From IMG/VR virus record IMGVR_UViG_3300009081_000001, positions 23,060 to 87,059 of that record: a stretch of DNA of 64,000 nt; one strand, given 5' to 3'. Each line of letters starts with the position of its first letter. The first letter of the stretch is position 1. This DNA comes from a virus. The translations under genes were made by a program, and so were the position numbers. The notes under the pieces are model-generated. The model had not been told where the DNA came from. It ran no database searches and saw only the letters and a list, made by a program, of their open reading frames with translations. This document shows positions 1-64,000 of this stretch, piece after piece.

Positions 1-1194
1 ACACCGCCAGGGGTCGAGTACCATCTTTGCTTTCGATGCACTCAAGTCCGTCCACTCTGGCAGCATGACCACAAGGACTGTAGCCTGGCCCAACACTTCC
101 TCATAGGTATGGCTGCATGGGGCCAGCTTATCATAGGTGATGGCACCTGTTATCTCTGCCAGCCTTTGCCCCTGTGATTCCTCTGTGACCGGCGTTCCAA
201 CCTTATACGCCAGTCCCAGGATACCTACCGTGTCCCTTGGCGTACACCACTTCTCTACCGTGTGCAGTAAGCGCATGAGTACGTCCCGATTCGTGCGGGT
301 AGTGGCATGAACCAGATAGGGCCAGTCCTCACTTCCAAGGGCAGAGATAAGAGCCCGTCCATCCCTCGGAAAGCATGGCCCCCCGTAGCCCACCCCCGAC
401 TTGAGATACTTCTTGCCAATGCGTGAGTCATGGCCGATGGCTTGTAGGATGGTATCGCTATTAGCACCTGGCACGATACCCGCAAGCTCCCCTACCATGT
501 TAGCATAGCTGATCTTCATGGTAACGTAGCAGTTCAGTGACAGCTTGGCAATCTCGGCGTTGACAAAGCTCATGCGGCGGATAGGTGGGGGAATGTACAC
601 TCGGGGGTTGTCGTCAATGTAGAAGCCTCCGTAGACTGCATGATAGAACATCTCCAGCATCTCCCCTGCCCTATCGTCACTCTCTCCAATGAGGATAAAG
701 TCAGGGTTCTCCATATCTCTCAGCACGGAGCCAAGGGCAACAAACTCTGGAGAGTAGCAGAGGCCGAAGTCAGAGCCACACTTCTTCTTGCTCAACCTCT
801 CCATCAGGTCTGCTATCTGCTGCGTATGCCCTGGCATGACCGTAGAGACGATGACTACAAGGTGATAGGCGTCCTTGTCTCTAAGAGCAATGGCGATGTT
901 CTCACAGGCGGCTCGAACGTAGTCCAGGGAGAACGCCCCGCTGTCATCCGATGGCGTAGGGACAAGGATAAAGGTGATCTCCGATTCCTTGACCGCTTTC
1001 TGTAGGTTCGTGGTCATGTGAAAGGGGTACTGTGCTACAAGCTCATTCACACCGGGCTCTGCTACATTTCCGTCGGAAATAGCCTTGATAGCTTGTGGAT
1101 TTACGTCAACTCCGATGACACTATGGCCCTTGCTCGATATCCAGGCTGCAAGCGCAGCGCCGAGCTTCCCTAGTCCAACTACGGATACATTCAC
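1..1194 (-). CDS. UDP-glucose/GDP-mannose dehydrogenase family protein (runs off the left edge)
   Basis: Not in the ORF track; my translation from GTG at 1194 gives MNVSVVGLGKLG (Rossmann), FILVPTP, VSTVMPG, CYSPEF, AEIAKLSLN, catalytic GYGGPCFPRD and LGLAYK. Confidence 0.9.
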   Translation of the reverse strand, partial: MNVSVVGLGKLGAALAAWISSKGHSVIGVDVNPQAIKAISDGNVAEPGVNELVAQYPFHMTTNLQKAVKESEITFILVPTPSDDSGAFSLDYVRAACENIAIALRDKDAYHLVVIVSTVMPGHTQQIADLMERLSKKKCGSDFGLCYSPEFVALGSVLRDMENPDFILIGESDDRAGEMLEMFYHAVYGGFYIDDNPRVYIPPPIRRMSFVNAEIAKLSLNCYVTMKISYANMVGELAGIVPGANSDTILQAIGHDSRIGKKYLKSGVGYGGPCFPRDGRALISALGSEDWPYLVHATTRTNRDVLMRLLHTVEKWCTPRDTVGILGLAYKVGTPVTEESQGQRLAEITGAITYDKLAPCSHTYEEVLGQATVLVVMLPEWTDLSASKAKMVLDPWRC

Positions 1195-1424
1195 TTGTTC
1201 CTCCTGCAAACTAGCCCGGCCATTCGATTGCCCTCAGTCATCCATATGTTTTGCGTACAGGTGAAGCCGGGCGGCACGGTGATCGCAATGCTGAACTCTG
1301 TTAGCTCCCTGGTATCCTGCTGTCTCAGCCAACGGTTGCCACAAATGCCACCCACGACGATGGCGATAACAAGCACAGCGGTCACACAGACGATGATGGC
1401 TACTTTTACTTCATTCCCCTTCAT
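1191..1424 (-). CDS. Small membrane protein
   Basis: N-terminal hydrophobic helix; stop overlaps the GTG of the next gene. Confidence 0.6.
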   Translation of the reverse strand: MKGNEVKVAIIVCVTAVLVIAIVVGGICGNRWLRQQDTRELTEFSIAITVPPGFTCTQNIWMTEGNRMAGLVCRRNK

Positions 1425-1427
1425 TCG

Positions 1428-2033
1428 TTACCTCCAATGCCTCAAGCTCTTGTCTACAAAGTCAACAGCCTCTTGTGTTACTTCTACACCAAGGTACTCC
1501 GCTATCTCTCGTACTGCCAACTCTGGACACTCTACAAGGTCATTGTAGTATACCCAATGGGCATCATCGGGCACGTTCTGCATCATGGCCTTGAGATACC
1601 GCAAAGAGATAGCTCTAGCCTCTTCCAGTGTGTGACCACCCCGGCGAAAGAGGCTATTGGCACACTGGTATGGGTCACGAAACACGGCGATAACCTTGAT
1701 GCTTCTACAATGAGTCTTCAACTCTGGCAAGAGAAAGCAAAAGCGCGGGTCTTTCATGGCCCATCGGGGATGCTTCTCAAACTCACGGATAAGACGAATG
1801 TAGCCAAGCGGATCTCGATTCCAGAACAGGTGATCGAGGTCGGGATTCTTCCAGTCTCCCCCCATCATGGCCGTGTGCAGCTCTGTGATACGCTTATCCT
1901 CGAAATAGCCCTTGGGGTTGTGGATAGAAGGGGGCCATAGGTCATCCCCCATGAAGAAGCCTAGATGATGGAGCACCCCTGCCACCGCACTTGTGCCGCC
2001 CCTGTTTAGCCCGACTACTGCTACACCTGTCAT
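1428..2033 (-). CDS. Sulfotransferase family protein
   Basis: GLNRGGTS PAPS-binding loop, NPKGYFED, KDPR, VFRDP..ANSL; start moved to MTGVAVV. Confidence 0.8.
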   Translation of the reverse strand: MTGVAVVGLNRGGTSAVAGVLHHLGFFMGDDLWPPSIHNPKGYFEDKRITELHTAMMGGDWKNPDLDHLFWNRDPLGYIRLIREFEKHPRWAMKDPRFCFLLPELKTHCRSIKVIAVFRDPYQCANSLFRRGGHTLEEARAISLRYLKAMMQNVPDDAHWVYYNDLVECPELAVREIAEYLGVEVTQEAVDFVDKSLRHWR

Positions 2034-2138
2034 GTTCCTGCCAGATAGAGAGTCAGTGCGAAGAGGGCTACAAGGGCTAGGGCAAATATCACCACTATAG
2101 ACGCCAGGCCGCATACCACACAGGCAAGTATTACCATT

Positions 2139-2951
2139 CTAGAATCCTCCGTCGTAAAACACAGGGCGCTTGCCTTTAATGTACTCCTGCTTGATGCGCT
2201 CAAAGTCGGCAACCGGGTCGCGTACAACGTCCATCTTCCACTGCGTATAGGCTGTGTTCCCTGGATCAATGTGGTCTATCTCAAAGCCGTGCAGAAAGAC
2301 ACTCTCATAGCCCAGGACGTTCATACGAACAGCGGCATAACTATCATCTAATCCGTAGCAGCCCATTTGCCACAAATAGCCAAACCGCCCATTGTCACCT
2401 ATCAGGCTTCCACGGTACGCTTGGACCGTGCCCATGATGTGATTGCAGCTTTCGACAACAATCCACCGCTGTCCTTTCTCGTGGGGCAGGAACCGCAACT
2501 TGCTCCTATACCACTGGTTAGTATGGTCGGGCCTTTCTTCCAGGTCTTTCCTCTTGAGGCCACAGATACCGATAGAGGGATCTCGCTCGAATACCTCTAC
2601 CATTCTATCTGCCCATCCCGACTCGTGCCACTCCACATCGTTGTCTATCTTGCACACCGCCTTGTACATAGGCTGATAGTACCGCCACAACTTATTGAGG
2701 GCATTGGCCGTCCCAATATTCGAGCCGTTGTATGAGACGTGACTGATTATGTCGCTATACTCGTCGTATAAAGCATGGGTAGCAGCACAGGAGCCATTGT
2801 CCGATACCATGAGGGTATGCTTGGTAAAGTCAACAGTCCTACGCATAGAGGCCAGCGTTCGCCGGGTAAGGGGGTGCCTGTTGTTATCCTCTAGATCGTG
2901 CGTGACCATAGTGAGTAAAATGATGCACCCCCTATCAAACCGAGATAGCAA
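2139..2951 (-). CDS. Glycosyltransferase family 2-like protein
   Basis: VSDNGS, NIGTANALN, DND (DxD) and DD motifs; exact start uncertain. Confidence 0.75.
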   Translation of the reverse strand: MLSRFDRGCIILLTMVTHDLEDNNRHPLTRRTLASMRRTVDFTKHTLMVSDNGSCAATHALYDEYSDIISHVSYNGSNIGTANALNKLWRYYQPMYKAVCKIDNDVEWHESGWADRMVEVFERDPSIGICGLKRKDLEERPDHTNQWYRSKLRFLPHEKGQRWIVVESCNHIMGTVQAYRGSLIGDNGRFGYLWQMGCYGLDDSYAAVRMNVLGYESVFLHGFEIDHIDPGNTAYTQWKMDVVRDPVADFERIKQEYIKGKRPVFYDGGF

Positions 2952-3112
2952 GGAATATGTCGTAGCCCCACATTTCCGTGATTAAGGCTAAGTCCTCGAC
3001 CTCAAGTTCACTGTGCATACCATGACCGTCTACAAGAACCTCCATATCCCCATGCGTTTCCTCTACGTCTTTCAGCCGTTCAATCAACTCGGATAGCTTC
3101 ACTTCTTGCCTC

Positions 3113-3538
3113 CTATGCTATTCGCTCAAGGCCGTCGGTATTGGTCTTGATGTGCCAGAGCCAACCAGGACCACCGGGAACGGGATCGCCACAGTACTCT
3201 TGCAACGGCCCCGAAACATAGTCATCGCCGTGCATCCACAATTCAACGTGGCCCCTAAGGGTACGAACACAGAGCGCATCGCCTTCAGGAATAAGGTTGC
3301 CGTTCTTCGTTTGGGGAAATATCTCAACCTCCCCCTTTCCAGTATCGGCCACCCGACAGTTGGCAAGCCAATGACCATTGAACCTCACATGACACCGCGA
3401 AGCCAATGGACTTCCACCCTCTACCCTCAAGGCGGGATAGACTACGCTCCTAGATTTGATAAGGCCCACTACCGGCACACAGGCAGCAGCGGCCCATGCA
3501 AGGCATCCACCAAGAAACCCTCTCCTACTTACACTCAC
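3113..3538 (-). CDS. Hypothetical protein with twin-arginine-like N-terminus
   Basis: SRRGFLGGCLAWAAAAC after a GTG start overlapping the upstream stop. Confidence 0.5.
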   Translation of the reverse strand: MSVSRRGFLGGCLAWAAAACVPVVGLIKSRSVVYPALRVEGGSPLASRCHVRFNGHWLANCRVADTGKGEVEIFPQTKNGNLIPEGDALCVRTLRGHVELWMHGDDYVSGPLQEYCGDPVPGGPGWLWHIKTNTDGLERIA

Positions 3539-3765
3539 TTCTTGCCCCCCACCCAGTTCACTCCATGATACCCCTTGCGCGTCTCTTCGATGAAACCGCC
3601 ATGAGCTGCTGCAGCCGTGCCCCAGTTCCAGTGTGCTGTAGTGAAACAGGGCTTGCACTCACCCCCACACTCTGGACACTCAAGGGGCTCATCCTGCCGC
3701 TCTATGCGTCTCAGCGCCTCTACCCTCTCCCCGCATCCCTGGCACTCATAGACGTATATCGGCAT
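3535..3765 (-). CDS. FmdB-family zinc-ribbon protein
   Basis: MPIYVYECQGCG...CPECGG pattern. Confidence 0.8.
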   Translation of the reverse strand: MPIYVYECQGCGERVEALRRIERQDEPLECPECGGECKPCFTTAHWNWGTAAAAHGGFIEETRKGYHGVNWVGGKK

Positions 3766-4217
3766 CAGTCATCCTCCCCATCGGAAAGCCCCAACTCCCG
3801 ACGCACTTCCTCATAGGGCCTCACACCCTCGTTGACTAGGGCAGCAACGCCGTCATTTCCGTCGGAAATAAGCCACACCTTCACGCCATGCAGGGGGATC
3901 CTTGGCGATGGAAGATACTTGAGGGCCAGCTCGTAGCTCAAATCAATGGCAAAGTTGATCTTGTCTAACCACGCCTGGTCCTTCCCCGCCCCACAATCCG
4001 CAACAAGAAAAGGGCCTACCAGTTCCCCGGTAGGCAGCTCCATTAGCACACTCTTGCCTATGTAGTTCCCCTGCAAGGCTACAAAGCCTAGCGCCCCATC
4101 TACTTGCTCCTGCTTTAGATGACGCCACTTGAGACGGTTTGCTACTACCCTATCCATTATCTCGGGATTGTAGGCTGTAGCCTTGCCCTCGTCTACCAGG
4201 GTGAGTATCTTGTTCAA
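3765..4217 (-). CDS. 3D/RlpA-like double-psi barrel protein (possible lytic transglycosylase-like)
   Basis: GKATAY ... FLVADCG ... AIDLS motif order typical of 3D/DPBB domains. Confidence 0.5.
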   Translation of the reverse strand: MNKILTLVDEGKATAYNPEIMDRVVANRLKWRHLKQEQVDGALGFVALQGNYIGKSVLMELPTGELVGPFLVADCGAGKDQAWLDKINFAIDLSYELALKYLPSPRIPLHGVKVWLISDGNDGVAALVNEGVRPYEEVRRELGLSDGEDD

Positions 4218-5015
4218 TCCTCTTCCTCCTTATACCCCAACGTCTCGGGCATAAAGTCACACGACCGAACATCATCAGCAAGCAAGTACAGCATGTACCT
4301 CTCCTTCCAGTCAGGATGCCTGATGATCGCCCGAATCATGTCCAACTCCTCACGCCCCAGTTGCAGATTCACCACCAGATCCGTCAACAGCCTCTCCATC
4401 ATCTTTTCCTCCCTTATTTGTTCGTTCAGTCCAAAGGTAATCCCACCACTGGTAAAACGAAGCACCGGGGTATCATCATATATAGAGATACCGTCAGTAT
4501 TCCCCGTCCAAGTACACCCATCCATTCACTTACCCTCCGTCGGAAATCTTACCGCACGTCTTCTTGTGTTCCGCAACCGTTCCTCAATCTGCCCCGCAAG
4601 CTCTACGGACCATAGCGTACCAGAACAGGCCCACAAGACCGCAAGCATCTCGTCTGGTCGCATGAAGATCGTGGTTGGTTCCTCTCTCTCGAAACGGAGA
4701 TAGACTGTATCTGGTTCAATGCCCTCCGCTATACCAGCACTAATTGTACAGTTCTCATAGGGCTGCTCCAGAATAGGGACGCACTTGGCAACACGCCCAT
4801 CTCCAAAATCAATCTCCATGTCACTCCCTATTTCCGTCGGAAATGTAAGCCTGATACGCTGCCTCTAACTCTTCTGGAAAACAGTCCACTTCCCAGGATT
4901 CACCCATCAGCCTCAACCAATTCCCGCTAGAACTACGCTCATACGTGGGCCACTCTTCCCTATCCGTCTCCACAACCCAACTCACATACGGACCATCTAC
5001 ACTAAGAACCTTCAT
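4214..5015 (-). other. Three short hypothetical genes (4214-4525, 4526-4819, 4821-5015)
   Basis: Abutting ORFs with purine-rich RBS. Confidence 0.65.
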
Positions 5016-5153
5016 TCCCTTCCCCTCCTTCTCTATTAGGGGATGAGGCCAGGCCGTACATCTGGCTCGCACCGCACTCCCAAGGCAGCACCCGGCGGTG
5101 TCTATGGTCATCAGTGTCTCGGACTCCCCACACCTCTCATCCCCATGAACACC

Positions 5154-5182
5154 ATTATACTACCATGAACACCTACTGTCAA
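5154..5182 (-). promoter_or_regulatory. sigma70 promoter of the leftward operon
   Basis: TTGACA-17-TATAAT, perfect consensus on the minus strand. Confidence 0.85.
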
Positions 5183-5283
5183 GATTCTCACTACGGTACA
5201 TATTTGCCGCTCATCCTATGAATAGATATAGGGAGATAGGGGGATGGATGCTAGTGGGTATACCCCCCCCTACCCTATCGTAG

Positions 5284-5508
5284 ACAGAGCATGAGCCCCC
5301 TAGCTACAGGAGGCGCTAAGAGAAAGGGTTAAAAGCCTGTAGCGGCAGTAATGGGGAACCCCTCTGCACTGGCGAGTGTGGAGCTGTAGCATGGAGCGTG
5401 CTACAGGTCGATAGGCGGAGATACCTACTCAAAAGGTAGGAGGGCATAGCAGCACATGCCTACTCTCATGCTCTGTACTGGTACTGGTGCAGGTGCCACC
5501 ACTGCACC
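5284..5508. other. Non-coding multi-hairpin element (candidate ncRNA or origin/packaging signal)
   Basis: 12-bp perfect inverted repeat 5284-5295/5465-5476 enclosing four hairpins, plus a further hairpin at 5486-5508. Confidence 0.5.
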
Positions 5509-5776
5509 TTCTTCATGGGCAGGATCAGGTGATGCAAGATGATAGCCTTGCTACAGTTCGAGTCTGTACTTGCCTGCATAGCCTATACCTATAAGGGGGT
5601 GCTATGTCTCTTTTCCGTCGGAAACGCAAGCCTGACCCCAGGCAGGAGCTACTTACTACCTATGCACACCAGGAGTATGTAGCCAGGGTGAGCGTGTGTG
5701 CGCATGGTAACTGTGAGACGTGCTCCTATAAGGCGTCTTGCACAAGGTATCACTCCAAGAAAGGAAGGGTTGTATA

Positions 5777-5822
5777 GCACAACAGTTCGAGGATTGACAA
5801 CCGTTCAGCAGTATGGTACGAT
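5777..5822 (+). promoter_or_regulatory. sigma70 promoter with upstream SOS-box-like site
   Basis: GCAC-N4-GTTC (5777-5788), TTGACA 5794-5799, 17 bp, TG-n-TACGAT. Confidence 0.7.
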
Positions 5823-5868
5823 AGTCTATGAAGGTGAACCCTACCTTAGTGGGAGAAAGGTTCTAGAG

Positions 5869-6162
5869 ATGGATTTCTCTCAACCCAGTGGCAAGTTTGG
5901 CTACGGTCGGATGGTGGTGGACTATACCCGCTTTGGCAAGTGCGTCAATGCGATTGTGAGGGTGGGGGAGCTGTCCCAACACCTGTTTGGTGTTGATGAC
6001 GTGGTTATAGGCGGCATCTACGAGCTAGACCACTTCCTCACTCTTGGAGAGCCCGCCGAGCTGCTTGGCTTCAAGCCCAAGTTCGCTGATATGTACGAGA
6101 TGGCCGTGTGGGATGAGTCCCATCGAGTGACCACCGTACAGTATGATAGCCTGCGAGACTAA
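5869..6162 (+). CDS. Hypothetical protein
   Basis: ATG after RBS downstream of the promoter (MDFSQP...). Confidence 0.6.
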   Translation: MDFSQPSGKFGYGRMVVDYTRFGKCVNAIVRVGELSQHLFGVDDVVIGGIYELDHFLTLGEPAELLGFKPKFADMYEMAVWDESHRVTTVQYDSLRD

Positions 6163-6212
6163 ATTGAAAGAGTGATGGGAGAGGCCCATCACTAACCGTT
6201 TCCGTCGGAAAT

Positions 6213-6244
6213 AGAGCCCCTATCTCTAGGGGCTCTTTCTTTTC
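6213..6244 (+). terminator. Rho-independent terminator
   Basis: AGAGCCCC-loop-GGGGCTCT followed by TTCTTTT. Confidence 0.75.
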
Positions 6245-6369
6245 CCCTACAACTAAATAACCCATAGCCCTGATGCGCCTTAATCGTGCATCAGGGCTAT
6301 GGGTTGTGAAGGTTGTGCCCTGCCAAGGGCGTTGCCTACCTCTTTAGGTAGGTATCTCTGAAAGGAGAT

Positions 6370-7347
6370 ATGAACATGGCGAAGAAGGTACAGCAGAGCA
6401 CGGTCGAGCTGGTCTATGAGGCGCTTGTCCTCAAGGGCTGGCACGTTGACGACGTTGAGTTGGACCGTGGCGCGATCACGGTTACTGCAATGTCGCCTGA
6501 TGGGGAGCAGTTGATTGACACGTTCAAGGCAACTGGCACCCGCAAGTGGCTGGATGGGGTAATGGACGTGAACCCCGTTGTGGCAGAGCCCGAGCTGTCG
6601 GAAGAGGAGTGGGAAGCCCTGTATGGCAACGTGACCGATAACGATGTTTGCCTTGCGTTCCTTGACGAAATCCCCGCCCTGGTCACAAGCAAGGAAGTCG
6701 CAGAGGCCGTGGTGCGGGTGCTGGATGAGATATTGGAACCCGCCGCCGTGGAAGCGGCACCTGAAACCCCGAAGGGAGAGGATGAGATGAAAGTGTACGC
6801 CTGTGAGAAGTGCGGTGAGATCCTGCCCGAGCCTGCCCGGTTCTGTGAGCCCCACGGTCGCATGGAGCTGGCCCGCCAGGAAGAGGAAGTCAAGGCGTTC
6901 ATCGAACACGAGGAATCGCTGCTTACGTCCTACCTGAACGTGCGCGAGGACTATATCGAGGAACACCCGTTCCTTGGTGTGGTCTTTGAGTCGATGACCT
7001 TCCGCCGGTTCCTGTGCATCCGGTACGAGACGCCACAGAGCGATGGTAGCACTGTCACCCGCGACCGCAAGCTGCTGGTGTCCCACGTCTACCAGGCCAA
7101 GAGCACGGATGGGATCTGTGTGGTAGGGTATGATACCTACCGCGAGGAAGTGCGCACGTTCCGCATCGACCGCATGAGGGGTGCCTACTTGGGTGAGTGT
7201 GCGCCCGAGCCCACGCATGGCAAGCCTGTGCTCTATCCTGCGTCCTACGATCTCCGCAAGGCAGTGCCCCAGGTGATGCGCAACCCCGAGAAGTACATCG
7301 GTAAGGGGTGGTCAACGAAGCCCCTGCCTGTGGTCTTGATGCAGTAG
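6370..7347 (+). CDS. Zinc-ribbon plus WYL-domain protein
   Basis: CEKCG..FCEPHG; C-terminal VVGYDTYREEVRTFRIDRM (WYL signature R-x-FR-x-DR). Confidence 0.7.
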   Translation: MNMAKKVQQSTVELVYEALVLKGWHVDDVELDRGAITVTAMSPDGEQLIDTFKATGTRKWLDGVMDVNPVVAEPELSEEEWEALYGNVTDNDVCLAFLDEIPALVTSKEVAEAVVRVLDEILEPAAVEAAPETPKGEDEMKVYACEKCGEILPEPARFCEPHGRMELARQEEEVKAFIEHEESLLTSYLNVREDYIEEHPFLGVVFESMTFRRFLCIRYETPQSDGSTVTRDRKLLVSHVYQAKSTDGICVVGYDTYREEVRTFRIDRMRGAYLGECAPEPTHGKPVLYPASYDLRKAVPQVMRNPEKYIGKGWSTKPLPVVLMQ

Positions 7348-7420
7348 CGTTTCCGTCGGAAATAGCCCCTTGCTCTCCTTGTGGGCAAGGGGCATTGTAA
7401 TATCTATAAGGAGAGGAACG

Positions 7421-7735
7421 ATGACCGTCAAGAGTGTCGTGTTCGCGTTGGTTCTGCTGGCCGTGCTGTTCGCGCTCGTGCCCACGTTTGCCGTGGCCGA
7501 GCCCGCCATCGAGGCTCCTGCATCCGAAGCCCCAGTTCTCGCCAGGACGGTGTTCTTCACGCCGTACCTGTCCATCTACCACAACCGCTACAATGCCAAT
7601 GGGGCGTACATCGGCAAGGCGTTGGGTGGTGGACTGTGCACTCCTACTCGTGGTAGCTGGTGCAAGGCCACGAACGCCTACGGTAAGGTGTTCTTTGTGA
7701 AGTGGTGCAACTATGCCAGGTGTGTGCGCTGGTGA
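7421..7735 (+). CDS. Small secreted protein
   Basis: Signal-peptide-like N-terminus ending AVA-E; Cys-containing C-terminus. Confidence 0.6.
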   Translation: MTVKSVVFALVLLAVLFALVPTFAVAEPAIEAPASEAPVLARTVFFTPYLSIYHNRYNANGAYIGKALGGGLCTPTRGSWCKATNAYGKVFFVKWCNYARCVRW

Positions 7736-7757
7736 TTGAGAGTCAAGCCCCATTCTA

Positions 7758-7820
7758 GAACATCAGTTTGGGGCTTGACAAGTGTTCAGGAGTATGATAC
7801 AATGGACCGTAGTTCAGAAC
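7758..7820 (+). promoter_or_regulatory. sigma70 promoter with SOS-box-like site and GTTCAGAAC element
   Basis: GAAC-N4-GTTT 7758-7769, TTGACA 7775-7780, 17 bp, TG-n-TACAAT 7798-7803, GTTCAGAAC 7812-7820. Confidence 0.8.
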
Positions 7821-7830
7821 GATAGGGAGG

Positions 7831-8290
7831 ATGAACATGAAGAACCAGGATCGGATCTTTCAGTGCAAGAACTGTGGACAGGCGGTGCAGGGATGGCATA
7901 CTGCACACGAGCAGTTTGACTGTGGCTGTGGGAACTACCAGCCGTGTGAACTGACAGAGGCAGAGTATCGGTATGTCTACGGTGATGCCCGGTACGAGCA
8001 GATGCAGGAGGACTAGCATGGATGAGACGATGTACGAGAAGGCCAGTGACGCACCGTGGAACCAGACGAGCGACGGGACCCCCTACTACCGGGGTAACGA
8101 GCCGTCGGCCAGCCAGATCGAATGGGAGTATCAGCAGGTGATGCGTGGTGGCCTGCCCTGCTACCGCCTGTGCCACCCTGGTGATCACTGTGAGGGCTGC
8201 ATGTGGGATGACGCCCGATGTGAGGATCTGAACGATGAGCCCGGCTATGAGGACTGCGACCTCTTCCCACCTATGAGCTGCCGGGGCTAG
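7831..8290 (+). other. Two small Cys-rich hypothetical genes (7831-8016, 8018-8290)
   Basis: RBS-led ORFs with CxxC motifs. Confidence 0.6.
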
Positions 8291-8307
8291 ATTTCCGACG
8301 GAAATGG

Positions 8308-8622
8308 CTACGGCCAGGTGGCTCTCAACTTGGTATTGAGCTTCTGGATAGTCACCCGGCCGTTACTGTACCGCACCGTGTAACCGTTAATGCCTGCTTC
8401 CTTAAGGAGTGAGGGGAGTGCAGCAACAAAGCGTTCGAGATCATCAGACTGGACGACTACCGGAACCTCAACCTGCTTGGGCTCACGCAATGCCCGGTAG
8501 TAACATGCTGTACACACACCCTTGCTCTTGTGAGGATGCGCTGTACTCCCACACTCTGTACACTGCTCATGCAGCCTTGACCACATATGGTTGCACCATC
8601 TTTCCCCGACTTGTTGCAACAA
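8308..8622 (-). CDS. Small zinc-finger protein
   Basis: CTECG..H...GVCTACY. Confidence 0.55.
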   Translation of the reverse strand: MLQQVGERWCNHMWSRLHEQCTECGSTAHPHKSKGVCTACYYRALREPKQVEVPVVVQSDDLERFVAALPSLLKEAGINGYTVRYSNGRVTIQKLNTKLRATWP

Positions 8623-8633
8623 GTCTATGCCCT

Positions 8634-9158
8634 TTAGGGCTCCATGTCAACTACATTTCCGTCGGAAATGGCGTCGTCAGGCTCGATCTCAACCTCTTCC
8701 GTGACGGTTGTACGCCGAAACGTCGCCTTTCGCGCCGATTCCAACAGGGCTCGCGCTGGATGGCTCTTGTTAGCAGGCCCCTCAAGCAGCTTGCTATCCT
8801 CTTGCAGCCCCTTCTCCAGCTCTACAAGCAACCGCGCAGCCTGTACAGCCTCTTTGGAATCGTTAGAAGCCGCCAGATTGCTCATGTTTATGAGCATCGG
8901 TGCCCACGCTCGCTCAAGCACCTGGTGCAGCACCTGCTTACGGGCCGCCAGCTCTTGAGCCAACATGCCCTGCACATAGGGAGAGTGCAGGGCATCATAG
9001 TACAGAGAGTGCGTTATGCCTGCCCGCTGACACGCCAACCGCGTCGTGGCGCAGTCCTTTCCAAACTGTTCCCTCACCTTCTGTACGATTTCCCACATTT
9101 TCACGTCCTGTGGGGATACAGCTTGAATGGCAGTATGGGGTGCGATCAGGTTGGTCAT
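8634..9158 (-). CDS. HTH protein, possibly terminase small subunit-like
   Basis: ACQRAGITHSLYY helix-turn-helix followed by helical domain; own minus-strand promoter TTGTCT-17-TATACT at 9192-9220. Confidence 0.45.
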   Translation of the reverse strand: MTNLIAPHTAIQAVSPQDVKMWEIVQKVREQFGKDCATTRLACQRAGITHSLYYDALHSPYVQGMLAQELAARKQVLHQVLERAWAPMLINMSNLAASNDSKEAVQAARLLVELEKGLQEDSKLLEGPANKSHPARALLESARKATFRRTTVTEEVEIEPDDAISDGNVVDMEP

Positions 9159-9221
9159 GGCATATAAAGCCTCATTGTCGTCATGTGTAGAAGTATATCA
9201 CACTTAGGGAGGAAAGACAAG

Positions 9222-11035
9222 ATGGATCTGAATGAGTTTGGGGAGCCTATCTACAAGATGGACCGTAAGACGAGAAGGCGGGTTGGGGCATTAAAGAGGA
9301 TACTGGCAGAGAGGGATAGGTGGAGCGTCGGTTGCGAGATGCGCAGGAGCATTATAGAAAGGCAATTTGGACTGTGCCCGCGTTTTGGCAAGGAGCATGA
9401 TATTGCAGTACTGCGTTCTAGGATCCCCGCTGATGTGTTGGAGCGGGAAGGATTGCTTTAGGGGAGAATGACAAGATGGAGTTCAATCTGTTCGGCTACA
9501 AGGTGACGGTTGTAAGGTTAGACAAGAGCAAGCCGGTGAATTGGAGCGAGGACAAGCTACGTAGTCTGGCTCACAAGATTGATTCGCGGATTGGCCGACC
9601 CTCTAGAATGATGCGCGTCAAGATACTGCGCACGTATATGCCAACCAAGGCAGAGCCGGGGAGCGATGAGTCTATTGCCAATCTCAGGGAGGCGATGGCT
9701 CTCTGTGAGCGAATGTGGCTTGACGGGGGCTATGGTGACGTGGCCTAGCCATTTCCGACGGAAATAGAAAGGGATGACAAGATGGATAAGAAGCAGTTAG
9801 AGAGCCTGGGATGGAAGTTGCGGAGCACGAAGTCTGTGCGTCTGACGGATAGCAAGTTGGAGATTCGGACGCTCGATGGGAGTACTATCACGATTGAGGC
9901 TGTTCACAACTACGTTCAGGAGTACACCGCCCTGGAGATTGAGGTTGTGGACGACGATAGTGACGAGTGGGTAGAACTCGACTAAGAGGGGGAGGGTGAC
10001 AAGATGCGTAGACTGGCTTATAGGGTTGTACTGAATATGGAGTGGTTCTTTCGCCATCAGTGGATAGAGACTAATATGGATCCTCACTACCGCTATTCTG
10101 AGCGAGAGAGGGTGCTGTGGTCTATCTACACCTTTTGGAAACGTGCCCGCATTCGACTGGGGTAGCGGCATTTCCGACGGAAATACACTTTAAGGGAGAG
10201 ATGAGATGGATGAGCTTGCAATGAGTCTGCATTTCAGTACTCACTACAATGGGCTGCAGGCCCTCGATAGGATCAATGAGCAGCGGCTTATGTGGCTGGT
10301 TGCCGATGAGCTGGATATGGACTGCAACCGCTACTATGATGGTGGGTGCATGGACTGTCGGAACTATCACAAGTGCAGGGCTGCGTATCTGCACATGATT
10401 TCCGACGGAAATACAGAAGGGGAGGACCAACATGGACAGTGATACAATCTTGAACCGTGCTGAGGATGCTATTGCCCGTATGTTGAGGGCAGAGCGACGG
10501 GGGGAGCGGCTGGAGGGACTGCTGCGCAAACTAGTAGAAGATGAGCGCAATTTTACCACTGGCTATTGGGTTGCCGTGGATTGCTCGTTGACTTACTGCA
10601 ACTTCTGCCATCAGAGCCACGCTGACAGATATGCAATCGAGCACACGGCTGACTGCCCGGTGCTACTGGCGCGGGCTGCTATTTCCGACGGAAATGAGGA
10701 CGGCCATGCTGTGTCCTAACTGTGGTAAGCCTATCCGGTTGACGTATCGAGCATTGGGGATCATAAGGCATATCTGCCACCGTTGTGGGTGGCGAGAAGG
10801 TTGCTAAGAGGAGGATAGCAGAATGGATAAGATGCGGTGTGAGGGTTGGAGACGCAAGGGTGGCGCTTTTTCATTCGGGCCTGTGAAGTGGTCACAATGC
10901 GAGAATGACGCTATCGTTGTACTCAAGGTCAAACAGGATGACAAAGTAGCCGACTTCCCGGCCTGTATCGAGTGCTGGAATGAGGCGAACGAACGCGGTA
11001 TCAGGGTTCTGGAAGCAAAGCCAATCGTGGAATAG
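9222..11035 (+). other. Cluster of short hypothetical early genes (9222-9461, 9476-9748, 9782-9985, 10206-10442, 10432-10719, 10823-11035)
   Basis: Co-oriented short ORFs each with a GGAGG/GGGAG-type RBS. Confidence 0.65.
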
Positions 11036-11108
11036 CAACGTTGGCTGAAACTGTTGCGGAATAGCCACGTCCCTGTGGTATAATAGGCTCGAAAGGAGAG
11101 AGCGAACG

Positions 11109-11954
11109 ATGGGAAGGGAAATCAAGCGTGTTCCACTGGACTTTGATTGGCCGCTCAACAAGGTGTGGCAGGGTTATCTCAATCCGTTCGCCAAGGCGCG
11201 GCACGAGTGTCTAGAGTGTGATGGCACCGGCTACAACCCCGAGACGAAACAGATTGCCGATGACTGGTACGATCACGATGGGTTTGGCAATCGCTGGATG
11301 TACGTCTATGGTACAGCACCGGATGGCACTCCAGCAAAGCGCCCACCCTGGAAGATCGTCGGTGATTGTCACCGATGGGACAATAAGCTAGAGGCGGGCG
11401 AGGTCGAGGCCCTGATGGAGCATGGCCGCCTGTCCGATCTGACTTATCCCCTGTGGTATCGCAAAGATGGTGATCAGTGGCTCGTGCTGGATGAGCGTGA
11501 TCGTGATAAGGGTTGGGTGCCATGTGATCCGCCTACCATGCCTACTCCTGAACAGGTGAACTACTGGAGCCAACATTCGTTTGGTCACGATGCAATCAAC
11601 CGCTGGATTTGCATCGAGGCCAGGGCCACGCGCCTGGGTGTGTGGGGCCAGTGTGAGGTTTGTGATGGAACCGGGGAGCATTGGTCTTCACCCGAAGCCA
11701 AGGAGCAGTATGATACCTGGGAGAAGATCGAGCCGCCTGCAGGTGAGGGTTGGCAAGTGTGGGAGACAGTTAGCGAGGGTTCCCCTGTTTCACCCGTTTT
11801 TGATTCACCAGATGCCCTGATTGCTCATTTGGTGACTGACGGCTATAGCCTGGAAGCAGCGTCAAACTTTGTCAACAGCAGCGGTTGGGCACCAAGCATG
11901 ATGGCCGTCGATGGTGTGATGTACTCTGACATAGAGGCTTGTGGTATCGACTAG
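11109..11954 (+). CDS. Phage protein with DnaJ-like CxxCxGxG zinc motifs
   Basis: CLECDGTG and CEVCDGTG; C-terminal GWQVWETVSEGSPVSPVF. Confidence 0.65.
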   Translation: MGREIKRVPLDFDWPLNKVWQGYLNPFAKARHECLECDGTGYNPETKQIADDWYDHDGFGNRWMYVYGTAPDGTPAKRPPWKIVGDCHRWDNKLEAGEVEALMEHGRLSDLTYPLWYRKDGDQWLVLDERDRDKGWVPCDPPTMPTPEQVNYWSQHSFGHDAINRWICIEARATRLGVWGQCEVCDGTGEHWSSPEAKEQYDTWEKIEPPAGEGWQVWETVSEGSPVSPVFDSPDALIAHLVTDGYSLEAASNFVNSSGWAPSMMAVDGVMYSDIEACGID

Positions 11955-11977
11955 CATCCATTTCCGTCGGAAACGTA

Positions 11978-12011
11978 GAGCCCCGGTGAATAGCCGGGGC
12001 TCTTTCTATTT
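11978..12011 (+). terminator. Rho-independent terminator
   Basis: AGAGCCCCGG-TGAATAG-CCGGGGCTCT followed by TTCTATTT. Confidence 0.8.
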
Positions 12012-12029
12012 CCCCCTAAAGGAGAGAGC

Positions 12030-13075
12030 ATGTACTACATTTACAGCAAGGAAGAATCAGAGAGGGAAGGAGAGCCTATGTTTTGGTCTAATCAGTTTGG
12101 CTGGACAACGTTCGAGAGTGCCACCGACTTCAAAGAGGAAGAGGCCAAGCTGTATAGGTTGCCCATCGGTGGTGCGTGGGTATCGTTTCGAGAGGCTATG
12201 TACCTGTTCAAGTAAGAAGGAGTGAAGCCATGAAGACCTGTGACTACTGTATGCTACCCGTTGGCGACGATGGCCTTGAGATTGACGGCCAGGTGTACCA
12301 CCCTCTCTGTCACAAGATGATGGTGGAAGAGGCTTGCTGTTTCTGCATGTACTACGATGAGACAGGCGAGTGTGCGCCCGATTGTACCCTGCAGGCTTAT
12401 GCGGAGAAGTATCTTGAAGAGGAGGCCGAAGATGCCATTGCTGAATGAAACGTATGTGGACCAGGACGGCTACTTTTGCCCTAACTGTGGGGAGGATCCT
12501 GGCCTTGGCTACGATGATCCCATTGAAGAATCAGCAACAGTTGTCACACGGAAAGCTGAGTGTCTTCACTGTGGTGCCTCTTGGGTTGAGGTCTACAATC
12601 TGATGAGCTATGACAGCCTCACGCTGGCCGATGGAACAGAAGTACAAACCAAGTTCATGGAGGAGGAAAGCAATGACTAACTTTCGTGAGATTGATGGAC
12701 TGGATTGCCCTTACTGTGGCGCTGATCTGATGAACCTGGCTGATGACCTGATTGGAGAGGAATCGGGTGACTGCTCTAGCCGGGAGGAATGCCCTGGCTG
12801 TGGGGTACAGGTTGATATTGACGTGGAAGTAATCTACAAGATCAAAGTCTCTGTAGAGATAAAGGAGGAAGACTATGGATCCTAAGTTTATCCTTATCAA
12901 GCTGCCTACCAACATGAGTAGGGCAGAGCTGGAAGAGGAAGTGGCCCGGTTCATGGGCCACTTTTACTTTCCCGATGCGGAACAGCCCCTTGTGCTCACC
13001 GACGAGCATTTCATTGAGGTATGGCACATGGATAGCATGTTTGGTCCCGGTGCCCATCCCCTGGTGAGCGCGTAG
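12030..13075 (+). other. Five short hypothetical genes, several with zinc-ribbon CxxC motifs
   Basis: ORFs 12030-12215, ~12230-12448, ~12432-12680, ~12673-12885, 12875-13075 with overlapping stop/start. Confidence 0.6.
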
Positions 13076-13095
13076 TATTTCCGTCGGAAATGCGT

Positions 13096-13319
13096 GAGGG
13101 CCGGGACTCCTGGCAAATCCCGGCCCTCTAGAGAAAGGAGGATGGACACCTAGAGTATATCACTCCACCGTTCAGAAGTCAAGTACACGGTTCATATAAA
13201 TGGAAAGGGCCGGTATCACTTCCCTCGCAAGAATAAGAAGCACCGGCCCTCTCCTATTCAGTTGTAGAACATACGCTCACCAGTGCTGCTAGTATAGCAG
13301 ACTACAATTCAGAAGTCAA
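13096..13319 (-). promoter_or_regulatory. Two tandem leftward promoters each followed by a GGGCCGG/CCGGCCC hairpin (candidate small RNAs)
   Basis: TTGACT-17-TATACT at 13154-13182 and 13291-13319; hairpins ~13096-13128 and ~13206-13250. Confidence 0.55.
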
Positions 13320-13329
13320 GGAGAGAGAT

Positions 13330-13689
13330 ATGAACTATCAGAAAACAACCATCGTTGGCAACCTGGGTGCAAAGCCCGAGCTGCGCTACACGACAGAGGG
13401 TAAACCCGTCTGCAAGTTCTCCGTTGCCGTCAACCAGAAGTCCGGCGAGCAGAAGTTTACCACTTGGTATAAGGTGGTGACGTGGAACGGCTTGGCCGAA
13501 GACTGTGCCAAGTACCTTGAGAAAGGCCAGAACGTCCTTGTCGAAGGCCGCGTACAGGTTGAAGTATGGGCAGATAAGGTGTCCCAAGAGCCAAGGGGGA
13601 GCCTGGTTCTTACGAGCAACAATGTCGAGTTTGGTGAGAAGTCGAAGGGTGGTGTGGCAGGAACAGAGCCAGAAGAGATGCCTTTCTAG
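13330..13689 (+). CDS. ssb: Single-stranded DNA-binding protein
   Basis: IVGNLGAKPELRYT, FSVAVN, TTWYKVVTW, YLEKGQNVLVEGR, acidic tail ending EEMPF. Confidence 0.95.
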   Translation: MNYQKTTIVGNLGAKPELRYTTEGKPVCKFSVAVNQKSGEQKFTTWYKVVTWNGLAEDCAKYLEKGQNVLVEGRVQVEVWADKVSQEPRGSLVLTSNNVEFGEKSKGGVAGTEPEEMPF

Positions 13690-13919
13690 TGGTCGATGGG
13701 AACCGGGATGGGAACAGCCAACACCTGTTTGATCTCATCTACCAGGGTGGGATCAGAGACAAACAGCGGGCTCTTTCCATCCCAAGCCATCAGCCCCGCA
13801 AAGCACCGTTGCAGCAGAGAAAGGGGGTCTGTCCGTCGATGCTGCAACATATCCAGAATGTAACGTGCTGTGCGGGGGCTATCGCACAATGCCGACAATG
13901 CGATAATACAGTCTTCCAT
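13686..13919 (-). CDS. Hypothetical protein
   Basis: ATG with GGAG RBS behind a TTGCAT-17-TATAAT promoter (13950-13978, minus). Confidence 0.5.
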   Translation of the reverse strand: MEDCIIALSALCDSPRTARYILDMLQHRRTDPLSLLQRCFAGLMAWDGKSPLFVSDPTLVDEIKQVLAVPIPVPIDH

Positions 13920-13994
13920 GCAATCTCCACTACGAGTAAGATGGATGACATTATACCACACAACCTTATGACATGCAAGTCAGAACAAATGTGC

Positions 13995-14387
13995 CTACGC
14001 CTCAATCTCCTCTTCAACCGTGATCTCGCTCACGAACGCGGTAAGGGAGCGGATAGCCATAAGGTACTGCTTGCGAGCAGCCGGTGTCATCTTCGCTAGT
14101 ATCCGTTCTGCCTCATTCAGCGTGGCAATAGTGGCGGGGTCTGCGTTTCTCACATCAACGTGGGGAGGCAGCAGACCGGCCAACTGGTAGACGTAGAAGA
14201 CAGAGACTTCAAAGAAGTCGGCTATCCTCTGTAACGTCTCATGCTGCGGAACGTGGCCCTTGGTCATAATGTATGACACATTGGCCTTGGGTATGTTAGC
14301 CTCTTTGCTGAACTCTGCTTGGGACATTTCGCGGCGGTCCAACTGCTGCGAAATCCACTCTGACAGTGGTGTGCTGTACGTCGCCAT
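13995..14387 (-). CDS. XRE-family HTH repressor (CI-like)
   Basis: MSQAEFSKEANIPKANVSYIM...PQHETLQRIADFFEVS...LAG; transcribed divergently from the early operon. Confidence 0.85.
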   Translation of the reverse strand: MATYSTPLSEWISQQLDRREMSQAEFSKEANIPKANVSYIMTKGHVPQHETLQRIADFFEVSVFYVYQLAGLLPPHVDVRNADPATIATLNEAERILAKMTPAARKQYLMAIRSLTAFVSEITVEEEIEA

Positions 14388-14419
14388 TCTCTCTTTCCCC
14401 CGGTCATTCGATTGCTCAC

Positions 14420-14527
14420 AGTATATCACGTCAGTGTACAAATGTCAAGAAACTGGGTATTGACATCTGAACGATTGTATGGTAAACTAGCGTTCAGTGG
14501 TCTGAACGCGGAAAGGTGGTTCAGAAC
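14420..14527. promoter_or_regulatory. Back-to-back divergent promoters (genetic switch)
   Basis: Minus TTGACA-17-TATACT 14420-14448; plus TTGACA-17-TAAACT 14460-14488; four TCTGAAC/GTTCAG elements between 14466 and 14527. Confidence 0.8.
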
Positions 14528-14528
14528 C

Positions 14529-14669
14529 ATGAGTAAGAGACTCTATGCTGATGTGGATGAGGCCCTACACAGGGCGGTGAAGTCCAAGGCTGCAAGTGAG
14601 GGCAAGACAATCTCCGAAGTGGTGGAACAGAAGATGCGTGAGTATCTACAAGAGAAGAAGGAGAGCTAG
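14529..14669 (+). CDS. Ribbon-helix-helix DNA-binding protein (ParG/CopG-like) in the Cro position
   Basis: MSKRLYADVDEALHRAVKSKAASEGKTISEVVEQKMREYL, typical RHH pattern. Confidence 0.75.
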   Translation: MSKRLYADVDEALHRAVKSKAASEGKTISEVVEQKMREYLQEKKES

Positions 14670-14670
14670 G

Positions 14671-15003
14671 ATGAAGACTCACAAGACAAACCCGCGTCTA
14701 GAGATTTGGTCAAAGGGAGGTTGGTTCAGCACCGTAGACAGGCAAATGGAGCAGGCCATGCTCGACCTGAAAGAGCTAGAACGGCACCTAAACGAACATG
14801 CAATGCTCGTAGGTTTCGAGTCACAGGTGCAGTGCGACTATGAGTACGAGTGTGAGATTTGTGGCTACACACATACTGAGAGGGAGCGCATTCGCAAGTG
14901 TGCCTGCGGTGCCGATGTTTGCAACAACTGCGGGTATCTCTCCGAGGATGATACCCAGTGGCTTTGCGAGAAGTGCTTTAAGGCTCAGTACAAGGAGGAC
15001 TAA
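14671..15003 (+). CDS. Cys-rich zinc-finger hypothetical protein
   Basis: Multiple CxxC motifs. Confidence 0.6.
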   Translation: MKTHKTNPRLEIWSKGGWFSTVDRQMEQAMLDLKELERHLNEHAMLVGFESQVQCDYEYECEICGYTHTERERIRKCACGADVCNNCGYLSEDDTQWLCEKCFKAQYKED

Positions 15004-15005
15004 GC

Positions 15006-16646
15006 ATGGACAAGGCAACACTGTACGCCCTGGATAACAACTGGACCATCGATATGCTGAACGCCATGAACGGCGACCTGTTTGCCAGCCTGGGTATCAA
15101 CCCCTGGTATCCAGAAGACTGGGCAGAGAACCCGGTCAACCATATCCTCAAGAATGACAACCTTTGGGAGCGCCTGTCTAGTATGGAGGGTGTGTCTGGT
15201 GTGTCCCTGGTTCGTGCCCAAGTCATCTGCCAGCAGCTTATGTGGAACTTTGGGCGGTTCGGTAAGGGACCAGAAGGGGATGGACTGCCCAAGACGCTGC
15301 GCAAGCTGTGGTATGCGGGGCACAAGGAAGCCCTGCAGTACATTAGCAAGCTGCTTGACGTGTGGCGGAACAAAGAGAGCGGGCAGATGAATGACGTGAG
15401 TGCCAATGCCTGCATGTCCACCGTCTACGGTGAGTTTGTGGATACCCGCCTTGTCACCTACCTGGATATGTTCGTCAAGGATGGGAGCCGCCAGTTTGAA
15501 GTGTTCTCCGTCTACAACCGCTTGCCCAACCCTCTCTCTAATATCGTCTTCTGCATCGAGAAGGATGCGGCCTATGAGGACTGCGTGAGGATTGCCAAGG
15601 CGTTAGGGGCAGCTTGTGCCCTCTCCGGTGGTGGTAAGATGGGCAAGGCTGGCACCGAGAACATGGTACGCCAAGCCCTATCCAGTTGGTACAAGACCGA
15701 GACGCCCGGTGATCTGGTTACGGAAGAGAATCCCTGCTATGTCCTGGTGATCAGCGATTGGGACTATGATGGGGAGAGCGTTATTGCCCCTACCTTTGTC
15801 GAGCAGATGCGCCGGTACATTCCCGACGACAAGATGAACTGGTGCCGCGTCGGTATCAAGCCTGAACAGGTAGAAAGACTAGGCCACGACCTGTTGAGCA
15901 AGGCATATCAGGTGAAGTACCACGTCAACAGCGCCTATACCCGGTGGTGCCAGGCCAACGCCATCTTTGACATCAGCGGCGAGGCATACCAGGGAGAAGA
16001 GGAGTTTGACCGGGTTGTGGACCAGGCCAAGTATCTCTCCCCTACACTGGGCTATGCTCTACGGGACAACGGCCATGTGCTCAAGCACGATACCCTCAAG
16101 ACCATCTTTGAGCTGTGCCCGCCCCTTGGCTATGAGCTGGATGCCCTCAAGCGTGTTGAGTACGCCGAGCTGATTGTTGAGGGCTTGCTGACCATGATTT
16201 CCTGGGATGACCTGATTGATGCCCTCTCTCGCAAGGCATGGAGCAATCCAAGCGAAGTGACCGAGAGCTTGGTTCAGGCCGTGCTTGCAGACAACGAGGA
16301 CTATCAATCCCTGGACCAGCACATTACCGAGCTACGGGCACAGTTTGAGGCGCTGATTGCAGACCTGGAAGGGAAGAAGGGAGACTTTGAGAGCACAGTA
16401 CGCGCCGAGATCGAGCCCCTGGTGAATATCTGGAAGGACGATGAGCGCATTGCAGAGAAGGATCCGGTGCCCTCACAAGACGCTATGGCTGCTCATCTAC
16501 GCCAAGTGAGCGCCTGGGACCACTGGCAACCATTCAATCACTGGGACCGCAACGGTGCCCACGGTGAAGTGGTCGAAGATGAAGAGGAAGAGACGCTAAC
16601 CGACCTGCGAAACCGGCCTCTCTACTTTGACCGGGTGACGTTCTAG
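15006..16646 (+). CDS. Topoisomerase VI-A/Spo11-like Toprim domain protein
   Basis: TLRKLWY, FCIEKDA, ISDWDYDG (Toprim DxD), RVGIKPEQV, YELDAL, then coiled coil. Confidence 0.7.
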   Translation: MDKATLYALDNNWTIDMLNAMNGDLFASLGINPWYPEDWAENPVNHILKNDNLWERLSSMEGVSGVSLVRAQVICQQLMWNFGRFGKGPEGDGLPKTLRKLWYAGHKEALQYISKLLDVWRNKESGQMNDVSANACMSTVYGEFVDTRLVTYLDMFVKDGSRQFEVFSVYNRLPNPLSNIVFCIEKDAAYEDCVRIAKALGAACALSGGGKMGKAGTENMVRQALSSWYKTETPGDLVTEENPCYVLVISDWDYDGESVIAPTFVEQMRRYIPDDKMNWCRVGIKPEQVERLGHDLLSKAYQVKYHVNSAYTRWCQANAIFDISGEAYQGEEEFDRVVDQAKYLSPTLGYALRDNGHVLKHDTLKTIFELCPPLGYELDALKRVEYAELIVEGLLTMISWDDLIDALSRKAWSNPSEVTESLVQAVLADNEDYQSLDQHITELRAQFEALIADLEGKKGDFESTVRAEIEPLVNIWKDDERIAEKDPVPSQDAMAAHLRQVSAWDHWQPFNHWDRNGAHGEVVEDEEEETLTDLRNRPLYFDRVTF

Positions 16647-16650
16647 GTAA

Positions 16651-16681
16651 GTGGGGGAGAGTGCCCCTGACTCTCCCCCAC
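16651..16681 (+). terminator. Hairpin / probable terminator
   Basis: GTGGGGGAGAGT...ACTCTCCCCCAC inverted repeat directly after the stop. Confidence 0.6.
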
Positions 16682-17087
16682 ATTTCCGACGGAAATAGGA
16701 GGGAGGGACAGAATGAACCAGATGATTTGGAAATTGCGTGAGATGTTAGTACGGAACACGCAGGAACCCTGGTTGGTGGCAGATACCATGAAGTACATGG
16801 CCGAAGTGAAAGAGGCCAACCTTGACGATCTCGCTTGGCTGCTGGCATCGAATGAGTATGGCTGTCACTACAATGACGTGAAGGGGCTGATTGATCTTCT
16901 TTCCAAGTACTTGAGCAAGAAGGAGGAAGGATAGGATGGACAAAAAAGAAGAACACTTGCACGAATGGGAAACCGTGCCCGGTTGGGGCGTCGTCGTTGG
17001 CGTGAGCAAGTGCAAAACCTGTGGCAAGGTGAGCAGGACCAGCGACTTTCCTACGGTTGAGAAGAAACAGCGCAAGGAGGACTAGCC

Positions 17088-18377
17088 ATGCAGTGGATCT
17101 ACTTTCTTGACCGTGATTGGACGTGGGCCAAGTTTGATGACAAGCCGCCAGAAGAGATCCGCAACACCATGAAGGAGCGTTGGGAAGCACGGTGGGGCCG
17201 TAAGAAGGAAGCATGGTATATCCAGAAAGAAGTCTCCCCCGTAGAGATGACCGAGGTTCTTGGACAGCCGCTTGGCGTGGTTGAGGGCCGTGCCCCTACG
17301 TCTACCTGGAGGTATTGCATGGAGATCGTTCAGCTTGGCTTGCCGATGATCGAGGTTCCCGTTTCAGAGATTGTGCCGCCCGTTGTCACCCCCAAGTCTA
17401 TTTCCGTCGGAAATGGGAATGGACACCTGATTGAGAAGCTGCGCGTCATGGCCGATAGGATGCAGAAGGAGATTGACGACAAGAACCGGCCCATGACACA
17501 GAACCCTACTCCCAAGCGCATGAGGGAGCTTGCCAGTCGTCGCCACGATGGGGCTAACCTTATGAGAGGACAGGCAGCTATGAGGGCTATGGCCGATGCC
17601 CTGGAGATGGGTACTCTGCCTGATATCCTCAAGGACGTGGCAAAGGGCACCAAGGGCAACATTCTCTCCCTGGTGCACACATTGTGGCGGAGTGATGGCT
17701 ACTATGAAGGGGGTGATTCTGGAGAGTACGCTGATACCAGTCCCGAGGGCCAGGCGTTGCAGGCTCTCATCAATGGCACTGGCCCAAGCAAGGAAGCACT
17801 TGAGCTTGAGCGCCTGGAGCAGAAGGCAAAGCTGATGGTAGGGCAGGTGCCGGGATTCTACCCTACACCGAGGGCCATTGTAGAACGACTGATTGAATCC
17901 GCCTACCTCTATCCTGATGGACTGACCGTTATCGAGCCCTCTGCAGGCAGTGGTGCTATTGCTGACGTGATCCGTGAGTTGCATCCTGGGTGCAAGCTGG
18001 ACGTGTGCGAGTGGAACTCTACGCTATGCAATCTCTTGGAGAAGAAAGGCCATAGTGTTGTAGGGCAGGATTGTATGGTGCTTGATGGGGTGTGGGACCG
18101 GGTTTTGATGAATCCCCCGTTTGAGAATAAGCAGGATCTCAAACACGTCAAACGCCTCTATGAGAACAATCTTGTACAAGGTGGTGCGTTGGTATCGGTG
18201 ATGGCTTATAGTGGGCATGATGACATTGCGGAGTGCTTTGAGTGGATGGAGAAGCGGTTCAGCGGTTGGCTGGATGACAAGGACTGGGATGCCCTACTGT
18301 TTCCCCGCGATGCCTTTAAGGAAAGCGGGACTGGTGTTGCTACCTGTGGCCTGATTCTACGCAAGAGGGAGGAATGA
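17088..18377 (+). CDS. SAM-dependent amino-(N6A/N4C) DNA methyltransferase with N-terminal extension
   Basis: FYPTP, EPSAGSG (motif I), MNPPF (motif IV), FKESGTGV. Confidence 0.85.
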   Translation: MQWIYFLDRDWTWAKFDDKPPEEIRNTMKERWEARWGRKKEAWYIQKEVSPVEMTEVLGQPLGVVEGRAPTSTWRYCMEIVQLGLPMIEVPVSEIVPPVVTPKSISVGNGNGHLIEKLRVMADRMQKEIDDKNRPMTQNPTPKRMRELASRRHDGANLMRGQAAMRAMADALEMGTLPDILKDVAKGTKGNILSLVHTLWRSDGYYEGGDSGEYADTSPEGQALQALINGTGPSKEALELERLEQKAKLMVGQVPGFYPTPRAIVERLIESAYLYPDGLTVIEPSAGSGAIADVIRELHPGCKLDVCEWNSTLCNLLEKKGHSVVGQDCMVLDGVWDRVLMNPPFENKQDLKHVKRLYENNLVQGGALVSVMAYSGHDDIAECFEWMEKRFSGWLDDKDWDALLFPRDAFKESGTGVATCGLILRKREE

Positions 18378-21300
18378 TGACCTTTGACGAGTACGAGAGC
18401 GAGGATATTGACTATCTCTGTGACTTGGAGGCAGAGGCCGAAGTATACGAGCTGTACCGGGACTATCTTGGAGAAGTGAGGAAGAACAATCCCGGTGAAA
18501 GCAACGAAGTATGGGAAGAGATGGCACGAGAGATGGCAAGAGAGGCTTATGCTGATAGCCTCTCACCAGAGTGGAAAGTGAGGTACTAACCATGCCCGCA
18601 TTTGTTACGGTTCACCAGTTGTTGTCGAGCCCGCACGAAAAGGCATTTCTCAATGTCGAGTCGCCCTTTGGCGGCATTGGAGTATGGGGCTCTACGTACA
18701 TGAAGCCCACGATTCTGCTCAAGTCTGCGGAGGACAAGGACAGCCTCTACTTCATGTTAATGCAGTTCGAGAATGAGGGCTACATGGCGGAGTGGCTTGA
18801 GAGTAATAAGAAGCTCTACACCGTGGTTGCCAACGTCGAGAATCTCATTTCCGACAAGGAGGACTAACCATGAAGTGTATCATGTGCAACCAGAGAGAAG
18901 CAAGGCGGGATAGTACCCTGTGTGACGTGTGCTTTAAGAGGCCATGGATGGAGCAGATTCATGCTCTGCTGGCCGTTCTGAATGCACAAGCCAAGGTGGC
19001 CTGGAAGGAGAAGGGCAATGGGTAGGATGAAGGAGTTGTACATCGAGGTAGAAGAGTTGGCGTCCAAGCTCTTGATGGACCTGGGCATGGAGCCGGGCAC
19101 TGTGGCCTATGATGCCTGCTATCCTGGTGTAGTGGAGAGGCTTACCCGGTGGGTGGACCATACGTTTCTTGCTGCTGGATTTCCGACGGAAACAGTAGGA
19201 GCTTTTACCTATTCGGTGGAAGTCTAGGCCATTAGGTGGAGTGGGTGGAGTGGGGAAAGGAAGGATAGAATGGCACGGCTGATTGACTATGAGGGCAAGC
19301 TGGCCGTTGATCACGGCTGGCTCACCCGCCAGAATGAACCCGTCGAGGATAGGTGGTTGTCGGTGTCTAACATCGAGGCCAGCCGCTACCCCGTTGTGGT
19401 GGATCGCATTATCGAGTTCACTGGGAACATGGGTCGGGTTTACAATCCCAACACAAGCCAGTTCATCTACGTGGATACTACCAACTGGGAGAGCGTTGTG
19501 GTCGAGCGGCCCATCAAGAAGCCCCGCAAGGGAAAGGATTATGATTGGGTGTGGTCTGTGGGCAAATGGCGAAAGGAGTGGAAATGAGCGAGACACTTGC
19601 AGTCTTTCAGACAAAGGTTGGTTCCTGGTTCTACGAACGGTGTGAGGGCTCTCTTGTCCTAACAGGAGATACAGAGTTTCGCCTTGCTGGAGTCCTGGTA
19701 TCCATCGTGACAGTCACGAAGAAGCGTATCCTTTGCCAGAATAGCAGGGGGTACTATGCCTGGTTCGATAAGGAGGAGATTGCATGAGCGAGGTAATTTG
19801 CACTTACTGTATCTACCGCACGGATCCCCTGTACTGCTACAAATACCTTGAGCCTTTGTATCCTACGGCCAGGGAGCTTTGTGCCAAGTTTGCCCCTGCC
19901 CCCCGCTGTCCTGTATGCGGGAAAGTGGCAACAGAGCACCCCGGTCGGCATCGTGACTGGTGTGAGGCCAGGGTATGCAAGAATTGCTATCGCATCCTTG
20001 GCTGTAAGAGATGTGCCAACTCAAGCCTCAAATGCCTGTTCTGTGGAGGTAAAGAATGAACCAAGCCCAACGGATAGCGAATGAGATATACCGTGAGGCC
20101 ATGCGCTTTACCATCTGTGCCCTGTGTGGCAGGATATGCCTGTATACCGTGACCATCAACAATAAGATGGTCTGTGAGTGGTGTGCTGATGCAGCATGGC
20201 AAGAAGTGGCAGAGGACAGGCGTGAGCTTGAGGATCAGCGCCGGGCAGCGCAGAGGGGGATACTGTGAAGATTCACGAGCTTGTGGAGTGCAGTATCACG
20301 GAGGATGAGCTACTTCGTGCTGCACTAGCAGACCTTGATGAATCTACCAAGGGGTGGAAGACAAGGAAGTACAGAGAAGAACACCCCGAGGAAGTGGCGC
20401 TAGATGCAGTCTTCCGTGGGTGGTGTGCGGTGCGTGATACCTACCTGGAAGAGTTGACGTTTGCCCTTTGGGAGCACTATGAGGATAGGGACAGACTCGC
20501 CCGCCATGCAGAAGCTATCTTTACTACTGCTGCCAAGCGGTATGATGCTGCACCCCTAATCGGTTCAGAGGGCGTGTACTGCAACTTTGACTGTAAGCAC
20601 TGCCCCCAGGAAGATAGCTGTGATCGAGAGTATGTGAGGGATGATCTAGCGTGGACCGCCGCTGGTACGATTGCTATGGTGCTGTTCCTATGGCAAGAGG
20701 CGAAAGGAATCCTGCCTTTTCCAGATGAGCCAAGCGACGAGACAGTATTGACCTATTACCGCCTGCACCCCAACCTGCAATCAGTGGGGGATATGTACGT
20801 GGCACAACCGTCACTCTTTTGAGGTTTTAGACTATGGCACAAATTTTGCAAGTCGATTTCCGACGGAAATAGGAGGACAGAATGAAACCGAAAGAGGCAC
20901 ACAAGCTACTGAATGAGTACTTTGCAGACCAGACGGCGTATGATCCAGAGATTGGCGAGGCACTTGATACGCTTTACCGCGCTGCCCTGGTGGTGAAACT
21001 GTTGGACAAGTGGATGGAGCATGGAGAAGATATTGCCCTATCCAAAGACGCCGAGGGGTATTGGGGCCAGATATGGCATGGTGGTATCGAGATGGGCGTA
21101 GAGTTTGCCAGTGGGGCTGCAAGTAGCCTTGAGGGTATCATGGCGCTGCTGGATGATATGGCTACTCGCTATCTACGGCATGAATGGAAGCCGCCCAAAG
21201 AGGATAGCCACCTTGAGTCTGCCTATGAAGACCGGACCTACTTTGAAGACTAGTCAGCCACGCCTAGATAGAGGGGTAACGTACTGGCAAGCTTGGGACT

Positions 21301-23124
21301 CATTCTACAGGATGCTAGGCGAGGCAGAAAACCCCGCCTATGTGCTGCAGGGAGGCCCAGGCTTTGGCATTAGGGCTGCTGTGTTTGCCAGTAGGTTTGT
21401 CAAACCAGCAGAGGACCAGGGGCTTTATACCGCTATCTACAACATCGTGTACAACTTCTTCACTGATGGACCAAGCAAGAGGGAGGGATGAATGGATCTA
21501 TCCAAGCTGTTCATCGTGCGTCACTCTGTTACAGAGTATGTGTACACCGAGGAGCGTAAGCTGTTCGATGCACAGGGCAAGGGAGAGGGCTATCTACGTG
21601 AGTTCTCCTATCCCGTAACAGCGAGGTCGGGCAAGGAGTCTCAAGATTTGCTGGTGCGTGGCGTGGCAACCTGCACCGCCAGCTTTGGGTTCAATACCTG
21701 GATTGACTGGGGGGAATGATGTATACCTACAAGGACTTTGCAACCGGGAAGATGCGGCGTACTAGGGGCGAGTTTGAGCAGTGGTCCGAACCCACTGGGC
21801 CACTCAAGGTCAGATACGCCATTTTCAAGAACCCCAAGGGCCGTGTCTGTGTTCCATCTTACTGCCTAACACCAGAAACTAAGGCAGCAATTCCGTCAGT
21901 ACCTAGGTAGAACCTATGTTTGGGTATTGACAACCGTTCAAAGGTATGATACAATGGGCTGTAGTTCAGAACGAGAGAAGGGAGAGCAAGATGAAGTACT
22001 TGAGGGTAACAGTCAGGTTCGCAGACAATCCAGAGGCCAACTACAGTGAGGTACTGCCTGTGAGTGAGTTGGCCGAGAAGTACCCCGAAGCGTCGTCCAT
22101 CTTCTGCAATCCCGAGTTCGTTTCCATGCGCTACACTTTGGACCTGATGATCGTGGACATTCGGGAGGACTAGCATGGAAGGGTACAGGTGCCAAGCCCC
22201 TAACCAGGAAGTGGAGCAGATTGACGCCGAGATCGTAGCAAAGATGAAGTGTCGGCGCTGCAAGTCTCAAATGAGATACGAGCCGTGGACCAGGCCGGGT
22301 AGTTACGTGGCCTTGGCTGTTTGCCCTAACTGTGGGCGAGAAGTGGAGTTCTAATGAAACCCCTGCAGAACATCATCTTTGGTGATACCCTGAGTCGCAT
22401 CGTCGGCCCACTGTACATCAAGTGGAACAGCGCCTCATATCGGTACTACAGCCCCTTTCGCACGGAAAGCGGGAGGCATGGCAGCTTGCAAGTGTGGCGC
22501 ATTCAGGTATTTTGGTAGCAGCATCGGGGCCGGGAGTCACCTTGAGATTTCCGGCCCTGGTACAAATTTTGGGACGGGATTTCAATAGGGGGATGATGGT
22601 ATGACATGGGAAGAGGCTACAAAATTGGCGGTGCATTGTCCTGACGCACTCCCGGCGACGTTGACTGTTGAATCAACGTCTGTACCCCGGCCTGACTTGG
22701 AATCAGTTTTGATGTGCAAAATCAAAGTGAGGCAGGGAAAAGAGCCAGATGGTTGTGACCAGGACCACTGCCCCCATTGGCACTAAGCAACGTTTGTACT
22801 TAGAGAGGAAAAGAGACTATGAAGCAAATGTGCGTGGCTAGGTTCGAGTTTGGCAGTCCATCGCTCACGCTTGTCGAGGTAGTCAAAGAGACGGAGAAGA
22901 CTATCGTTGTCGGCAAGACAGAGAAGGTGATAGGCTATCTCTATGTCGGAAGGCGGCTGCTCAAGGATCAATCCGTCTTTGAAACAGAGGTAGAGGCGTT
23001 AGCCTGGCTTGTAGATCGGGCTGATGCCCACCGCTTACAGAGAGAGAAGGATTATAAGGCGGCTGCACAGCAATACCTAGACCTGCGGTTTCTGTTGGCT
23101 ACCAAAAGAGAGGAACAGGCATGA
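18374..23124 (+). other. Long run of short hypothetical early genes
   Basis: For example 18374-18589, 19270-19587, 19784-20059, 20056-20268, 20265-20822, 20882-21253, 21492-21719, 21716-21910, 22819-23124; RBS-led, many ATGA overlaps. Confidence 0.65.
21910..21972 (+). promoter_or_regulatory. sigma70 promoter with SOS-box-like site and GTTCAGAAC element
   Basis: GAAC-N4-GTTT 21910-21921, TTGACA 21927-21932, 17 bp, TG-n-TACAAT 21950-21955, GTTCAGAAC 21964-21972; near copy of the 7758-7820 promoter. Confidence 0.8.
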
Positions 23125-23414
23125 ATACTATCGTTAGGCTGGAAGATGTTGACTTGTTGTGGGCGTTGGCTGACTATCGTGTGACGGTCAACGATAAGCA
23201 TGGCCCTCTGTCACTGGATGCGTTCAGCGCATTCATCGCGGAGCAGCATGAGCTTGAGGTAGGACCGTCCAAGGCTACTCTCTCTAACAGGCTGAATGGC
23301 CTCATCAAAGAGGGATACCTGTCGGCGCTGCGAGATGAGGGCAATGGGCTCTTGACCTTTACGCTGGACCTTACCGATGAGGGTAGAAAGGTGCTGGAGA
23401 ATGGCAGCGATTGA
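23121..23414 (+). CDS. Winged-helix DNA-binding protein
   Basis: SKATLSNRLNGLIKEGYL...LTDEGRKVL. Confidence 0.65.
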   Translation: MNTIVRLEDVDLLWALADYRVTVNDKHGPLSLDAFSAFIAEQHELEVGPSKATLSNRLNGLIKEGYLSALRDEGNGLLTFTLDLTDEGRKVLENGSD

Positions 23415-24108
23415 CCTGTTTAGTCCACCAGACCTTGAAGAACTGGAAGCCCTGCATGGTCCCTTGCATCTGGTGCAGAGTCGGCAGCTTACCGAACAGG
23501 AGCAAGAGCAAGCCAGAACAAGGGAACCAAAGCGCAAGCACCTGGAAACCAAGCGCAAGAGCGAGGCCATTGTCAAGAGGCAGTGGGCCAGATGGGGAGC
23601 AAATCTTGCCAAGGCGCGGGACGACCTTATCACCCTCAAGACCGGGCAGCAGGTGCGTGTCTCAAAGGACGTGGATTTCGTGGGTGATATCCCCCTGCGT
23701 CTGAATGGGCACGTCTCGACCTATCCCTTGAAGGTGGAGAGCAAGGGTATCACCCTTGACGCCAAAGGCAGGGGCTCTTTCCCCCTGTCTAACCTGTCTG
23801 ACAAGGAGCGTCGGTATCTAAGTAACCATCGTGCAGGGGGTGGGCTGGCCGTGGTGCATCTGTGCTGGTGGCAAGCAGGGGAGTGTGTAGCCTGTCACGT
23901 TGTCAACTGGAAGCAGTGGGAGCGGTTGGAGGCGGGGCTATCGGCCCTGAGTGATGGGAAGTTTGGGGGTAAGAGCCTGCGGTATCACGCTGACTTGATG
24001 TTGCTGGTAGGGTGTGCCGTGGTGAAGGTGCATAGCCGGTGGGAGTTGGAAGCTGACCATTGGCTGCGTCCCATGCTTGCTAACGGGCAAGCGCCGATGC
24101 TGTTTTGA
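23401..24108 (+). CDS. RecU-like Holliday junction resolvase (PD-(D/E)xK)
   Basis: DVDFVG...VESK...FPLSNLSDKERRYL..H...GGLAVV. Confidence 0.6.
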   Translation: MAAIDLFSPPDLEELEALHGPLHLVQSRQLTEQEQEQARTREPKRKHLETKRKSEAIVKRQWARWGANLAKARDDLITLKTGQQVRVSKDVDFVGDIPLRLNGHVSTYPLKVESKGITLDAKGRGSFPLSNLSDKERRYLSNHRAGGGLAVVHLCWWQAGECVACHVVNWKQWERLEAGLSALSDGKFGGKSLRYHADLMLLVGCAVVKVHSRWELEADHWLRPMLANGQAPMLF

Positions 24109-24873
24109 TTTCCGTCGGAAATAGAGAGGGCTAGACATGGACTATTACATTCGGTTTCTCAAGTCAACCTTTGGCAACGTGCAAGGTGACATCGTGCAAC
24201 TGGATACCGTAGACGGACAGGATAACGTGTACTACTACGATTCCTTTGACCGCTACTGCTACCTTACACCCGAGGAAGAAGGTACGGTATGGGAATGGGC
24301 AACAGAGGAAGACTATCGTGCCCAGGAAGAGGAATAGGGAGGGCTAGATGTTCTGTGACAAGTGCGACAACAAGGCGACTGTTCACCTATGCGAAGGGTG
24401 CGCGGCAGAGCTTGAAGAGACTCTAGAAAGTGACGAGCAGACCATTGATGAGTTAGGGAAAGAACTGGAACAGCTACGAGCTACGTTGAAGAGTATCCGC
24501 AAGCTGTCAGGTGAAATCTACCAGTGGGTGAAGAGTGGAGAGGCAGTTAAGACCGATGTTCGTCTCCTGATTCAGACGAACGCGAGGATCATCAATGAGG
24601 ATGCCCACCAGGCCCTTATAGGGGAGGACTAATGGATCCTGAACGAATGGCGATTGTAGCAGCAACATTGTCAATCCGTAGACTCACCGATGAGGAGTTG
24701 GCGGCTATGAATATTGCCGTGCAACTTGATATGGACCCCCGCGAAGTCACTGGCTATGACAAGGTATCGGGCTGCTTTACTTGTCTTACTACTAAGGGCT
24801 ATAGCCCTGCACACGATCTGGTGAAGCAAGCCTTTGCCGAGGAAGCGGGGCGGCGTTTCTATAAGGAGGGAGC

Positions 24874-26040
24874 ATGACACCAAGGGAAGAACTGCAAGCC
24901 CTGGCAGTTGTAGATGATGGCCTTGATAGCCTACTGGTTCCCGATCCAGAGGTAGGGCTACCCGCTACAGCAGACAGGGCCGCGCTTACCGTGGACTGGA
25001 TAGGATTCAGGGACTTGTGTACACAGAGCCCAGGTATCCTTGACGGTTTGCCCAAGCCCAAGGAACACGAGCTTGCACACGTCTACATCAAGCGCATCTG
25101 GCCCTTGCTTGAGGCAGACGAACGGGGTACTGCCCTGGAGATGGGGCTGCAGAAGATGGTCACGATGGGCCGCATAAGTGAGGTTGGGGTACAGCTACGC
25201 ATCTGGCGGGCCTACGTCTCCGGTGACTGGCAGGGGAGCCCCGAGTGCTGTGATACGTTCCGAGAGTGGGTGCATCACGTCTTGACTGACACCCTGGAGG
25301 CCAGCACCACTGAGGCTACTCACCTGGCTAACGTGGTCGAGGCTGTGGCGTGGCTGGCCAAGAATGACTACTCCTGGTTGCCGAAAGACGATGAGGATAA
25401 CCCTGCACTTGAGCAATGCTTTACCCGTCCTCTCTATCGTCGCTATCGTGCCGTAGCAGCAAAGATTCTGGACAGAGCCAAGATTTTGGGAGAGGTTGAG
25501 GCTCGCCTGATAGAGAAGCAGAGGGAGAAGCAAGAGGTTGAGGTCAAAGACCTACAGGCAGCGGTGAATGACATCGAGCAAGAGATCACGGAGCTTGTTG
25601 AACATGCCTCTGATATTGAGGGGTACAACACCACCGACCTGGATAGAGAGGGTAGGACCAGACCGTTAAGGTTGCCCCCTATCGAGGCACGGAAGGACAA
25701 AAGGGATCCTATCACCGGGCGCACGACAATCACGATGGAGGTTAGCCTGGCACAGGAGATTGTGTTACAGCAAAAGGGACGGGGCTGGCTGGACCTACTG
25801 CTTGAGGGAGAACAGTATGATAGAGCCAAGTGGGACTATGTAGAATACCGCAAGATAGGTACTGACGGTTGGGAGCGACGCATCTTGCCAGAAGATAAGA
25901 TTTGGTGCGATGACGATTGGGAACCGTGGGCCGGGAGTCCCGTCGGAGCACTTGACACGTTGGCATATATCACCAAAGAGATGACCGTGTTGCACTACTA
26001 TGTGCAGAAGGAGGACAAGGATGCTGGACAGGTGGAATGA
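24874..26040 (+). CDS. Hypothetical protein (388 aa, central coiled coil)
   Basis: Long ORF with GGAGG RBS; no motif recognised. Confidence 0.75.
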   Translation: MTPREELQALAVVDDGLDSLLVPDPEVGLPATADRAALTVDWIGFRDLCTQSPGILDGLPKPKEHELAHVYIKRIWPLLEADERGTALEMGLQKMVTMGRISEVGVQLRIWRAYVSGDWQGSPECCDTFREWVHHVLTDTLEASTTEATHLANVVEAVAWLAKNDYSWLPKDDEDNPALEQCFTRPLYRRYRAVAAKILDRAKILGEVEARLIEKQREKQEVEVKDLQAAVNDIEQEITELVEHASDIEGYNTTDLDREGRTRPLRLPPIEARKDKRDPITGRTTITMEVSLAQEIVLQQKGRGWLDLLLEGEQYDRAKWDYVEYRKIGTDGWERRILPEDKIWCDDDWEPWAGSPVGALDTLAYITKEMTVLHYYVQKEDKDAGQVE

Positions 26041-26352
26041 CCTGATAGACAGGGCCAAGCCCCTTGTGCTGGAGAGCCCGCGTCTCTTCGACAACCTTGC
26101 CGATGCTGCCCAAGACCTACACGACTATCCCTTTCACCACAAGCGTATCCTTGACGACCTGGAGCGTGTCATTCAGTCCTATGAGGAGGATGGGCCAGAT
26201 GAAGAAGAAGATTAGGGACAGGATTCTCGACGCCTGGGTGTGGGACCAGTGTGGCAAGTGTGGCCGTGCGTTCCCGGCCAGTGAGAAGAGGCTGGATAAC
26301 AGGGGCTTGTGTCCCGACTGTGCGCGTATTGAGCGTTCAGGTTTGTGAGCAC

Positions 26353-26381
26353 TTGACACGTATCCTGATCTATGGTATGAT
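26353..26381 (+). promoter_or_regulatory. sigma70 promoter
   Basis: TTGACA-17-TATGAT with TG extension. Confidence 0.7.
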
Positions 26382-27835
26382 GTGCTCTGACGATGAACGT
26401 CTAGACAACTGATAATCGGCAGGCATCAAGCTCTGGCGGGGGTAAGATGCAAGAGAAAGCCGCTATCGAAGTACACACACAGGCCCACTATTTCGGGTCT
26501 TTCTGGTTATTCCCTCGTGTACTGGGGAGCCGCCAAAAAGACCAAGAAAGATCCGAAATAGTGGGTCATTGTATTATAAGGAGGAAGCGAATGTATAAGT
26601 GGTGGTGGTACAAGCCTTTCATTATCTTTCTGGTGCTGGCCCTGGCCGTAGCGGTAGGGCTGTGCATTGGGGGGTACTGGTAGGAGGAGGGGAGCATGAA
26701 GAAACTAGGCAAGAGAGTAAAGCTAAGTGAGGCACAGGTAAGGGCGCTCACATACCTTTCCAAGCACGAGGGCTGGACATACGGTACGCCCGTTACACAA
26801 CGGTGCCTGAATGCCCTGCATATTCGTGGCCTGGTTGGAGTGGCCTTCGATAAGGAAACAGGATGGGTTGAGAGGATAACAGACGCTGGCAGGGAGGCGC
26901 TAGCACACTGGCAGGAGAAGAGGGAATGATAGTCACACGACTGATAAGGCAACTGTTGGCTGCGGTCTATGCGACATCAGCTCTCCTAACTGTAGGCTCT
27001 GCCATCTTTTGGGGAGGGCTCGACGGTGTATCATCAGACCGCTTGATAATGGGCGGGGTAGTGCTTGCACTTCTGGCAGTAGCACAGGAGATCGCTTGCA
27101 TTTCCGACGGAAATAGGGGAGGGTGAGCATGAGAACAGAGGGAGAGATCAGGAAAGAGTTGATGGAGATAGACTATCTGCTGCAATTCTACACCAAGCAC
27201 AAGCCGGAGATAGTCACAAGCATAGATGCCAGCATAACCATCGGCACTACTGCTGCACTGGCAATCCAGAAAGCTACCATGCAGTGGGTGCTTGGCATGG
27301 ACAAGGAGGAGGGGGCATGAAACCGATTGTCTGTATCGGAACGGCAGACGGTATCGAAGTCAACGCCTTTTTCTCTACCATGTATCGAGACGGAGAAAGG
27401 GTTGAGCGGCCCTGTGTTGAGATTCGCGGGGCAAACGGGATCCAGATGCACCTATCGAAAGTCGAAGGACTGATTGACCTGCTGCAAGAGGCGGTTGCAT
27501 ACTGGAAAGATGAAGGCTACTAGATTTCCGACGGAAATAGGAGGGAGTCGAGCATGAGTAACCTTTACTGGGCGATGGATGAAGACGCCGACGATGGGGT
27601 AACAGTTGAGTGGGAAGAGACGTTAGCCGATCCTGTATTCTACAAGTGGATCGAGTGGGTATGCCCTGTCTGTGGTGAAAAGAACATCGACAGTCCAGAC
27701 CTTACAGCGGTGCCCATCTGCGGTGACTGTGAGCGAGTGTCGGACTGGGAAGAGTTTGTTGGACTATTCGATTGAGGCATCGCTTTGTGAGCCTTAGAGC
27801 CGTAAGGATGTCTCCCATGAAAGGGAGAGAGTAAC

Positions 27836-29320
27836 ATGAGTAACGGCATCAAGGAACCGGGAACAGAATATGTGGTAGATGAGGACAAGCTACTCAAGAT
27901 TAGCCACTATGACGAGCGCGACCTTGCGGCATTGCAAGCTATCGGCAACTATGATTCTTTTCAGATCCTCGAAGCAGTCAATGAAGACTCCATTGCTTTC
28001 CGTAAGTGGTTTGTGGATATCACTGGCGACCTGGCAGCGGGCGTTATGCTCTCGCAGATCCACTACTGGCATGGCATCAGCAAACGGGATGGCAAGCCAA
28101 GGCTAAAGGTTGAGAAGGAAGGACACCTATGGCTATGCAAGTCAGACAATGAGTGGTGGAAAGAAGCAAGGTTGACTGAGAAGCAAGCCCGCCGGGCGCG
28201 AGAGATTCTAGAGAAGCAAGGGCTCATCATCTGCAAGCTGTGGCGATTCAGTAATGTCCCACGTATCCACATGAGAATCAACAAGCCAGTGTTTATGTCG
28301 GCGCTGAACGCTGCAATGTGTGAGAAATCCCGATTTGCCCTACAGGGCAAATCAGACTTGCCGCAGGGGGCAAATCAGACTTGCCCTACAGGGCAAAACA
28401 TTAACAGAGACTACTTAACAGAGACTACCATAGAAGATCCCCCCACGCCTGACGGCGATGGGGTACCCTTAAAGGAGGGACAGAATGGACAATCTGATCG
28501 GGTTTATGGAATCACAGCTAGAACTCAACTTGCAACTAGTCGAGGGAATGGCCGGCCTGAGTCGTCGCTTGCGTTCCCTGGAGAAGCAGATGGCGAAGAA
28601 GGAGGCAGAGAACCTACGATTGGCCCTCAAGCTGGTGGACCTGGAGAAGATGGTGAAGCTGCTGACAGAAGCGGGGGGCAGCATGGCGGTGGAGCTGGTA
28701 GTACTGGAGAGCAAGATAGACCAGGCGCGGAAGGCGGCGGAGGCATACTACGACGACGTGCTGAATATCACGGCGAACCTGGGAGTAGACCTGGCAACGG
28801 CGGAGCTGCAACTAGGCAGGCTAATGCTCAAGGTAGCAGACCACCTGCAGGACAAGTAGGGGGCAACTCCGTAATCCACAATCTGCTTAGTGGCACACGA
28901 ACAGAGGGAGACGACGAAGCCCGCCCCAAGTGGCAGATACCAGAGTCACCGGAGCAAGAGGCATTTCTGTCTGTGTGTAGTGCCAAGTGGTTCAAGCCTA
29001 AGCAGAAGAGTAACATCAAGGGGATACTCGCCGCCTTACGAGCCGGGGACATGGCCGGGGATGACGTGTACCAGAAGTGTGCCGAGGCTATAGCAGACAA
29101 GGGGAAACTGGAGAGTCCTTTGCCCCCCTTGCCCCGGTCCTGGTACGAGTGGCGAGAGGGACACGCCAAGGGCCACAGGTGGAGCGTGGATGGATTCGTT
29201 AATGCTCTGCTGGATAGGGACCGGCTGATGGAGCATTGCCAGTATCACTTAAAGACGAAGGGAGTAGTAACAAACGACTATGGCGCTGATCCTTGGTTAG
29301 AGAACCTACCGGGAGGATAG
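27836..29320 (+). CDS. Phage replication initiator-like protein
   Basis: N-terminal winged-helix-like region (ITGDLAAGVMLSQIHYW...WWKEARLTEKQARRAREIL..QGLI), internal iterons, directly upstream of DnaB. Confidence 0.7.
   Translation: MSNGIKEPGTEYVVDEDKLLKISHYDERDLAALQAIGNYDSFQILEAVNEDSIAFRKWFVDITGDLAAGVMLSQIHYWHGISKRDGKPRLKVEKEGHLWLCKSDNEWWKEARLTEKQARRAREILEKQGLIICKLWRFSNVPRIHMRINKPVFMSALNAAMCEKSRFALQGKSDLPQGANQTCPTGQNINRDYLTETTIEDPPTPDGDGVPLKEGQNGQSDRVYGITARTQLATSRGNGRPESSLAFPGEADGEEGGREPTIGPQAGGPGEDGEAADRSGGQHGGGAGSTGEQDRPGAEGGGGILRRRAEYHGEPGSRPGNGGAATRQANAQGSRPPAGQVGGNSVIHNLLSGTRTEGDDEARPKWQIPESPEQEAFLSVCSAKWFKPKQKSNIKGILAALRAGDMAGDDVYQKCAEAIADKGKLESPLPPLPRSWYEWREGHAKGHRWSVDGFVNALLDRDRLMEHCQYHLKTKGVVTNDYGADPWLENLPGG
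28334..28428. repeat. Iteron-like repeats (putative replication origin)
   Basis: TTGCCCTACAGGGCAAA x2 with a degenerate middle copy at 23-bp period, then TTAACAGAGACTAC x2 (28401-28428). Confidence 0.7.
28485..28859 (+). CDS. Coiled-coil protein nested out of frame inside the initiator gene
   Basis: AAGGAGG RBS before ATG; heptad-rich 124 aa; the host frame is G/E/R low-complexity over the same span. Confidence 0.65.
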   Translation: MDNLIGFMESQLELNLQLVEGMAGLSRRLRSLEKQMAKKEAENLRLALKLVDLEKMVKLLTEAGGSMAVELVVLESKIDQARKAAEAYYDDVLNITANLGVDLATAELQLGRLMLKVADHLQDK

Positions 29321-29324
29321 ACGT

Positions 29325-30794
29325 ATGACCAACGAAGTACTAATCAACTGCGAGGCCGAAGAGAGCGTGCTTGGGGCAATCCTGATTGACCGCGATGCAA
29401 TCACCATCATTGCCACCATTCTGGAACCGTCAGACTTTGGGAAGAAGGAACATGGGATCATCTACGCGGCTATGCTCGACCTCTACAAGAGCAACACCGC
29501 GATTGATGTTGTGACCCTGGACGATGCGCTTGAGGGTAAGAACCTCAAGCCGGTGGCGCGGTTCATCGACAGTGTGCCCACCTCTCTTCATGCAGAACAT
29601 CATGCAAACATCGTCAAGCGTATGTCGGTAAGGCGTAGCCTGCACGATGCAGCACAGAAGATTGCGATGCTGGCACACAATGACAGCGAAGAGGATACCC
29701 ACGGCCTACTCGCCAATGCCGAGAAGATCATCACCGAAGTAAGCCAGAAGACACCTACCCTTGTTACCACGGTCAAGAGCGAGACGGCACGGATATTTGA
29801 CGGCATCTTTGACCCCAAGGAGATAGTGGGGGATCGTGTCTTTACCGGACTGCCCGGCCTGGACAGTGCTACCATCGGCATAGAGAACAGCCGCTTTTGG
29901 GTAGGGGCAGCGATTCCAGGCACCGGCAAGAGCGCAATGACTGTCAACATCGTGCGTGGTGTAGCCAAGGTGAACAGGGACGTGGTGATCCTGTACTTCC
30001 ATCCCGAGCAGAGCGCCGGGGAGATCACGAGTCTTCTACTCTCTTGTGGGACACCCAAGCCGGAGACGCCGAATCAGTACATTCCCCCGTTCCGTATCAA
30101 GGCATTGCAGATGAGTCAGGATCAGAAGGATGAGTACCTGAACGCTGCAGCGTTCTTGCAGACCTCTACCGTGGGGCGCTATGCCAACGGCAAGGCAGAA
30201 GAGATGGCAAAGCGCAAGGAAGGGTATCTGAGCCAGGGATTGCAAGACTGGGAGATTGCAACACTCTCTGCAAGCCGCGCCGAGATAGAAGATAAGACCA
30301 TCATCCTCAACGACCCGTCGGGCGAGACGATCCACAAGATCCGTGCCACCGTGCGCCGTGTCCGTGCCAGGATGCACCCTGATACGTTTCTGCTTGTCAT
30401 CTTCGATGGGATGCACCTGATCCCCGGCAACGGAGAGGGCAGCAGACTGGCGGAGCTAATGACTGTCACCAGGACGTTCAAGCAGATGGCACAAAAGGAC
30501 GTTAGCCCCGGCGCAGTCATGGTCAACCACCAGTTGGTCAAAGCGTTCTTCAACGAGAAGCAGAACAGGGTGTACCACAATGGTCTCTTGAGGGACAGTG
30601 GCACCATTGCCCAGGACGCCGATGTGATCTACTTCTTGGACAGGCCCAGTGTATGGGAGAATGGCAAGACGGTAGGGACGTGGGATAACATGGATATGAT
30701 CTGCACCAAGAATAGGCAGACCAGCACCGAGTTCCGTTCATTCTTCCGTATGCACACGTCCACTATGAGGGTGGAAGGAAGGGACGTGATCTAA
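29325..30794 (+). CDS. dnaB: Replicative DNA helicase, DnaB family
   Basis: EAEESVLGAILID N-domain, Walker A AAIPGTGKS, LRDSGTIAQDADVIYFL, KNR. Confidence 0.9.
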   Translation: MTNEVLINCEAEESVLGAILIDRDAITIIATILEPSDFGKKEHGIIYAAMLDLYKSNTAIDVVTLDDALEGKNLKPVARFIDSVPTSLHAEHHANIVKRMSVRRSLHDAAQKIAMLAHNDSEEDTHGLLANAEKIITEVSQKTPTLVTTVKSETARIFDGIFDPKEIVGDRVFTGLPGLDSATIGIENSRFWVGAAIPGTGKSAMTVNIVRGVAKVNRDVVILYFHPEQSAGEITSLLLSCGTPKPETPNQYIPPFRIKALQMSQDQKDEYLNAAAFLQTSTVGRYANGKAEEMAKRKEGYLSQGLQDWEIATLSASRAEIEDKTIILNDPSGETIHKIRATVRRVRARMHPDTFLLVIFDGMHLIPGNGEGSRLAELMTVTRTFKQMAQKDVSPGAVMVNHQLVKAFFNEKQNRVYHNGLLRDSGTIAQDADVIYFLDRPSVWENGKTVGTWDNMDMICTKNRQTSTEFRSFFRMHTSTMRVEGRDVI

Positions 30795-31347
30795 ATGGAT
30801 ATGGCAGAGCACTACCGCAGACTGTCAGAGGAAGCGAAACGGATAGGCAACATGAGGCTGTATATCAAGTACCGCAAGATGATGCTGGCAGAGCAGTACA
30901 AGCATCGTATTTCCGACGGAAATGGAGGGGAATGATGGGTGAGTGGAAGTGCGACAAGCACGGTTGGGTTAGCGGAGAGCAGTGCCCTGAATGTGAGACA
31001 GAAGAGTGGGAGCCAGCCCTTGCGTTTGCGAGGAAAGAGGAACGGGAAAAGTGTGCCAAGGAGCTTGATGCCTTTGCTGCGGAACTGATGAAGCGGGCAG
31101 GCCGCACCGAGGATGAAAGGTGGCAGAATATGTTGAAAGTGATAGCTACTACCTTTGAATGGGCAGCGCGAAAGATTAGGGGAGGGGAATGATGGACGCC
31201 ATGAAGCATGAAGACAGAGCAAGAAGGGAAGCCCTGCAGCATAGGGCCGATGTGTTGGAGGAAGAGTTGAAGCGCAAGAAGAAGGAAGCGAAGCAGCTCA
31301 AGGAAGTGATTGATGGGCTGCGCCAGAGAGCGAAGGGAGAATAGAAC

Positions 31348-32250
31348 ATGGATCCGTTGACCAAAGCCTGCTCCGAATATGACGCCTACCTTAGAGAAGG
31401 TGGAGAGCCCGTTGATTTGAAAGCACTGGGCTTTAACACCGTGAGTCAGAGGACCAAGACGCGCAAGCTGCATCCCTCATCCTTGGGGCCTGGGTTGTGT
31501 GACAGGAAGGCTTGCTACAATGTCGCGTGTGACGTGGGAGACATAGAGCGCGACATTCCTGAGACACCGGAAGACAACCTAGGGCATCGCATCGGGTTCA
31601 TCTTCCAAGACTATGTAGCACAGACGTTGGCGTTCAAGGGTGCCCTCATCGACATGGAGATCCCCTTGGAAGACGAGTACTGGACGGGTAGGGCAGACCT
31701 GTTGGTGGATCCCTGTAAGCTGGACGTTACAGACTCTCGCCCTACAACCAAAGCACCTTGGTTGGTAGACGTGAAGACCGTGAAAGGCTACACGGTTGAT
31801 GATAGGTATCCGAAGACCTATCACATTGCACAGCTTGAGCGGTATCGTTCCATGATGACACAGCCCACGGTGCCCATCCTCTTCTACGTGACGCGCATCG
31901 ACTTCCAGACAGCCATGTTCTCATAGAAGTTTGACGGATACGATTGTACCCTCTTGAGCGATGGCAAGCCTAGCAAGATATTCGACAACCTGAACTACGA
32001 CATTGACGCCAGCGCAATGATGCAGGAGCGATGGTTGGTTGACGGCACACTTCCTGATCGCTGCGCTGGCACACCCGACGGTCATTTCATGTGCGCCAGC
32101 TACCAGAAAGGTGGGCCAGACCGGGGCAAGTACAAGGTCAACTGCCCGTTCTTTGCCAGGTGTTGGGAGCTGCCCTTGCCCGAGGGCCTGGTGTTCGACA
32201 AGGGTGCGTTCAGTAAAGATGACGACGACAACCAGTATCTTCCCTTTTAA
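31348..32250 (+). pseudogene. Cas4-like PD-(D/E)xK exonuclease interrupted by one in-frame TAG at 31924-31926
   Basis: HPSSLG..LCDRK, GRAD, VDVKT, QLERY upstream; the same frame continues to C..CPF..RC after the TAG. Confidence 0.7.
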
Positions 32251-32259
32251 GGAGGACGA

Positions 32260-33095
32260 ATGACAGACATTGCCAAGCAGAAAGAATGGGTGGTACGGAC
32301 AATCAAAGATGGCCAGGTGCAAATCTATGGCGAAATCTATGTACCAAGTCGCAAACACCAGGAGTATGATGGTCGTCTCGATGGAATGCGCTACGCCTTT
32401 GCAAGATACCGCAGTCCAAGGGAAAGGGTCACTATTTGGGAGCCCTTTATTGCACTATGGGGTACAGAAAAGAGATACCGCGCTTTGGGCAAGGAAGAAA
32501 TCGAGTACGGTCCAGAGTGCGTTGACGGTTTCTTTCCGTGGGAATGGTGGTATCGGCTGGACATAGCACATTCCAAAAAGGAGGCTCTACCATGAATAAC
32601 CTTGTGCTCAATCAGGTGCAGGCGTTGCATACCCTTATCGAGCAGAACTACCGCAATGACTCATGGTGTGTGCTACCCTGTAAGGGAGAGAAAGCCATGA
32701 TGAAGCTGCAAATCCACCTGTCAGACGTGTTCCCTAGCACCAAGGCCGGTAGGGAGAACCGGCTGGATACACTGGTTGCAATCCTGCCTCTCTTGAATCC
32801 AGGTAAGAAGCCCATCGACCTGGATAGCACCAATCGTCTGTGGATCGCAGAGATTTACGCCATGCTTACGTGGCTCGATGCGAATGGCAAGGCCAAGGAG
32901 GTACTACGCATCGTGAGCCTGGACCCGCAGGGGTATGCCGTGCAGTTAAGGAAGCTGTTGGGTTACATTGAAAGACCGGGAGGTAACTACTATGTGCCCG
33001 AGACGGAACCGGCGTATGTGGGAGATGGATGGTGGGCCTCGCAAGAGGGGGCACACGAACGGGAACGGCAAGAGAGTTATCTACCGCCCTTCTAA
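32260..33095 (+). other. Two hypothetical genes (32260-32595, 32592-33095)
   Basis: RBS-led ORFs with ATGA overlap. Confidence 0.6.
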
Positions 33096-33098
33096 GAA

Positions 33099-33497
33099 GT
33101 GTATTGCAGGGCTGGAAAGGTGGGAACAGTGGGCAAGACGGACATTCGTGCAGCAAGGTACTCGCTCAAGATAAAGCAAGCCCGCTGCCCTATCCCTGGC
33201 TGTTGGCGGGTGCCTACGGATGCACACCATACCCTTATCCGTAGGCATCCCGACCATCCTAGACTGTGGTGTAGGGAGAACATCACATTGGTCTGTCACT
33301 ACCACCACGTACCAGAGTGTGAAGACCTGGGATACTGGTGTGTGAGGTACAAACTTGAAGTAGAGGCAATGGAGCCCCGCGACATAGAAGTATGGGTAGA
33401 GAGCCTGGGGGAGCTATTCAAGGTTCCCCCGACTCTCCCCCCATTCTATCACCGGGCTGTTGCCGATGTATTTCCGTCGGAAATGGAGGATGAATGA
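33099..33497 (+). CDS. HNH-like endonuclease
   Basis: CPIPGC...DAHH...ENITLVCHYHH; start uncertain. Confidence 0.6.
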   Translation: MYCRAGKVGTVGKTDIRAARYSLKIKQARCPIPGCWRVPTDAHHTLIRRHPDHPRLWCRENITLVCHYHHVPECEDLGYWCVRYKLEVEAMEPRDIEVWVESLGELFKVPPTLPPFYHRAVADVFPSEMEDE

Positions 33498-34505
33498 AGA
33501 AGCAAACCAAGGACACCATCAGGCAGAAGTTGGATGACGCTGCCCGCTATGCCAAGCAAGCCAAGATGGCAGTGCAACGGGTAGACCGTGCGTCATTCCA
33601 GGCATCCTTGAGGGGTGCAAGGTTCATGCTGGATGCAGCAGAGTACTACTTTAAGGAGGGAATGGAGGAGTAAATGGAAGTCAGGTGGGTATGGGACGGC
33701 TATCACTGGACAGCGATATTCTTTGAGGAAGGCAAGATCCACACTCCAAGCCTTGTCCTACGAGAGCATGAACTTGTTGATGCTCTAAGGCAACTACAAT
33801 ACGATAAGGTATACTTCGAGAAACCTAGGAGCAAGAACGATGAATGAACTAGTGCTTGAGGCAGAGAAGGGCTACCTTGGACCGGCAGTATCACCTAACC
33901 CTATGGTCAAGATACATGGACCGGGGCCAGAAGGGGCAACGTGTGGTGGGTGTGTATACCTGTTCCGCAAGAGGTACACCAGTCGTACCTATCTCAAGTG
34001 TAGTATGCGGGGTGGGCTCACCAGTGGAGCAGCGACAGACCAGCTTGCAGGATGGATGGCCTGTGGATTGTGGGAGGAAACAGACGATGAAGAACAAGAT
34101 CAAGGATAGGTTGGAGGAACCGTGGGCAAAGAAACAGGTGGGACACACATTGGGGAATGTGCTATACTGGGTGCAGAACGGCTACCAGTTCACACAGGAG
34201 GACCGGACTTTGATAGAGCAGCTACATGGCTACTTGCAGGAGCCCTCTTGTTCAGCCTAATGGTCACTCTTGGCTACTTACTGCAACAGGAAGGGGAAAG
34301 CCTGTGGGTAACAACGCGGAGGGAGTAGCATTGCCAACAGTACGCCAGTTGCCAGAGGAGGGGATAGCAGTCATCCGGTGGCAGGAGTGTAACAGACAGA
34401 CTAGGATGGCGCTTAACTGGATGCAAGCATGTGCTCTTTTTGAGGGCACAACGGTCTACGAGTGGATAGATAGGAAGGGACACCTATGAATCACGAATCT
34501 GAAAC

Positions 34506-34534
34506 TTGACAAGGATTCTGAACTATAGTATACT
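34506..34534 (+). promoter_or_regulatory. sigma70 promoter of the RAMP-like operon
   Basis: TTGACA-17-TATACT, then AGGAGG RBS before ATG 34569. Confidence 0.8.
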
Positions 34535-34568
34535 GTTCACGTTCGCAATATAATAGGAGGGAACGAAA

Positions 34569-35189
34569 ATGGTACAAAAGAAATCGGAAGTTGTGGAAGT
34601 ACCGGCACTCAGAATTGAGTTACTGTCAGTTACCTTGGTAGGGGATTCCCCGCTCATCTGTCACCGCTTCTCCAAGAAGGCGAAAAACCAAATCCTTGCC
34701 AGTCAGGGTAAGCGCGTGAAGACACGCGAGGCAAGGGATCCAGAGGGGGAAGGTATGGACGCTGCCTATACTCTGCCCGTCCCTGGAGCCTATGGGTTCC
34801 CCGCATCTGCTTTCAAGCAGGCTGCTGTCAGGGCGGCAAAGCAAGTGCCCGGCATGACAATGGTGGATACACAGGGATACTTCTTTATCAAGGCGGCAAC
34901 GCCCGATGATGCAGAGCAGCTTGTCGGCCCCCTGCGCTACAGCGAAATGCAGATCAACGAGGATGCAGTTCGTCTCGCTGGCCCTGGTAGGCCGGTAGAC
35001 CTGCGCTTTCGCCCCTACTTCCTTAACTGGGAAGTTGACCTTGAGATCGAGTACAATGCCAGCCTTGTCAGCCCAGAGCAGATCGTCTTTCTTCTGGACT
35101 CGGCAGGGTTTGGCGTGGGTGTGGGTGAGTGGAGGCCAGAGAAGGGCGGCAACTATGGTCGCTTCCACGTAAAGAAAGGGAATGAATAA
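34569..35189 (+). CDS. Stand-alone Cas7/RAMP-like protein
   Basis: RAMP-like order of motifs: VTLVGDSPLI first strand, FPASAFKQA helix, RFRPYF..W strand, C-terminal glycine-rich loop AGFGVGVGEWRPEKGGNYGRF. Confidence 0.75.
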   Translation: MVQKKSEVVEVPALRIELLSVTLVGDSPLICHRFSKKAKNQILASQGKRVKTREARDPEGEGMDAAYTLPVPGAYGFPASAFKQAAVRAAKQVPGMTMVDTQGYFFIKAATPDDAEQLVGPLRYSEMQINEDAVRLAGPGRPVDLRFRPYFLNWEVDLEIEYNASLVSPEQIVFLLDSAGFGVGVGEWRPEKGGNYGRFHVKKGNE

Positions 35190-35191
35190 CT

Positions 35192-35749
35192 ATGTGGATG
35201 CCCGTCGAAGAGAGTGGTCGCTGTATCTACAGGTGCAAACCTGGCAGTCCTGTACCAGATGCACGAGCGCAAGAGATTGGAGAGTACATTGCTGACCTGG
35301 AAGAGAACAGCGGCATTACTCCTCATATCTTGCTCCAGGATGCTACTAACCCCGAGTCCAAGCTACACGAGTTCTTTGAGTGGGACGATAAGAAGGCTGG
35401 CTACCACTGGCGTCTGCAGCAGGCGCGGCAGATCATCAATCACTTTGAGATCGTCGTGGTCAATACCCGCGAGGAAGAAGAGACAAGGGTACGCGCCTGG
35501 CACAGTATCAACATCCGGGTTCAACCCCCCAAAGGACAGGAGTTTCACACGGAGACTGACAACGGGGAGCCCGAAATGCAACGGGTGTACGTCAACGCTA
35601 TTCAGGCCCTCTCAGTAGAAGACACACGCAAGCAGGTTGTAGCCAACGCCCTCAGAGAATTGAACGGCTGGCGTCATCGCTATCAGACATACGACGAGTT
35701 CAATCCTATCTTCACCGGGATTGAGCAGCTTAGTCTTGCCGAGGCATAG
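35192..35749 (+). CDS. Partner protein of the RAMP-like gene (function unknown)
   Basis: Begins 2 bp after the RAMP-like stop; LHEFFEWDD..AG..WRLQQARQII motif. Confidence 0.75.
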   Translation: MWMPVEESGRCIYRCKPGSPVPDARAQEIGEYIADLEENSGITPHILLQDATNPESKLHEFFEWDDKKAGYHWRLQQARQIINHFEIVVVNTREEEETRVRAWHSINIRVQPPKGQEFHTETDNGEPEMQRVYVNAIQALSVEDTRKQVVANALRELNGWRHRYQTYDEFNPIFTGIEQLSLAEA

Positions 35750-36120
35750 GCAGGCAAGGCGAGGCGTAGCGGGGCTTGTTGAGGCTTGGTGGGGTTAGGC
35801 ACGGCGCGGTGTGGCAAGGCAGTCTCGGCTAGGCGTGGCGTGGCCTGGCCCGGCCCGGCGCGGTGTGGCAGGCAAGGTATGGCAAGGCGGTGCAGGGTGT
35901 GACAAGGCCAGGCGAGGCTAGGCAGGCGAGGACCGGCGGGGCTTGTCACGGTGGGGCACGGCACGGCGGGGCAGGCAAGGTATGTCATGGCGGGGCAGGC
36001 GTGGCGATGTGTGGCGAGGCGAGGCGAGGCGCGGCGCGGCTGGGCGAGGTTCGGCGGGCGCGGCCTGGATTGGCGAGGCGGGGCACGTTCTGGCTAGGCT
36101 TGGTGGGGCAGGCAAGGTTT
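35749..36120 (+). ncRNA. GGY-NN pentamer array (candidate guide-RNA array)
   Basis: 68 pentamers (57 exact GGY-NN, 11 with one mismatch) and eight 4-nt GGCA/GGCG steps tile 372 bp exactly. Confidence 0.8.
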
Positions 36121-36162
36121 CATTTCCGTCGGAAATAGAAAACTACAAGAAGGAGAAAGAGA

Positions 36163-36732
36163 ATGCCTAAGCAGTATACGGTTTACTGGACCAATTACTG
36201 GACCAACGAGTACATGATACCTCTCAGCTTTGCTGCAGAGTCAATGAGATACGACCCCGAGCAAAAAGCCTACGAGTTCAAGACAGATGTTGGGGGGTTC
36301 CTCATCCCCAAGCAGCAAGTCCTCTATGTAGAGTGCGGCAAGCACGTCGGCCCGGCGCAAGCCTTGATAGAAGCAGGAAAGAGGGCCGCTCAGAAGAGGG
36401 GCAAGAACATAGCCATGACAGAGATTGATATAGACGAACTGCTGTCTACCCTGCCACCGGGTGAGGATGATGAATGGGACGTAGCGTTCACGGAGGATGA
36501 TATAAACGAGGCCAAGCGTAACAGGCTCTTTGGCCCTACAACAACTCAGAAGAGAGAGCTGGTAATGGCGGCACTCGCGATCCGAGATGCAATCGAGGAA
36601 TGGGGCTGTGTAAAAGCTCTTGCTTGCGATGACGATGAAAGCACATGGCGAGACTCCCTACCGGAAACCATAATGGCTGCCTATGATAAACTAGACGCTG
36701 CACTCTCTCCACTCTATGGCGACCCACTGTAG
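36163..36732 (+). CDS. Hypothetical protein
   Basis: AAGGAG RBS, 189 aa. Confidence 0.7.
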   Translation: MPKQYTVYWTNYWTNEYMIPLSFAAESMRYDPEQKAYEFKTDVGGFLIPKQQVLYVECGKHVGPAQALIEAGKRAAQKRGKNIAMTEIDIDELLSTLPPGEDDEWDVAFTEDDINEAKRNRLFGPTTTQKRELVMAALAIRDAIEEWGCVKALACDDDESTWRDSLPETIMAAYDKLDAALSPLYGDPL

Positions 36733-36759
36733 TCTATTTCCGTCGGAAATGAGGACTGA

Positions 36760-38178
36760 ATGAGAGCGGGAATCATGGCGAGGGTGAGCACCGAGGAGCA
36801 GCTTGCGGGCTATTCTATCGGCGCTCAGGTAGATGCAATGCTCAAGTTCTGCGAGGAACAGGGCTGGCAGGTCATGGAAAGGTACATCGAAGAGGGTGTA
36901 TCTGGCACAACGTCTAACCGGCCCGAGCTACAGAGAGCTTTGCGCGATGCAGAAGCGGGGAAACTAGATGTGCTGCTTACCCACCAGCTTGACCGCTTTT
37001 ACCGAAACCTGCGCCTACAGATCGAGACGCTTGGTAAGCTAGGAGAGATGGGAGTTGGGTATCTATCTATCACCGAGAGGATTGACTACTCAACTCCCAC
37101 CGGTATGCTATTCATGCAGATGTTGGGCGCGTTCAACGAGTACTATTCCAGCAATCTGGCACGCGAGGTTAGGAAGGGCAAGCAGGGTAGAGCAGAGAGT
37201 GGTTTGACCAATGCAACGTTCTTGCCCCACGGTTACAAGAGGGTAGAGAAGGAAGCCGTCATAGAACCAGTAAGGGCAGAGACAATCCATTACATCTTCA
37301 AGCTATATGCAACAGGGCTTTACTCCTATCGGGCAATTGCAGATAGGCTCAATGCAGAAGGACACCCCGCAAGCAGTAGGAGTAAGGGAAAGTGGATCTG
37401 GCAAGCAGTGAGGGGTATCATTGAGAATCCCTACTACATCGGTCTTATCAGGCACAACGAAAAGATGTATCAGGGCAAGCACGAACCTATCATCGAGCGC
37501 AAGTTGTGGGATATGGCGCAACGAGTGAGGGAACAACGTGCAACATCGTACACTCATTCGAGGACAAAGGAAACTTTCATCTTGCGCGGCACCGGCCACT
37601 GTCTTGCCTGTGGTAGTAGGCTGTATGCAGAGAGTCATGGGAAGAATAGGTACTACCGTTGCAGTGGAAACCAAAAGGGGGTAAGTTGCACAGTTCCATT
37701 TGCAAGGGTGGAAAAGGTAGATGCAAGTTTGGCAGAGCTTGTATCTCACGCGCAACTACCAGGAAACTGGCGTGAAGAGATTGCAAGAGCTATGCAAGGG
37801 CCAGTTTCCAACGATGGCAACAAGCGCAAGTACTTGCAAGAGAAGTTGCGCCGGTTGCGTGAGCTGTACCTTGAGGATGACTTTACCAAGGAGGAGTACA
37901 ATCAAAGGAAACGTGAATTGGAAAGTGAGATTGCAAGGCTACAACCACCAGGGAAACCAGACGACATTGACGCCGAGTTGATTGCAAACCTGAGTAAACT
38001 GTGGGAGGGAGCTGAGTTGCAGCAACGCACCGACCTTGCAAACATCCTCTTTCGTAGTGTAGAGGTAGATATGCAAGAGGAAAGGGTAGTTTCCTTTGAG
38101 TCGTACCCCGAACATGCAATGTTGTTCCGGCTTATCTTTGAGGAAAGGGAAGGGAAGTTCTACAATGGACAGGCATAA
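36760..38178 (+). CDS. Large serine recombinase (integrase)
   Basis: ARVSTEEQ catalytic Ser, SG...RPEL, LDRFYRN, recombinase domain, CLACG..YYRC..C zinc ribbon, coiled coil. Confidence 0.95.
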   Translation: MRAGIMARVSTEEQLAGYSIGAQVDAMLKFCEEQGWQVMERYIEEGVSGTTSNRPELQRALRDAEAGKLDVLLTHQLDRFYRNLRLQIETLGKLGEMGVGYLSITERIDYSTPTGMLFMQMLGAFNEYYSSNLAREVRKGKQGRAESGLTNATFLPHGYKRVEKEAVIEPVRAETIHYIFKLYATGLYSYRAIADRLNAEGHPASSRSKGKWIWQAVRGIIENPYYIGLIRHNEKMYQGKHEPIIERKLWDMAQRVREQRATSYTHSRTKETFILRGTGHCLACGSRLYAESHGKNRYYRCSGNQKGVSCTVPFARVEKVDASLAELVSHAQLPGNWREEIARAMQGPVSNDGNKRKYLQEKLRRLRELYLEDDFTKEEYNQRKRELESEIARLQPPGKPDDIDAELIANLSKLWEGAELQQRTDLANILFRSVEVDMQEERVVSFESYPEHAMLFRLIFEEREGKFYNGQA

Positions 38179-38286
38179 GATGTTGATTGAGAAACTTGCA
38201 GAGATTGCACGAGACATTCAACGGCGGAAGAAACAGCTTTCGGAAAGCAAAAGGTAGAGTGAAATAAGGGTTTCCCCTTACGAAAA

Positions 38287-38332
38287 GAACAAAGGTTCAG
38301 GTATTGACATTGGAAACAAGGTGTGATAGAAT
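38287..38332 (+). promoter_or_regulatory. sigma70 promoter with GAAC-N4-GTTC (LexA-type) box
   Basis: GAACAAAGGTTC 38287-38298, TTGACA 38304-38309, 17 bp, TG-n-TAGAAT 38327-38332. Confidence 0.8.
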
Positions 38333-39156
38333 GAGCGTGTTGGGTGAATCCAACACAGGGAGGGAATGAAAATGACTTGGGCAGAAGAGTTCCGCAAGAA
38401 GCTCCACGACGAAGAGGAAGCCAAGATTGCCAGGGTAACGGCGGCTGGCTTTCGAATCACCAGGGTCACAGAGGAAGAGTTTGAGGATGGTATCGGCGCT
38501 TGCGTCGGTGTCAATGCCCAAAAGGGCTATGTATTCTACACCCTGAATCAAGCCCTGCAAGAGATTGGCGAGTAGTATTTCCGTCGGAAATGGAGGAGGG
38601 AGAAGTGAGCGGAGCAAAGGGTATCCAGATTTGTGAGCGATGTGGGAAAGAGATCCGATCCGGTCGGGAAGTGTGGCTTGAGTACAACAACGGGAACGAT
38701 ACCTACCACAAGCCCGGCGACGTACCAGAGGAAAAGAGCTTGGGCATCTACGTGTTCGGTGCCGACTGTGCCAGGGCCATCTTGAGAAACGGCGGCAGGA
38801 AATGAAAATCGCGCAAGTAGAGGTTTGGGTCGTGTCGGTCGTTTGCCCGGAGTGCGGTGAAGAGGTTTCTGATCCGAAGTGTGGATCTCTCCAGTGGGTT
38901 GTGTATGAAATCGAGGGGCGTGTTCAGGTGTGCAACGTTTGTGGTAAGGAATTTAAGTTGCCCCTCTCAGTCAAGGGAGTTCTTGCGCGGAGCAACCCAT
39001 GAATCCAGTCAAGGTAGGCCAGTACGTTGAGGTAACGACAGGGGCACGGCAAGGGGAGAGGGGCACCGTGGTAGGTGTGACCAAGCTCTTTGCCAGGGTG
39101 TACATCAACGGCAAGCGGGCCATTGTAGGACTCAAGGACTTGAAGGTTATCAAGTA

Positions 39157-39342
39157 ATGGACCGTCCCTTAACGGCAGGCGAAGCAGCGAAGAAGCTAGG
39201 CTACCACGTCGAGCACCTATACCGTCTCTTGAAGAAGGGCAAGGTACTCGGTGAGAAGGTAGGGCGGCAGTGGTTCATAGCACCCGAAGAGGTTCAGAGG
39301 GTGCTGTTAGAGAAGGAGATGTGGGGAGGGAAGTTGCCATGA
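39157..39342 (+). CDS. Excisionase-like HTH (HTH_17) protein
   Basis: LTAGEAAKKLGYHVEHLYRLLKKGKV.GEKVGRQWFI. Confidence 0.8.
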   Translation: MDRPLTAGEAAKKLGYHVEHLYRLLKKGKVLGEKVGRQWFIAPEEVQRVLLEKEMWGGKLP

Positions 39343-39920
39343 GTTTTGCGGGGCTGTTACTTGCTCTAGCAGGGAGCATTATCACATTCTTTGGCCTGTT
39401 GTTAATCCCGATTTCTGCTGCCAGTTTTGCAGAATCAGGATGGGGCGGTATAGCAGTAGGCGTGGGCCTCTCTGTCTGCGGTGTCGTCTGTCTATTGTTC
39501 GGAATTGGCCTGTTGAACATGACACAGGAAGGGTAGGGCTCTTTTTTATGGCTATCAGGGTTGGTTCAAGCCAACATAATGTAGTCACTGTAGAGCAGGG
39601 CACCTATGAGGGACTAGACTACCTTATCCGCTTGGGGATGCAGTTTGACTGGATCTCCCCGACGCTGGCAATCATGCAGGACGTGGCAAATGGTGGCAGT
39701 AGGACATTCCTGATTCCGCTCAACTGTGGGTGGACGGGTAGGGAGATAGACAGGCTGTTGAAGAGGCACGGCATCAAGACGTGGGGGCTCATGGCAATCA
39801 GCGACGTGTTTCTCATCAGCGTCCACAAGACGCAGGGCAAACAAGCCCTACGGGTGTTGATTCGGGCAGGATTGGGCTAGTCAGGAAGTGGATCGCTTAT
39901 CAAGATGAAGGGTACACACT

Positions 39921-40616
39921 ATGACTGAACGGTATACCAAAGTAGGCGCGTGGTTGCACGAGCAAGTCACTCCCTTTCGGGTGTTGTACTTCTCCGTGGC
40001 TCTTTACACTCTAAGGCATAGCGCCATAGGCTTTGCAACGATAGAGCAGAGAGAGGGTGTAGACCTATGGGCCTGGCTTGCAGCCCTCATCCTCGACATC
40101 GGCATGTTGCTGGCAGCGGAGAGGCTGAGGACCACGCGATCCAACTGGCTCATCCTGGGCCTTGCCCTATCTGCCCTGGGTAGTGCATACACGCAACTCC
40201 TATTCGGTGTGACGAACGCTAAGAGTGTAGTGATTGCACCGGGCGCAACATGGGCAACTACCTTTGCAACATGGATTATCGAGAAGAGAGTAGTGATCCT
40301 GCCTGTGCTTATGCCTGTGCTAGTAGTGGTGTATGCCTTTGCAAGCAAGGCGCGGGCTATCATTTCCGTCGGAAATGAAGAGGGTGAGGAATATACCTGG
40401 GTATACATCAAGAAGGAAACTCCTGCACTTTCCGACGGAAATGAGGAAACACCGATGTTGCCCGAGGAAACACCCGTACTTTCCAATGGGCACAGCAAGA
40501 AGAAACTTGTACAGACACTAAGGAACATGCACCCTACATGGACACATAAGCAGCTTGCAGAGAAAGCGGGATGCAGTGTAGGTACAGTGAGCAAGGCAGT
40601 AAAGGAGATGGAATGA
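39921..40616 (+). CDS. Multi-pass membrane protein with C-terminal HTH (DUF2637/SpdA-like architecture)
   Basis: About four hydrophobic helices then WTHKQLAEKAGCSVGTVSK. Confidence 0.6.
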   Translation: MTERYTKVGAWLHEQVTPFRVLYFSVALYTLRHSAIGFATIEQREGVDLWAWLAALILDIGMLLAAERLRTTRSNWLILGLALSALGSAYTQLLFGVTNAKSVVIAPGATWATTFATWIIEKRVVILPVLMPVLVVVYAFASKARAIISVGNEEGEEYTWVYIKKETPALSDGNEETPMLPEETPVLSNGHSKKKLVQTLRNMHPTWTHKQLAEKAGCSVGTVSKAVKEME

Positions 40617-40873
40617 GTGAGATAGTGATATCCTGGCTGCGGCAGGACCAACCCGAGGCGCTAGCGATAGTATATGAGTTCGGAAGGCTCTCCACACCGA
40701 TAGCCATTCTCAAGGAGTCTACCTTGAGAGAAGCACTTGAGCGGCTGGACCGAGAACGCAAGAATGCCGACCTGGAAGCCTGACCCTGATCCAGATAGGA
40801 TCTTCAAGTACATCGCAATCGCAATCCCTGTGGTTGCGGTGCTGGTGGCAGCGATACTGAGGTTGTTACTGCT

Positions 40874-41515
40874 ATGGCAACAATAAAGGTTATCCAAGAC
40901 GCACCCGAGGACTTGAACAAAGACGGGAAGATCACGCTAGGAGAGCGCGTTACTGCTGCCTGTATCATGTGGCTCGTCGTGTTCATCGGCCTCAACATCA
41001 TCTACTGGAGCATCGTTGCCCTGCTAGAAGTCGAGAACCCACTAGGAGCCTGGGGTAGATGGCTGGCAGTGTTCGCCTTGCTGGATACCATTGCAACCAT
41101 CAGCATTGCCGTGTGGCGTCTGGTGTGGATCGAGCGAGACTACAAGCACGAACGAATAGAGCAGGAGCGACGCTGGAAGCGGGAGGATTGGGAGTTTGAC
41201 CAGATGCGGGGTACTGCTACGGCACCGGATACCGGGAAGCGCAGCGAGGCATGGAAGTATGACTACTACGCCATGATGTACCTTAAGAGATACTTCCGGG
41301 GTATAGACATTACCAGGGCTCAATGGGAGAAGGATGGTTTGCCCGTAGAGTGGTGGAACAACGTCAACGCCAAGCTGCAAGAGCGCCAAATCCGCCGAGG
41401 CAAGAACAAGGCTCTGGAGTATGAGACATACGGAGAGGCATGGGAGGCGTGGCTTGAGGCTAACATGAAAGCACACACACTTGAGCGGAGGGGAAACGAC
41501 TTTGTTCCAAAGTAA
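40874..41515 (+). CDS. Membrane protein (two TM helices plus soluble domain)
   Basis: Two hydrophobic segments. Confidence 0.65.
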   Translation: MATIKVIQDAPEDLNKDGKITLGERVTAACIMWLVVFIGLNIIYWSIVALLEVENPLGAWGRWLAVFALLDTIATISIAVWRLVWIERDYKHERIEQERRWKREDWEFDQMRGTATAPDTGKRSEAWKYDYYAMMYLKRYFRGIDITRAQWEKDGLPVEWWNNVNAKLQERQIRRGKNKALEYETYGEAWEAWLEANMKAHTLERRGNDFVPK

Positions 41516-42160
41516 AAGCCCCCTACTCTCTCACGGTCTGTCGGGATGGTAAATCCCCTAGTACCGTGGGTTTACGACCACCAAGGGGAGACTGGGCATG
41601 AAGAAGATTGCCGCACTTCCCCACTGAGTAAGGTTCTCGATGATGATTTCCGACGGAAATAGAGCACGAGAGAGAACGAGAGCAAGAAGGAGATTACAAA
41701 TGTCACTCGCAAGCAAGGAATTGACGGCCAAGATTCTGGACTTCTATTTCATCAAGCCCGATGAGGAAATCCATTTCAAGCGCGACTTCTACAGCCTATG
41801 GAATGATATATGGCACATTTGGGTATATGATGCAGGCGGGCGGCGTAGGGCCGGAATGTTCGCTGATCCCAGGTACTTTGCTAATCCCTGGCGGCGGGCA
41901 TGGTACACCCTTCTCCGCTGGAGGCCGTGGGCAATAGCCCTAATGCTGCTGCCCTTGCTCCTGGTGCTGTGGTCTTAGAGTGGAACCAGATCCGATCTCG
42001 CCCGACGATCCGATTTGGCGGGGTATCGGCTACGTGTTCCTTGTGGCCCAACTGGCGCTGGCCGTTTACCTGTATCAGTACAGCGCCGTGGTCACATGGA
42101 TAATGGTAGGCTGCACTGTGGCGTGGGGTGCAATAATTCTATTCTCTAAGGAGGAAATAG

Positions 42161-42367
42161 ATGGGACAGCTACACATCATAGATGGGACCGGGCATACGG
42201 TTATTCCGTGGGATGCGCGGGACGTGACTACAGTAGACACGGCCAAGCGGATATTCGCACAGGCACTACTCGAAGGACGCCTGGCGATTGGGGATGGGAA
42301 GATAATGCACAAGTTCGACTCTTCGGTCAAGAGAGTGACCCTGATAGCCCCACAGGCAGGGGGCTGA
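42161..42367 (+). CDS. Small protein ending in Gly-Gly
   Basis: AAGGAGG RBS; 68 aa ending IAPQAGG; lies inside ORF 41980-42618 in another frame. Confidence 0.65.
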   Translation: MGQLHIIDGTGHTVIPWDARDVTTVDTAKRIFAQALLEGRLAIGDGKIMHKFDSSVKRVTLIAPQAGG

Positions 42368-43322
42368 GACTCCTGCTGGCAAACCTGGACCGGCACCAGA
42401 GGGCAGAGTGGTTGCGGTCTAGGCAGATCACGGTCATCGGCTCATTGGGTGGCGTGTACAGATGTAAGCACAACTTTGTTTACCGTGGTGGTGTTGGGTA
42501 TTGCCTGCAACCGACAATACCCATACCGGAACCAGATGCAGTGCTATGCCGGGTGCTGCTACTCCAGGCAGACGAGACGGAGTTCTTGAAGAGGGCAAAC
42601 AAGCTAAATGGCTGGTAGGTAGACATAATGGGAAAGAAAGAAGAAAGTGGATTCTCCATAGACCTGGGCAACACCCAATTTGCAATATGGGGGTGGGTGT
42701 TCGGTGCGCTGGCCGTAGCTATCGCCCTGGCTGCACTAATGCTGACTGCTGCCCTATCCACCGGCATCCTTTTCATATCTGGCGGCATCGGTGGGGGGCT
42801 GTTCATCATCTGCGTTGGCAAGGCAACGGAGAGCATCATAGACGCCAAGGCCCGTAGGGATTACTTGAGGCTGCGGGGCAACGCCGAGATCCTTGCAGCC
42901 AGGAAGAACGGCCATCTATCCGGGCACCCCGATTACAAGCTGCTGCAGGGTAGGAAACGTGAATGAGACAGGAGTGTTTATGACAGGGATGCTCATAGGC
43001 TATTGCGGTGGGGCAGTGGTCCGGTTGTTCGTGAGATTGTTTCGTCAAAGTGCGATTTGACGAAAGATGGTTCGCATAATATATCATATCGGAAGCAATT
43101 CACAGAAGCCATGAGATAGCATACAGGGACATAAATAGCGCATAGAACAAGGGGGTATTTGGTCAATGAGAAAGAAAAGATTTGACTTGCTCGATCTGGC
43201 ATTCCTGTTACTGCTGCTTACCATTGGTGCGGCCATGTTGTTGTTCTCGCTGTCTGCTACGCCCGGTGGGGCAATATCTGGTAGGCTACCTTATGTCGAG
43301 TTATGGCCCTTCACTTTGCAAC

Positions 43323-43352
43323 TTGACATCAGGCTTGTGAACGTGGTATAAT
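43323..43352 (+). promoter_or_regulatory. sigma70 promoter
   Basis: TTGACA-18-TATAAT with TG extension. Confidence 0.7.
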
Positions 43353-43399
43353 GGTTCTGTACTGTGATGGTTCGCTCAAGATCACGAAAGGAGTGGAAA

Positions 43400-44440
43400 A
43401 TGAGCGATGAGTTGTTTCCTCAGCCGGTTCCTATCGTTGTCCTCACTGGAGAATATGAGAGTGGTAAGACTCTCGCAATTCTCACTACAGGCTACCCCAT
43501 TGAGAGGGTACTGCTATACGACCTGGAGATCAGTTCGGAAACCTACCACGGCGAGGGTGCCAAGTGGACAAGGGTGGACCCGATCAGCCAGCTATCCGAG
43601 GGTTGGAACAACCTACAGTTGTACGAGGCATGGGCCAAGCACGTCAGGACCATCCAGCCGGGCCAGTATGACGTGATTGGCATTGACCCAATCGAGCGCA
43701 TTGAGGCCGGTATCACCGATTGGACGCAGCGCCATCCCGAGTTCTTTGGGCACAGCGCCAACCAGTACCAGCGCATGAGTGGCTTGATGTGGGGAGACGT
43801 GAAAGACTTGTGGGCACGTCATATCTTGGATCTCAAGAGCAAGTGTCGCATGGTAATCCTCACGGCACACATGAGGAACATCTATCTGGACAACAAGCCC
43901 ACCGGCCAGCGGGAGCGCAAGGGGAAGGAAACCCTGTCCGAGCTGGCAACGCTAGAGCTGGAGCTTACCCGCGTTATCAAGGGAAAGAAGCAAGCCCTAC
44001 CCGCTGCCAAGGTGCTCAAGTCTCGCCTGCTGTATGGCGACTTGTCGGACCCCACTACTATCCGGCCCATGTTCGACCCCTGGATCAACCCGTTCTCTTG
44101 GGCCATCGTGCGTGACTATATGAACCACGGTGCAGACCCCGACAACCTCAAGACAGAACCAGGGCCTAGTCCCGAAGAGAAGGAGATGGAAAAGCTGCGG
44201 TTGCAAGCTACCATCGCCCAGGCCCACCTTGCGGGTATGGATAGCCCGTCTATCACTGGCAGCAATGGAGCCATGACCGGCGCAGAGTTCACGGCTTACG
44301 TTGAGAAGCAAGGCTGGTCAATGGATGAAGCCAAGGCCAGGCTGCTGGAGAAGTTTGGCCCTGGCTATAAGGACGACCTGGCACCCCAGTACATTGCATT
44401 CCTTACAGACTTCTATGCTGCTACAGGAGGGAACGCATGA
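43400..44440 (+). CDS. AAA_24/Sak4-like P-loop ATPase (recombination-associated)
   Basis: Walker A GEYESGKT, DLE, VIGIDP, ILTAH. Confidence 0.75.
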   Translation: MSDELFPQPVPIVVLTGEYESGKTLAILTTGYPIERVLLYDLEISSETYHGEGAKWTRVDPISQLSEGWNNLQLYEAWAKHVRTIQPGQYDVIGIDPIERIEAGITDWTQRHPEFFGHSANQYQRMSGLMWGDVKDLWARHILDLKSKCRMVILTAHMRNIYLDNKPTGQRERKGKETLSELATLELELTRVIKGKKQALPAAKVLKSRLLYGDLSDPTTIRPMFDPWINPFSWAIVRDYMNHGADPDNLKTEPGPSPEEKEMEKLRLQATIAQAHLAGMDSPSITGSNGAMTGAEFTAYVEKQGWSMDEAKARLLEKFGPGYKDDLAPQYIAFLTDFYAATGGNA

Positions 44441-44955
44441 AGCACAAGCTGTACTTCTTCCTGGCTCTGTTCATCCTCTTCGCGCCCAAGTGTGCGCCAA
44501 CCGATCTACCGGCACCAGCCGCCATCATTACGCTGCTGTTCGGCAGCTAACAACGGATTGCATAGGAGAGGATAACAGAATGGATCAACCAACTCTTTTT
44601 GAAGCGCCCGTATCGTGCCCGCGTTGTGGGCAACTCTGCACAACGTCCCAGCCGACAGGCAAGGATGTACGCTTTATGCAGAGGGTGACGAAAGTTAGCC
44701 CGACCGCCATGTGTGCAACCTGCGCCATGACTGCCTTTATCAAATCGGTTGAGACGTTTCGTTATGGTATCGAGCGAAACGGTGTGCGGATGTTCCTTGA
44801 CCCAATGGTGCAAGGGCAATTCGCGGCGCTCTTACAGGGCTATGGCGACGCTACGCCGGGAGAGATCAACTGGCAGGCGTTGGTTGAAAACTGGGATTTG
44901 CCCATGCCAAGCAGCAAGTCCCGTAGCAGCAAGTGATGAGTTGTAGCTAGAACCA

Positions 44956-44987
44956 GAGGGCCGGGGGTGGAGTCCCGGCCCTCTTTC
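44956..44987. terminator. Terminator between convergent early and late operons
   Basis: AGAGGGCCGGG...CCCGGCCCTCT followed by TTC. Confidence 0.75.
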
Positions 44988-45004
44988 ATTTCCGACGGAA
45001 ATGG

Positions 45005-45229
45005 TTAGTGCTGAAAGTTGCCCGCCGCCTTGGCCTGGCCGTCCTCATAGCCAATCGCCACAATGACAGCCACCCACACCGGCTGCTGAATGCCGATCAT
45101 AAACAACACATCTTCTGCAATAGCAGGGGAGGCGTACTTGCCCACGAAGTAGACGACCGTGTTGATAGCCACGTCCAGCAGCAGCAGCAGAAACTTGCGC
45201 GACCGAAACAACGCCTTAATTGGATTCAT
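45005..45229 (-). CDS. Putative holin
   Basis: 74 aa, LFRSRKF start and two TM helices, last gene of the late operon. Confidence 0.65.
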   Translation of the reverse strand: MNPIKALFRSRKFLLLLLDVAINTVVYFVGKYASPAIAEDVLFMIGIQQPVWVAVIVAIGYEDGQAKAAGNFQH

Positions 45230-46142
45230 CCTGTTCTCTCCTTGGGTTGAGCCAAAAGGCCCAGTCTGTCCTATCTTTCGGGAACGGATACCAGTACCCA
45301 TTCCTCAACACCCAAAAGCCACTCACCCACTTGGGATGTCTGGTTGTGCCGTTGACCGTCTTGTAGTACCGTGTCTCTGGCCTGGTACAATGGCCCAGGT
45401 CAATGGCAACGTGCTTGCCGTCCTTGGTGAAATTCATAGAGAAGTGATGCGTATGCCCGCCTGCCACGTCGCACTGCTCTATCTCCGCTCTATCCCTGGC
45501 TACACTACCCGGCACCTTGGCATACGCGCCAAAGTGCTCTACCCTGGCACCCTGTATGGTCATCCACTTATAGAAAGAGATATCCAGGTTGCCCAGGTCT
45601 GCCCACTTATCCTGCATCATCTGAAAGAAGCCCCACTCCCGCTGTCTCGTACCCCTCTGCTCATGGTTCCCCTTGATGATGCAGATCCTCTTGAAGTGCT
45701 GAAACAGCCCCTCCAGTACCCGGCCCCCATCCTGCAGAGAGTCCTCCATTGTGTAGCGGCTGCCCTCGTCGGTGTCCTCTGAGGGCCAGTGTCCCAAGGC
45801 ATCACAGGCCAGCAAGTCACCCGCGATGACTAGTGTTTCTATTCCAAACAGCTTTCCGACGGAAACGGCGTACCCCAGTAATTCCGCGTCGTGATAGGGA
45901 ATCTCTAAGTCGCTGATGATCACGGCGTTTTCGTCTAGCTCTATCGCGTCGTCGTAGCTTCGGCATTGTCCTGTCCTGATACCGGGCCACCACAGGAGCC
46001 TTCCCTTGCGGTAGCAATCCAAACGCCATTCCTTGATAGTACTCGGTGCTCGGTCGTACTTATCGCACAGCTCATAGATATCGAGACGCGAACAATCCGC
46101 TATGAACTGCGCTTCCACGTCTTCCGGGCATTTACCAGCCAT
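45216..46142 (-). CDS. Calcineurin-like metallophosphoesterase with N-terminal HTH-like segment
   Basis: ISDLE, AGD, GNHE, GHTH motifs. Confidence 0.85.
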   Translation of the reverse strand: MAGKCPEDVEAQFIADCSRLDIYELCDKYDRAPSTIKEWRLDCYRKGRLLWWPGIRTGQCRSYDDAIELDENAVIISDLEIPYHDAELLGYAVSVGKLFGIETLVIAGDLLACDALGHWPSEDTDEGSRYTMEDSLQDGGRVLEGLFQHFKRICIIKGNHEQRGTRQREWGFFQMMQDKWADLGNLDISFYKWMTIQGARVEHFGAYAKVPGSVARDRAEIEQCDVAGGHTHHFSMNFTKDGKHVAIDLGHCTRPETRYYKTVNGTTRHPKWVSGFWVLRNGYWYPFPKDRTDWAFWLNPRREQDESN

Positions 46143-46146
46143 CGCG

Positions 46147-46773
46147 CTACCGCATCAGGCCGATGATGGTGTCTAGCTTCTGGAAGAGGGTGAGCCACCG
46201 TGCATCTACCGTAGGTGGTTCTTCTGGTGGGAGTACATCATCGACAAACTGTTGTAGGATCACGTCAAAGTGATCGTGGTTTGTGTGTCCCAACATGCCC
46301 AGGTGATAGACTACATCGGTATTCTGCCCGTACACCCAGGTTGCATGAGGGCCAACACGCCTATTGGGATCGTCGCCATAGGGCCAGTAATACGCACCCT
46401 TGCCCATCCCAAAGCCGGTATCACCATTCAGGTTAGTCCAGCCGGTCACTGCCCGCCCTGGCCTCACGTCTGCCGGGAGCCCATTGGTAGGGGCAGCACT
46501 GGAGTCAAGGTCTGCGTCGGGCCAGTACCAGGCCACCTTCATCATGTCTACCGGCCTGCCACTGGCATCCAGCACCTTGACGATAAGGGTAGTGCTTGCC
46601 ATCGGTGAGGCAGAGATGCGCTGTGTTGATTCGTCCTTCACTTCCTGCAACAGCACACAACGAAAGCCCACTCCTGGCCCCTTGGGATAGATAGCAATGT
46701 CTCCGTAGTTCTCTTTGAGCCATTGCCAATCCTTCTCATTCCCATCCCTGTCAAGAATCCGTGGTAGTGTCAC
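46147..46773 (-). CDS. Hypothetical protein (possible Ig-like fold)
   Basis: GTG start with AGGAGG RBS; VKVLDASGRPV...TNLNGDTGF. Confidence 0.55.
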   Translation of the reverse strand: MTLPRILDRDGNEKDWQWLKENYGDIAIYPKGPGVGFRCVLLQEVKDESTQRISASPMASTTLIVKVLDASGRPVDMMKVAWYWPDADLDSSAAPTNGLPADVRPGRAVTGWTNLNGDTGFGMGKGAYYWPYGDDPNRRVGPHATWVYGQNTDVVYHLGMLGHTNHDHFDVILQQFVDDVLPPEEPPTVDARWLTLFQKLDTIIGLMR

Positions 46774-46972
46774 CCGTTTCCTCCTTGGTCGAGACGATAA
46801 AGATATCCGCCCCGCGTTGCTGTAGATTTCCGTCGGAAATGCCCGCCTCTTTGGCATAGGACTTCTGCAAGCGAATCATGGCCTTGTCGTACTTGGCGAG
46901 GATCCCATTCCTCTGGTCTACCAAGGCCGTGACCGTCAACACTTCTTCTTCCGTCAACTGATACTCTTTCAT
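46751..46972 (-). CDS. Small hypothetical protein
   Basis: GGAG RBS; follows the tail fibre gene. Confidence 0.6.
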   Translation of the reverse strand: MKEYQLTEEEVLTVTALVDQRNGILAKYDKAMIRLQKSYAKEAGISDGNLQQRGADIFIVSTKEETGDTTTDS

Positions 46973-46982
46973 GTTTCTCTCC

Positions 46983-49900
46983 TTATACTTTGTCTACCGC
47001 TACCCGGTAGGCGGCTCCGTTTATCGTTACTGTCAGGTATCCGTCAGGGGTTGGGGCACCCGCCGTATAGCCACCCAATTCCCACTTGGTTGTGCCCTGG
47101 TCCGTACTCAAGACGCCAGAGCAATATAGATCGCCAGTAATGTCTACGTCACCCAACATCGTGATAGTGGTCCCAACGCCATCCTCCGTTGTTAGCTTGA
47201 TATAGCCGATGTTAGAGTTCGTTGACGTTGAAAGCGCGACCTCTGTGTCGTATCCAGCCTCGTTTGTGAAGGCGAAGAGTTCGATGTTGGAATCTGCCTC
47301 ATACGATGCGCCCGTTGTCATATAAAGCGTCCTCTGATTGGCAAAGGGCGGCTCTGTCCGTATTACATAAATGCGTCCATGTATATCTGATCCATTTCGC
47401 CAGGAGCAGGTAGATGAGTGAGCATTAGAATCATTAAAGGCCAGGCCACCAGAGTTGAGGTTTACCGCCCCACCACCAGCAGCTATAGAACCATCGGTGT
47501 TAATGTAAGCCTGTGTTTCTCGTGGACTGCCACCCCGGAACAGAAGTTTCCCCGCGCTCTGGTCCCACAGGATAGAGGCTCTGTTCACGGAGTTGTCGCC
47601 AATGAGGATGTCACCCGCCTCCATCGCCTCTGCCGGTGAGCCATAGTTCTGCGCGTTGGCAAAGATAGCAATGGCCGTAGTAGCCACTGCCGATATGTCA
47701 GAGCCAAAGAATACGTCGCCGTCCGGTTGGATGGAAACGCTTTGAGCCCCACTGGTATATGCTTGGTATCCGCCCGCCGGGTCTATCTGGACACGAGCCC
47801 CACTAGCCGCCGAAGCAAGCCTAAACTTTGGCGTTCCCGCGTCAATTCCAAGCCACACACCTGCCCCCGCGCTGGACGTTACCCCATCCCCAATAGCAAG
47901 CCTGGTGCTGTTCATCTCAAGCCTGGTGCCACTGGTGCTTGAGGCTATGGCAAACTTCCCATCCAGAATGTAGATACCAGGGCTTGCCGTAGAGCCCGCA
48001 TCTACCAAGGGGCGCTGCAGGGCGTACATGGCTGCTACTTGGTCAGCGGTAAGAACGCTGCTGAGTGTAGCGATCTCTGAGATGGTCCCGCCAAGGTTCA
48101 GCGCCGTACCAACGATAGGCGTGTAGCCGATGCCAAGGTAGGTGCCTGCCGTCCAGCCCCCCCCACCACAGGTGCCCGTGTCTACCAACGCGCCGTCCAG
48201 ATAGAGGGTGCTCACGTCGCCGGCCACATTCCAGGTAAAGACGGCGCAATGCTCTGTGTTGGCAGTGATAGACCCCGCCGCGCTCGTGCAGCGCACGTCG
48301 GCATTGATCCGATACGAGATAGAGCCGTCGGCCACAACCCGCCCGTCAAACTCACTGTTGGCGTTGCCTAAGCACCAAAGCACACCACCAGACGGGTTTG
48401 CCAGGTCATTGATTTTGAACCAGACGATGACAGTACCGGCACTGGTATCTACTGTTCCACCAATGGGCGCTTGCACCGTATTCTCAACGCGAGTGGTTGT
48501 GCTGTTGTGCGCCGTGCCACTCCAGGTACACCAATTCATCGAGCCGATGGCAACCGTGGTCAGCCGCGTCACCTCCAGTTGCAAGCCGTCGGCATAGAAG
48601 GAATCGCCCGCCGTGGTAGACAACGAGCGAACGTCCACCCGCAGCGCCGTTCTATCTGCCCGCAAAACGGTATGCGTCACCCACACCCGCTGCCAGCGGG
48701 TCGAGGACAGAGTGACGGTGCCGATGGTCAATTCAGTGGCGGTTGCCCCGCCCGTCTCACGGATGATCACCTGTGCCGTATCGCCCGAGGTGCCCGCCGC
48801 AGCCCGCACGTAAGCCGAAAAGTAATAGACGGTGTTCTGAACGGGGTTTGTCACCGCCTCCGTGTTGTACATGATCGGTCCATCCCCGGTTGTGTCAGTC
48901 GTCAAGAGGAATGAGGCCCCATCGTACAGGTATTGGGCCGTACTCCTGGCCCGTGTGCCGTTGGCAATGGCCCACCAGTCCGTGACGTTCACCCCGGCAG
49001 AGGGGTTGGCTACGATGTTGGTGCAGCCCGCCTCGATCACGAGCCCACGAGTCCCGATCCACCTACCCTGAACCTGATGGAAGGCCCCGGTGATAGCCGC
49101 CGTCTGCCCTCTAGTAGATGCCCAGGTTGTGGCGCTCATCTCTCCATGCGGCCCCCACAACGCAAGGCCATTGGCCTGAGAGAAGAGGAATGAGCCAGAG
49201 TCCTCGCTGATTGCCAGCATGGAGAGCCACAAGTCACCGTCGCCGTATACCTTGAACCTAGCCCCTGACTCTGACGCACCAAGCCACAACAGGTTATCGC
49301 CATCCCCGGCGGTTGGGTCCAGCTCACCGCGCACGTTGCCCGCGCTATCAATCCAGTACTGATGCACCCCCTTTAAGGTAAGCTGCTGGTCTGACAGGAT
49401 AAGGTAGTTGTCGATGCTGGCATTGCTCAAGTCCGTAGAGGCTGCGATACCCCATTCCTCTGACAGCCCAAGCACTCCATTCAGGTTGCCCAGTCTTACC
49501 CTTGGGGTGATGGTAGGTGGATCGTAGCTTGGCCCCCATGAGCCCGTCTTGGTGTTGTCTACGGTAAAGATATCCAGGTAGGGAGCATATTGCAGATCGC
49601 TTGTGATCAGGATAGCCCCGGTATAGCCACTCACCTGGTCAACCTTGCACCACACCACACCGCTGGCCCCTTGGGGAATGGCAAGAGTAGCAACACCGCC
49701 CTTACGCCACACGCAGTTAACATCATAGGTGCCGGGATTGCCCTCAGTCAAGTCCCGGTCGCTATTGCTAGAGGGAACCCCATTCACTTCAAGGTACAAG
49801 TCCCAAAGGTCGAGCCCGGTCCCTGCCTCATCCCGCGCCATGAACTTGAGACGCAGTAGATCGTTGTTAGCGACGTAGCAAAGCCCCGTATCCCAGGATG

Positions 49901-51128
49901 CTTGCACTACCAGGGTAAAGCTATCATCCAGTGCGGCGGGTAGGGTGTTGTCTCCTTCACTGACAGCGGGTGCCATCTTGAAGGAAGTCCTGAATATGTC
50001 CGTCCCGTTATGGGATACCATCTCATCTGCTACAAAGATAGAGCAGTGGAACTCGCCACGGCACCAGATATCGTTGAACTCTGCATCCCCGGTGTGTGCA
50101 ATCTGCCAGCCGGTCAAGCCCGAGACGAAACCTGGATTGCCTGATTCCAAGTCGCCATCCAGGGACATAAGGATAAGGTCATTCCCTGTATGGTCTAGAA
50201 TCTGGAGATAGTAAGCGTTCTGGTTCTCAAGTCCCTGAATGACAAGGCCCTTGTCAGTGACAGCCCCCGGCTTGACAGTTAGCGCCCCCCTATAGGTAGG
50301 TTCTGTATCCGGTGGAGTCCCGGCGTTGATGTATACCTTGTTCTCGCTGGCATCCACCCACAACAGATTTCCGTCGGAAACGAAGTCATCCCCGCTGGCA
50401 ATCTGTACCGCAGGGCCAGAGGGAGTAAGAGTCAGTGTGCCGTCACTCTCTGCCGTGAGAGTAGCATAGTTGGATTCATCATAGGACAGTTGCAGGTGTG
50501 TAGTGTCGTCGCTCTTTATCTCAAGCACCGCATCGGGTGACGTAGAAGTAAGGGTGTTGGCGCTGGACACCATCAGCTTTGCGGCGAAGTTCCAGAGTGC
50601 CGTTATCGCCTCTTGCTGGTCGTGCTCTGCATAGTTGGTATGGAGATCCCCTGCATCCCCTGCAGAGTGCAACCACGTCACAGATGCACCACTTGCCTCA
50701 ACACTCGTAGCCAGGCCACCACGGAAGTTGAAATCTATCCCGCTGGCAATGCCGCCATAGTCATCCTCGATGTTGATCTCGGCTGTCTGCTGGATGATCG
50801 TAACGTCTCCACTCTCACCCGCAACCGCGACGCTGGCCGGTGTGCCTGATGCACTCTCCCTGTACTCTAAGAGGGACTGGATAGACGCCTTTTCCCCAAG
50901 CCAGCGTAGGCCAACCCTATCCCCTATCTGGAGAGAGGAATAGTCCAGGCCCGCAACAGGGACAGAGCGCACCAGTAGCCCACCTACACGAACATCGGCG
51001 TTCCCTATCCCGACTCTCGTGATCGTGCCCTCGTTACGTTTCAATGTACCCCCATGCTGCCCAAGTGAAGGTGATGGCGTGTTCCCCGTTATAGACAGAG
51101 CCATCCCTGAACCGGAACTTGGCCGCAA
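46983..51128 (-). CDS. Tail fibre / receptor-binding protein with CBM-like and LamG-like domains
   Basis: 1381 aa G/S/T-rich; NIVANPS...YYFSAYVR...FYADGLQLE (CBM-like); GTVIVWF...HCAVFTW...LYLDG...GTISEIA...LTADQV (LamG); true start may be ~51044. Confidence 0.75.
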   Translation of the reverse strand: MRPSSGSGMALSITGNTPSPSLGQHGGTLKRNEGTITRVGIGNADVRVGGLLVRSVPVAGLDYSSLQIGDRVGLRWLGEKASIQSLLEYRESASGTPASVAVAGESGDVTIIQQTAEINIEDDYGGIASGIDFNFRGGLATSVEASGASVTWLHSAGDAGDLHTNYAEHDQQEAITALWNFAAKLMVSSANTLTSTSPDAVLEIKSDDTTHLQLSYDESNYATLTAESDGTLTLTPSGPAVQIASGDDFVSDGNLLWVDASENKVYINAGTPPDTEPTYRGALTVKPGAVTDKGLVIQGLENQNAYYLQILDHTGNDLILMSLDGDLESGNPGFVSGLTGWQIAHTGDAEFNDIWCRGEFHCSIFVADEMVSHNGTDIFRTSFKMAPAVSEGDNTLPAALDDSFTLVVQASWDTGLCYVANNDLLRLKFMARDEAGTGLDLWDLYLEVNGVPSSNSDRDLTEGNPGTYDVNCVWRKGGVATLAIPQGASGVVWCKVDQVSGYTGAILITSDLQYAPYLDIFTVDNTKTGSWGPSYDPPTITPRVRLGNLNGVLGLSEEWGIAASTDLSNASIDNYLILSDQQLTLKGVHQYWIDSAGNVRGELDPTAGDGDNLLWLGASESGARFKVYGDGDLWLSMLAISEDSGSFLFSQANGLALWGPHGEMSATTWASTRGQTAAITGAFHQVQGRWIGTRGLVIEAGCTNIVANPSAGVNVTDWWAIANGTRARSTAQYLYDGASFLLTTDTTGDGPIMYNTEAVTNPVQNTVYYFSAYVRAAAGTSGDTAQVIIRETGGATATELTIGTVTLSSTRWQRVWVTHTVLRADRTALRVDVRSLSTTAGDSFYADGLQLEVTRLTTVAIGSMNWCTWSGTAHNSTTTRVENTVQAPIGGTVDTSAGTVIVWFKINDLANPSGGVLWCLGNANSEFDGRVVADGSISYRINADVRCTSAAGSITANTEHCAVFTWNVAGDVSTLYLDGALVDTGTCGGGGWTAGTYLGIGYTPIVGTALNLGGTISEIATLSSVLTADQVAAMYALQRPLVDAGSTASPGIYILDGKFAIASSTSGTRLEMNSTRLAIGDGVTSSAGAGVWLGIDAGTPKFRLASAASGARVQIDPAGGYQAYTSGAQSVSIQPDGDVFFGSDISAVATTAIAIFANAQNYGSPAEAMEAGDILIGDNSVNRASILWDQSAGKLLFRGGSPRETQAYINTDGSIAAGGGAVNLNSGGLAFNDSNAHSSTCSWRNGSDIHGRIYVIRTEPPFANQRTLYMTTGASYEADSNIELFAFTNEAGYDTEVALSTSTNSNIGYIKLTTEDGVGTTITMLGDVDITGDLYCSGVLSTDQGTTKWELGGYTAGAPTPDGYLTVTINGAAYRVAVDKV

Positions 51129-51591
51129 AGGACGTGGTAAGCCTCTGATAGACCGTGACCGTTGCTGCCTGTCCTACCGTGGGGCAGCAGAGCACAACGT
51201 CAGGCGGTTCAGCGAACGCGGTCCCAAACGTGCCCCGCCCTCGGTTCTCGTCGTCGTCGGCGTTGTACCTGTCCGTGGTGCCGGTCCCTATCTGGCATAT
51301 CAGTTGCCTCTTGGTGATGCCCGCCACGTAATCAGACAGCCCATGCACACCAGAGCTACCGCCTGGGTCATCGGGCGTCTCTCCTGTGCCTGCACCCTGG
51401 ACGTGGATACTTAGCTTCTCATGGTCCAGGTAGGTATCATCAATAGGGTCATCCGTCAGGCTGCTATGGGCAATAGCCCCACCCTTACCAGAGCTATGGT
51501 CGTGGTGCTTTATCAGGTCATCACGCAGCCGATTGAACTGGTTTGCAGTTATGTTCCCACTGGCAAGATCAGAGCTTACAATCTGGCTCAT
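51034..51591 (-). CDS. Tail-associated protein, paralog 2 (gp53/H-lectin-like C-terminus)
   Basis: HDHS.GKGG motif; FGTAFAEPP.V...FTWAAWG. Confidence 0.6.
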   Translation of the reverse strand: MSQIVSSDLASGNITANQFNRLRDDLIKHHDHSSGKGGAIAHSSLTDDPIDDTYLDHEKLSIHVQGAGTGETPDDPGGSSGVHGLSDYVAGITKRQLICQIGTGTTDRYNADDDENRGRGTFGTAFAEPPDVVLCCPTVGQAATVTVYQRLTTSFAAKFRFRDGSVYNGEHAITFTWAAWGYIET

Positions 51592-52154
51592 GCTGGTTCG
51601 CCTATCCCAGTCCAACTAAAGGTCGCGCCATATTGCCCGGTTGCCTTGGCACCAAAGGGAAAGCCTATCAGGGCGGTAAAGCCCGATGTGGTGATGTTCG
51701 TGGCCCCTATCCTGGCACTGTTGCTATCCTGGGGAGTGATGTAGACCGTAGGCGTAGCACCAAAGGCGACAGGGAAGGTCGCGTTGTAAATCTGGTCCAC
51801 GTACTCACCGGACACTACCACCGTATCATCTGTGACAGCCGTGCCATGTTGCATGATGAGCTGTGCCCCGACACAACCCATGACGTAGGCAGTAGAGGGC
51901 AAGCCGTGTACCCCCTGGCTCCCCCCTGGATCGTCGGGTTCGGTGCTTGTCCCGGCCCCCTGCACATGCTTGTTCAACTGCTCGTGTGTCAGGTAGGTGC
52001 CGGTGATAGCTCCATCGCTCAAGTTGCCATGAGAGACGGTGCCCCCCTTACCGGCGCTGTGGTCATGCTCTGTAAGAAGGTCTGCCCGCAGATTGTTGTA
52101 GTGTGTTACGTCACTCTGCTGCCCGTTCGCTAGAACCGTGCTTGTGATTGCCAT
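51588..52154 (-). CDS. Tail-associated protein, paralog 1 (gp53/H-lectin-like C-terminus)
   Basis: HDHS.GKGG motif; TFPVAFGATPTVYIT...NITTSGF...FSWTGIG. Confidence 0.6.
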   Translation of the reverse strand: MAITSTVLANGQQSDVTHYNNLRADLLTEHDHSAGKGGTVSHGNLSDGAITGTYLTHEQLNKHVQGAGTSTEPDDPGGSQGVHGLPSTAYVMGCVGAQLIMQHGTAVTDDTVVVSGEYVDQIYNATFPVAFGATPTVYITPQDSNSARIGATNITTSGFTALIGFPFGAKATGQYGATFSWTGIGEPA

Positions 52155-55100
52155 TATGAATACTTGAACTCCCCATAGTTGTCCGTGCCCCACACACCCG
52201 CCGTCTCCGGTGCCACCTGTGACCGTAGCCGTACCGCCATACCAGCCTTGATGCTCGTAGCGTTCCGTGCAAGGTTCATATCGTAGTCGTTGACGATGTA
52301 GCCCACGCCATTCACCGACACTTCATCCTCTGGCTCAACCGCCGGGTCTGGTGCATAGAGAATGACCATCCCACCCGTTGCCTGCTCCCTCGCAAGGACA
52401 GTAAGCCGCCTCGCTTCCTGTAGCGTCTCTGCCTCTGTCACCACAACGGGATTGTCGCTCTGCCTAAACCGGAGGCCGTACATCGCCGTCTCCGGCTCCA
52501 GGTAGTACGTCCTTACCTCTGCCCCGGTGAGGCCCATAAGAGAGGGAACGGGATTGACGTTCTCTCCCCTCTGGATCACAGGAGTCTCCCACGCACCTAG
52601 CCCATCCCTCACAGGATACTCACCAATAGATACCGTGCCGTCTGCTCTCTCCACCAGTTTGACGTGCCTGCCACGTAGCAGCCTGGATATAGCAGAATTG
52701 GCATCTTCCTCTGCGCCCCATACGAACGCATCCTGCATGGTGCCAAACTCTTGCAGGGTATAGGTGCCGGTGCCGTTCTCCGCACAGTAGCCATAGCCCG
52801 GTGTTTCAACATGCACAAAGCAACCGAGATAGTGTTGGTCTGCATACACGTACACATTTCCGTCGGAAATGATCACGTTGATCGTGGGCTCGTCGGATAC
52901 GTCGATGGTCACAAGGTTGGGGTATTTCCTCAAGAGAGAGTAGGCCCCGCCGTCCACGCAGTAGTAGAGATAATGGTAAGAGTCGTCTACTTCTACCTTC
53001 CAGCCGGTGTAGTCTGCTATGGTAGAGGCATGGAAGATGACGCTTGGAACCGCCTCGCCACTGATAGACACAGAGATATCTTTGTACTGTACCGTATCGC
53101 CAATGGCACTCATGGCCCCGGCAAAGACAGACGTGCGCCCCACTCCCGAGAGGGCAAGCATATCATTCACAATATCATCTTGGGTCCAGGCGGGCTTACC
53201 ATCACACCAGGATAGGTCCGAGAATAGAACATAGGGGCTACCCTTGGTAGTGAACAGGCCCCACTCTGTTCCCACCGATGGGATCTCACTCCAGGCAGTG
53301 TCAACCGTGAGGGCAATGAAGTTGCCAGCCTCATCCTCGACCACGGTAAAGTCGTTGACTTGTCGCCAGTCATTATTGCACCAGCAGTACTGCCCCAGGA
53401 CAGCAGCGGTAAAGTCCTTTGTAGAGTCTTGTATCTGCTGTGCAAAGGCTTTCGTGACCGTACCGCTATCCTCTGCAGCAGTGAAGTTGGCCCTGTCCAA
53501 AACAGACAGGCCAATGTGATAGGGCAATGGGGGTGAATCACTCTCCCCGATAGTGGCATAGCTGATATCGGCGTCGGCGCTGGAGAAGTCCTCTGTCTCT
53601 ATGTTCTGGAAGTAACAGCGCACCAGGCCAGGGCGCAGATCCAGATAGAGGGAGTACCACGTATCTACCACGGCAGCAAAGGCAGACACCGCCTTGTTGA
53701 TACGCACCCCCCTGATGATGCGGTCAATCACCAGCTTGCGGGTGCCAGCGTCATTGTAGATACCGGCCCGCCAGTAGTTGTCTATATCCTCATAGAAGAA
53801 GACAATGAAAGCACCCTCTACCGAGGTCTTGAATTTGAAGTGGGTAGTACAGGTGAGCCAGGGGCTTGAGATGGACCGGGGTACAACACACAGCCCCTCT
53901 TCTGTGGCGCTAACCGGCTCCCCCTTCATGCACCATCGGGCACGGTCAGCAGGCTTGGTACACGTCCATGTACCCTGCACTTGAGCGATAGAATACCGCT
54001 GCTCCCCGGTGTCGCTGTTGAAGTTGGTGTACCAGGCAGTGGGCGACTCGTACAGCTTGCCAGCGGGCGGCTGATATGCACCATCCCCGGTGAGCCAATA
54101 AAGAGGGCCACGCGCAGAGATACGGTAGCGGTCAGCCTGGTAGGATTCCTCTCGCTGCTTCTGGCCGAGATACCCGGTAAAGATGGTATCACTGTCTCCC
54201 CCCGAGATCCCTAGCTGAACCGTAAGCTCGTTGTCAGCTCGTAGTAATGTACTTGTAGAGAGAGCATCCCCCACGTTTAGCAGTGATGACTCTACCGTTG
54301 TTGCGCTGCCTGCCCCCGGTGCCGTGATGCGCCAGGCATCTGCCTCTGTGATCGTCTTCTTGAGAGCAGCATTGTCGTAGCCAAGTTTATATGACGCTGC
54401 CCCACGGTAGACAAGAGCATTGCCAGCAACGTAGCAGTAAGCCTCATCTGCTACGTACAAGAGATTCCCGGTGCAGTAGTGAGAGCCCACAAAGCCCTCA
54501 TCCCGCCAGTATCGCCCATCTGCCGTAGAGGATAGACCAACATGGTAAGCATAGGGCACACCGTCAGAGCCTTCAAGCGCCCGATAGGTCACACACCAGA
54601 CACGGCTATTGATGGTCGTCAGGCCGGTGGGCAATACCCTATAGGTTGCATCGTCAGGACCACCACCTAGCATCAAGTATGGCTGCGAGTAGCTATCCAT
54701 TGCGGGGTTGTAGGTCATCGAGTGTGCAGAGCCATGCTTGGCAAGGTTCAGCACCAGAATATAGGTGCTGCCTACCTTTGCTGCATCGGAGAATAGAGCG
54801 TCTTGGGCTTCCAAGTCCTCAAAGTCCCACGCCACCTTTGTCGAGGTAGTTAGCCACTCAGCGCCATTCCAGTATATGTATTTCACCCATAGATAATGTG
54901 TCTTAAAGCCAACAACGAAGGCTTCACTAACAGTTACGGGATGGATGGCAACAGCATCAAAGCCATAAGCACTGATGTTCGCCCCGCTGCCTGTCTTGTT
55001 GCTCCAGCCCCACGCTCCGGTGCCGGTATTATATGACAGTGTTTCGCGGTAGACGGCATTGTTGTTCGAGTACCAGACATAGAAAGCCCTGGTCGTGGTG

Positions 55101-55489
55101 CCACCAGCACTGAACACCCCTACTCTGCAATAGTCATCGGGGGTTGTCTCGCTGTTCGTTATATCGGCATAGGCCCAATCAGCAGCGTCGGCCCCATCGT
55201 TCGTGATACTCGCAAAGTAGTCTGCCGCGTCTCCCCACACAGCGGTGTTCAGGAGTCTCAGCTTCCATGCCCCGTTGACGCAGCTATCCCCCCAAACGTA
55301 CCGCCCCTCTTTGTCATCGCTGGCATAGGTATCAGCATCAATCACATCGTAGGTGTTGTACACCAGGGGCAGCGGCTCTCCATTTCCGTCGGAAAACTGC
55401 AAGCGCAACTGGCGCAACGTCGCGGATAGAGTTGGCGTTACTTGTCCAGAAAGATATGCAGTTCTAACCGCTGGCGTAGTGGTTTTCAC
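52154..55489 (-). CDS. Large minor tail / baseplate-hub-like protein
   Basis: 1111 aa beta-rich protein, second gene after the tape-measure-position gene. Confidence 0.6.
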   Translation of the reverse strand: MKTTTPAVRTAYLSGQVTPTLSATLRQLRLQFSDGNGEPLPLVYNTYDVIDADTYASDDKEGRYVWGDSCVNGAWKLRLLNTAVWGDAADYFASITNDGADAADWAYADITNSETTPDDYCRVGVFSAGGTTTRAFYVWYSNNNAVYRETLSYNTGTGAWGWSNKTGSGANISAYGFDAVAIHPVTVSEAFVVGFKTHYLWVKYIYWNGAEWLTTSTKVAWDFEDLEAQDALFSDAAKVGSTYILVLNLAKHGSAHSMTYNPAMDSYSQPYLMLGGGPDDATYRVLPTGLTTINSRVWCVTYRALEGSDGVPYAYHVGLSSTADGRYWRDEGFVGSHYCTGNLLYVADEAYCYVAGNALVYRGAASYKLGYDNAALKKTITEADAWRITAPGAGSATTVESSLLNVGDALSTSTLLRADNELTVQLGISGGDSDTIFTGYLGQKQREESYQADRYRISARGPLYWLTGDGAYQPPAGKLYESPTAWYTNFNSDTGEQRYSIAQVQGTWTCTKPADRARWCMKGEPVSATEEGLCVVPRSISSPWLTCTTHFKFKTSVEGAFIVFFYEDIDNYWRAGIYNDAGTRKLVIDRIIRGVRINKAVSAFAAVVDTWYSLYLDLRPGLVRCYFQNIETEDFSSADADISYATIGESDSPPLPYHIGLSVLDRANFTAAEDSGTVTKAFAQQIQDSTKDFTAAVLGQYCWCNNDWRQVNDFTVVEDEAGNFIALTVDTAWSEIPSVGTEWGLFTTKGSPYVLFSDLSWCDGKPAWTQDDIVNDMLALSGVGRTSVFAGAMSAIGDTVQYKDISVSISGEAVPSVIFHASTIADYTGWKVEVDDSYHYLYYCVDGGAYSLLRKYPNLVTIDVSDEPTINVIISDGNVYVYADQHYLGCFVHVETPGYGYCAENGTGTYTLQEFGTMQDAFVWGAEEDANSAISRLLRGRHVKLVERADGTVSIGEYPVRDGLGAWETPVIQRGENVNPVPSLMGLTGAEVRTYYLEPETAMYGLRFRQSDNPVVVTEAETLQEARRLTVLAREQATGGMVILYAPDPAVEPEDEVSVNGVGYIVNDYDMNLARNATSIKAGMAVRLRSQVAPETAGVWGTDNYGEFKYS

Positions 55490-55908
55490 TTTTCCAACAG
55501 CCTCAACACCTGGACACGGTTGTTGCCTACCGGGTCATACTCTACTCGCGGATCCCAGTCGCTCACGTTTTCCGCATTCCAGAAAGCAGAGTCTTCAAAG
55601 GACTTGGCCTTGAGGTCTGTAGACTCCATCGCACTCTTTAGGTGAGCGTCTGTGCCATAGGTGTACGTCACTTCGTTGTAGACTATGGTTCCACTGGCGT
55701 CGTGGTCGAGCCAGATGCGTCCGGCAAACTCCCTCTTGTTGGCCGGTGCCCTCACCACAAGCAGAGTGCCAGCCGGGTTACGCGAGATGTCCTTGATGTA
55801 GGATAGACGCCCGCCCTCGTAGCCCTCAAGCAGCGTCACAAAGGCATACTTGTTGGCGTCACTGGCCCAGGTCAAGAGTAGATACGCTCGTGCAAACTTG
55901 TCGCTCAT
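55486..55908 (-). CDS. Distal-tail-position protein
   Basis: 140 aa directly after the tape-measure-position gene (ATGA overlap). Confidence 0.5.
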   Translation of the reverse strand: MSDKFARAYLLLTWASDANKYAFVTLLEGYEGGRLSYIKDISRNPAGTLLVVRAPANKREFAGRIWLDHDASGTIVYNEVTYTYGTDAHLKSAMESTDLKAKSFEDSAFWNAENVSDWDPRVEYDPVGNNRVQVLRLLEK

Positions 55909-58900
55909 TTCCAGGGCACCCCCCAACTACCCGCCTGTTTCCGTCGGAAATCGGCACTCTCCTGCACCGTCTCAATGTGTGCATCAAAGGTTTTGCCATC
56001 GTCCAGCACCAGTTTCATAGAGGCACCCTGCAATCCTGCAAAAAGGGCAGCAGCAAGGTCGTTGCTCGATGCTTGCTTGTTGGGATACGGAGCATTGTAC
56101 CCAGGTATCTCGGGCGGTGTCTCGCTCCAGGTCTGCTCATCTGCCGCCGTTGGCCCACTCCCCAACTTGGCTAGTATCTCGTCAATGAATGCCATCACTC
56201 GGTCATAGAGATCGCCACCCGCTGAGTACTGCTTGATCTGCCACGCCATGTACTTGGCGTGTGCATCCTCGATACCCTCTTGCAGCTTCATGCCCTTCTC
56301 TTGCAGGGCCAGGCCCTCAAGCTGAAAGTCGTGCTGCTTCTGCTGGTAGGGGAATACCACTTCTTCGTAGTACTTCTTCTGCCTCTGCAACTCTTCCAAC
56401 TGGTACTGCTGCTGCCTATCTTCCCATGCCTCTTGCAGCTTGCGCCTCTCATCCTCAAGCGCCCATATAGCAGTGTAGTCTTTCTTCCTCTGCTCGATCT
56501 GCTCCTTCTCCAGAGCATACCGCTCCAGAATGTGGCGCTCCTGCATCCTAAACTGCATCTCTTGTAGCTGAGTAGTGCGCTCGAAATGCTCTTTCTGCAA
56601 GCTAAACTTCTGGCGCTCCCACTCCATGACTTGCTTGGCGCGTTCCTCTTCTACGCCCCGCCTGTCCTCGGTGCGAGAGTACATCTCTTCCTGGTACTCC
56701 CTGCGGCGGAGTAGGCCCTGCTTCTCCCTGCCAGTGGATAGCCTGATAGAACGCTCCAGCTCGTCTTGCTGGTACTCGTGCTGGAACCCGGCCATCTGGC
56801 GGTTGTAGGCCATATCCTGCATCTGCCAGCCCTGCTGAGTCTCCATCTGGCCGAACTGGACACCCATCTGAACGCGCTGAAACTGTATGCCTTCCTGCCA
56901 GGTACGCCGGGACATACCCAGGTTCTCAAGGCTCTGCCGGGTAGACAGCTCAAGCCCGCGCTCTTGGAACTCGATACCCTTCATAGTCTGCTGGCGCTGT
57001 AGGTCGGTCATCTGATGGGTGATAGCCCTAATGGCCTTGGTGAACTCCATCAGGTCTTGTTGGATCTGGATCTGGCCTGTCATGCCAAAGCCCCATCCAA
57101 CAGAGGATTGACCGCCCCACTCCCCGGTGCCCATCTGAAACTGGTTTTGTGTCTGCTGGTATTCCCAGGATGCTTGTGTCTGCCGTCGGGATAGGCCAAG
57201 CTGCTGCCTGTTCAGAGCCCTGCGTTCCATCTGCCCATAAGAGTAGCCGTACTGGTCCATGAGTGCCGGGCCAGTAGGTGCCCCTGGTCCCTCTTCGTAG
57301 GCATTGAACAGCGCAGAGAGGCCAGAGCCAAGGCCGTATCCACCGGCCATCATGTTGTACCCTTGCTGGCTCATGCCAAACTGGGTAAGGCTCTGCATCT
57401 TCATGTACTGCTCTGCGGATAGCTGTGCAGAACCATAAACGGGCTGGTCATAGACCGGCATACCAGGCAAGCCCCCCACGTCACCCGGCGTTGCGGGCCT
57501 GGCGCTAAAGCCTGCCGTTGACGGCTCCAACATCTTGGCAAAGGCAGAAGAGAATCCAGCCGGTACACCCAAGGTCTGCCCGATCCCGCCAAGGCCCATC
57601 CGTTCCCTGGCAGCAAGGTTGAGCTGTGTGGTAGAGACTCCCGAGCCTAGCCAATCCGCATACTGCTCGACCATGCCAAGCCCCGGCGTGATACCCGCTT
57701 GCCCACCCGCGCTACCTAGCAACTGTGCAGCCATCATCCACTGCGCCTGCTCTGCTGGCTGTGCCTGTGTAGGCAACTCTGTAAGGAATGGCTGGATACC
57801 CTTCCCTGGTGCGATACCTAGATAGCCCGCAAACCTCTCAATCGAACTGGTATAGGCCCCCGCCTGTCCCAGTTGGGCCATAGGTGCAAGACGGTTGATA
57901 GCTTGCTGCGCTTGCCCGCCGCTGATCTGCTCCGGTGTATAGCCACCAAGAGACAAGAGCACCCCTAGCTCTCTGGCCTGTGCCGGGTCAAGGTTCAGCT
58001 TGTCCAGGTTCTCTAGGGTGATAGATGCCGTGTCGATCTGGAATTGTGCCGACTGCTTGTAGGCTGCAAGCCCTGCCTGGACCTCTTTACCGTAGCCCCC
58101 CTTCTCCTGATCCCCGGTGATAAGAGCCTCTACACCACCCTCGCTGAACAACTGCCTGAACCCATAGCCAACCCTGGACCACAGAGACGGCTTCTCCCTC
58201 TCGCCTGCCTGAATCTCTGCGTACTCCCTTTGTAGAGAGGGTAAGTCGCTGGCTGCATAGGACTGCCCGGCCATAGCGCCTGTTGCCACCAGTCCACCCA
58301 CACCAAGAGCCAGGGGGGCCGCTGCTGCCGTTACCGTTGCTCCAAAGCCCACGCCACCTGCCGTTAGAAGACTACCCGCCGTTGTCGCGGCGATACCCGT
58401 AGTTAGTCCAGCACCAAGCCCTGAGAGCAAGGGACCACCTACGCCACCAAGCGCCTGCCCCATCTGGAATGTAGGCTCAACCCCCATCATCCCCAGGAAT
58501 CCTGCCCTCTGCTGCAGGGCAGATGTACCAAGCCCCATCTGGAAAGAGCGTTGCGCGGCCTGGTACTGCATCATCTGCCCCATGCTGCCCTGCATCACGT
58601 CCTCATAGGACTGACCATAGGCAAGGCCGAACTGCATCCCGGCCATCTCGTAGGGCTCTGCCGCCTGTTCCCAACCCCCTACCACTCCCTTGGTGTAGCG
58701 GCTAACAACAGCCATCCTGATAGCAGCGCCACCGATGGAGAACTCTGATAGGAAGTCACCCATCAGGCCCCTGGCAGCACGGCCCCGGCCACCAGTAGCC
58801 GCCCCTCCCGCTGCTTGCAACTCAAGCTCTGTTCTCGCTTGTTGTGTATCTATGGCACCCAAGCGCCCCAGGATGCCACCACCTTCTCCCATTGCCATCG

Positions 58901-61900
58901 CGGGTTGAGCCATCCCCGCAATCTTCGTGAGTGCCGCAAGCTGCTGCTGTTGGGGCTTGTCCAACGGCCCCGCTTTCCCTGCTGCCTCTAGTCCCTCAAG
59001 CGTTCCCCTATGCCCACGTAACACTCCCCGCGCCCAGGTTCGTGCCTCTTGTGCGGTTGGCTCTAGTGCCTCCACTATCCCCTTGAGTGCAGGAGCAAAC
59101 CTCTTGGCATACTCCTGTAGTTGTGGGTCATCGGCAAGTATCCTGATAGCTTTGTGTGCCCTGGTGAGGTCGTCACCCATAAGGCGCACACCCTCCGACA
59201 ACTGTTGGGTAAGGTTCCCTATGTCCTGTCCTGCTGCCCCAGGCAATCCTTCTGCCATACGGCGGCTCGTTGCCGGTCCAATACCCCGCATGGCTTCAAG
59301 CTGTCGAACGTCGGTGATCTGCTTGCCATACAGACCTTCCATGTTCCTCTTGGTCACGGCTCGGTAGGCTGTCTTTGGTCCCACCCCCTGGATAGTCTGC
59401 AATGATTCCTCTGTCGCCATCTCATTGAACCACTGCATAGCACCTGGCCCTACCTCGGGGAATGGGGTGATCGCTGCCTCAAATACAGTACTAGTATCAC
59501 GCAGCCGCATGGCCTGATATGCTGGCTGCAATCCCTGCATCAGCATTTCCTCGGCCTCTGCCATCTGTGGCGCAAAGAAACTAGACTTGTCCTCGTAGTT
59601 AAGCAAGGTGCCCATACGTTTGGTGACTTGGCTCAGTCGCCTCATGGCTGCACCCTGTTGCTTAGTGAGGGCACCCCGCCCACCAACGATCTCTTTCTGG
59701 TTCGCAAGAAAGACATTGGCCTCTTGCATTAACAGGCCAAGCTCCTCGGAATGCCTCTGTCGAAAGACGGGACGCTTGAACTGCGTAGCCTGCGTGATAT
59801 GCTGCGTGATATTCTGAATTTGCTGTACTGGCTGTTGGCTAGGCGCACGTCCACCAGAGGGTGGTACTGGCGGTGCTGCTGTCGTAACCGGCGGAGAGGG
59901 CGGCTTGCGTCCACCGGGCGGCGTAGACGTTGGCGGTGCCATACCAGCACCCGGAACATCTGATGTGCCACCGCCTGGATGAGCCCGCCGATAACGATCT
60001 ATGGTGTCTTTTAGGGCTGGTTCCTCTTCATCGGACGAAGCGATGAATGAGGCCAGCGCCGTTTCATATTCTTCCTTTGTAGGAGTACCGCGATTTCCGA
60101 CGGAAACAGGAGACAAGACCTGTTGGGTTTGTAGTCGCTCGGGCAAGTCCCAAGGTAGTTCGCGTCCAGATGCGCGAACGGACTCCACCCACTCCTCGAT
60201 GTCGCCACCCTTTGCCATCATGCGAATGGCGGCATCTTGTTGCTCTCGCCCACCAAGAAGATGCTCTGCTACCTCACGCGGAACACCCTTTTCCTGAAAC
60301 GACTGCCATACATCTATCCCTGCTTCTTCCGCACTCTTCTTAACACTTTTGGCCCACTGCCCGCCATAGAAGGTTCCCCAACTGGATTCCTGTGCGAATG
60401 CCTGCGCTGCATCTGCCGGGTTGCCGCCGTAAGCCTTGATAAGCTCTCGGAACACCATCGGCGCGGCACTTAACCCACCCTTCTTTGCTCGGGCAAGGGC
60501 AGAGATAATCTGCTTCCTCTTCCCAAGGGGAGCTAGGCCAGCCGCTGCCTCTGGCGCAGTCATTCGGGCCTGTCCCTTCGGCACACTCACAAGGCCCGCT
60601 GCCACCTGTGTAGCAGCCCACATGACGCCCGGTAGGTTCCTTATGGTTGTGGGACGACCATAGGGATCTTCGCCTTGCTTGGCATACATGCGGTGTGTGC
60701 CCCCCTTGGCCGTGATGGTTGCCAGATCCAGTGCTGCTAATACCTGTTCTGGTGGTGCCCCTGGTCGCTGTGCGGGACCATAGGCCAACTGCAATAGCTT
60801 CTCTGCCGATGCTACCGCTGCCGGGTCTGGTGCCGTTGCCGCCATACGTTGGGGAATGTTGTACACTCGCCCGATGTTGCCCACGTTCTCGGCGCGTTCC
60901 TTTGTCTTAGCAAGCATCTCCTCATCTGAAACAACACGACCAACAGCACCCCTCTTGACCATCTCAATAGCTTCTTGTCGAGAGGGTGATGGTGCTCCTA
61001 CGCCTACATACTCATCCATGATGTTGGCAGCGCCCTGCTCGACGGCCCGCCGCGAAAGAGCCTTGATGGTTCCAGCAGATAACTCTTTGCCACTGGCATC
61101 GAAGTACTTACCATCAATCTTGATTGCCTGGCCTGTCTTCAAGTACCAGTCAATGTCACCGTCGGCGTCGCCCTGGCTTGCCTGCTGGATCTGCGGGCTA
61201 ACAGTTAGGCGCTCCACGTTCATCTTGCGGGCAAGGCCCTCTTCCATGCCGATGTTCACGACTTGCGCCCCAGGATCGTAGCTTGCCTTACCCATCGTAG
61301 GATAGCGAACCACTTGCCCAGTCTCGCCCTCGGGAGAACGTGGATTCAGAACTTCATTTGGGGCAAGGGCCTCGCTAACTGCAACCTTCGCTCCTGTCAC
61401 ATATTCTCTACCTGGCTCAGTACCCATCGCCCGCCGTGTCCACTTCTTACTCTCGGCAAGCTGCCTTTGTATATCTCTCGCGGCGACGATCTGCTCTTTG
61501 GGTATCTCTTCCCCACTCATAACCCGCTGCGCCAATCCGAAGATAGCGGTGTGGTACTTCGATACCTCTTCTCCTTGCTCCGCGCCCGTTGCTGACGTGT
61601 ATTTCAGGGATTCACCCGGCGGTATGATTAACTGCTCTCCCCCACCCTCAAACATGATGGGGGTCTTGCTTAACTCTTCCCCTTGGGCCATGAGCGTTTT
61701 AAGCTGTGCAACAGAGGCACCACCCGCCGCTTGTTGCAACAACTCATTGTAGGGCATCCCATACCCAAGCCGTTCCATGAACTGTCGTGCTACCATGCGC
61801 TGAGGGATAGCCTCGGTCACACCCGCTCCGGTCATCAAGCGCACCGCTGACTCCGCTTCTGCAAGTAGGGGCAGCATTCGCCCACCCAACTCGGAACCAC

Positions 61901-63821
61901 GCAATACCTGTTGGGGTATGGCATACTTACCAGTTGAGTACAGAGCAGCGTTGATAACGTTCTGGTGTGCTCGCTGCCTGCCTGCCCCCGCCCTTCTGTA
62001 ACGCTCTGCTACCTCGGGTTGCATGGCCTGTAGGCTCTGCATCTCACCATAGCTTAGTCTTCCCCGCGTTGGATGGGGCTCCCACATAAAGGACACACCC
62101 GCCGTACCCCGCAATACCTGATACTGCGCCGTGATGTCCCGCATGTAGGGCATCCCCTCTACCTCTCGGGGATTGCCCACCATGACGCCCTGGTAAAGAG
62201 GCAGTTGAGCCTCATGTACTCGGCGCTGCCAGTACATGGTGTCTACCATCTGCTCTGCCCTGGCCCTGAACCGCTCCAATACTGGTCTTGCCAGTTCGCT
62301 GTAGCTTTCTGGCAGCTTACTCACCCCAAGCTCTGCGAGAAGTTCCCTTTGCCTTTCGGGACTGGCCTGACCAAACTCTCCCTTAAAGAACGTATAGGCT
62401 GTTCCTAGCCAGTCCTTTTGTGTAGCGATGTATTGCGGTGGTTCTGCGCCACTGGCAAAAGTGACAGTCTCTGCCAGATTAGTAGCCAGGGCCTGCCCCT
62501 TGTATGCCTCTTTCAGACCGACCGATACCTCAGATATAGGAGCCGTTCGTTCAAGGACAACACGCGCCCCCTCTCCCTTCTCTGGATGCGCGATTGGCCT
62601 TACGTCACGAACTCTATGCCCCCAGTGAGGACTTTGGATAGGCTCAAGGCCGGGACCAAGCTGTACGGGCTGGCCCACTCCCCACTGTTGTCCAACCTTG
62701 ACGGGCTCTGCCCCCTCACCAAACACATTGACGACTTTACGCAAGCCCTCGACTGGCCCAAGGGATTCTTCGATAAAGTGCTGACCTGATGCGCTGACTT
62801 CGCCGCCTAGTACCACGGCCATTCTTACCGGCTGGTAAGTCTGTGTACTGACAGTGCCACCATGAAGAGGCCCGGCGGGCAGCGGATCTCTAACTACCGG
62901 CAAGCCCTGCACGATTAGTTGTTCGTGCTTTCCTAGCTGTTGGAGTCGCTTGGCCTCGCTACCCGGCTTGGCAGTGGTGACATAGCCACCCTCTGTCTTA
63001 CCAAGGTACGTTGCATCCAGCACACCAACTGGGTATGCGTGTTTCCCCTTGCCCTCATAAAGATGTCCCTCTGGCGGGATAGGACCATAGTCGCCCTGCT
63101 CCCAGTCGTCAATGTGGGCACCCAGTAAGTGTTTCTGTCGCTGAAACTCTGGTGTCCGTACCCATTGAGACATAGGCATAGCAGAACGGCCCGCCCTGCG
63201 TTCTTTAGCTTCATGCCCCAACCAACCAGGAGCATAGAACTCTGCCAGTTGCCTCTTTGATTGAGCAAGAGTAGCGCCGGGAAGAGAGGGGAAGTCCTTG
63301 CGGATCTCCTCTGCTGTATGCCCAGTATTCAGGCCCCAGGTTAGAAACTGCTCGTAGTCCGAACCTACGCCACTAGACTGTGCCGATTGCTGAACAGGCA
63401 TGGGCCTTGGGCCTGTGATACGCTGTGGAGATGCGGGCTGTGGGGGCAACTGTGCGGGTGCTTGCCTGCCACTTGACAGAGCGGCCCGCGCCTCTCCCTG
63501 CTGCATGTGAATGACATCGGTAGCACTGTAGCCCAGGCCGTAGAGCCTGTTCATCTCCGTCGCGTTTAACTTCGCCTCTCCACTGGACCGGCGCTCGTCT
63601 CTGTAGGATATGCCCTCTTGGGAGAGGAATGAGATAAGCGCCTCTGGATCGGGAGTCTCGAACCGCTTGATACGCTCGTACTCTGATGTTTGGGTAGGGT
63701 CGTCGGCAAGCGGTTGCTCACTCTTGACGTGAACAACGGTGCTAGTGCCGCCGGGCTGGATGGTAATGTCTACGATCCTCTGTCTTTGTTGCCGTAGATA
63801 CCGCAGTATGTCCGTCGCCAT
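55905..63821 (-). CDS. Giant tape-measure-position virion protein with a putative two-barrel RNA polymerase domain
   Basis: C-terminal half G/A-rich and Q/E/R coiled coil; N-terminal half has VGLKEAYKG (~aa 435-442), GQVVRYPT and QGDADGD (~aa 883-889). Confidence 0.7.
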   Translation of the reverse strand: MATDILRYLRQQRQRIVDITIQPGGTSTVVHVKSEQPLADDPTQTSEYERIKRFETPDPEALISFLSQEGISYRDERRSSGEAKLNATEMNRLYGLGYSATDVIHMQQGEARAALSSGRQAPAQLPPQPASPQRITGPRPMPVQQSAQSSGVGSDYEQFLTWGLNTGHTAEEIRKDFPSLPGATLAQSKRQLAEFYAPGWLGHEAKERRAGRSAMPMSQWVRTPEFQRQKHLLGAHIDDWEQGDYGPIPPEGHLYEGKGKHAYPVGVLDATYLGKTEGGYVTTAKPGSEAKRLQQLGKHEQLIVQGLPVVRDPLPAGPLHGGTVSTQTYQPVRMAVVLGGEVSASGQHFIEESLGPVEGLRKVVNVFGEGAEPVKVGQQWGVGQPVQLGPGLEPIQSPHWGHRVRDVRPIAHPEKGEGARVVLERTAPISEVSVGLKEAYKGQALATNLAETVTFASGAEPPQYIATQKDWLGTAYTFFKGEFGQASPERQRELLAELGVSKLPESYSELARPVLERFRARAEQMVDTMYWQRRVHEAQLPLYQGVMVGNPREVEGMPYMRDITAQYQVLRGTAGVSFMWEPHPTRGRLSYGEMQSLQAMQPEVAERYRRAGAGRQRAHQNVINAALYSTGKYAIPQQVLRGSELGGRMLPLLAEAESAVRLMTGAGVTEAIPQRMVARQFMERLGYGMPYNELLQQAAGGASVAQLKTLMAQGEELSKTPIMFEGGGEQLIIPPGESLKYTSATGAEQGEEVSKYHTAIFGLAQRVMSGEEIPKEQIVAARDIQRQLAESKKWTRRAMGTEPGREYVTGAKVAVSEALAPNEVLNPRSPEGETGQVVRYPTMGKASYDPGAQVVNIGMEEGLARKMNVERLTVSPQIQQASQGDADGDIDWYLKTGQAIKIDGKYFDASGKELSAGTIKALSRRAVEQGAANIMDEYVGVGAPSPSRQEAIEMVKRGAVGRVVSDEEMLAKTKERAENVGNIGRVYNIPQRMAATAPDPAAVASAEKLLQLAYGPAQRPGAPPEQVLAALDLATITAKGGTHRMYAKQGEDPYGRPTTIRNLPGVMWAATQVAAGLVSVPKGQARMTAPEAAAGLAPLGKRKQIISALARAKKGGLSAAPMVFRELIKAYGGNPADAAQAFAQESSWGTFYGGQWAKSVKKSAEEAGIDVWQSFQEKGVPREVAEHLLGGREQQDAAIRMMAKGGDIEEWVESVRASGRELPWDLPERLQTQQVLSPVSVGNRGTPTKEEYETALASFIASSDEEEPALKDTIDRYRRAHPGGGTSDVPGAGMAPPTSTPPGGRKPPSPPVTTAAPPVPPSGGRAPSQQPVQQIQNITQHITQATQFKRPVFRQRHSEELGLLMQEANVFLANQKEIVGGRGALTKQQGAAMRRLSQVTKRMGTLLNYEDKSSFFAPQMAEAEEMLMQGLQPAYQAMRLRDTSTVFEAAITPFPEVGPGAMQWFNEMATEESLQTIQGVGPKTAYRAVTKRNMEGLYGKQITDVRQLEAMRGIGPATSRRMAEGLPGAAGQDIGNLTQQLSEGVRLMGDDLTRAHKAIRILADDPQLQEYAKRFAPALKGIVEALEPTAQEARTWARGVLRGHRGTLEGLEAAGKAGPLDKPQQQQLAALTKIAGMAQPAMAMGEGGGILGRLGAIDTQQARTELELQAAGGAATGGRGRAARGLMGDFLSEFSIGGAAIRMAVVSRYTKGVVGGWEQAAEPYEMAGMQFGLAYGQSYEDVMQGSMGQMMQYQAAQRSFQMGLGTSALQQRAGFLGMMGVEPTFQMGQALGGVGGPLLSGLGAGLTTGIAATTAGSLLTAGGVGFGATVTAAAAPLALGVGGLVATGAMAGQSYAASDLPSLQREYAEIQAGEREKPSLWSRVGYGFRQLFSEGGVEALITGDQEKGGYGKEVQAGLAAYKQSAQFQIDTASITLENLDKLNLDPAQARELGVLLSLGGYTPEQISGGQAQQAINRLAPMAQLGQAGAYTSSIERFAGYLGIAPGKGIQPFLTELPTQAQPAEQAQWMMAAQLLGSAGGQAGITPGLGMVEQYADWLGSGVSTTQLNLAARERMGLGGIGQTLGVPAGFSSAFAKMLEPSTAGFSARPATPGDVGGLPGMPVYDQPVYGSAQLSAEQYMKMQSLTQFGMSQQGYNMMAGGYGLGSGLSALFNAYEEGPGAPTGPALMDQYGYSYGQMERRALNRQQLGLSRRQTQASWEYQQTQNQFQMGTGEWGGQSSVGWGFGMTGQIQIQQDLMEFTKAIRAITHQMTDLQRQQTMKGIEFQERGLELSTRQSLENLGMSRRTWQEGIQFQRVQMGVQFGQMETQQGWQMQDMAYNRQMAGFQHEYQQDELERSIRLSTGREKQGLLRRREYQEEMYSRTEDRRGVEEERAKQVMEWERQKFSLQKEHFERTTQLQEMQFRMQERHILERYALEKEQIEQRKKDYTAIWALEDERRKLQEAWEDRQQQYQLEELQRQKKYYEEVVFPYQQKQHDFQLEGLALQEKGMKLQEGIEDAHAKYMAWQIKQYSAGGDLYDRVMAFIDEILAKLGSGPTAADEQTWSETPPEIPGYNAPYPNKQASSNDLAAALFAGLQGASMKLVLDDGKTFDAHIETVQESADFRRKQAGSWGVPWK

Positions 63822-64000
63822 TAGCCCATCTTCTCCCTATACACCATACCGGCCAGGTCTACCATCTCCCAGGTCCAGTCAGGCTGATCGTACAATCCAC
63901 CCTCTGCCAGAAGATGACCGGGCCACCGTTGCAGCTCAAACCACAAAGAAAGGTAAGGGGGCGGGACCGGGCGCTTCATCTTCTCTATGTTCACACCCTG
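63821..64000 (-). CDS. C-terminal part of a tail-assembly-chaperone-position protein
   Basis: My translation ...LAEGGLYDQPDWTWEMVDLAGMVYREKMG*; TAATG overlap with the next gene. Confidence 0.5.
   Translation of the reverse strand, partial: QGVNIEKMKRPVPPPYLSLWFELQRWPGHLLAEGGLYDQPDWTWEMVDLAGMVYREKMG

Follow-up and report, generated by a model that had tools for sequence, protein, structure and literature searches.

Dispersed 13-bp palindromes in a temperate phage genome as possible sites of a small-terminase-like protein

Cluster O mycobacteriophages carry a 17-bp dyad repeat, present in Corndog as 34 copies of TGTTCGG-NNN-CCGAACA (PMC4351075), and Cluster EG Microbacterium phages carry an 18-bp inverted repeat (PMC9224216), with a dimeric binding protein proposed and the function left open by the authors of these studies (PMC4351075, PMC9224216). 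The stoperators of Cluster A/CA actinobacteriophages (L5 gp71 type) comprise about 25-35 near-identical 13-14-bp sites spread genome-wide in temperate phages, mostly in short intergenic gaps, with a consensus that differs among relatives (PMC13313380). On plasmid RK2, the core of the KorB site OB, TTTAGC-G-GCTAAA, is palindromic over 13 bp around one centre base (PMC11790492).

The word TTTCCGWCGGAAA is likewise a 13-bp palindrome, of 6+1+6 build, with exact symmetry of its two arms and a centre base free to be A or T. An exact search finds 37 copies, from 1067-1079 through 60094-60106, in the window (the whole stretch of 64,000 nucleotides analysed here, bases 23060-87059 of an 87,059-bp record), and 46 copies in the complete phage record (G0, 100% complete), with no one-mismatch and three two-mismatch copies in the whole record. 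Both flanking bases of an extended consensus, A-TTTCCGWCGGAAA-T, are present in 31 of the 46, and the count in 100 dinucleotide-preserving shuffles is 0, with a chance expectation of about 0. The first-pass annotation, which had reported at least 37 copies in the window at a negligible chance expectation and had proposed the exact and one-mismatch count across the full genome, is confirmed in its observation of a genome-wide repeated palindrome; its spacing figures also hold, with a window mean of about 1.6-1.7 kb and a largest gap of 4156 bp (55938 to 60094). As a check for an assembly artefact, Logan contigs built independently from the only public run in which this DNA occurs (freshwater sediment, probably the sample of origin) match window 1-20000 without differences, an agreement with a second assembly of the same sample and not with independent reads.

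The palindrome resembles the Cluster O/EG repeats in numbering dozens of copies whose arms are invariant and whose centre is free, in the scarcity of near-variants (34 exact and three one-off copies in Corndog, 46 and none in G0), in the distribution of the copies between short intergenic gaps, the ends of genes and their interiors, and in being unoriented to transcription, without a consistent promoter link and absent elsewhere. Unlike Cluster O, however, the word is built as 6+1+6 and not as the 7+3+7 of Corndog, and G0 belongs to an unrelated, uncultured lineage for which no isolated phage gives a match at the protein level. What goes beyond the Cluster O/EG repeats is the even spacing, the purifying selection seen across relatives, the variation of spacer and word among lineages, and a candidate reader gene that itself carries a site. 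With OB on the IncP-1 plasmid RK2, which carries 12 OB sites, the palindrome shares its 6+1+6 build and TTT...AAA ends. As with KorB and Noc, sites lie every few kb over a mobile genome, some of them in genes or far from promoters, and the KorB and Noc sites are read by a dimeric HTH protein, as the G0 sites would be.

Throughout the G0 record, 20 of the 46 sites are not fully within a called gene, compared with 15% non-coding DNA (p=3.6e-6), a start codon following within 30 nt in 16 cases and a stop codon preceding within 10 nt in 11, in agreement with the earlier remark that many copies follow stops or precede ribosome-binding sites. In the window, the site at 5612-5624 is intergenic, in the divergent region separating minus- and plus-strand gene blocks, and that at 44989-45001 lies in intergenic DNA with convergent plus and minus blocks on either side. 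Terminators follow the sites at 6199-6211 (intergenic, 36 nt after a stop, with an intrinsic terminator at 6213-6236 2 nt further on) and 11961-11973 (6 nt after a stop, with a terminator at 11977-12003 4 nt further on). Sites placed after one gene's stop and before the next start include 7350-7362 (stop of the WYL gene 6370-7347 2 nt before, start 7 nt after), 9752-9764 (stop 3 nt away, next ribosome-binding site and start at 17 nt), 24109-24121 (abutting the stop of 23377-24108, start 15 nt after), 27525-27537 (stop 1 nt before, start 16 nt after) and 36737-36749 (stop 4 nt before, serine-integrase start 10 nt after). The sites at 8292-8304, 13078-13090 and 38578-38590 follow the stops of 7973-8290(+), 12875-13075(+) and 38366-38575 by 1, 2 and 2 nt respectively, whilst the intergenic sites at 10171-10183, 16683-16695, 20857-20869 and 27101-27113 precede starts by 22, 17, 12 and 9 nt, as do 30910-30922 (9 nt, at the gene junction past a DnaB-like helicase) and 33471-33483 (10 nt). 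Further copies overlap gene ends, falling in the last codons of 4821-5111(-) (4831-4843, 11 nt upstream of the 4526-4819(-) start) and of a 2638-aa gene (55938-55950, FRRK frame, next start 11 nt downstream), at the 3' ends of 10206-10442(+) (10399-10411, next start 20 nt after), 10432-10719(+) (10682-10694, read AISDGNE) and 35943-36170 (36123-36135, read SFPSEIE, next start 27 nt after), and at the called 5' ends of 41640-41978(+) (41647-41659) and 46147-46857(-) (46827-46839).

Gene interiors hold the sites at 1067-1079 (minus-strand gene, read AISDGNV), 3856-3868 (3765-4217(-), LISDGND), 17401-17413 (orphan adenine-methyltransferase gene 17088-18377, SISVGNG), 19180-19192 (18982-19227(+), GFPTETV), 50368-50380 (a 1381-aa tail-region gene, FVSDGNL), 52857-52869 (a 1111-aa gene, IISDGNV) and 60094-60106 (mid-way through the 2638-aa gene, PVSVGNR), as well as a pair 66 bp apart within 39921-40616(+), at 40363-40375 (IISVGNE) and 40429-40441 (ALSDGNE). 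The peptides ISDGN, ISVGN, VSDGN, FPTE, FPSE and FRRK of the first-pass annotation are all present, and the reading frames of the coding copies are used in the ratio 25:9:2 (n=36), with xS(D/V)Gx favoured (p=1e-5). Compared with relatives, coding sites have arisen by substitution without indels, as at 45853-45865 (within 45216-46142(-), AVSVGKL, against the orthologue in the relative G1), or lie within variable linkers and insertions, as at 55383-55395 (a 7-aa insertion in the 1111-aa gene relative to G1, QFSDGNG), the insertions differing in length (4, 7, 9 or 10 aa). Judged by this frame bias and these origins, placement in coding DNA appears to minimise cost.

Spacing is more even than in random placement, the gap CV being 0.70 for G0 (p=0.005) and, for G1, 0.39 (p=0.00045), compared with ~0.95 for random placement. 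Site density is much higher in the early region of G0, where nearly every small-gene junction in 8292-10694 has a copy. The centre A/T is independent of gene direction and the sites are unoriented relative to transcription, whilst half-sites and the cores CGWCG and CCGWCGG outside full sites occur at Markov expectation, with no enrichment. In the relatives L024, L157 and L163, four of four orthologous sites are exact, with flanks 62-82% (about 70%) identical and the centre base of one site as the sole change. G1, at 55% portal identity and with early genes almost entirely different from those of G0, has 14 exact copies compared with about 0.002 expected; ten of the 14 lie within genes, mostly long structural genes at ~5-kb intervals, and some are antisense. 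Other relatives have versions with the same arms and a 2- or 4-base spacer, or GGTCCCCATGGGGACC, and the arms TTTCCG/CGGAAA accompany the structural and packaging module into L192, L193 and L185 (portal identity 22-25%). These patterns point to purifying selection on the palindrome, and the sites are a selected, symmetric feature of double-stranded DNA.

The only HTH protein common to the genomes compared (G0, G1, G2 and L165) is a 174-aa protein encoded at 8634-9158 on the minus strand of the window, and the palindrome lies in or beside the 3' end of its gene in every lineage examined. In G0 the site at 8656-8668, proposed here as the primary site, falls in the last codons (AISDGNV, 22 nt before the stop), and the next one, at 8292-8304, is 330 nt downstream of the gene; the G1 gene has a site 20 nt past its stop, and in G2 the densest cluster, three variant sites, lies 0.3-0.7 kb downstream. 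In L165 a 14-bp variant occupies the last codons in another frame (FPGGN), so it is the DNA and not the peptide that is conserved, and the tails xSDGN and xSGGN, present in another eight members of the family, imply a like arrangement at the gene end. The AF2 model of the protein (mean pLDDT 73) begins with an N-terminal three-helix HTH, continues in a long helical hairpin and ends in a conserved, disordered tail, a predicted layout like that of TerS. Members of the family (95 cluster representatives) match Pfam homeodomain/psq-type HTH families and the PHROG category "terminase small subunit" (phrog_4102, n=7; phrog_2538, n=6; phrog_24579, n=2; phrog_1482, n=1), the PHROG matches belonging to other members, with those of near relatives weak (E about 4e-3) and the G0 protein itself having no Pfam, PHROG or PDB family match. 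Additionally, the gene shares its strand with TerL and precedes it in four of four genomes, by only 1 kb in L165. The identity of the protein as TerS is only moderately supported by these likenesses.

On balance we tentatively favour the view that the palindromes are double-stranded DNA sites of a symmetric phage-encoded protein, for which the TerS-like 174-aa protein is the best candidate and packaging the most likely role. As a dimeric or otherwise symmetric protein, it would recognise the 13-bp palindrome on double-stranded DNA, with one site in or just past the 3' end of its own gene, and selection holds the remaining copies at roughly even 2-5 kb intervals along the entire chromosome, using intergenic gaps that have space for them and, failing that, tolerant protein loops. 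Such a protein could locate and occupy phage DNA at any point, so that the DNA would bear a mark of "self", most probably for recognition or initiation of packaging, and the sites would be a many-copy analogue of the pac site. The first-pass annotation had proposed sites for a dimeric protein that marks the genome, which fits the symmetry, selection, lack of orientation, even spacing and unselected half-sites; from the silencing or segregation offered with it, the small-terminase-like character of the protein at 8634 shifts the likely role towards packaging recognition. Among the four binders it named, that protein is the best candidate, as a TerS-like protein and not a plain regulator, whilst the XRE protein at 13995 belongs to a switch without a palindrome.

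In headful-packaging phages of the P22, SPP1 and P1 types, pac sites lie within terS genes, and G0 is alike in having a putative cognate site in or beside the gene of a small HTH protein, encoded ahead of the large terminase. Several points nevertheless count against a pac-like reading. Known pac sites are single-copy, usually asymmetric and not perfect 13-bp palindromes, in contrast to the 46 copies of G0, headful packaging has no need of multiple pac sites, and no phage known to us has dozens. Furthermore, the coexistence of 1-bp and 2-bp spacers in L165 fits a rigid dimer awkwardly, and the density of sites at small-gene junctions of the early region looks more like gene regulation than packaging.

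The main rival, which we consider possible and less probable than packaging, takes the sites for genome-wide operators or roadblocks, at which a dimeric regulator, the 174-aa protein or another, silences or insulates prophage transcription. G0 is temperate, with a serine integrase and an XRE repressor with divergent promoters, and the sites before starts, after stops and in the dense early region would suit such a regulator. The candidate gene of G0 lies 15 kb from TerL, a solitary minus-strand gene surrounded by early genes of the plus strand, and a repressor gene would look alike. Related phages have different palindromes, as for immunity specificities, and precedents exist in the stoperators (PMC13313380) and the KorB OB core TTTAGCGGCTAAA (PMC11790492). 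Like stoperators, the sites are many, near-identical and short, lie across a temperate phage and differ in consensus among relatives; stoperators, however, are asymmetric and oriented to transcription, whereas the G0 sites are symmetric, half within genes and unoriented, which itself argues against a repressor. Strong sigma-70-like promoters are free of overlap with the sites, and no palindrome occurs in the classical divergent-promoter switch at 14420-14488. The same 13-mer is kept in the deeply divergent G0 and G1, with almost no early genes in common, unlike usual immunity determinants, and the placement of most G1 sites in long structural genes at ~5-kb intervals is not that expected of operators. 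Moreover, no integrase is found among the 25 of 28 Pfam families listed for 54 G1 genes, structural genes excluded, in a record that is 86% complete.

It is unlikely that the sites serve chromosome organisation, a host factor or a ParB/Noc-like clamp by loading a DNA-coating, bridging or membrane-tethering protein, of host origin or from a phage gene not recognised as such, that would compact, localise or shield the chromosome of the phage. Coverage of the whole genome at even spacing resembles Noc-NBS and KorB-OB, and most proteins of the phage fit no family that can be recognised, which leaves room for a hidden novel binder. The Noc parallel drawn in the first-pass annotation holds for the DNA word, with the arms ATTTCC/GGAAAT like those of NBS ATTTCCCGGGAAAT (PMC7383237), and fails for the protein, six-frame HMM searches and Pfam scans detecting no ParB_N/HTH_ParB protein, of Noc, KorB or other type, in G0, G1 or G2 whilst the controls match. 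This places the palindrome system outside the ParB/Noc family and apart from KorB, Noc and ParB-parS, and CTP-dependent sliding cannot be assumed for it. Co-variation of the site with a phage gene argues against a host factor; among the matches listed for bacterial genomes (at least 120 stretches), all are single and at chance level, none of them in a word-rich genome.

More improbable still is that the sites are targets of a modifying or cutting enzyme, such as the orphan N6-adenine methyltransferase (17088-18377), whose gene holds a site, or a site-specific nickase. The all-or-none exactness of the copies is what enzyme specificity gives; however, a fully specified 13-bp word far exceeds the length of a methyltransferase target, inner cores outside full sites are neither avoided nor enriched, and a symmetric nickase would yield double-strand breaks. 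Additionally, phmmer detects no orthologue of the methyltransferase in G1 or G2, and G1 has other DNA methylases.

We give very little weight to an RNA or single-stranded DNA hairpin serving as a processing, stability, translation or priming signal: many copies are sandwiched between a stop codon and the next Shine-Dalgarno, and the arms are kept among relatives with a spacer of 1, 2 or 4, like a stem with a variable loop, but no 6-bp stem can form around a 1-nt loop, a 5-6-bp stem with a 3-nt loop reaches -2.7 kcal/mol, no better than shuffles, the absence of compensatory stem variants within a genome indicates conservation of the sequence and not of the pairing, the symmetry of even-length versions runs through the centre (GACGTC, CCATGG), and G1 sites lie mostly within ORFs, antisense orientation included. 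Equally slight is the likelihood of small mobile palindromes or "linker" sequences aiding modular recombination, for which the enrichment at gene boundaries of a mosaic early region, the repeat-to-repeat recombination inferred for Cluster O phages (PMC4351075) and the encoded Sak4-like AAA_24 ATPase, SSB and Cas4-like nuclease might speak, since 13 bp is very short for homologous exchange, coding copies arose by point substitution or in insertions with no fixed unit, the even spacing and the copies in conserved structural genes are left unexplained, and purifying selection has conserved all four of the orthologous positions compared among close relatives.

The 13-mer palindrome TTTCCGWCGGAAA, with arms TTTCCG and CGGAAA and a free A/T centre, occurs as 37 exact copies in the window compared with none in 100 shuffles. 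The first-pass annotation had counted at least 37 copies, and exact search returns that number at the same positions. Counting of exact and one-mismatch copies over the full genome, also proposed there, gives 46 and 0 respectively for the whole source phage record (G0; 87,059 bp, with the window at bases 23060–87059), with 3 copies at two mismatches. Most favoured is the extended 15-mer A-TTTCCGWCGGAAA-T. The possibility of an assembly artefact, raised in the same annotation, was examined using independently built contigs of the sole public DNA run holding the sequence (freshwater sediment, probably the source), which reproduce window 1–20000 without difference; among public RNA runs no holder of the sequence is listed. 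The first and last 103 bp of the record (1–103 and 86957–87059) overlap exactly, which makes it a closed assembly, either circular or circularly permuted, with 86,956 unique bases. Searching for the 15-mer as a pattern returned single chance-level matches only from the viral collection, except in a true relative (L024), and singletons only among the matches listed from the genome collection. The palindromes have the descriptive features of the Cluster O type, namely >30 copies that lie both between and within genes, arms that do not vary around a free centre, and a word private to the phage group. They are probably bound by a phage-encoded DNA-binding protein that is itself symmetric.

Relatives of G0 were reached via portal homologues in metagenomic and IMG/VR data, with searches by single proteins finding no close relatives in viral or genome collections, and a portal profile finding no prophage relative in 185,579 bacterial species genomes. 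The relative G1 (74,951 bp, portal 55% identical) carries 14 exact copies of the G0 13-mer. In the close relatives L024, L157, and L163 (~75% nucleotide identity), the arms are exact at 4 of 4 orthologous positions with 60-nt flanks 62–82% identical, and the centre base alone differs in one orthologous pair. Neutral survival of a 13-mer at that divergence is ~2%, so the arms are under purifying selection while the centre is free to vary. Further related loci carry words of their own, with TTTCCGTGGAAA in L162 and L167, TTTCCGGCGGAAA in L164, both TTTCCGGCGGAAA and the 14-mer TTTCCGGGCGGAAA in L165, TTTCCGACGTCGGAAA in L192 and L193 (similar forms in L185; portals 22–25% identical), and GGTCCCCATGGGGACC together with the symmetric variant GGTTCCCATGGGAACC in the relative G2. 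Of 25 related loci, 6 contain three or more copies of a palindrome ≥10 bp long; among the controls this was so for one of 25 viral loci that are unrelated and for two of 103 loci from bacteria. G0 and G1 possess the identical word and early genes that are almost all different, with the non-virion genes in common being only those for SSB, the Sak4-like ATPase, the Cas4-like nuclease, a phosphoesterase-like protein, a 236-aa protein, and a 174-aa HTH protein.

Site spacing is more even than random in both phages, with a gap CV of 0.70 in G0 (p = 0.005, or p = 0.0014 against a null keeping the coding/non-coding split) and 0.39 in G1 (p = 0.00045), and genes of 3–8 kb hold one or two sites each. 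Outside called genes lie 20 of the 46 G0 sites compared with 15% non-coding DNA (p = 3.6e-6), most often in the narrow gap that separates a stop codon from the ribosome-binding site following it; the gene calls are those of a simple codon-usage ORF picker, not curated, and distances to starts are approximate. An intrinsic terminator directly follows the palindrome twice in G0, these two strong terminators (window 6213–6236 and 11977–12003, plus strand) having the common stem AGAGCCCC...GGGGCTCT and each lying 2–4 nt after a palindrome. Intragenic sites account for 26 of 46 in G0 and 10 of 14 in G1, with the frame giving xS(D/V)Gx in 25 of the 36 coding copies, FP(T/S)E in 9, and FRRK in 2 (p = 1e-5). 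Some coding copies align to orthologues without an indel and were made by substitution, as in the L162 portal and in the FPTE of a conserved 223-aa structural-block protein (genome 3772–4443), with others located in variable linkers or in small insertions of 4, 7, 9 or 10 aa; such indel-free copies and insertion lengths are not those expected of a REP/MITE-like mobile unit of fixed size. A VSDGN copy in the linker of a further structural-block protein (genome 8057–8941) occupies the same place in G0 and G1. Judged from these alignments, the coding copies follow the pattern expected if the presence of a site at that location were itself selected.

A candidate reader is the 174-aa HTH protein encoded on the minus strand at window 8634–9158, which is present in G2 and L165 as well as in G0 and G1. 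In its predicted structure a three-helix HTH at the N-terminus is followed by a long helical hairpin and a tail that is conserved although disordered, a modelled layout that is TerS-like. A full HMMER search yields a family of 95 cluster representatives, with Pfam matches to homeodomain/psq/transposase-type HTH families, and with "terminase small subunit" as the only recurrent named PHROG function (phrog_4102, 7 members; phrog_2538, 6; phrog_24579, 2; phrog_1482, 1). Near relatives of the protein give weak PHROG TerS matches (E ~4e-3), the query itself has no family match, and PDB profile searches were insignificant. For the structural model, VIA-align found generic helical matches only (Z ≤ 6), and Foldseek returned nothing at E ≤ 0.001, its weak rows being TetR-like HTH proteins and 2ao9, a Bacillus cereus prophage protein. 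In G0, G1, G2, and L165 alike, the gene of the 174-aa protein is located upstream of those for the large terminase (TerL) and portal on the same strand, just 1 kb upstream in L165, and no other small-terminase candidate is conserved between these four.

The palindrome is linked to this gene. In G0 a copy (window 8656) falls within its last codons, in G1 a copy lies 20 nt past its stop, and in L165 the 14-bp variant occupies the last codons read as FPGGN and not xSDGN, a frame change indicating that the DNA word is kept, not the peptide. The densest cluster of G2 (three variant sites) is positioned 0.3–0.7 kb downstream of the gene. Eight further family members have an xSDGN or xSGGN tail at the same place, after a conserved EEVEVE motif, and such peptide tails would imply the same arrangement of gene and site. 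Turnover between G0 and G1 affects most of the other sites; that of the 174-aa gene persists and changes along with the private word of the phage. Furthermore, the HTH region is alike in carriers of TTTCCG-type words (S/T-x-x-Y/F-Y-x-A/S-L/I) and differs in the G2 type (NTWRTA), a correspondence that is only suggestive of a link between recognition helix and palindrome, with four genomes and the peptide tails as its basis.

Known pac sites lie in terS genes, with a single site per genome at which the virion DNA ends are generated. The palindromes are similar in being situated in or adjoining a terS-like gene (G0, G1, and L165, with the G2 cluster just downstream), however they number 46 in G0, not one. 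On the best-supported reading, quite possible if short of probable, the palindromes serve the TerS-like 174-aa protein as its cognate sites on duplex DNA. The primary site would be that at the 174-aa gene itself, as pac in terS, and the dozens of secondary copies would be kept spread over the chromosome by selection; their likeliest purpose would be to flag the DNA densely as that of the phage, for the packaging machinery to recognise. Whether the lineage multiplied a TerS recognition site into dozens of evenly spaced copies, giving a packaging or "self" mark absent from the host genome, is more doubtful. DNA for packaging is otherwise chosen by a single pac/cos site or by sequence-independent headful initiation, and multiplied TerS sites, if true, would constitute a third way, which might also explain the dyad repeats of Cluster O-type phages.

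The main rival explanation, a genome-wide repressor or roadblock like stoperators or KorB, is favoured by the dense sites at early gene junctions in G0, and we regard it as unlikely overall. The likeness to Cluster A stoperators extends to many near-identical sites in the short intergenic gaps of a temperate phage (20 of 46 outside called genes, integrase present), however stoperators are asymmetric and have one orientation to transcription, whereas the G0 site is an unoriented palindrome. The first-pass annotation had set stoperators apart on the grounds of their asymmetry, and this distinction stands, with the G0 site palindromic and its centre base without orientation.

A reader of the ParB/Noc/KorB type is not supported. 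G0 does resemble these systems in having dispersed palindromic sites (46 exact copies of 13 bp, compared with 13–16 bp in those systems), with the 6+1+6 build of the KorB OB core TTTAGCGGCTAAA (PMC11790492) and arms that are also those of the Noc site (PMC7383237). However, six-frame searches with PF02195 (ParB_N) and PF17762 (HTH_ParB) gave 0 matches at E ≤ 1 in G0 (100% complete), G1, and G2, with controls matched, and ParB-type families are absent from Pfam scans of the G0 proteins and among the families listed for G1, so that the usual ParB/KorB analogy is inapplicable here.

As a structured RNA element the palindrome shows neither a stable fold nor covariation, with a hairpin of −2.7 kcal/mol (z-score −1.5) that is no better than shuffles, and with no compensatory arm variants found within a genome. 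The symmetric variant GGTTCCCATGGGAACC of G2 was considered as hairpin covariation, its counts being small. The even-length versions in relatives are symmetric through the centre, which together with the weak hairpin and the lack of compensatory variants argues that the palindrome is read as duplex DNA. The whole dyad is the unit under selection. Outside full sites, the half-sites TTTCCG and CGGAAA and the inner cores CGWCG (131 vs 126 expected) and CCGWCGG (11 vs 9 expected) occur at order-3 Markov expectation, which argues against monomer binding and against a short restriction or methylation core; a restriction-modification target finds no support, the short core being neither avoided nor enriched by itself. 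The site is symmetric and unoriented, with a centre A/T independent of gene direction (sense-strand A 30 and T 15 in G0, A 6 and T 8 in G1). The ~2:1 excess of sense-strand A in G0 arises because coding copies prefer Asp over Val, and the centre base as an orientation signal was rejected for its failure to track gene direction. Promoter overlap was also rejected, with no site on strong promoters and none in the XRE switch.

Letter-perfect dispersed palindromes are known from few cultured phages, their function having stayed unexplained for a decade. Cluster O mycobacteriophages carry 17-bp dyad repeats (34 exact and 3 one-off) with invariant arms and a free centre, both intergenic and intragenic, and the G0 palindromes match these in nearly every descriptive respect, including the unexplained function (PMC4351075). 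The word is another, however, and the phage is unrelated, with no tblastn match of its portal or TerL in 50,697 phage records. Cluster EG phages have similar inverted repeats of 18 bp (PMC9224216). Whilst the kind is thus already known, the present case adds comparative evidence for selection and spacing, excludes a ParB-type reader, and supplies a specific candidate reader. The evidence for a selected DNA feature is that the sites are exactly conserved where their flanks have diverged, that they are evenly spaced, and that coding copies use the least harmful reading frame. The TerS-like HTH protein is a named, testable candidate with a site in or near its gene in every lineage examined. If confirmed, this reader would reveal the means by which a phage marks its entire chromosome, be it for packaging or silencing, and would provide a compact, orthogonal protein-and-site pair.

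G0 is a tailed temperate phage with no nucleotide or protein match among isolated phages, and most of its proteins have no family match. Recognisable genes include those for a DnaB-like helicase, a DnaD/O-like initiator, SSB, portal, large terminase (genome 14184–15956), and major capsid protein, with a large serine integrase at window 36760–38178. An XRE/Cro-CI-type HTH repressor gene (window 13995–14441, minus strand) adjoins back-to-back near-consensus sigma-70 promoters (14448–14420, minus; 14460–14488, plus), and this classical immunity switch (13995–14488) is palindrome-free. The major capsid proteins of G1 and G2 (469 aa and 475 aa) both correspond to a pair of separate G0 ORFs ~2.3 kb apart (L155:4443–5507 and L155:7785–8024, genome coordinates, before the window), indicating that the G0 capsid gene is interrupted. 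A 2638-aa virion-module protein (window 55905–63821, minus) has no PDB sequence match, and its Pfam matches are helix-hairpin-helix motifs only (residues ~1468–1525), which lends no support to its being a fused RNA polymerase.

The late/structural block (L155/L156 and window 1–5111, minus) also contains sugar-modifying enzymes, namely a UDP-glucose dehydrogenase, an NAD epimerase/dehydratase, GT2 and GT1 glycosyltransferases, FkbM and other methyltransferases, a sulfotransferase, and a GDSL lipase, a set reminiscent of those for virion glycosylation in certain actinobacteriophages, Cluster O included. A 325-aa WYL-domain protein (window 6370–7347, plus), with a palindrome on either side of its gene (6199 and 7350), is weakly matched by a G2 homologue and lacks one in G1. 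The N6-adenine DNA methyltransferase encoded at window 17088–18377 (plus) is an orphan of the gamma class, with an N-terminal half of ~200 aa that is uncharacterised. The AAA_24 (Sak4-like) ATPase (window 43364–44440, plus), Cas4-like nuclease (31348–31926, plus; phrog_1706, E = 7.5e-4), and SSB (13330–13689, plus) form a possible recombination module, and G1 has all three. G0 has no match to the Pfam RdRP family PF05183, to which a 732-aa protein of G1 (L206:1719–3917, G001:C1:61719–63917; open frame 762 aa, one palindrome inside) matches above cut-off (E = 4e-10); this G1 protein is a two-barrel RNA polymerase of the YonO/QDE-1 type.

Follow-up and report, generated by a model that had tools for sequence, protein, structure and literature searches.

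VIPR (for Viral Interference Programmable Repeat) systems have been defined, and their mechanism tested, in two preprints (bioRxiv 10.64898/2026.04.26.720920 and 10.64898/2026.04.26.720927), the second of which reports cryo-EM structures, and VIPR biology is treated in a further one (10.64898/2026.10.15.759431). According to the published mechanism, one Vipr protomer binds per YNNGG repeat and sequesters GGY, while NN pairs with double-stranded DNA in a manner that skips each third target base, the result being transcriptional silencing (10.64898/2026.04.26.720920, 10.64898/2026.04.26.720927). In SUSP1 Vipr, the GGY-binding residues are H17, R138, D177, W178, and R179 (10.64898/2026.04.26.720927). 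The type II systems of Escherichia phages SUSP1 and SUSP2 and of a Pseudomonas fulva prophage are the only ones that have been experimentally and structurally characterized. VIPR systems are divided into types I to VII, and their accessory genes are designated vap1 to vap6.

We describe here a locus at positions 34506 to 36136 of a 64,000-nucleotide stretch of viral DNA (the window; positions 23,060 to 87,059 of IMG/VR record IMGVR_UViG_3300009081_000001) and judge, with a probability of roughly nine in ten, that it is a genuine VIPR system on a temperate phage genome. A sequence-only reading of this DNA had proposed a non-CRISPR RNA-guided system and had mentioned the name VIPR and a GGY/NN architecture; a check of the literature confirmed both the name and the architecture. 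Its description of the system was thus supported, but not as something new, since VIPR had already been described (10.64898/2026.04.26.720920, 10.64898/2026.04.26.720927). The kind is in print in the 2026 preprints, and the present locus is one further example with nothing novel in kind. As it comes from an IMG/VR metagenome phage, it probably lies outside the NCBI-derived set of 667 systems (10.64898/2026.04.26.720920). The anatomy, homology, fold, and kept gene order of the locus are established directly, and the skip rule and delimiters were validated in its relatives.

The phage genome and the two genes of the operon

The record that hosts the locus is a complete 87-kb virus genome that bears terminal repeats and was estimated by CheckV to be 100% complete. 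It contains phage replication genes and an integrase, with a serine integrase gene located 600 bp downstream of the locus, and the phage is temperate, uncultured, and from freshwater sediment; the sole sequencing run containing DNA of the locus was a freshwater sediment DNA metagenome, its probable source sample. Only one Vipr-family gene is present in the complete genome. In agreement with the reported absence of cas genes and CRISPR, neither Cas1 (PF01867) nor the Pfam RAMPs family (PF03787) gave a match in this whole genome, and no CRISPR-like tandem array of repeats and spacers was found. The promoter, both genes, the array, and the glycine-rich loop were each located where the sequence-only reading had placed them (Table 1).

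Table 1. Features of the VIPR locus (positions in the window; guide lengths follow the in-register parse)
Feature	Position	Strand	Remarks
Sigma-70-type promoter-like site, TTGACA-17-TATACT	34506-34534	+	11/12 consensus positions
Ribosome-binding site, AGGAGG	34555-34560	+	8 nt 5' of the vipr ATG; read from the sequence
vipr, minimal RAMP, 206 aa	34569-35189	+	RRM core, thumb, glycine-rich loop (residues 180-197); phrog_4652, E 7.6e-24
Accessory (vap-like) partner gene, 185 aa	35192-35749	+	Starts 2 nt after vipr; phrog_15946, E 7.7e-18
vrRNA array, consensus YNNGG, 378 bp	35740-36117	+ (vipr strand)	61 canonical NNNGG pentamers; 66 in-register units including degenerate ones
Candidate guide S1, 13 units (two degenerate)	35755-35819	+	After first CAGG step, 35751-35754
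Candidate guide S2, 9 canonical units	35824-35868	+	After step cagt, 35820-35823
Candidate guide S3, 10 units	35873-35922	+	After CAGG, 35869-35872
Candidate guide S4, 9 units	35927-35971	+	After CAGG, 35923-35926
Short segment S5, 4 units	35976-35995	+	After CAGG, 35972-35975
Candidate guide S6, 11 units	36000-36054	+	After CAGG, 35996-35999
Candidate guide S7, 10 units	36059-36108	+	After CGGG, 36055-36058; closed by CAGG (36109-36112) and unit CAAGG
Genome-wide palindrome TTTCCGWCGGAAA, one of its copies	36123-36135		5 nt past the array

The sole significant sequence match of the 206-aa protein in the PDB is 36pp, "SUSP1 Vipr protein," with an E value of 1.1e-6 for the single sequence and 5.6e-10 for a 40-sequence profile. 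Alignment to SUSP2 Vipr with hhalign gave a probability of 97% and an E value of 5.7e-11, and BLASTP against the same protein gave an E value of 1e-13 (calculated for this one pair of sequences), the alignment having 198 columns and covering query residues 16 to 206. The identity to characterized Vipr is only about 21%, and the HMMER and hhalign support is confined to the C-terminal 60 to 80 residues. The Vipr homologues recovered at an E value of ≤1e-5 number 1,458. An AlphaFold2 model of the protein (pLDDT 86.8) was compared with the PDB by Foldseek and yielded 60 matches with an E value of ≤0.001; all among those listed are Cas7-family RAMPs, in agreement with the lone Cas7/RAMP-like protein that had been proposed. 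The best structural match is Csm3 (7uzw_A; E value of 2.6e-5), and others include type VII Cas7, Cmr4, and Cas7-11; across the Cas7 family, E values range from 2.6e-5 to 6e-4 at a probability of ~1.0, with TM-scores of 0.4 to 0.5 and sequence identities of 10 to 15%.

The glycine-rich loop, which the sequence-only reading had noted at the C terminus, is conserved among 40 homologues, with G180, G184, G186, R189, and P190 being invariant and W188 nearly so. When the residues described in the cryo-EM paper are aligned with this protein, H17, K33, and R138 of SUSP1 Vipr correspond to H32, K48, and R148, and D177/W178/R179 correspond to E187/W188/R189. H32, R148, and R189 are invariant in the homologue alignments, and the replacement of D177 by E187 is conservative. 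On the basis of sequence comparison and the predicted structure, we conclude that the 206-aa protein is a Vipr, that it is a homologue of SUSP1 Vipr, whose structure has been solved, and that it has kept the GG-binding residues and has a Cas7-type fold.

The partner protein was modeled with a pLDDT of 93.6 as a core of approximately residues 16 to 141 followed by a C-terminal helical hairpin (residues 142 to 185). VIA-align of this protein to winged-helix domains gave weak Z scores of 5 to 6, and the modeled core appears weakly winged-helix-like. Pfam, NCBIfam, and PADLOC returned no match for this protein or for Vipr. A comparison of the partner-family profile with the gene that follows vipr in SUSP2 gave an hhalign probability of 0.14%, that is, the two are unrelated, and tblastn with the partner protein recovered no Felix-O1-like phage. 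We also considered a Cas11 identity for the partner protein and rejected it: a phmmer match to the type I-C Cas11c/Cas8c "CT1133 family" (E value of ~0.03) was gone when a 43-sequence family profile was used, and Foldseek provided no support for Cas11. The profile matches that took its place were to TALE repeats, by way of a short "LTPxxVV" motif; they were sub-threshold and summed, and not one was significant by itself.

The consensus promoter reported upstream of vipr is indeed a near-consensus site (Table 1); two such sites occur in the 2.2-kb region, compared with 0.8 expected, and no further good promoter-like site was found upstream of the array. The site is presumed to be the start of a joint transcript of vipr, the partner gene, and the array. 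The palindrome TTTCCGWCGGAAA occurs in 37 copies within the window, compared with 0 expected, and the copy past the array may fold into a hairpin where the transcript ends (3'). No intrinsic terminator was detected between positions 34200 and 36400.

The array and its candidate guides

The array had been described as beginning in the stop codon of the partner gene, and this was borne out by our parse, in which its start runs over the final codons of the 185-aa gene and its TAG stop (35747 to 35749). Among the 66 units, C or T occupies position 1 in 64, G occupies position 4 in 63 and position 5 in 61, and positions 2 and 3 are variable. The pentamer-chain score of the array is 199.5, compared with a next best score of 34 in the entire 87-kb genome and with shuffle maxima of 24 for 64-kb sequences and 74 when the array's own G-rich composition was kept, and the array is unique of its kind in the complete genome. 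The second, weak pentamer run, located outside the window on the minus strand (genome positions 9633 to 9695; score of 34), was rejected as a guide, as it lies inside an open reading frame and scores near the shuffle range. No tails or ribozymes were found in the array. Searches of Rfam assigned it to no known RNA family, and the sole weak, sub-threshold match in the region lies upstream of the array and on the opposite strand.

The guides are separated by 4-nt steps, namely, five CAGG, one cagt, and one CGGG, with an additional CAGG closing the array. These steps break the 5-nt register and split the array into six pieces of guide size, with 9 to 13 repeats each, and one 4-unit remnant, S5. 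Seventeen of the 20 bases of S5 are identical to the start of S3, as in a truncated duplicate, and S5 is unlikely to work as a guide. Degenerate units account for seven of the 66; given these and the segment of only 4 units, the array may be partly decaying. Such degeneracy is tolerated in relatives, since degenerate units within their validated guides still have matching NN.

It was proposed in the sequence-only reading that the protein polymerizes along the array RNA in steps of 5 nt, holding GGY and presenting NN, and that it is more likely to silence its targets than to cut them. This is the published VIPR mechanism, which we extend to the present locus by homology; that the array is transcribed and forms an RNP, that silencing ensues, and what the partner protein does are inferred here. 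The promoter at position 34506 would drive a single transcript comprising vipr, the accessory gene, and the array, and Vipr protomers would coat the array RNA, one per YNNGG unit. The GG would be held by H32, R148, E187, and W188, and the pyrimidine would be held by R189 and neighboring residues. The exposed NN would then pair with double-stranded DNA, read as NNxNNx with each third base skipped, and the bound filament would silence transcription, the operon itself encoding no nuclease. The 4-nt steps, mostly CAGG, would separate successive guides in the array, and the partner protein would probably assist at the DNA. The targets are likely to be rival mobile elements. A more specific proposal, which we put forward tentatively and at somewhat less than even odds, is that the guides of this clade are set solely by the 4-nt CAGG register break, with the Vipr filament phasing and delimiting the guides and the exposed RNA being trimmed; no tail, ribozyme, or dedicated nuclease would be needed, and self would be distinguished from rival by the choice of Leu, Arg, and Ser codon families.

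Relatives, targets, and alternative roles

For comparison, we used 80 IMG/VR viral loci that carry a Vipr homologue. In approximately 70 of them, a pentamer array is located beside vipr on the same strand; arrays thus adjoin homologues of the protein in most loci. A homologue of the partner gene is present in 66 of the 80 and is directly 3' of vipr in nearly all of these, and the order of vipr, partner gene, and array is kept in the relatives. With Vipr as the query, tblastn recovered 153 phage records, including the Felix-O1-like group to which the SUSP phages belong. CAGG is the most frequent register break in the relatives (519 cases), cagt is also recurrent (27 cases), and clean arrays have 9 to 16 units between CAGG steps; the CAGG-step delimiter grammar is thus dominant among them.

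The skip rule was examined by scanning 256 guides (250 from relatives and 6 from this phage) against 606 kb of related loci. Matches at ≥90% of NN positions numbered 17 at a 1-nt skip and 0 at skips of 0, 2, and 3, compared with 0 to 2 for unit-order-shuffled guides. The strong 1-nt-skip matches, which were made by relatives' guides, lie in frame within the partner gene of rival loci, and the complementarity ends exactly at the flanking CAGG steps. Each of the 17 has the sense orientation, and this does not discriminate between RNA and DNA targeting. Escape by codon-family choice was observed once, in a relative. Leu, Arg, and Ser alone allow a silent change in the first two letters of their codons.

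No natural target of any of this phage's own guides was found in its own genome, in the 80 related loci, or in viral, metagenome, and genome collections. At no skip length did a guide match the phage's own genome above unit-order-shuffled guides, relatives' guides matched this genome no better than the controls, and the own guides gave no match in the 80 related loci. The exact NNx patterns of S2, S3, S6, and S7 had 0 matches in viral contigs. For S1, the full 26-base NNx pattern had no exact match in viral, metagenome, or genome collections, and a 20-base core had none in viral contigs. An 18-base core of S1 matched 25 places in genome_contigs, 20 of which are one orthologous Solirubrobacterales gene of the Peptidase M50 family, which is not ParM; the remainder of S1 matched at chance level at these places (19 to 21 of 26, and 18 of 26 at one place). 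The suggestion that S1 represents a ParM/StbA-like motif is thus unsupported. On three metagenome contigs that appear to be cellular, S7 matched PQQ/BamB-like beta-propeller genes in frame and at 20 of 20 NN positions. Only two of these three exact matches are independent, their number is about that expected by chance for 20 specified bases in the collection, and the other guides showed no convergence on the three contigs. We regard the beta-propeller match as a lead only.

The S7 match bears on an alternative in which the locus is a VIPR system that naturally serves to silence genes of the host chromosome or to control the lysogeny of the phage itself, and not to fight rival phages. The position of the locus beside the integrase module and its strong host-type promoter, as is often the case for genes expressed in lysogeny, would agree with such a role, as would the apparently cellular origin of the contigs matched by S7. 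However, the chance-level number of those matches and the failure of the other guides to converge there argue against host genes as targets, the comparison with shuffled guides argues against regulation of the phage's own lysogeny, and published natural VIPR targets are mostly mobile elements (10.64898/2026.04.26.720920). We consider this role improbable. A second alternative, in which a VIPR-like system acts on RNA, namely, on rival transcripts, in the manner of type III Cas7 filaments and not on double-stranded DNA, seems to us distinctly unlikely. The closest structural neighbors of the model, Csm3, Cmr4, and Cas7-11, target RNA, and Vipr is reported to be able to form a duplex between the guide RNA and single-stranded RNA (10.64898/2026.04.26.720927); however, the characterized systems target both DNA strands, completion of the filament needs a third strand of DNA (10.64898/2026.04.26.720920, 10.64898/2026.04.26.720927), and K33, a residue in contact with the target strand, has a conserved equivalent here in K48.

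Less probable still is a locus that is in decay or no longer active, with an array of drifting repeat DNA that has ceased to yield working guides. The seven degenerate units, the 4-unit stub that resembles a truncated duplicate, and the lack of a detected target point in this direction, but both genes are intact, the key residues are all present, the promoter and ribosome-binding site lie close to consensus, 61 to 63 of the 66 units retain GG, and degenerate units of validated guides in relatives still match. Finally, a G-rich tract unrelated to the protein, such as a G-quadruplex, a recombination tract, or the Gly/Arg-rich open reading frame at positions 35863 to 36138, would account for the 50% G content and for the 91-aa open frame that overlaps the tract but is highly improbable, as Vipr homologues are accompanied by the same type of tract, invariably on the strand of the gene, in approximately 70 of 80 viral contigs unrelated to one another, positions 2 and 3 are near-random between fixed letters, which is not a coding pattern, and the matches of relatives' guides to rival genes arise only when the published rule is applied. 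A VIPR system directed at rival mobile elements thus remains our preferred reading of the locus.

Comparison with known systems

The locus shares with described VIPR systems a lone minimal RAMP, an accessory gene in a two-gene operon, adjacent tandem YNNGG repeats with variable NN (at least 4 units being expected of VIPR), carriage by a phage, and the absence of cas genes, and the 1-nt-skip rule and the targeting of rival VIPR genes are also seen in its relatives. In comparison with type II VIPR, Vipr is homologous over its full length (21% identity) and has the same G-loop motif, GVG-D/E-WRP, and in both cases a small gene follows vipr. However, the gene in this position in SUSP2 is unrelated to the partner gene described here. 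Type II VIPR is marked by a vap1-type accessory gene and by separate vrRNAs, each ending in a conserved, structured 3' tail. SUSP2 has four separate vrRNA runs of 7 to 12 repeats, each with a 3' tail and distributed on both sides of the genes, whereas the present locus has one contiguous, tail-less array after the partner gene, in which guides are separated by 4-nt steps alone. Because of the unrelated partner gene and the tail-less, contiguous array architecture, the locus is not a characterized type II VIPR.

A 4-nt step is arithmetically a 1-nt overlap of 5-nt registers, and the steps seen here fit the legend for "staggered" vrRNA arrays, in which neighboring vrRNAs overlap by 1 nt in a contiguous array (fig. 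S18 in 10.64898/2026.04.26.720920); on the wording of that legend, the two would appear to be equivalent. In the same preprint, ribozyme and single-vrRNA architectures are confirmed by small-RNA sequencing, and staggered arrays are not named among those confirmed.

The Cas7 backbones of class 1 CRISPR effectors (Csm3, Cmr4, type VII Cas7, and Cas7-11) belong to the same fold family as Vipr and follow a common logic, in which each subunit occupies a constant length of the guide RNA and has a base-flipping thumb. The Vipr step is 5 nt, compared with 6 nt for Cas7, and each VIPR step leaves one target base and three guide bases unpaired. In contrast to class 1 effectors, the locus is without Cas5, Cas6, Cas10, Cas11, Cas1-2, and a repeat-spacer array. 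VIPR represents a newly described form of RNA-based DNA recognition and is possibly a forerunner of CRISPR, and the present locus adds nothing to that principle.

Closer counterparts are found in Gordonia phage ODay, Mycobacterium phage Saal, and their relatives, whose Vipr proteins are 36 to 41% identical to the one described here and whose arrays are punctuated by CAGG. The same partner-gene family is present in Mycobacterium phages and in Gordonia phages Pipp and UmaThurman. The array directly follows vipr in ODay and precedes it in Saal, whereas it follows the partner gene at the present locus. The homologues in these actinobacteriophages are annotated as "hypothetical protein," and their arrays are unannotated. 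The locus therefore serves as a clean example, in a complete genome, of a large clade with tail-less, CAGG-punctuated arrays, for which the comparison yields predictions on the delimiter grammar, the skip rule, and guides directed against the partner genes of rivals. As this clade includes cultured Gordonia and Mycobacterium phages, it is easily testable at the bench.

Vipr and its genomic setting

In VIPR systems, a minimal RAMP (Vipr) and, in most cases, an accessory gene (vap) accompany guide RNAs (vrRNAs) of 9 to 16 YNNGG repeats (10.64898/2026.04.26.720920). The 206-aa protein is Vipr. It has no match in Pfam, NCBIfam, or PADLOC, and its PHROGs match, phrog_4652 (E 7.6e-24), is a family whose function is not known. 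Among all PDB sequences, the sole significant match was 36pp, "SUSP1 Vipr protein" (E 1.1e-6 when searched with the sequence alone, 5.6e-10 when searched with a 40-homologue profile). The Vipr of SUSP2, like SUSP1 a type II VIPR phage, aligned over the whole length with 21% identity (BLASTP E 1e-13 in a single comparison; hhalign probability, 97%). The residues holding the repeat in SUSP1 Vipr, as named in the cryo-EM paper (10.64898/2026.04.26.720927), correspond to residues of the window protein as follows: H17=H32, R138=R148, D177/W178/R179=E187/W188/R189, and K33=K48, with H32, R148, and R189 being invariant across the alignments made here. An AlphaFold2 model (pLDDT 86.8) matched 60 PDB chains at E <= 0.001, and those among the listed matches are all Cas7-family RAMPs (Csm3, type VII Cas7, Cmr4, and Cas7-11). 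The sequence-only reading had proposed a RAMP/Cas7-like protein, which these matches and the homology to SUSP1 Vipr bear out, and the promoter, the two ORFs, and the 5-nt periodic tract that it described within 34506-36136 are all present. The Vipr family comprises 1,458 proteins at E <= 1e-5, with 153 cultured-phage records.

The 185-aa partner protein belongs to phrog_15946 and carries the conserved motif PLHxxFEWDDxxAAxxxRLxQAR. No clear relative of it was found among solved structures. In its model (pLDDT 93.6), residues 16-141, which are followed by a C-terminal helical hairpin, gave weak VIA-align scores (Z 5-6) to assorted winged-helix domains. Although weak, the winged-helix likeness predicted from this model is in line with the published description of several vap genes as winged-helix-like DNA binders (10.64898/2026.04.26.720920).

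The window covers the right-hand 64 kb of one 87,059-bp virus record, which has direct terminal repeats and is estimated by CheckV to be 100% complete; the DNA was found in one sequencing run only, a freshwater sediment metagenome. The record is the complete genome of a temperate phage. The array begins within the last codons of the partner ORF and is followed directly by a 189-aa gene with a faint excisionase match and a large serine recombinase (integrase) gene, and thus the VIPR locus adjoins the lysogeny module. The palindrome TTTCCGWCGGAAA occurs at 37 sites in the window (1067-60106), compared with 0 in 100 shuffles, both at gene junctions and within genes; it may serve as a hairpin, as a binding site for a protein, or as a methylation/restriction-related motif. 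Elsewhere, a 23-bp unit with an inverted repeat is present in 2.7 copies (28335-28397) inside a gene (27836-29320) for a protein with matches to the DnaD-like helicase-loader and replication-initiator O-like families, and these repeats are plausibly origin iterons.

Coordinates of features in the window and in related loci
Feature	Location	Strand	Basis or remark
Sigma-70-type promoter-like site, TTGACA-17-TATACT	34506-34534	+	11/12 positions match
AGGAGG ribosome-binding site	34555-34560	+	sequence
vipr ORF, 206 aa	34569-35189	+	ORF
Partner ORF, 185 aa	35192-35749	+	starts 2 nt after 206-aa ORF
G-rich 5-nt-period tract (vrRNA array)	35740-36117	+	dynamic-programming parse
TTTCCGWCGGAAA copy	36123-36135		5 nt 3' of vrRNA array
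189-aa gene	36163-36732		faint excisionase match (E 0.007)
TTTCCGWCGGAAA copy	36737-36749		just upstream of integrase gene
Integrase gene	36760-38178		phrog_95, E 5.7e-106
Gordonia phage ODay array	L107, MW534375.1, 3114-3287		unannotated, CAGG-punctuated pentamers
Mycobacterium phage Saal array	L108, KJ025956.1, 2097-2347		unannotated, CAGG-punctuated pentamers
Targets of L057:5181-5230 guide	L061:4870, L048:4906, L011:4891, others		partner gene

Array grammar in the window and in relatives

Of the 66 in-register units of the window array, 64 have a pyrimidine at position 1, 63 have G at position 4, and 61 have G at position 5, with positions 2 and 3 being variable. The pentamer-chain score of the array was 199.5, compared with at most 24 for shuffled 64-kb sequences, at most 74 for shuffles of the tract's own letters, and 34 for the next best run anywhere in the genome. 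The latter run is weak, consists of 10 NNNGG pentamers, and lies outside the window (genome positions 9633-9695, minus strand); it was rejected as a guide, as it scores near the shuffle range and falls within an open frame rich in Trp and Gly. Units of 4 nt (six CAGG, one cagt, and one CGGG) interrupt the 5-nt register. The first CAGG precedes candidate guide S1 and the last closes the array, and the in-register runs S1 to S7 comprise 13, 9, 10, 9, 4, 11, and 10 units. The four units of S5 (35976-35995) are identical to the first four of S3 (35873-35892) at 17/20 bases, and the motif GGCAGGCAAGGTAT recurs (35867 and 35970), suggesting that duplication or recombination at delimiters lengthens or shortens the array. 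Rfam revealed neither a ribozyme nor any other known RNA family in the array.

A comparison of 80 IMG/VR loci encoding a Vipr homologue confirmed the expected association with GGY-NN arrays: a pentamer array adjoins vipr on the same strand in about 70, and several array-less loci end just past the genes. A partner-protein homologue is encoded in 66 of the 80 loci, in nearly all of them directly 3' of vipr and 5' of the array. In relatives' arrays, 90% of 4,534 pentamers begin with a pyrimidine, and positions 2 and 3 are near random. CAGG is by far the commonest register break (519, followed by single t with 118, CGGG with 52, and cagt with 27), and no other conserved feature was found around this step; clean arrays have, for instance, 13-16-10, 11-9-9, or 11-12-10-11-9 units between CAGG steps. 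The arrays of the cultured phages ODay and Saal are punctuated by CAGG as in the window, and the adjacent Vipr homologues are annotated "hypothetical protein." In Saal, the immunity repressor gene and the antirepressor gene are neighbours of the locus, and the start annotated for gene 51 overlaps the array.

Targets of the guides

The NN letters of vrRNAs pair with double-stranded DNA, with each third target base being skipped (10.64898/2026.04.26.720920, 10.64898/2026.04.26.720927). When 256 CAGG-delimited guides (250 from relatives and 6 from the window phage) were compared with 606 kb of related loci with arrays masked, matches at >=90% of NN positions numbered 17 at a 1-nt skip and 0 at skips of 0, 2, and 3; guides with shuffled unit order gave 0 to 2. 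The published 1-nt-skip rule therefore holds in relatives of the window locus. All 17 matches stem from two guides, in loci L057 and L062, which match conserved partner-gene motifs of other loci in frame, the first being GLIRSVVAIY; the skipped base falls at the wobble position. Complementarity stops exactly at the flanking CAGG steps, and degenerate units within these guides still match the target. The 10-unit guide L057:5181-5230 matches the GLIRSVVAIY motif at 19/20 NN positions in a dozen or more rival VIPR loci, whereas the partner gene of its own locus (L057:4891) matches at only 15/20, because Leu (TTA), Arg (AGG), and Ser (AGC) are encoded there by alternative codon families. This looks like self/non-self discrimination through codon-family choice. 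Guides from two different loci (L013:1536 and L002:5839) converge on L003:8332-8380, with 23/26 and 17/20 NN positions matched. Judged by eye, this site encodes the conserved KRAYVLADNQLA motif of a putative ParB-like-domain gene, a type frequently fused to phage DNA methyltransferases.

No window guide matched its own phage genome above shuffles or matched the 80 related loci, and no exact match with every third base skipped was found in viral contigs for S1, S2, S3, S6, and S7 or, for S1, in metagenome and genome collections. An 18-base core of S1 matches the same orthologous Peptidase M50 gene in each of 20 Solirubrobacterales genomes, and five scattered places besides, with matching outside the core at chance level; a reading of S1 as a ParM motif is therefore not supported. 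S7 has three exact in-frame matches in PQQ/BamB-like propeller genes of metagenome contigs, two of them near-identical, compared with about 1 expected by chance, and no other window guide converges on these contigs.

Comparison with published VIPR systems

The name VIPR, given in the sequence-only reading for a phage RAMP with a GGY/NN architecture, is correct, and VIPR as a kind is already published in preprints. Seven types have been described (10.64898/2026.04.26.720920), and arrays were recovered by a genomic-language-model survey (10.64898/2026.10.21.760802). One Vipr protomer binds per repeat, with GGY buried (10.64898/2026.04.26.720920, 10.64898/2026.04.26.720927), and the outcome is transcriptional silencing, chiefly of rival mobile elements (10.64898/2026.04.26.720920). 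The window locus is a genuine VIPR locus, which supports the earlier interpretation; it would be transcribed, form an RNP, and silence putative targets. The CAGG-punctuated array is probably an instance of what the first VIPR preprint calls "staggered arrays," because a step of 4 nt amounts to an overlap of 1 nt; that preprint gives small-RNA confirmation for the two non-staggered architectures only (10.64898/2026.04.26.720920). No experiment on the tail-less CAGG-punctuated architecture is reported in the literature. SUSP2 has four separate short pentamer runs with tails, whereas the window array is contiguous. The partner gene likewise differs from the type II accessory gene, and its product is unrelated to that of the gene after vipr in SUSP2 (hhalign probability, 0.14%). 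Specific to the window locus are its complete temperate phage genome, its non-type-II partner gene, and its tail-less CAGG-punctuated array.

Follow-up and report, generated by a model that had tools for sequence, protein, structure and literature searches.

A predicted two-barrel RNA polymerase in the tape-measure-position protein of an uncultured phage

The stretch of DNA analyzed here (the window) comprises 64,000 nucleotides of an uncultured phage whose only source is a metagenome, and it covers part of an 87,059-bp genome record with a 103-bp terminal repeat. It contains a giant gene on the minus strand, an open reading frame (ORF) of 2638 aa (55905-63821) that starts with ATG and has no internal stop; the ORF described by an earlier note on this DNA is real. 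All of the motifs quoted in that note were found at the coordinates it gave: ARVVLERTAPISEVSVGLKEAYKGQA corresponds to aa 418-443 (62493-62570), GQVVRYPT to aa 835-842 (61296-61319), and DADGD to aa 885-889 (61155-61169), and the Pro-rich linker could be located as well. The features of the locus are as follows.

63824..64000, minus strand: 3' portion of the -1-frame extension ("T") that belongs to the tail assembly chaperone, with the last 59 codons lying in the window
55905..63821, minus strand: whole gene, tape-measure-position protein (P0001), 2638 aa, cysteine-free
63222..63821, minus strand: leader, N-terminal ~200 aa, poorly conserved; family conservation begins near aa 200-220
60252..63182, minus strand: predicted two-barrel RNA polymerase module, aa ~214-1190, the conserved and confidently modeled part
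62082..62621, minus strand: beta-like double-psi barrel (DPBB-B), aa ~401-580, holding K437, K441, and K469-D470; placed by second-largest-subunit alignments
62499-62501, minus strand: invariant K441, in DPBB-B
62412-62417, minus strand: K469-D470, called invariant, in DPBB-B
61425..62051, minus strand: helical structured connector between the barrels (clamp position), aa ~591-799, pLDDT mostly 84-95
61056..61415, minus strand: beta-prime-like double-psi barrel (DPBB-A), aa ~803-922, placed by alignments of stand-alone DPBB proteins and largest subunits (model residues 604-723)
61299..61307, minus strand: RYP, aa 839-841, the [RK]xP element, 43 residues ahead of the Asp triad
61155..61169, minus strand: DADGD, aa 885-889, predicted Mg-binding catalytic loop
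60762..60773, minus strand: AQRP, aa 1017-1020, nearly invariant, downstream of DPBB-A
59829..59969, minus strand: Pro-rich linker, aa ~1285-1331, seen in the sequence
59247..59420, minus strand: candidate helix-hairpin-helix (HhH) module, aa 1468-1525, below the Pfam cut-off (23 versus 27 bits)
58266..58361, minus strand: Gly/Ala-rich hydrophobic, membrane-like segment, aa ~1821-1852
56226..57083, minus strand: two very long predicted helices, aa 2247-2361 and 2364-2532, including the family-conserved GWQMQD...R...G...R region

An exhaustive HMMER search recovered homologues in 32 clusters at ~30% identity, mostly 2,000-3,200 aa long, all of them metagenomic and none annotated. The 2638-aa protein contains no cysteine, compared with 1.56% in the other ORFs (P ~1e-18), and cysteine is also absent from nearly all of the homologues. 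All 19 of the long homologues aligned contain both the polymerase half and the conserved C-terminal region. Additional nucleic acid modules vary in the family: the HhH module seen here lies within the connector in locus L010, and single members carry an RNase T-type exonuclease or a sigma-region-4-like HTH.

Upstream, a 342-aa tube gene is followed by a 183-aa ORF with a conserved -1-frame extension and then by the giant gene. A homologue with 82% identity to the 342-aa gene matches Pfam Phage_tube_2 (30.5 bits; cut-off, 27), the 183-aa ORF has a candidate slippery site, A_AAC_CCC, at codon 177 (putative frameshift), and the TAA stop of the extension overlaps the ATG of the giant gene (TAATG). 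Such an extension, ending at the giant-gene ATG, is present in all four genomes with enough sequence. A tail tube gene together with a G/GT-type chaperone pair bearing a -1 extension is a hallmark of long-tailed phages, and with both directly upstream the giant gene sits in the tape-measure position. The placement proposed earlier, with a chaperone-position gene on one side and distal tail genes on the other, is true, but it is only partly visible in the window, which holds 59 upstream codons; the remainder of the extension lies at genome positions 1-220, outside the window.

The C-terminal half had also been described as resembling a tape measure. Its position, composition, and predicted all-helical structure agree with this description, but neither the protein nor 19 homologues matched a tape-measure family in Pfam or PHROGs, and no named tape-measure homologue of this half was found. 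Its model is almost wholly helical with an overall pLDDT of 56, within which helices of 115 and 169 residues reach pLDDT 80-89. As neither a tape-measure family nor a named homologue was identified, the ruler role rests on gene order, composition, and this low-confidence helical model. No other ruler candidate was seen among the downstream genes (146, 1111, 201, 193, and 1381 aa).

The N-terminal half is, by its predicted structure, a complete-looking single-chain two-barrel RNA polymerase of the cellular type. An AlphaFold2 model of aa 200-1270 reached a pLDDT of 81.9 and a pTM of 0.79, and three independent structure searches with it returned, among the matches listed, only two-barrel RNA polymerases and no T7-like right-hand polymerase, which bears out the double-psi barrel fold proposed earlier. 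The best 50 Foldseek matches in the PDB were all RNA polymerase large subunits. A second search gave 193 chains at Z >= 8, all RNA polymerases among the matches listed, and an all-against-all VIA search found QDE-1 (Z 11.2 over 436 residues), P74-26 gp62 (Z 10.2 over 336 residues), Pol I chain B (Z 9.7), and P23-45 gp96 (Z 8.9 over 289 residues); the match to Rpb2 had a Z of 12.3. Second-largest-subunit chains align to model residues 1-390/550 and largest-subunit chains to residues 591-1000 (Z 7.0-7.6), and the model includes a beta-flap-like element. The conserved lysines (K437, K441, and K469) fall in loops of the beta-like barrel, and the Asp triad is in a loop just before a strand, within the segment to which stand-alone DPBB proteins align (model residues 604-723). 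PDB sequence and profile searches gave nothing significant for known polymerases, and the profile search did not recover gp96. The protein passes the [RK]xPx{20,100}DxDxD filter for two-barrel polymerases (Chaban et al. 2024, PMC10770324) through RYP (839-841) and DADGD, the sole DxDxD in its 2638 aa.

Conservation across the homologue clusters follows the same elements. D885, D887, and D889 are each invariant (26/26), as are K441 and K469 (23/23), so that the DADGD loop singled out by the earlier note is retained. For the RxP element the outcome was split, with P841 invariant (27/27) and the Arg present in most members of the family, but not in all. K291-R292 was kept in 22 of 22 clusters, K437 in 20 of 23, and Q1018-R1019-P1020 in 25 of 26.

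Several known polymerases resemble this module in architecture. QDE-1 is the best whole-module match (Z 11.2-11.4 over 344-436 residues), and plant RDR2 is also among the best structural matches; both are eukaryotic enzymes of RNA silencing. They share with the crAss-like phi14:2 gp66 a single-chain two-barrel design and DbDGD-type loops. Gp66 is, as here, part of a giant virion protein, but it belongs to short-tailed phages without tube, chaperone, or ruler; its absence among the structure matches listed carries no weight either way. The later part of the module fits the largest subunits of the multisubunit RNA polymerases (cellular and nucleocytoplasmic-virus; beta/Rpb2 plus beta-prime/Rpb1). 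These enzymes, however, comprise at least two chains and ~2,500 residues, versus one chain of ~1,000 residues here, and they possess Zn-binding cysteines, which are lacking here. Their NADFDGD is replaced by QGDADGD, and sequence-level similarity to the module is absent.

Among phage enzymes, P23-45 gp64 and P74-26 gp62 (PDB 8f72 and 8f5m) are closer structural matches than gp96 (Z 10.2 over 336 of 592 residues, rmsd 4.1; Z 10.1 over 326). Like the module, they consist of one chain with two barrels and a clamp-type connector, and no sequence similarity to the module was detected. Gp64 is a free ~600-aa enzyme absent from virions, whereas here the module is fused to a tail protein.

The earlier note had called the fusion to a tape measure unusual, but it is less so than claimed, as gp96 of Thermus phage P23-45 (also of P74-26, G20c, and TSP4; PDB 8h2m and 8h2n) is a tape-measure-fused virion two-barrel RNA polymerase whose activity and presence in the virion have been proven experimentally (Chaban et al. 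2024, PMC10770324). The two proteins share an N-terminal polymerase in one polypeptide with a tape-measure-position protein (the tape-measure part being assigned here by position), DPBB-B before DPBB-A, an RxP ~40 residues before DxDGD (779-783 in gp96, 885-889 here), hydrophobic segments in the C-terminal part, and a complete lack of cysteine. Gene order is also the same: a ~345-aa gene, a ~170-aa gene, the giant gene, and tail-tip genes including a lectin-like one. It is also important to note the differences. The two sequences are not significantly similar: hhalign aligned RxP and DxDGD, but the probability was 0.2% with the entire module and 1.9% with DPBB-A by itself. Gp96 is 5002 aa, so that the present protein is about half its size. 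Gp96 is described as flat and clampless, with a connector of 67 disordered residues (613-679; PMC10770324), whereas the connector here is ~210 aa, helical, and confidently predicted. An HhH module is present here and no metallopeptidase match was found. The genome encodes a large serine recombinase, unlike that of the gp96 phage, in line with the earlier view of a temperate phage, which we grade as possibly temperate. Finally, no gp64-like second polymerase gene was found here; other ORFs of at least 150 aa held no convincing [RK]xP...DxDxD signature in a motif scan that a very divergent enzyme could escape. The single motif match, a 546-aa protein, carries a toprim-like DWDYDG and was not convincing. 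Features of the gp96 type also include presence in the virion and binding to pre-early genes after infection.

The reading we prefer, at a probability of about 0.7, is that this is the tape-measure protein of a long-tailed, probably noncontractile phage, with aa ~200-1190 forming a two-barrel RNA polymerase that is carried in the tail, ejected, and used to transcribe the first-entering genes. We infer catalytic activity from the conserved residues of the predicted module, and virion presence, ejection, and the choice of transcribed genes by analogy with gp96. With an RNA polymerase in the front half of a tail ruler, the phage probably has a transcription enzyme of its own that it injects. The beta-like barrel with its conserved lysines, the helical connector, and the beta-prime-like barrel with RxP...DxDGD would form the enzyme in this order, and the Pro-rich linker would join it to the HhH module, the hydrophobic Gly/Ala-rich segments, and the long helical C-terminal part. 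The latter would be seated in the tail tube, with the polymerase at the head-proximal end, adjoining the leading DNA end. As for gp96, the entire protein would be incorporated into the tail and expelled on infection, whereupon the C-terminal part might make or line a channel across the envelope and the polymerase could transcribe the first-entering genes independently of host RNA polymerase, which would take over afterwards at sigma70-type promoters. Passage through the tail has been proposed for gp96 because it is flat and clampless (PMC10770324). On the present model, a folded core of ~1,000 residues with a structured connector of ~210 residues is hard to fit in the tail-tube lumen.

It is possible that the polymerase is real but the protein is not a length ruler, being instead an ejected or internal protein in the tape-measure slot whose helical C-terminal part is only a membrane channel or anchor, comparable to the giant proteins that carry polymerases in crAss-like and N4-like podophages. 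The lack of a tape-measure family match and the low-confidence C-terminal model would agree with this, as would an adaptor that matches a family named after podophage SU10. However, four genomes have the tube gene and the chaperone pair, with its conserved -1 extension, immediately upstream and no alternative ruler gene was seen downstream, and we regard this explanation as unlikely.

About equally improbable, in our estimate, is an active module with another job, such as replication priming, a transcription-driven motor that pulls in DNA, or RNA-dependent RNA synthesis as in QDE-1. The rank of QDE-1 and RDR2 among the structural matches speaks for it, as does the failure of the motif scan to find a partner phage polymerase. 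Host polymerase could also suffice: the plus-strand region is enriched in strong sigma70-like promoters (23 versus 13.3 +/- 3.9), in agreement with the earlier claim of host sigma70 promoters. On the other hand, crAss gp66 is QDE-1-like yet DNA dependent, and the characterized virion-borne phage polymerases (N4, phi14:2 gp66, phiKZ, and gp96) all transcribe early genes (PMC10770324).

The module might also be an inactivated relic of a polymerase, kept for tail-assembly structure or DNA binding, as the variation in the RxP Arg could suggest; but the three Asp residues, P841, K441, and K469 remain invariant at ~30% identity, a pattern that fits a selected active site and not a scaffold, and makes a relic very unlikely. 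The possibility that the protein is no polymerase, and that DADGD and the lysines arose by chance in a large tail protein of low complexity, is already strongly disfavored: there is no sequence-level match to polymerase families, but the invariance of these motifs at such divergence argues against chance, and the confident model drew only RNA polymerases among the matches listed in all three structure searches, with the modeled triad in a loop just before a strand of the segment to which stand-alone DPBB proteins align.

A tape-measure-fused polymerase is published for one lineage only, the P23-45-like Thermus phages, which is unrelated to the family described here. At slightly less than even odds, our protein may be the first example of a family of tape-measure-fused two-barrel polymerases that is distinct in sequence and free of cysteine, comprising at least ~30 metagenomic, unannotated clusters from nonthermophilic, possibly temperate long-tailed phages, and marked by a folded clamp-position connector, movable nucleic acid modules, and no second phage polymerase. 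In that case, using the tape measure to link genome entry with self-transcription would be a strategy general to long-tailed phages and not an oddity of Thermus phages. Its recurrence would be supported by the appearance of this solution in a second, unrelated family of proteins, in possibly temperate phages of ordinary size (87 kb), with catalytic hallmarks kept across ~30 divergent relatives. The protein would provide a second, smaller case (2,638 aa) for the question of how a tail tube stores a folded polymerase and lets it through. It also draws attention to giant "hypothetical" tail proteins as a class wholly missed by annotation pipelines, and the absence of cysteine, common to gp96, may serve as a signature of ejected proteins.

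Hairpins are the signals for the N4 virion polymerase. The genome contains a 37-copy palindrome, TTTCCGWCGGAAA, with a possible 5-bp stem and 3-nt loop, and, more speculatively, this element could be a signal for the tape-measure-fused polymerase.

The giant open reading frame at window positions 55905-63821 (minus strand) is a real gene: it starts with ATG and stays open for 2638 codons. The earlier note had read its product, P0001, as a tape measure fused to a two-barrel RNA polymerase, and each of the four sequence features quoted there was found at its coordinates, including DADGD at aa 885-889, which is the sole DxDxD in the protein. The virus record is 87,059 bp long, carries a 103-bp direct terminal repeat, and is rated complete. 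As the window covers bases 23060-87059, and thus runs to the last base, the region upstream of the giant gene is found at the record's start.

Judged by its sequence, P0001 is an orphan. Pfam gave a helix-hairpin-helix (HhH) at aa 1468-1525, below threshold, and no other match on the whole protein, and a PHROGs scan of the whole protein gave none. Searches of the PDB, whether with the sequence or with a family profile, returned low-complexity and coiled-coil noise only, tblastn against 50,697 phage records returned nothing, and the ESM Atlas held no usable match. An exhaustive HMMER search of aa 250-1300 against 1.84 billion representatives was needed because a word-indexed search of the same segment recovered the query alone and missed all homologues. 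It yielded 32 clusters (E down to 7e-64), mostly of 2,000-3,200 aa and with ~30% identity in common; the 10 clusters inspected were all metagenomic singletons or near-singletons, none of them named.

The fold supports the polymerase assignment. An AlphaFold2 model of aa 200-1270, built from a 26-row alignment, was confident (mean pLDDT 81.9, pTM 0.79), and the best 50 Foldseek matches in the PDB were all RNA polymerases, comprising second-largest subunits (vaccinia Rpo132, Pol I/II/III, ASFV, and archaeal) and Thermus beta-prime. VIA-align, run independently of Foldseek against 48,161 representative chains, matched the model to QDE-1 (Z 11.2, 436 aligned), the free two-barrel polymerase gp62 of Thermus phage P74-26 (Z 10.2, 336 aligned, rmsd 4.1), Pol I chain B (Z 9.7), maize RDR2 (Z 9.3), vaccinia Rpo132 (Z 9.0), and gp96, the tape-measure-fused polymerase of Thermus phage P23-45 (Z 8.9, 289 aligned, model residues 23-884 onto chain residues 327-1088). 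In a further structure search 193 chains had Z of at least 8, and among the matches listed all were RNA polymerases. In the VIA-align search, largest subunits covered model residues 591-1000 (Z 7.0-7.6), stand-alone double-psi barrels (Cdc48-N and designed DPBB proteins) aligned to model residues 604-723, and beta-flap structures to model residues 159-227. From the placement of these matches along the model, the polymerase module is a single chain with a folded core of ~1,000 residues, in which three parts follow one another:

aa ~401-580, barrel of the beta-like part, first in the chain (AlphaFold2 model and structure matches)
aa ~591-799, helical connector of ~210 residues, structured in the model (AlphaFold2 model and structure matches)
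aa ~803-922, beta-prime-like barrel (AlphaFold2 model and structure matches)

The Asp triad lies in the loop directly ahead of a strand of the beta-prime-like barrel. Among the predicted viral structures of BFVD, the best match was A0A075BUT7, an uncharacterised protein of Microcystis phage MaMV-DC (E 1.3e-10, TM 0.39/0.48, 994 columns), followed by giant-virus and poxvirus polymerases and then by a protein that is named "minor tail protein" and comes from an uncultured siphophage. A0A075BUT7 may itself be another unrecognised phage two-barrel polymerase.

Conservation was counted over the aligned homologous parts of P0001 relatives, and the alignment was repeated with a second tool. D885, D887, and D889 are invariant in all 26 aligned homologues, within the context Q..GDxDGD. 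The proline of the RYP element, P841, is invariant in 27/27, and the Arg of this RxP element is not constant among family members. K441 and K469 are invariant (23/23), K437 is present in 20 of 23, the pair K291-R292 is invariant (22/22), and the Q1018-R1019-P1020 positions of an AQRP motif are kept in 25 of 26. Such invariance at ~30% overall identity is, as read from the alignment, the signature of an active site. P0001 also passes the [RK]xPx{20,100}DxDxD filter with which Chaban et al. gathered viral two-barrel polymerases (PMC10770324). The earlier note had named two results that would refute its reading, a model with no double-psi barrel fold and a DADGD that varies among homologues; both were tested, and neither was obtained. 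Single members of the family carry RNase T/DnaQ-type exonuclease, sigma-70 region-4-like HTH, or HhH domains; in the relative encoded at L010:11905-19974 (L010 being a related contig), a ComEA-like HhH sits inside the connector between the barrels.

The position of the gene was read from its neighbours. Toward the giant gene, the upstream order is portal, capsid, adaptor, glycosyltransferase, 342-aa gene, and 183-aa ORF (L003 is the viral locus to which those coordinates refer):

Upstream, same strand: portal (SPP1_portal, 6e-6)
Upstream, same strand, L003:4443-5507 (-) and nearby: capsid protein (the match spans only part of the PHROG profile)
Upstream, same strand: adaptor (SU10_adaptor, 1.8e-11)
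L003:1933-3192 (-): group-1 glycosyltransferase, 419 aa, between the adaptor and tube genes
Upstream, same strand: tail tube gene, 342 aa (Phage_tube_2, via homologues)
Between the 342-aa gene and the giant gene, same strand: 183-aa ORF, in the G position
Downstream: genes of 146, 1111, 201, 193, and 1381 aa (the 201-aa product has a weak H-type lectin match and the 1381-aa product a weak carbohydrate-binding match)

The 342-aa protein has 37 homologues and was assigned to Phage_tube_2 from precomputed Pfam matches and our own scan; P0037, a homologue 82% identical to it, scored 30.5 bits, above the cut-off of 27. This assignment makes the phage long-tailed; no sheath gene was recognised. After the 183-aa ORF comes an open -1 frame, whose start lies 28 nt upstream of the ORF's stop codon and whose terminal TAA overlaps the ATG of the giant gene. 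In loci found with the tube protein, the order tube, G, -1-frame ORF, and giant gene recurs in three related viral contigs, L006, L008, and L010 (tube proteins 56-82% identical). Between this genome and those three contigs the peptide of the -1-frame extension is conserved, and this shows the extension to be translated. Only this genome has a canonical slippery heptamer (A_AAC_CCC, codon 177 of 183). GGGGGAAG, ahead of the stop, is common to this genome, L008, and L010, the three sequences that were compared; either is a candidate shift site. In long-tailed phages, it is established that a G/GT pair of tail-assembly chaperones precedes the tape-measure gene, as reportedly described by Xu et al. 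2004. By gene order and reading frame, the tube gene, 183-aa ORF, -1 extension, and giant gene are recognisable as this arrangement, which places P0001 in the tape-measure position of a tube-bearing phage. A podophage ejection protein, first considered from the SU10-type adaptor match, was dropped after the tube gene and the G/GT pair had been found.

The glycosyltransferase keeps its place between adaptor and tube genes in L008 and L010, and the same strand also encodes a UDP-glucose/GDP-mannose dehydrogenase, at window 1-1209 (-). The two genes suggest that glycosylation of virion proteins is possible.

The earlier note had also held that the C-terminal half looks like a tape measure. Gene position, a helical model, and a hydrophobic segment speak for this, but neither P0001 nor 19 homologues matched a tape-measure family in Pfam or PHROGs, so the description stands as one of character and not of family. 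AlphaFold2 rendered this half helical almost throughout, at low confidence (pLDDT 56 overall), although two helices, 115 and 169 residues long, reach pLDDT 80-89; a fold search with the model found generic long coiled coils only (chemoreceptor, SMC, and Rad50) and was uninformative on function. The protein contains a hydrophobic Gly/Ala-rich segment at aa ~1821-1852 and Gly/Gln/Met-rich stretches. Every long homologue retains a conserved C-terminal region in which Asp, Arg, and Gly residues are invariant, and the polymerase and C-terminal halves therefore form a stable fusion. The hydrophobic segment, the conserved region, and the helical model are all compatible with a tape measure. By the rule for lambda gpH, 1.5 Å per residue, aa 1340-2638 would span ~195 nm. 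A search for shorter relatives of this half found three unnamed fragments only. One of them, the homologue P0075, 67% identical to aa ~1560-2638, comes from a 3.6-kb contig labelled by NCBI as a Sphaerochaeta sp. MAG, a label that points only weakly to a habitat or host.

P0001 has no cysteine among its 2638 residues, against 1.56% in the other ORFs of at least 150 aa in the genome (P about 1e-18). Cysteine is likewise absent from nearly all homologues of 2,000-3,200 aa, from the L008 and L010 proteins, and from the 5,002-aa gp96. We read this absence as probably due to selection, since such a protein would have to be kept extended, be expelled, and then refold once it has passed an oxidising compartment.

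The published counterpart is gp96 of P23-45, a tape measure of 5,002 aa (Chaban et al. 2024, PMC10770324). Its N-terminal ~1,200 residues are a two-barrel polymerase, in which DFDGD occupies 779-783. That polymerase is active in vitro, as tested with gp96 1-1200 by extension of an RNA primer on an RNA-DNA scaffold, occurs in virions within full-length gp96, and five minutes post-infection is bound to the 9-kb pre-early region; the authors proposed transcription coupled to DNA entry via the tape-measure pore (PMC10770324). P0001 has the same layout in the same gene neighbourhood, down to a downstream series of the same kind as gp97-gp100. For P0001, we infer polymerase activity, packaging, ejection, and target genes. 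Homology to gp96 was undetectable by sequence: hhalign lined up the RxP and DxDGD elements, but its probability was 0.2% with the entire module and 1.9% with only the barrel. BLASTP of the 342-aa protein against P23-45 gp94 gave no match. P0001 is also half the size of gp96, its connector of ~210 residues is confidently folded in the model whereas that of gp96 is 67 disordered residues, and its linker is followed by an HhH module. The shape of gp96 is described as "flat, clampless" (PMC10770324). In the model comparison, the free enzyme (gp62/gp64) and QDE-1 are structurally slightly closer to the P0001 module than gp96 is. A literature search for tape-measure-polymerase fusions reported beyond the P23-45 group found none. 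In L013, a contig whose tube protein is 36% identical, the tape-measure-position protein (11705-14329, +) carries HRWP with DFDKD ~40 residues later; BLAST pairs these with RYP...DADGD without significance (E 0.26), and the protein may be another fused polymerase that has diverged even further.

A further difference from P23-45 is that a DxDxD motif search of the genome gave no evidence of another polymerase gene. Apart from P0001, a single protein matched [RK]xP...DxDxD; this 546-aa protein at window 15006-16646 (+) with a weak Pfam HalX match only, was rejected as a polymerase on its toprim-like VISDWDYDGES. Sigma70-like promoters are enriched (23 vs 13.3 +/- 3.9), and most transcription is presumably carried out by the host polymerase. 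A large serine recombinase at window 36760-38178 (+), with Resolvase, Recombinase, and Zn_ribbon_recom domains, argues for a temperate lifestyle; a contig search with the tube alignment found no prophage relative in representative genomes. The palindrome TTTCCGWCGGAAA occurs at 37 sites between window positions 1067 and 60106, with 0 expected in shuffles, and two copies fall within the giant gene (55938-55950 and 60094-60106). It is readable as a stem of 5 bp closed by a 3-nt loop, may be a terminator, a regulatory site, or a signal for the phage polymerase, and has A as its central base on the sense strand in 24 of the 37 copies.
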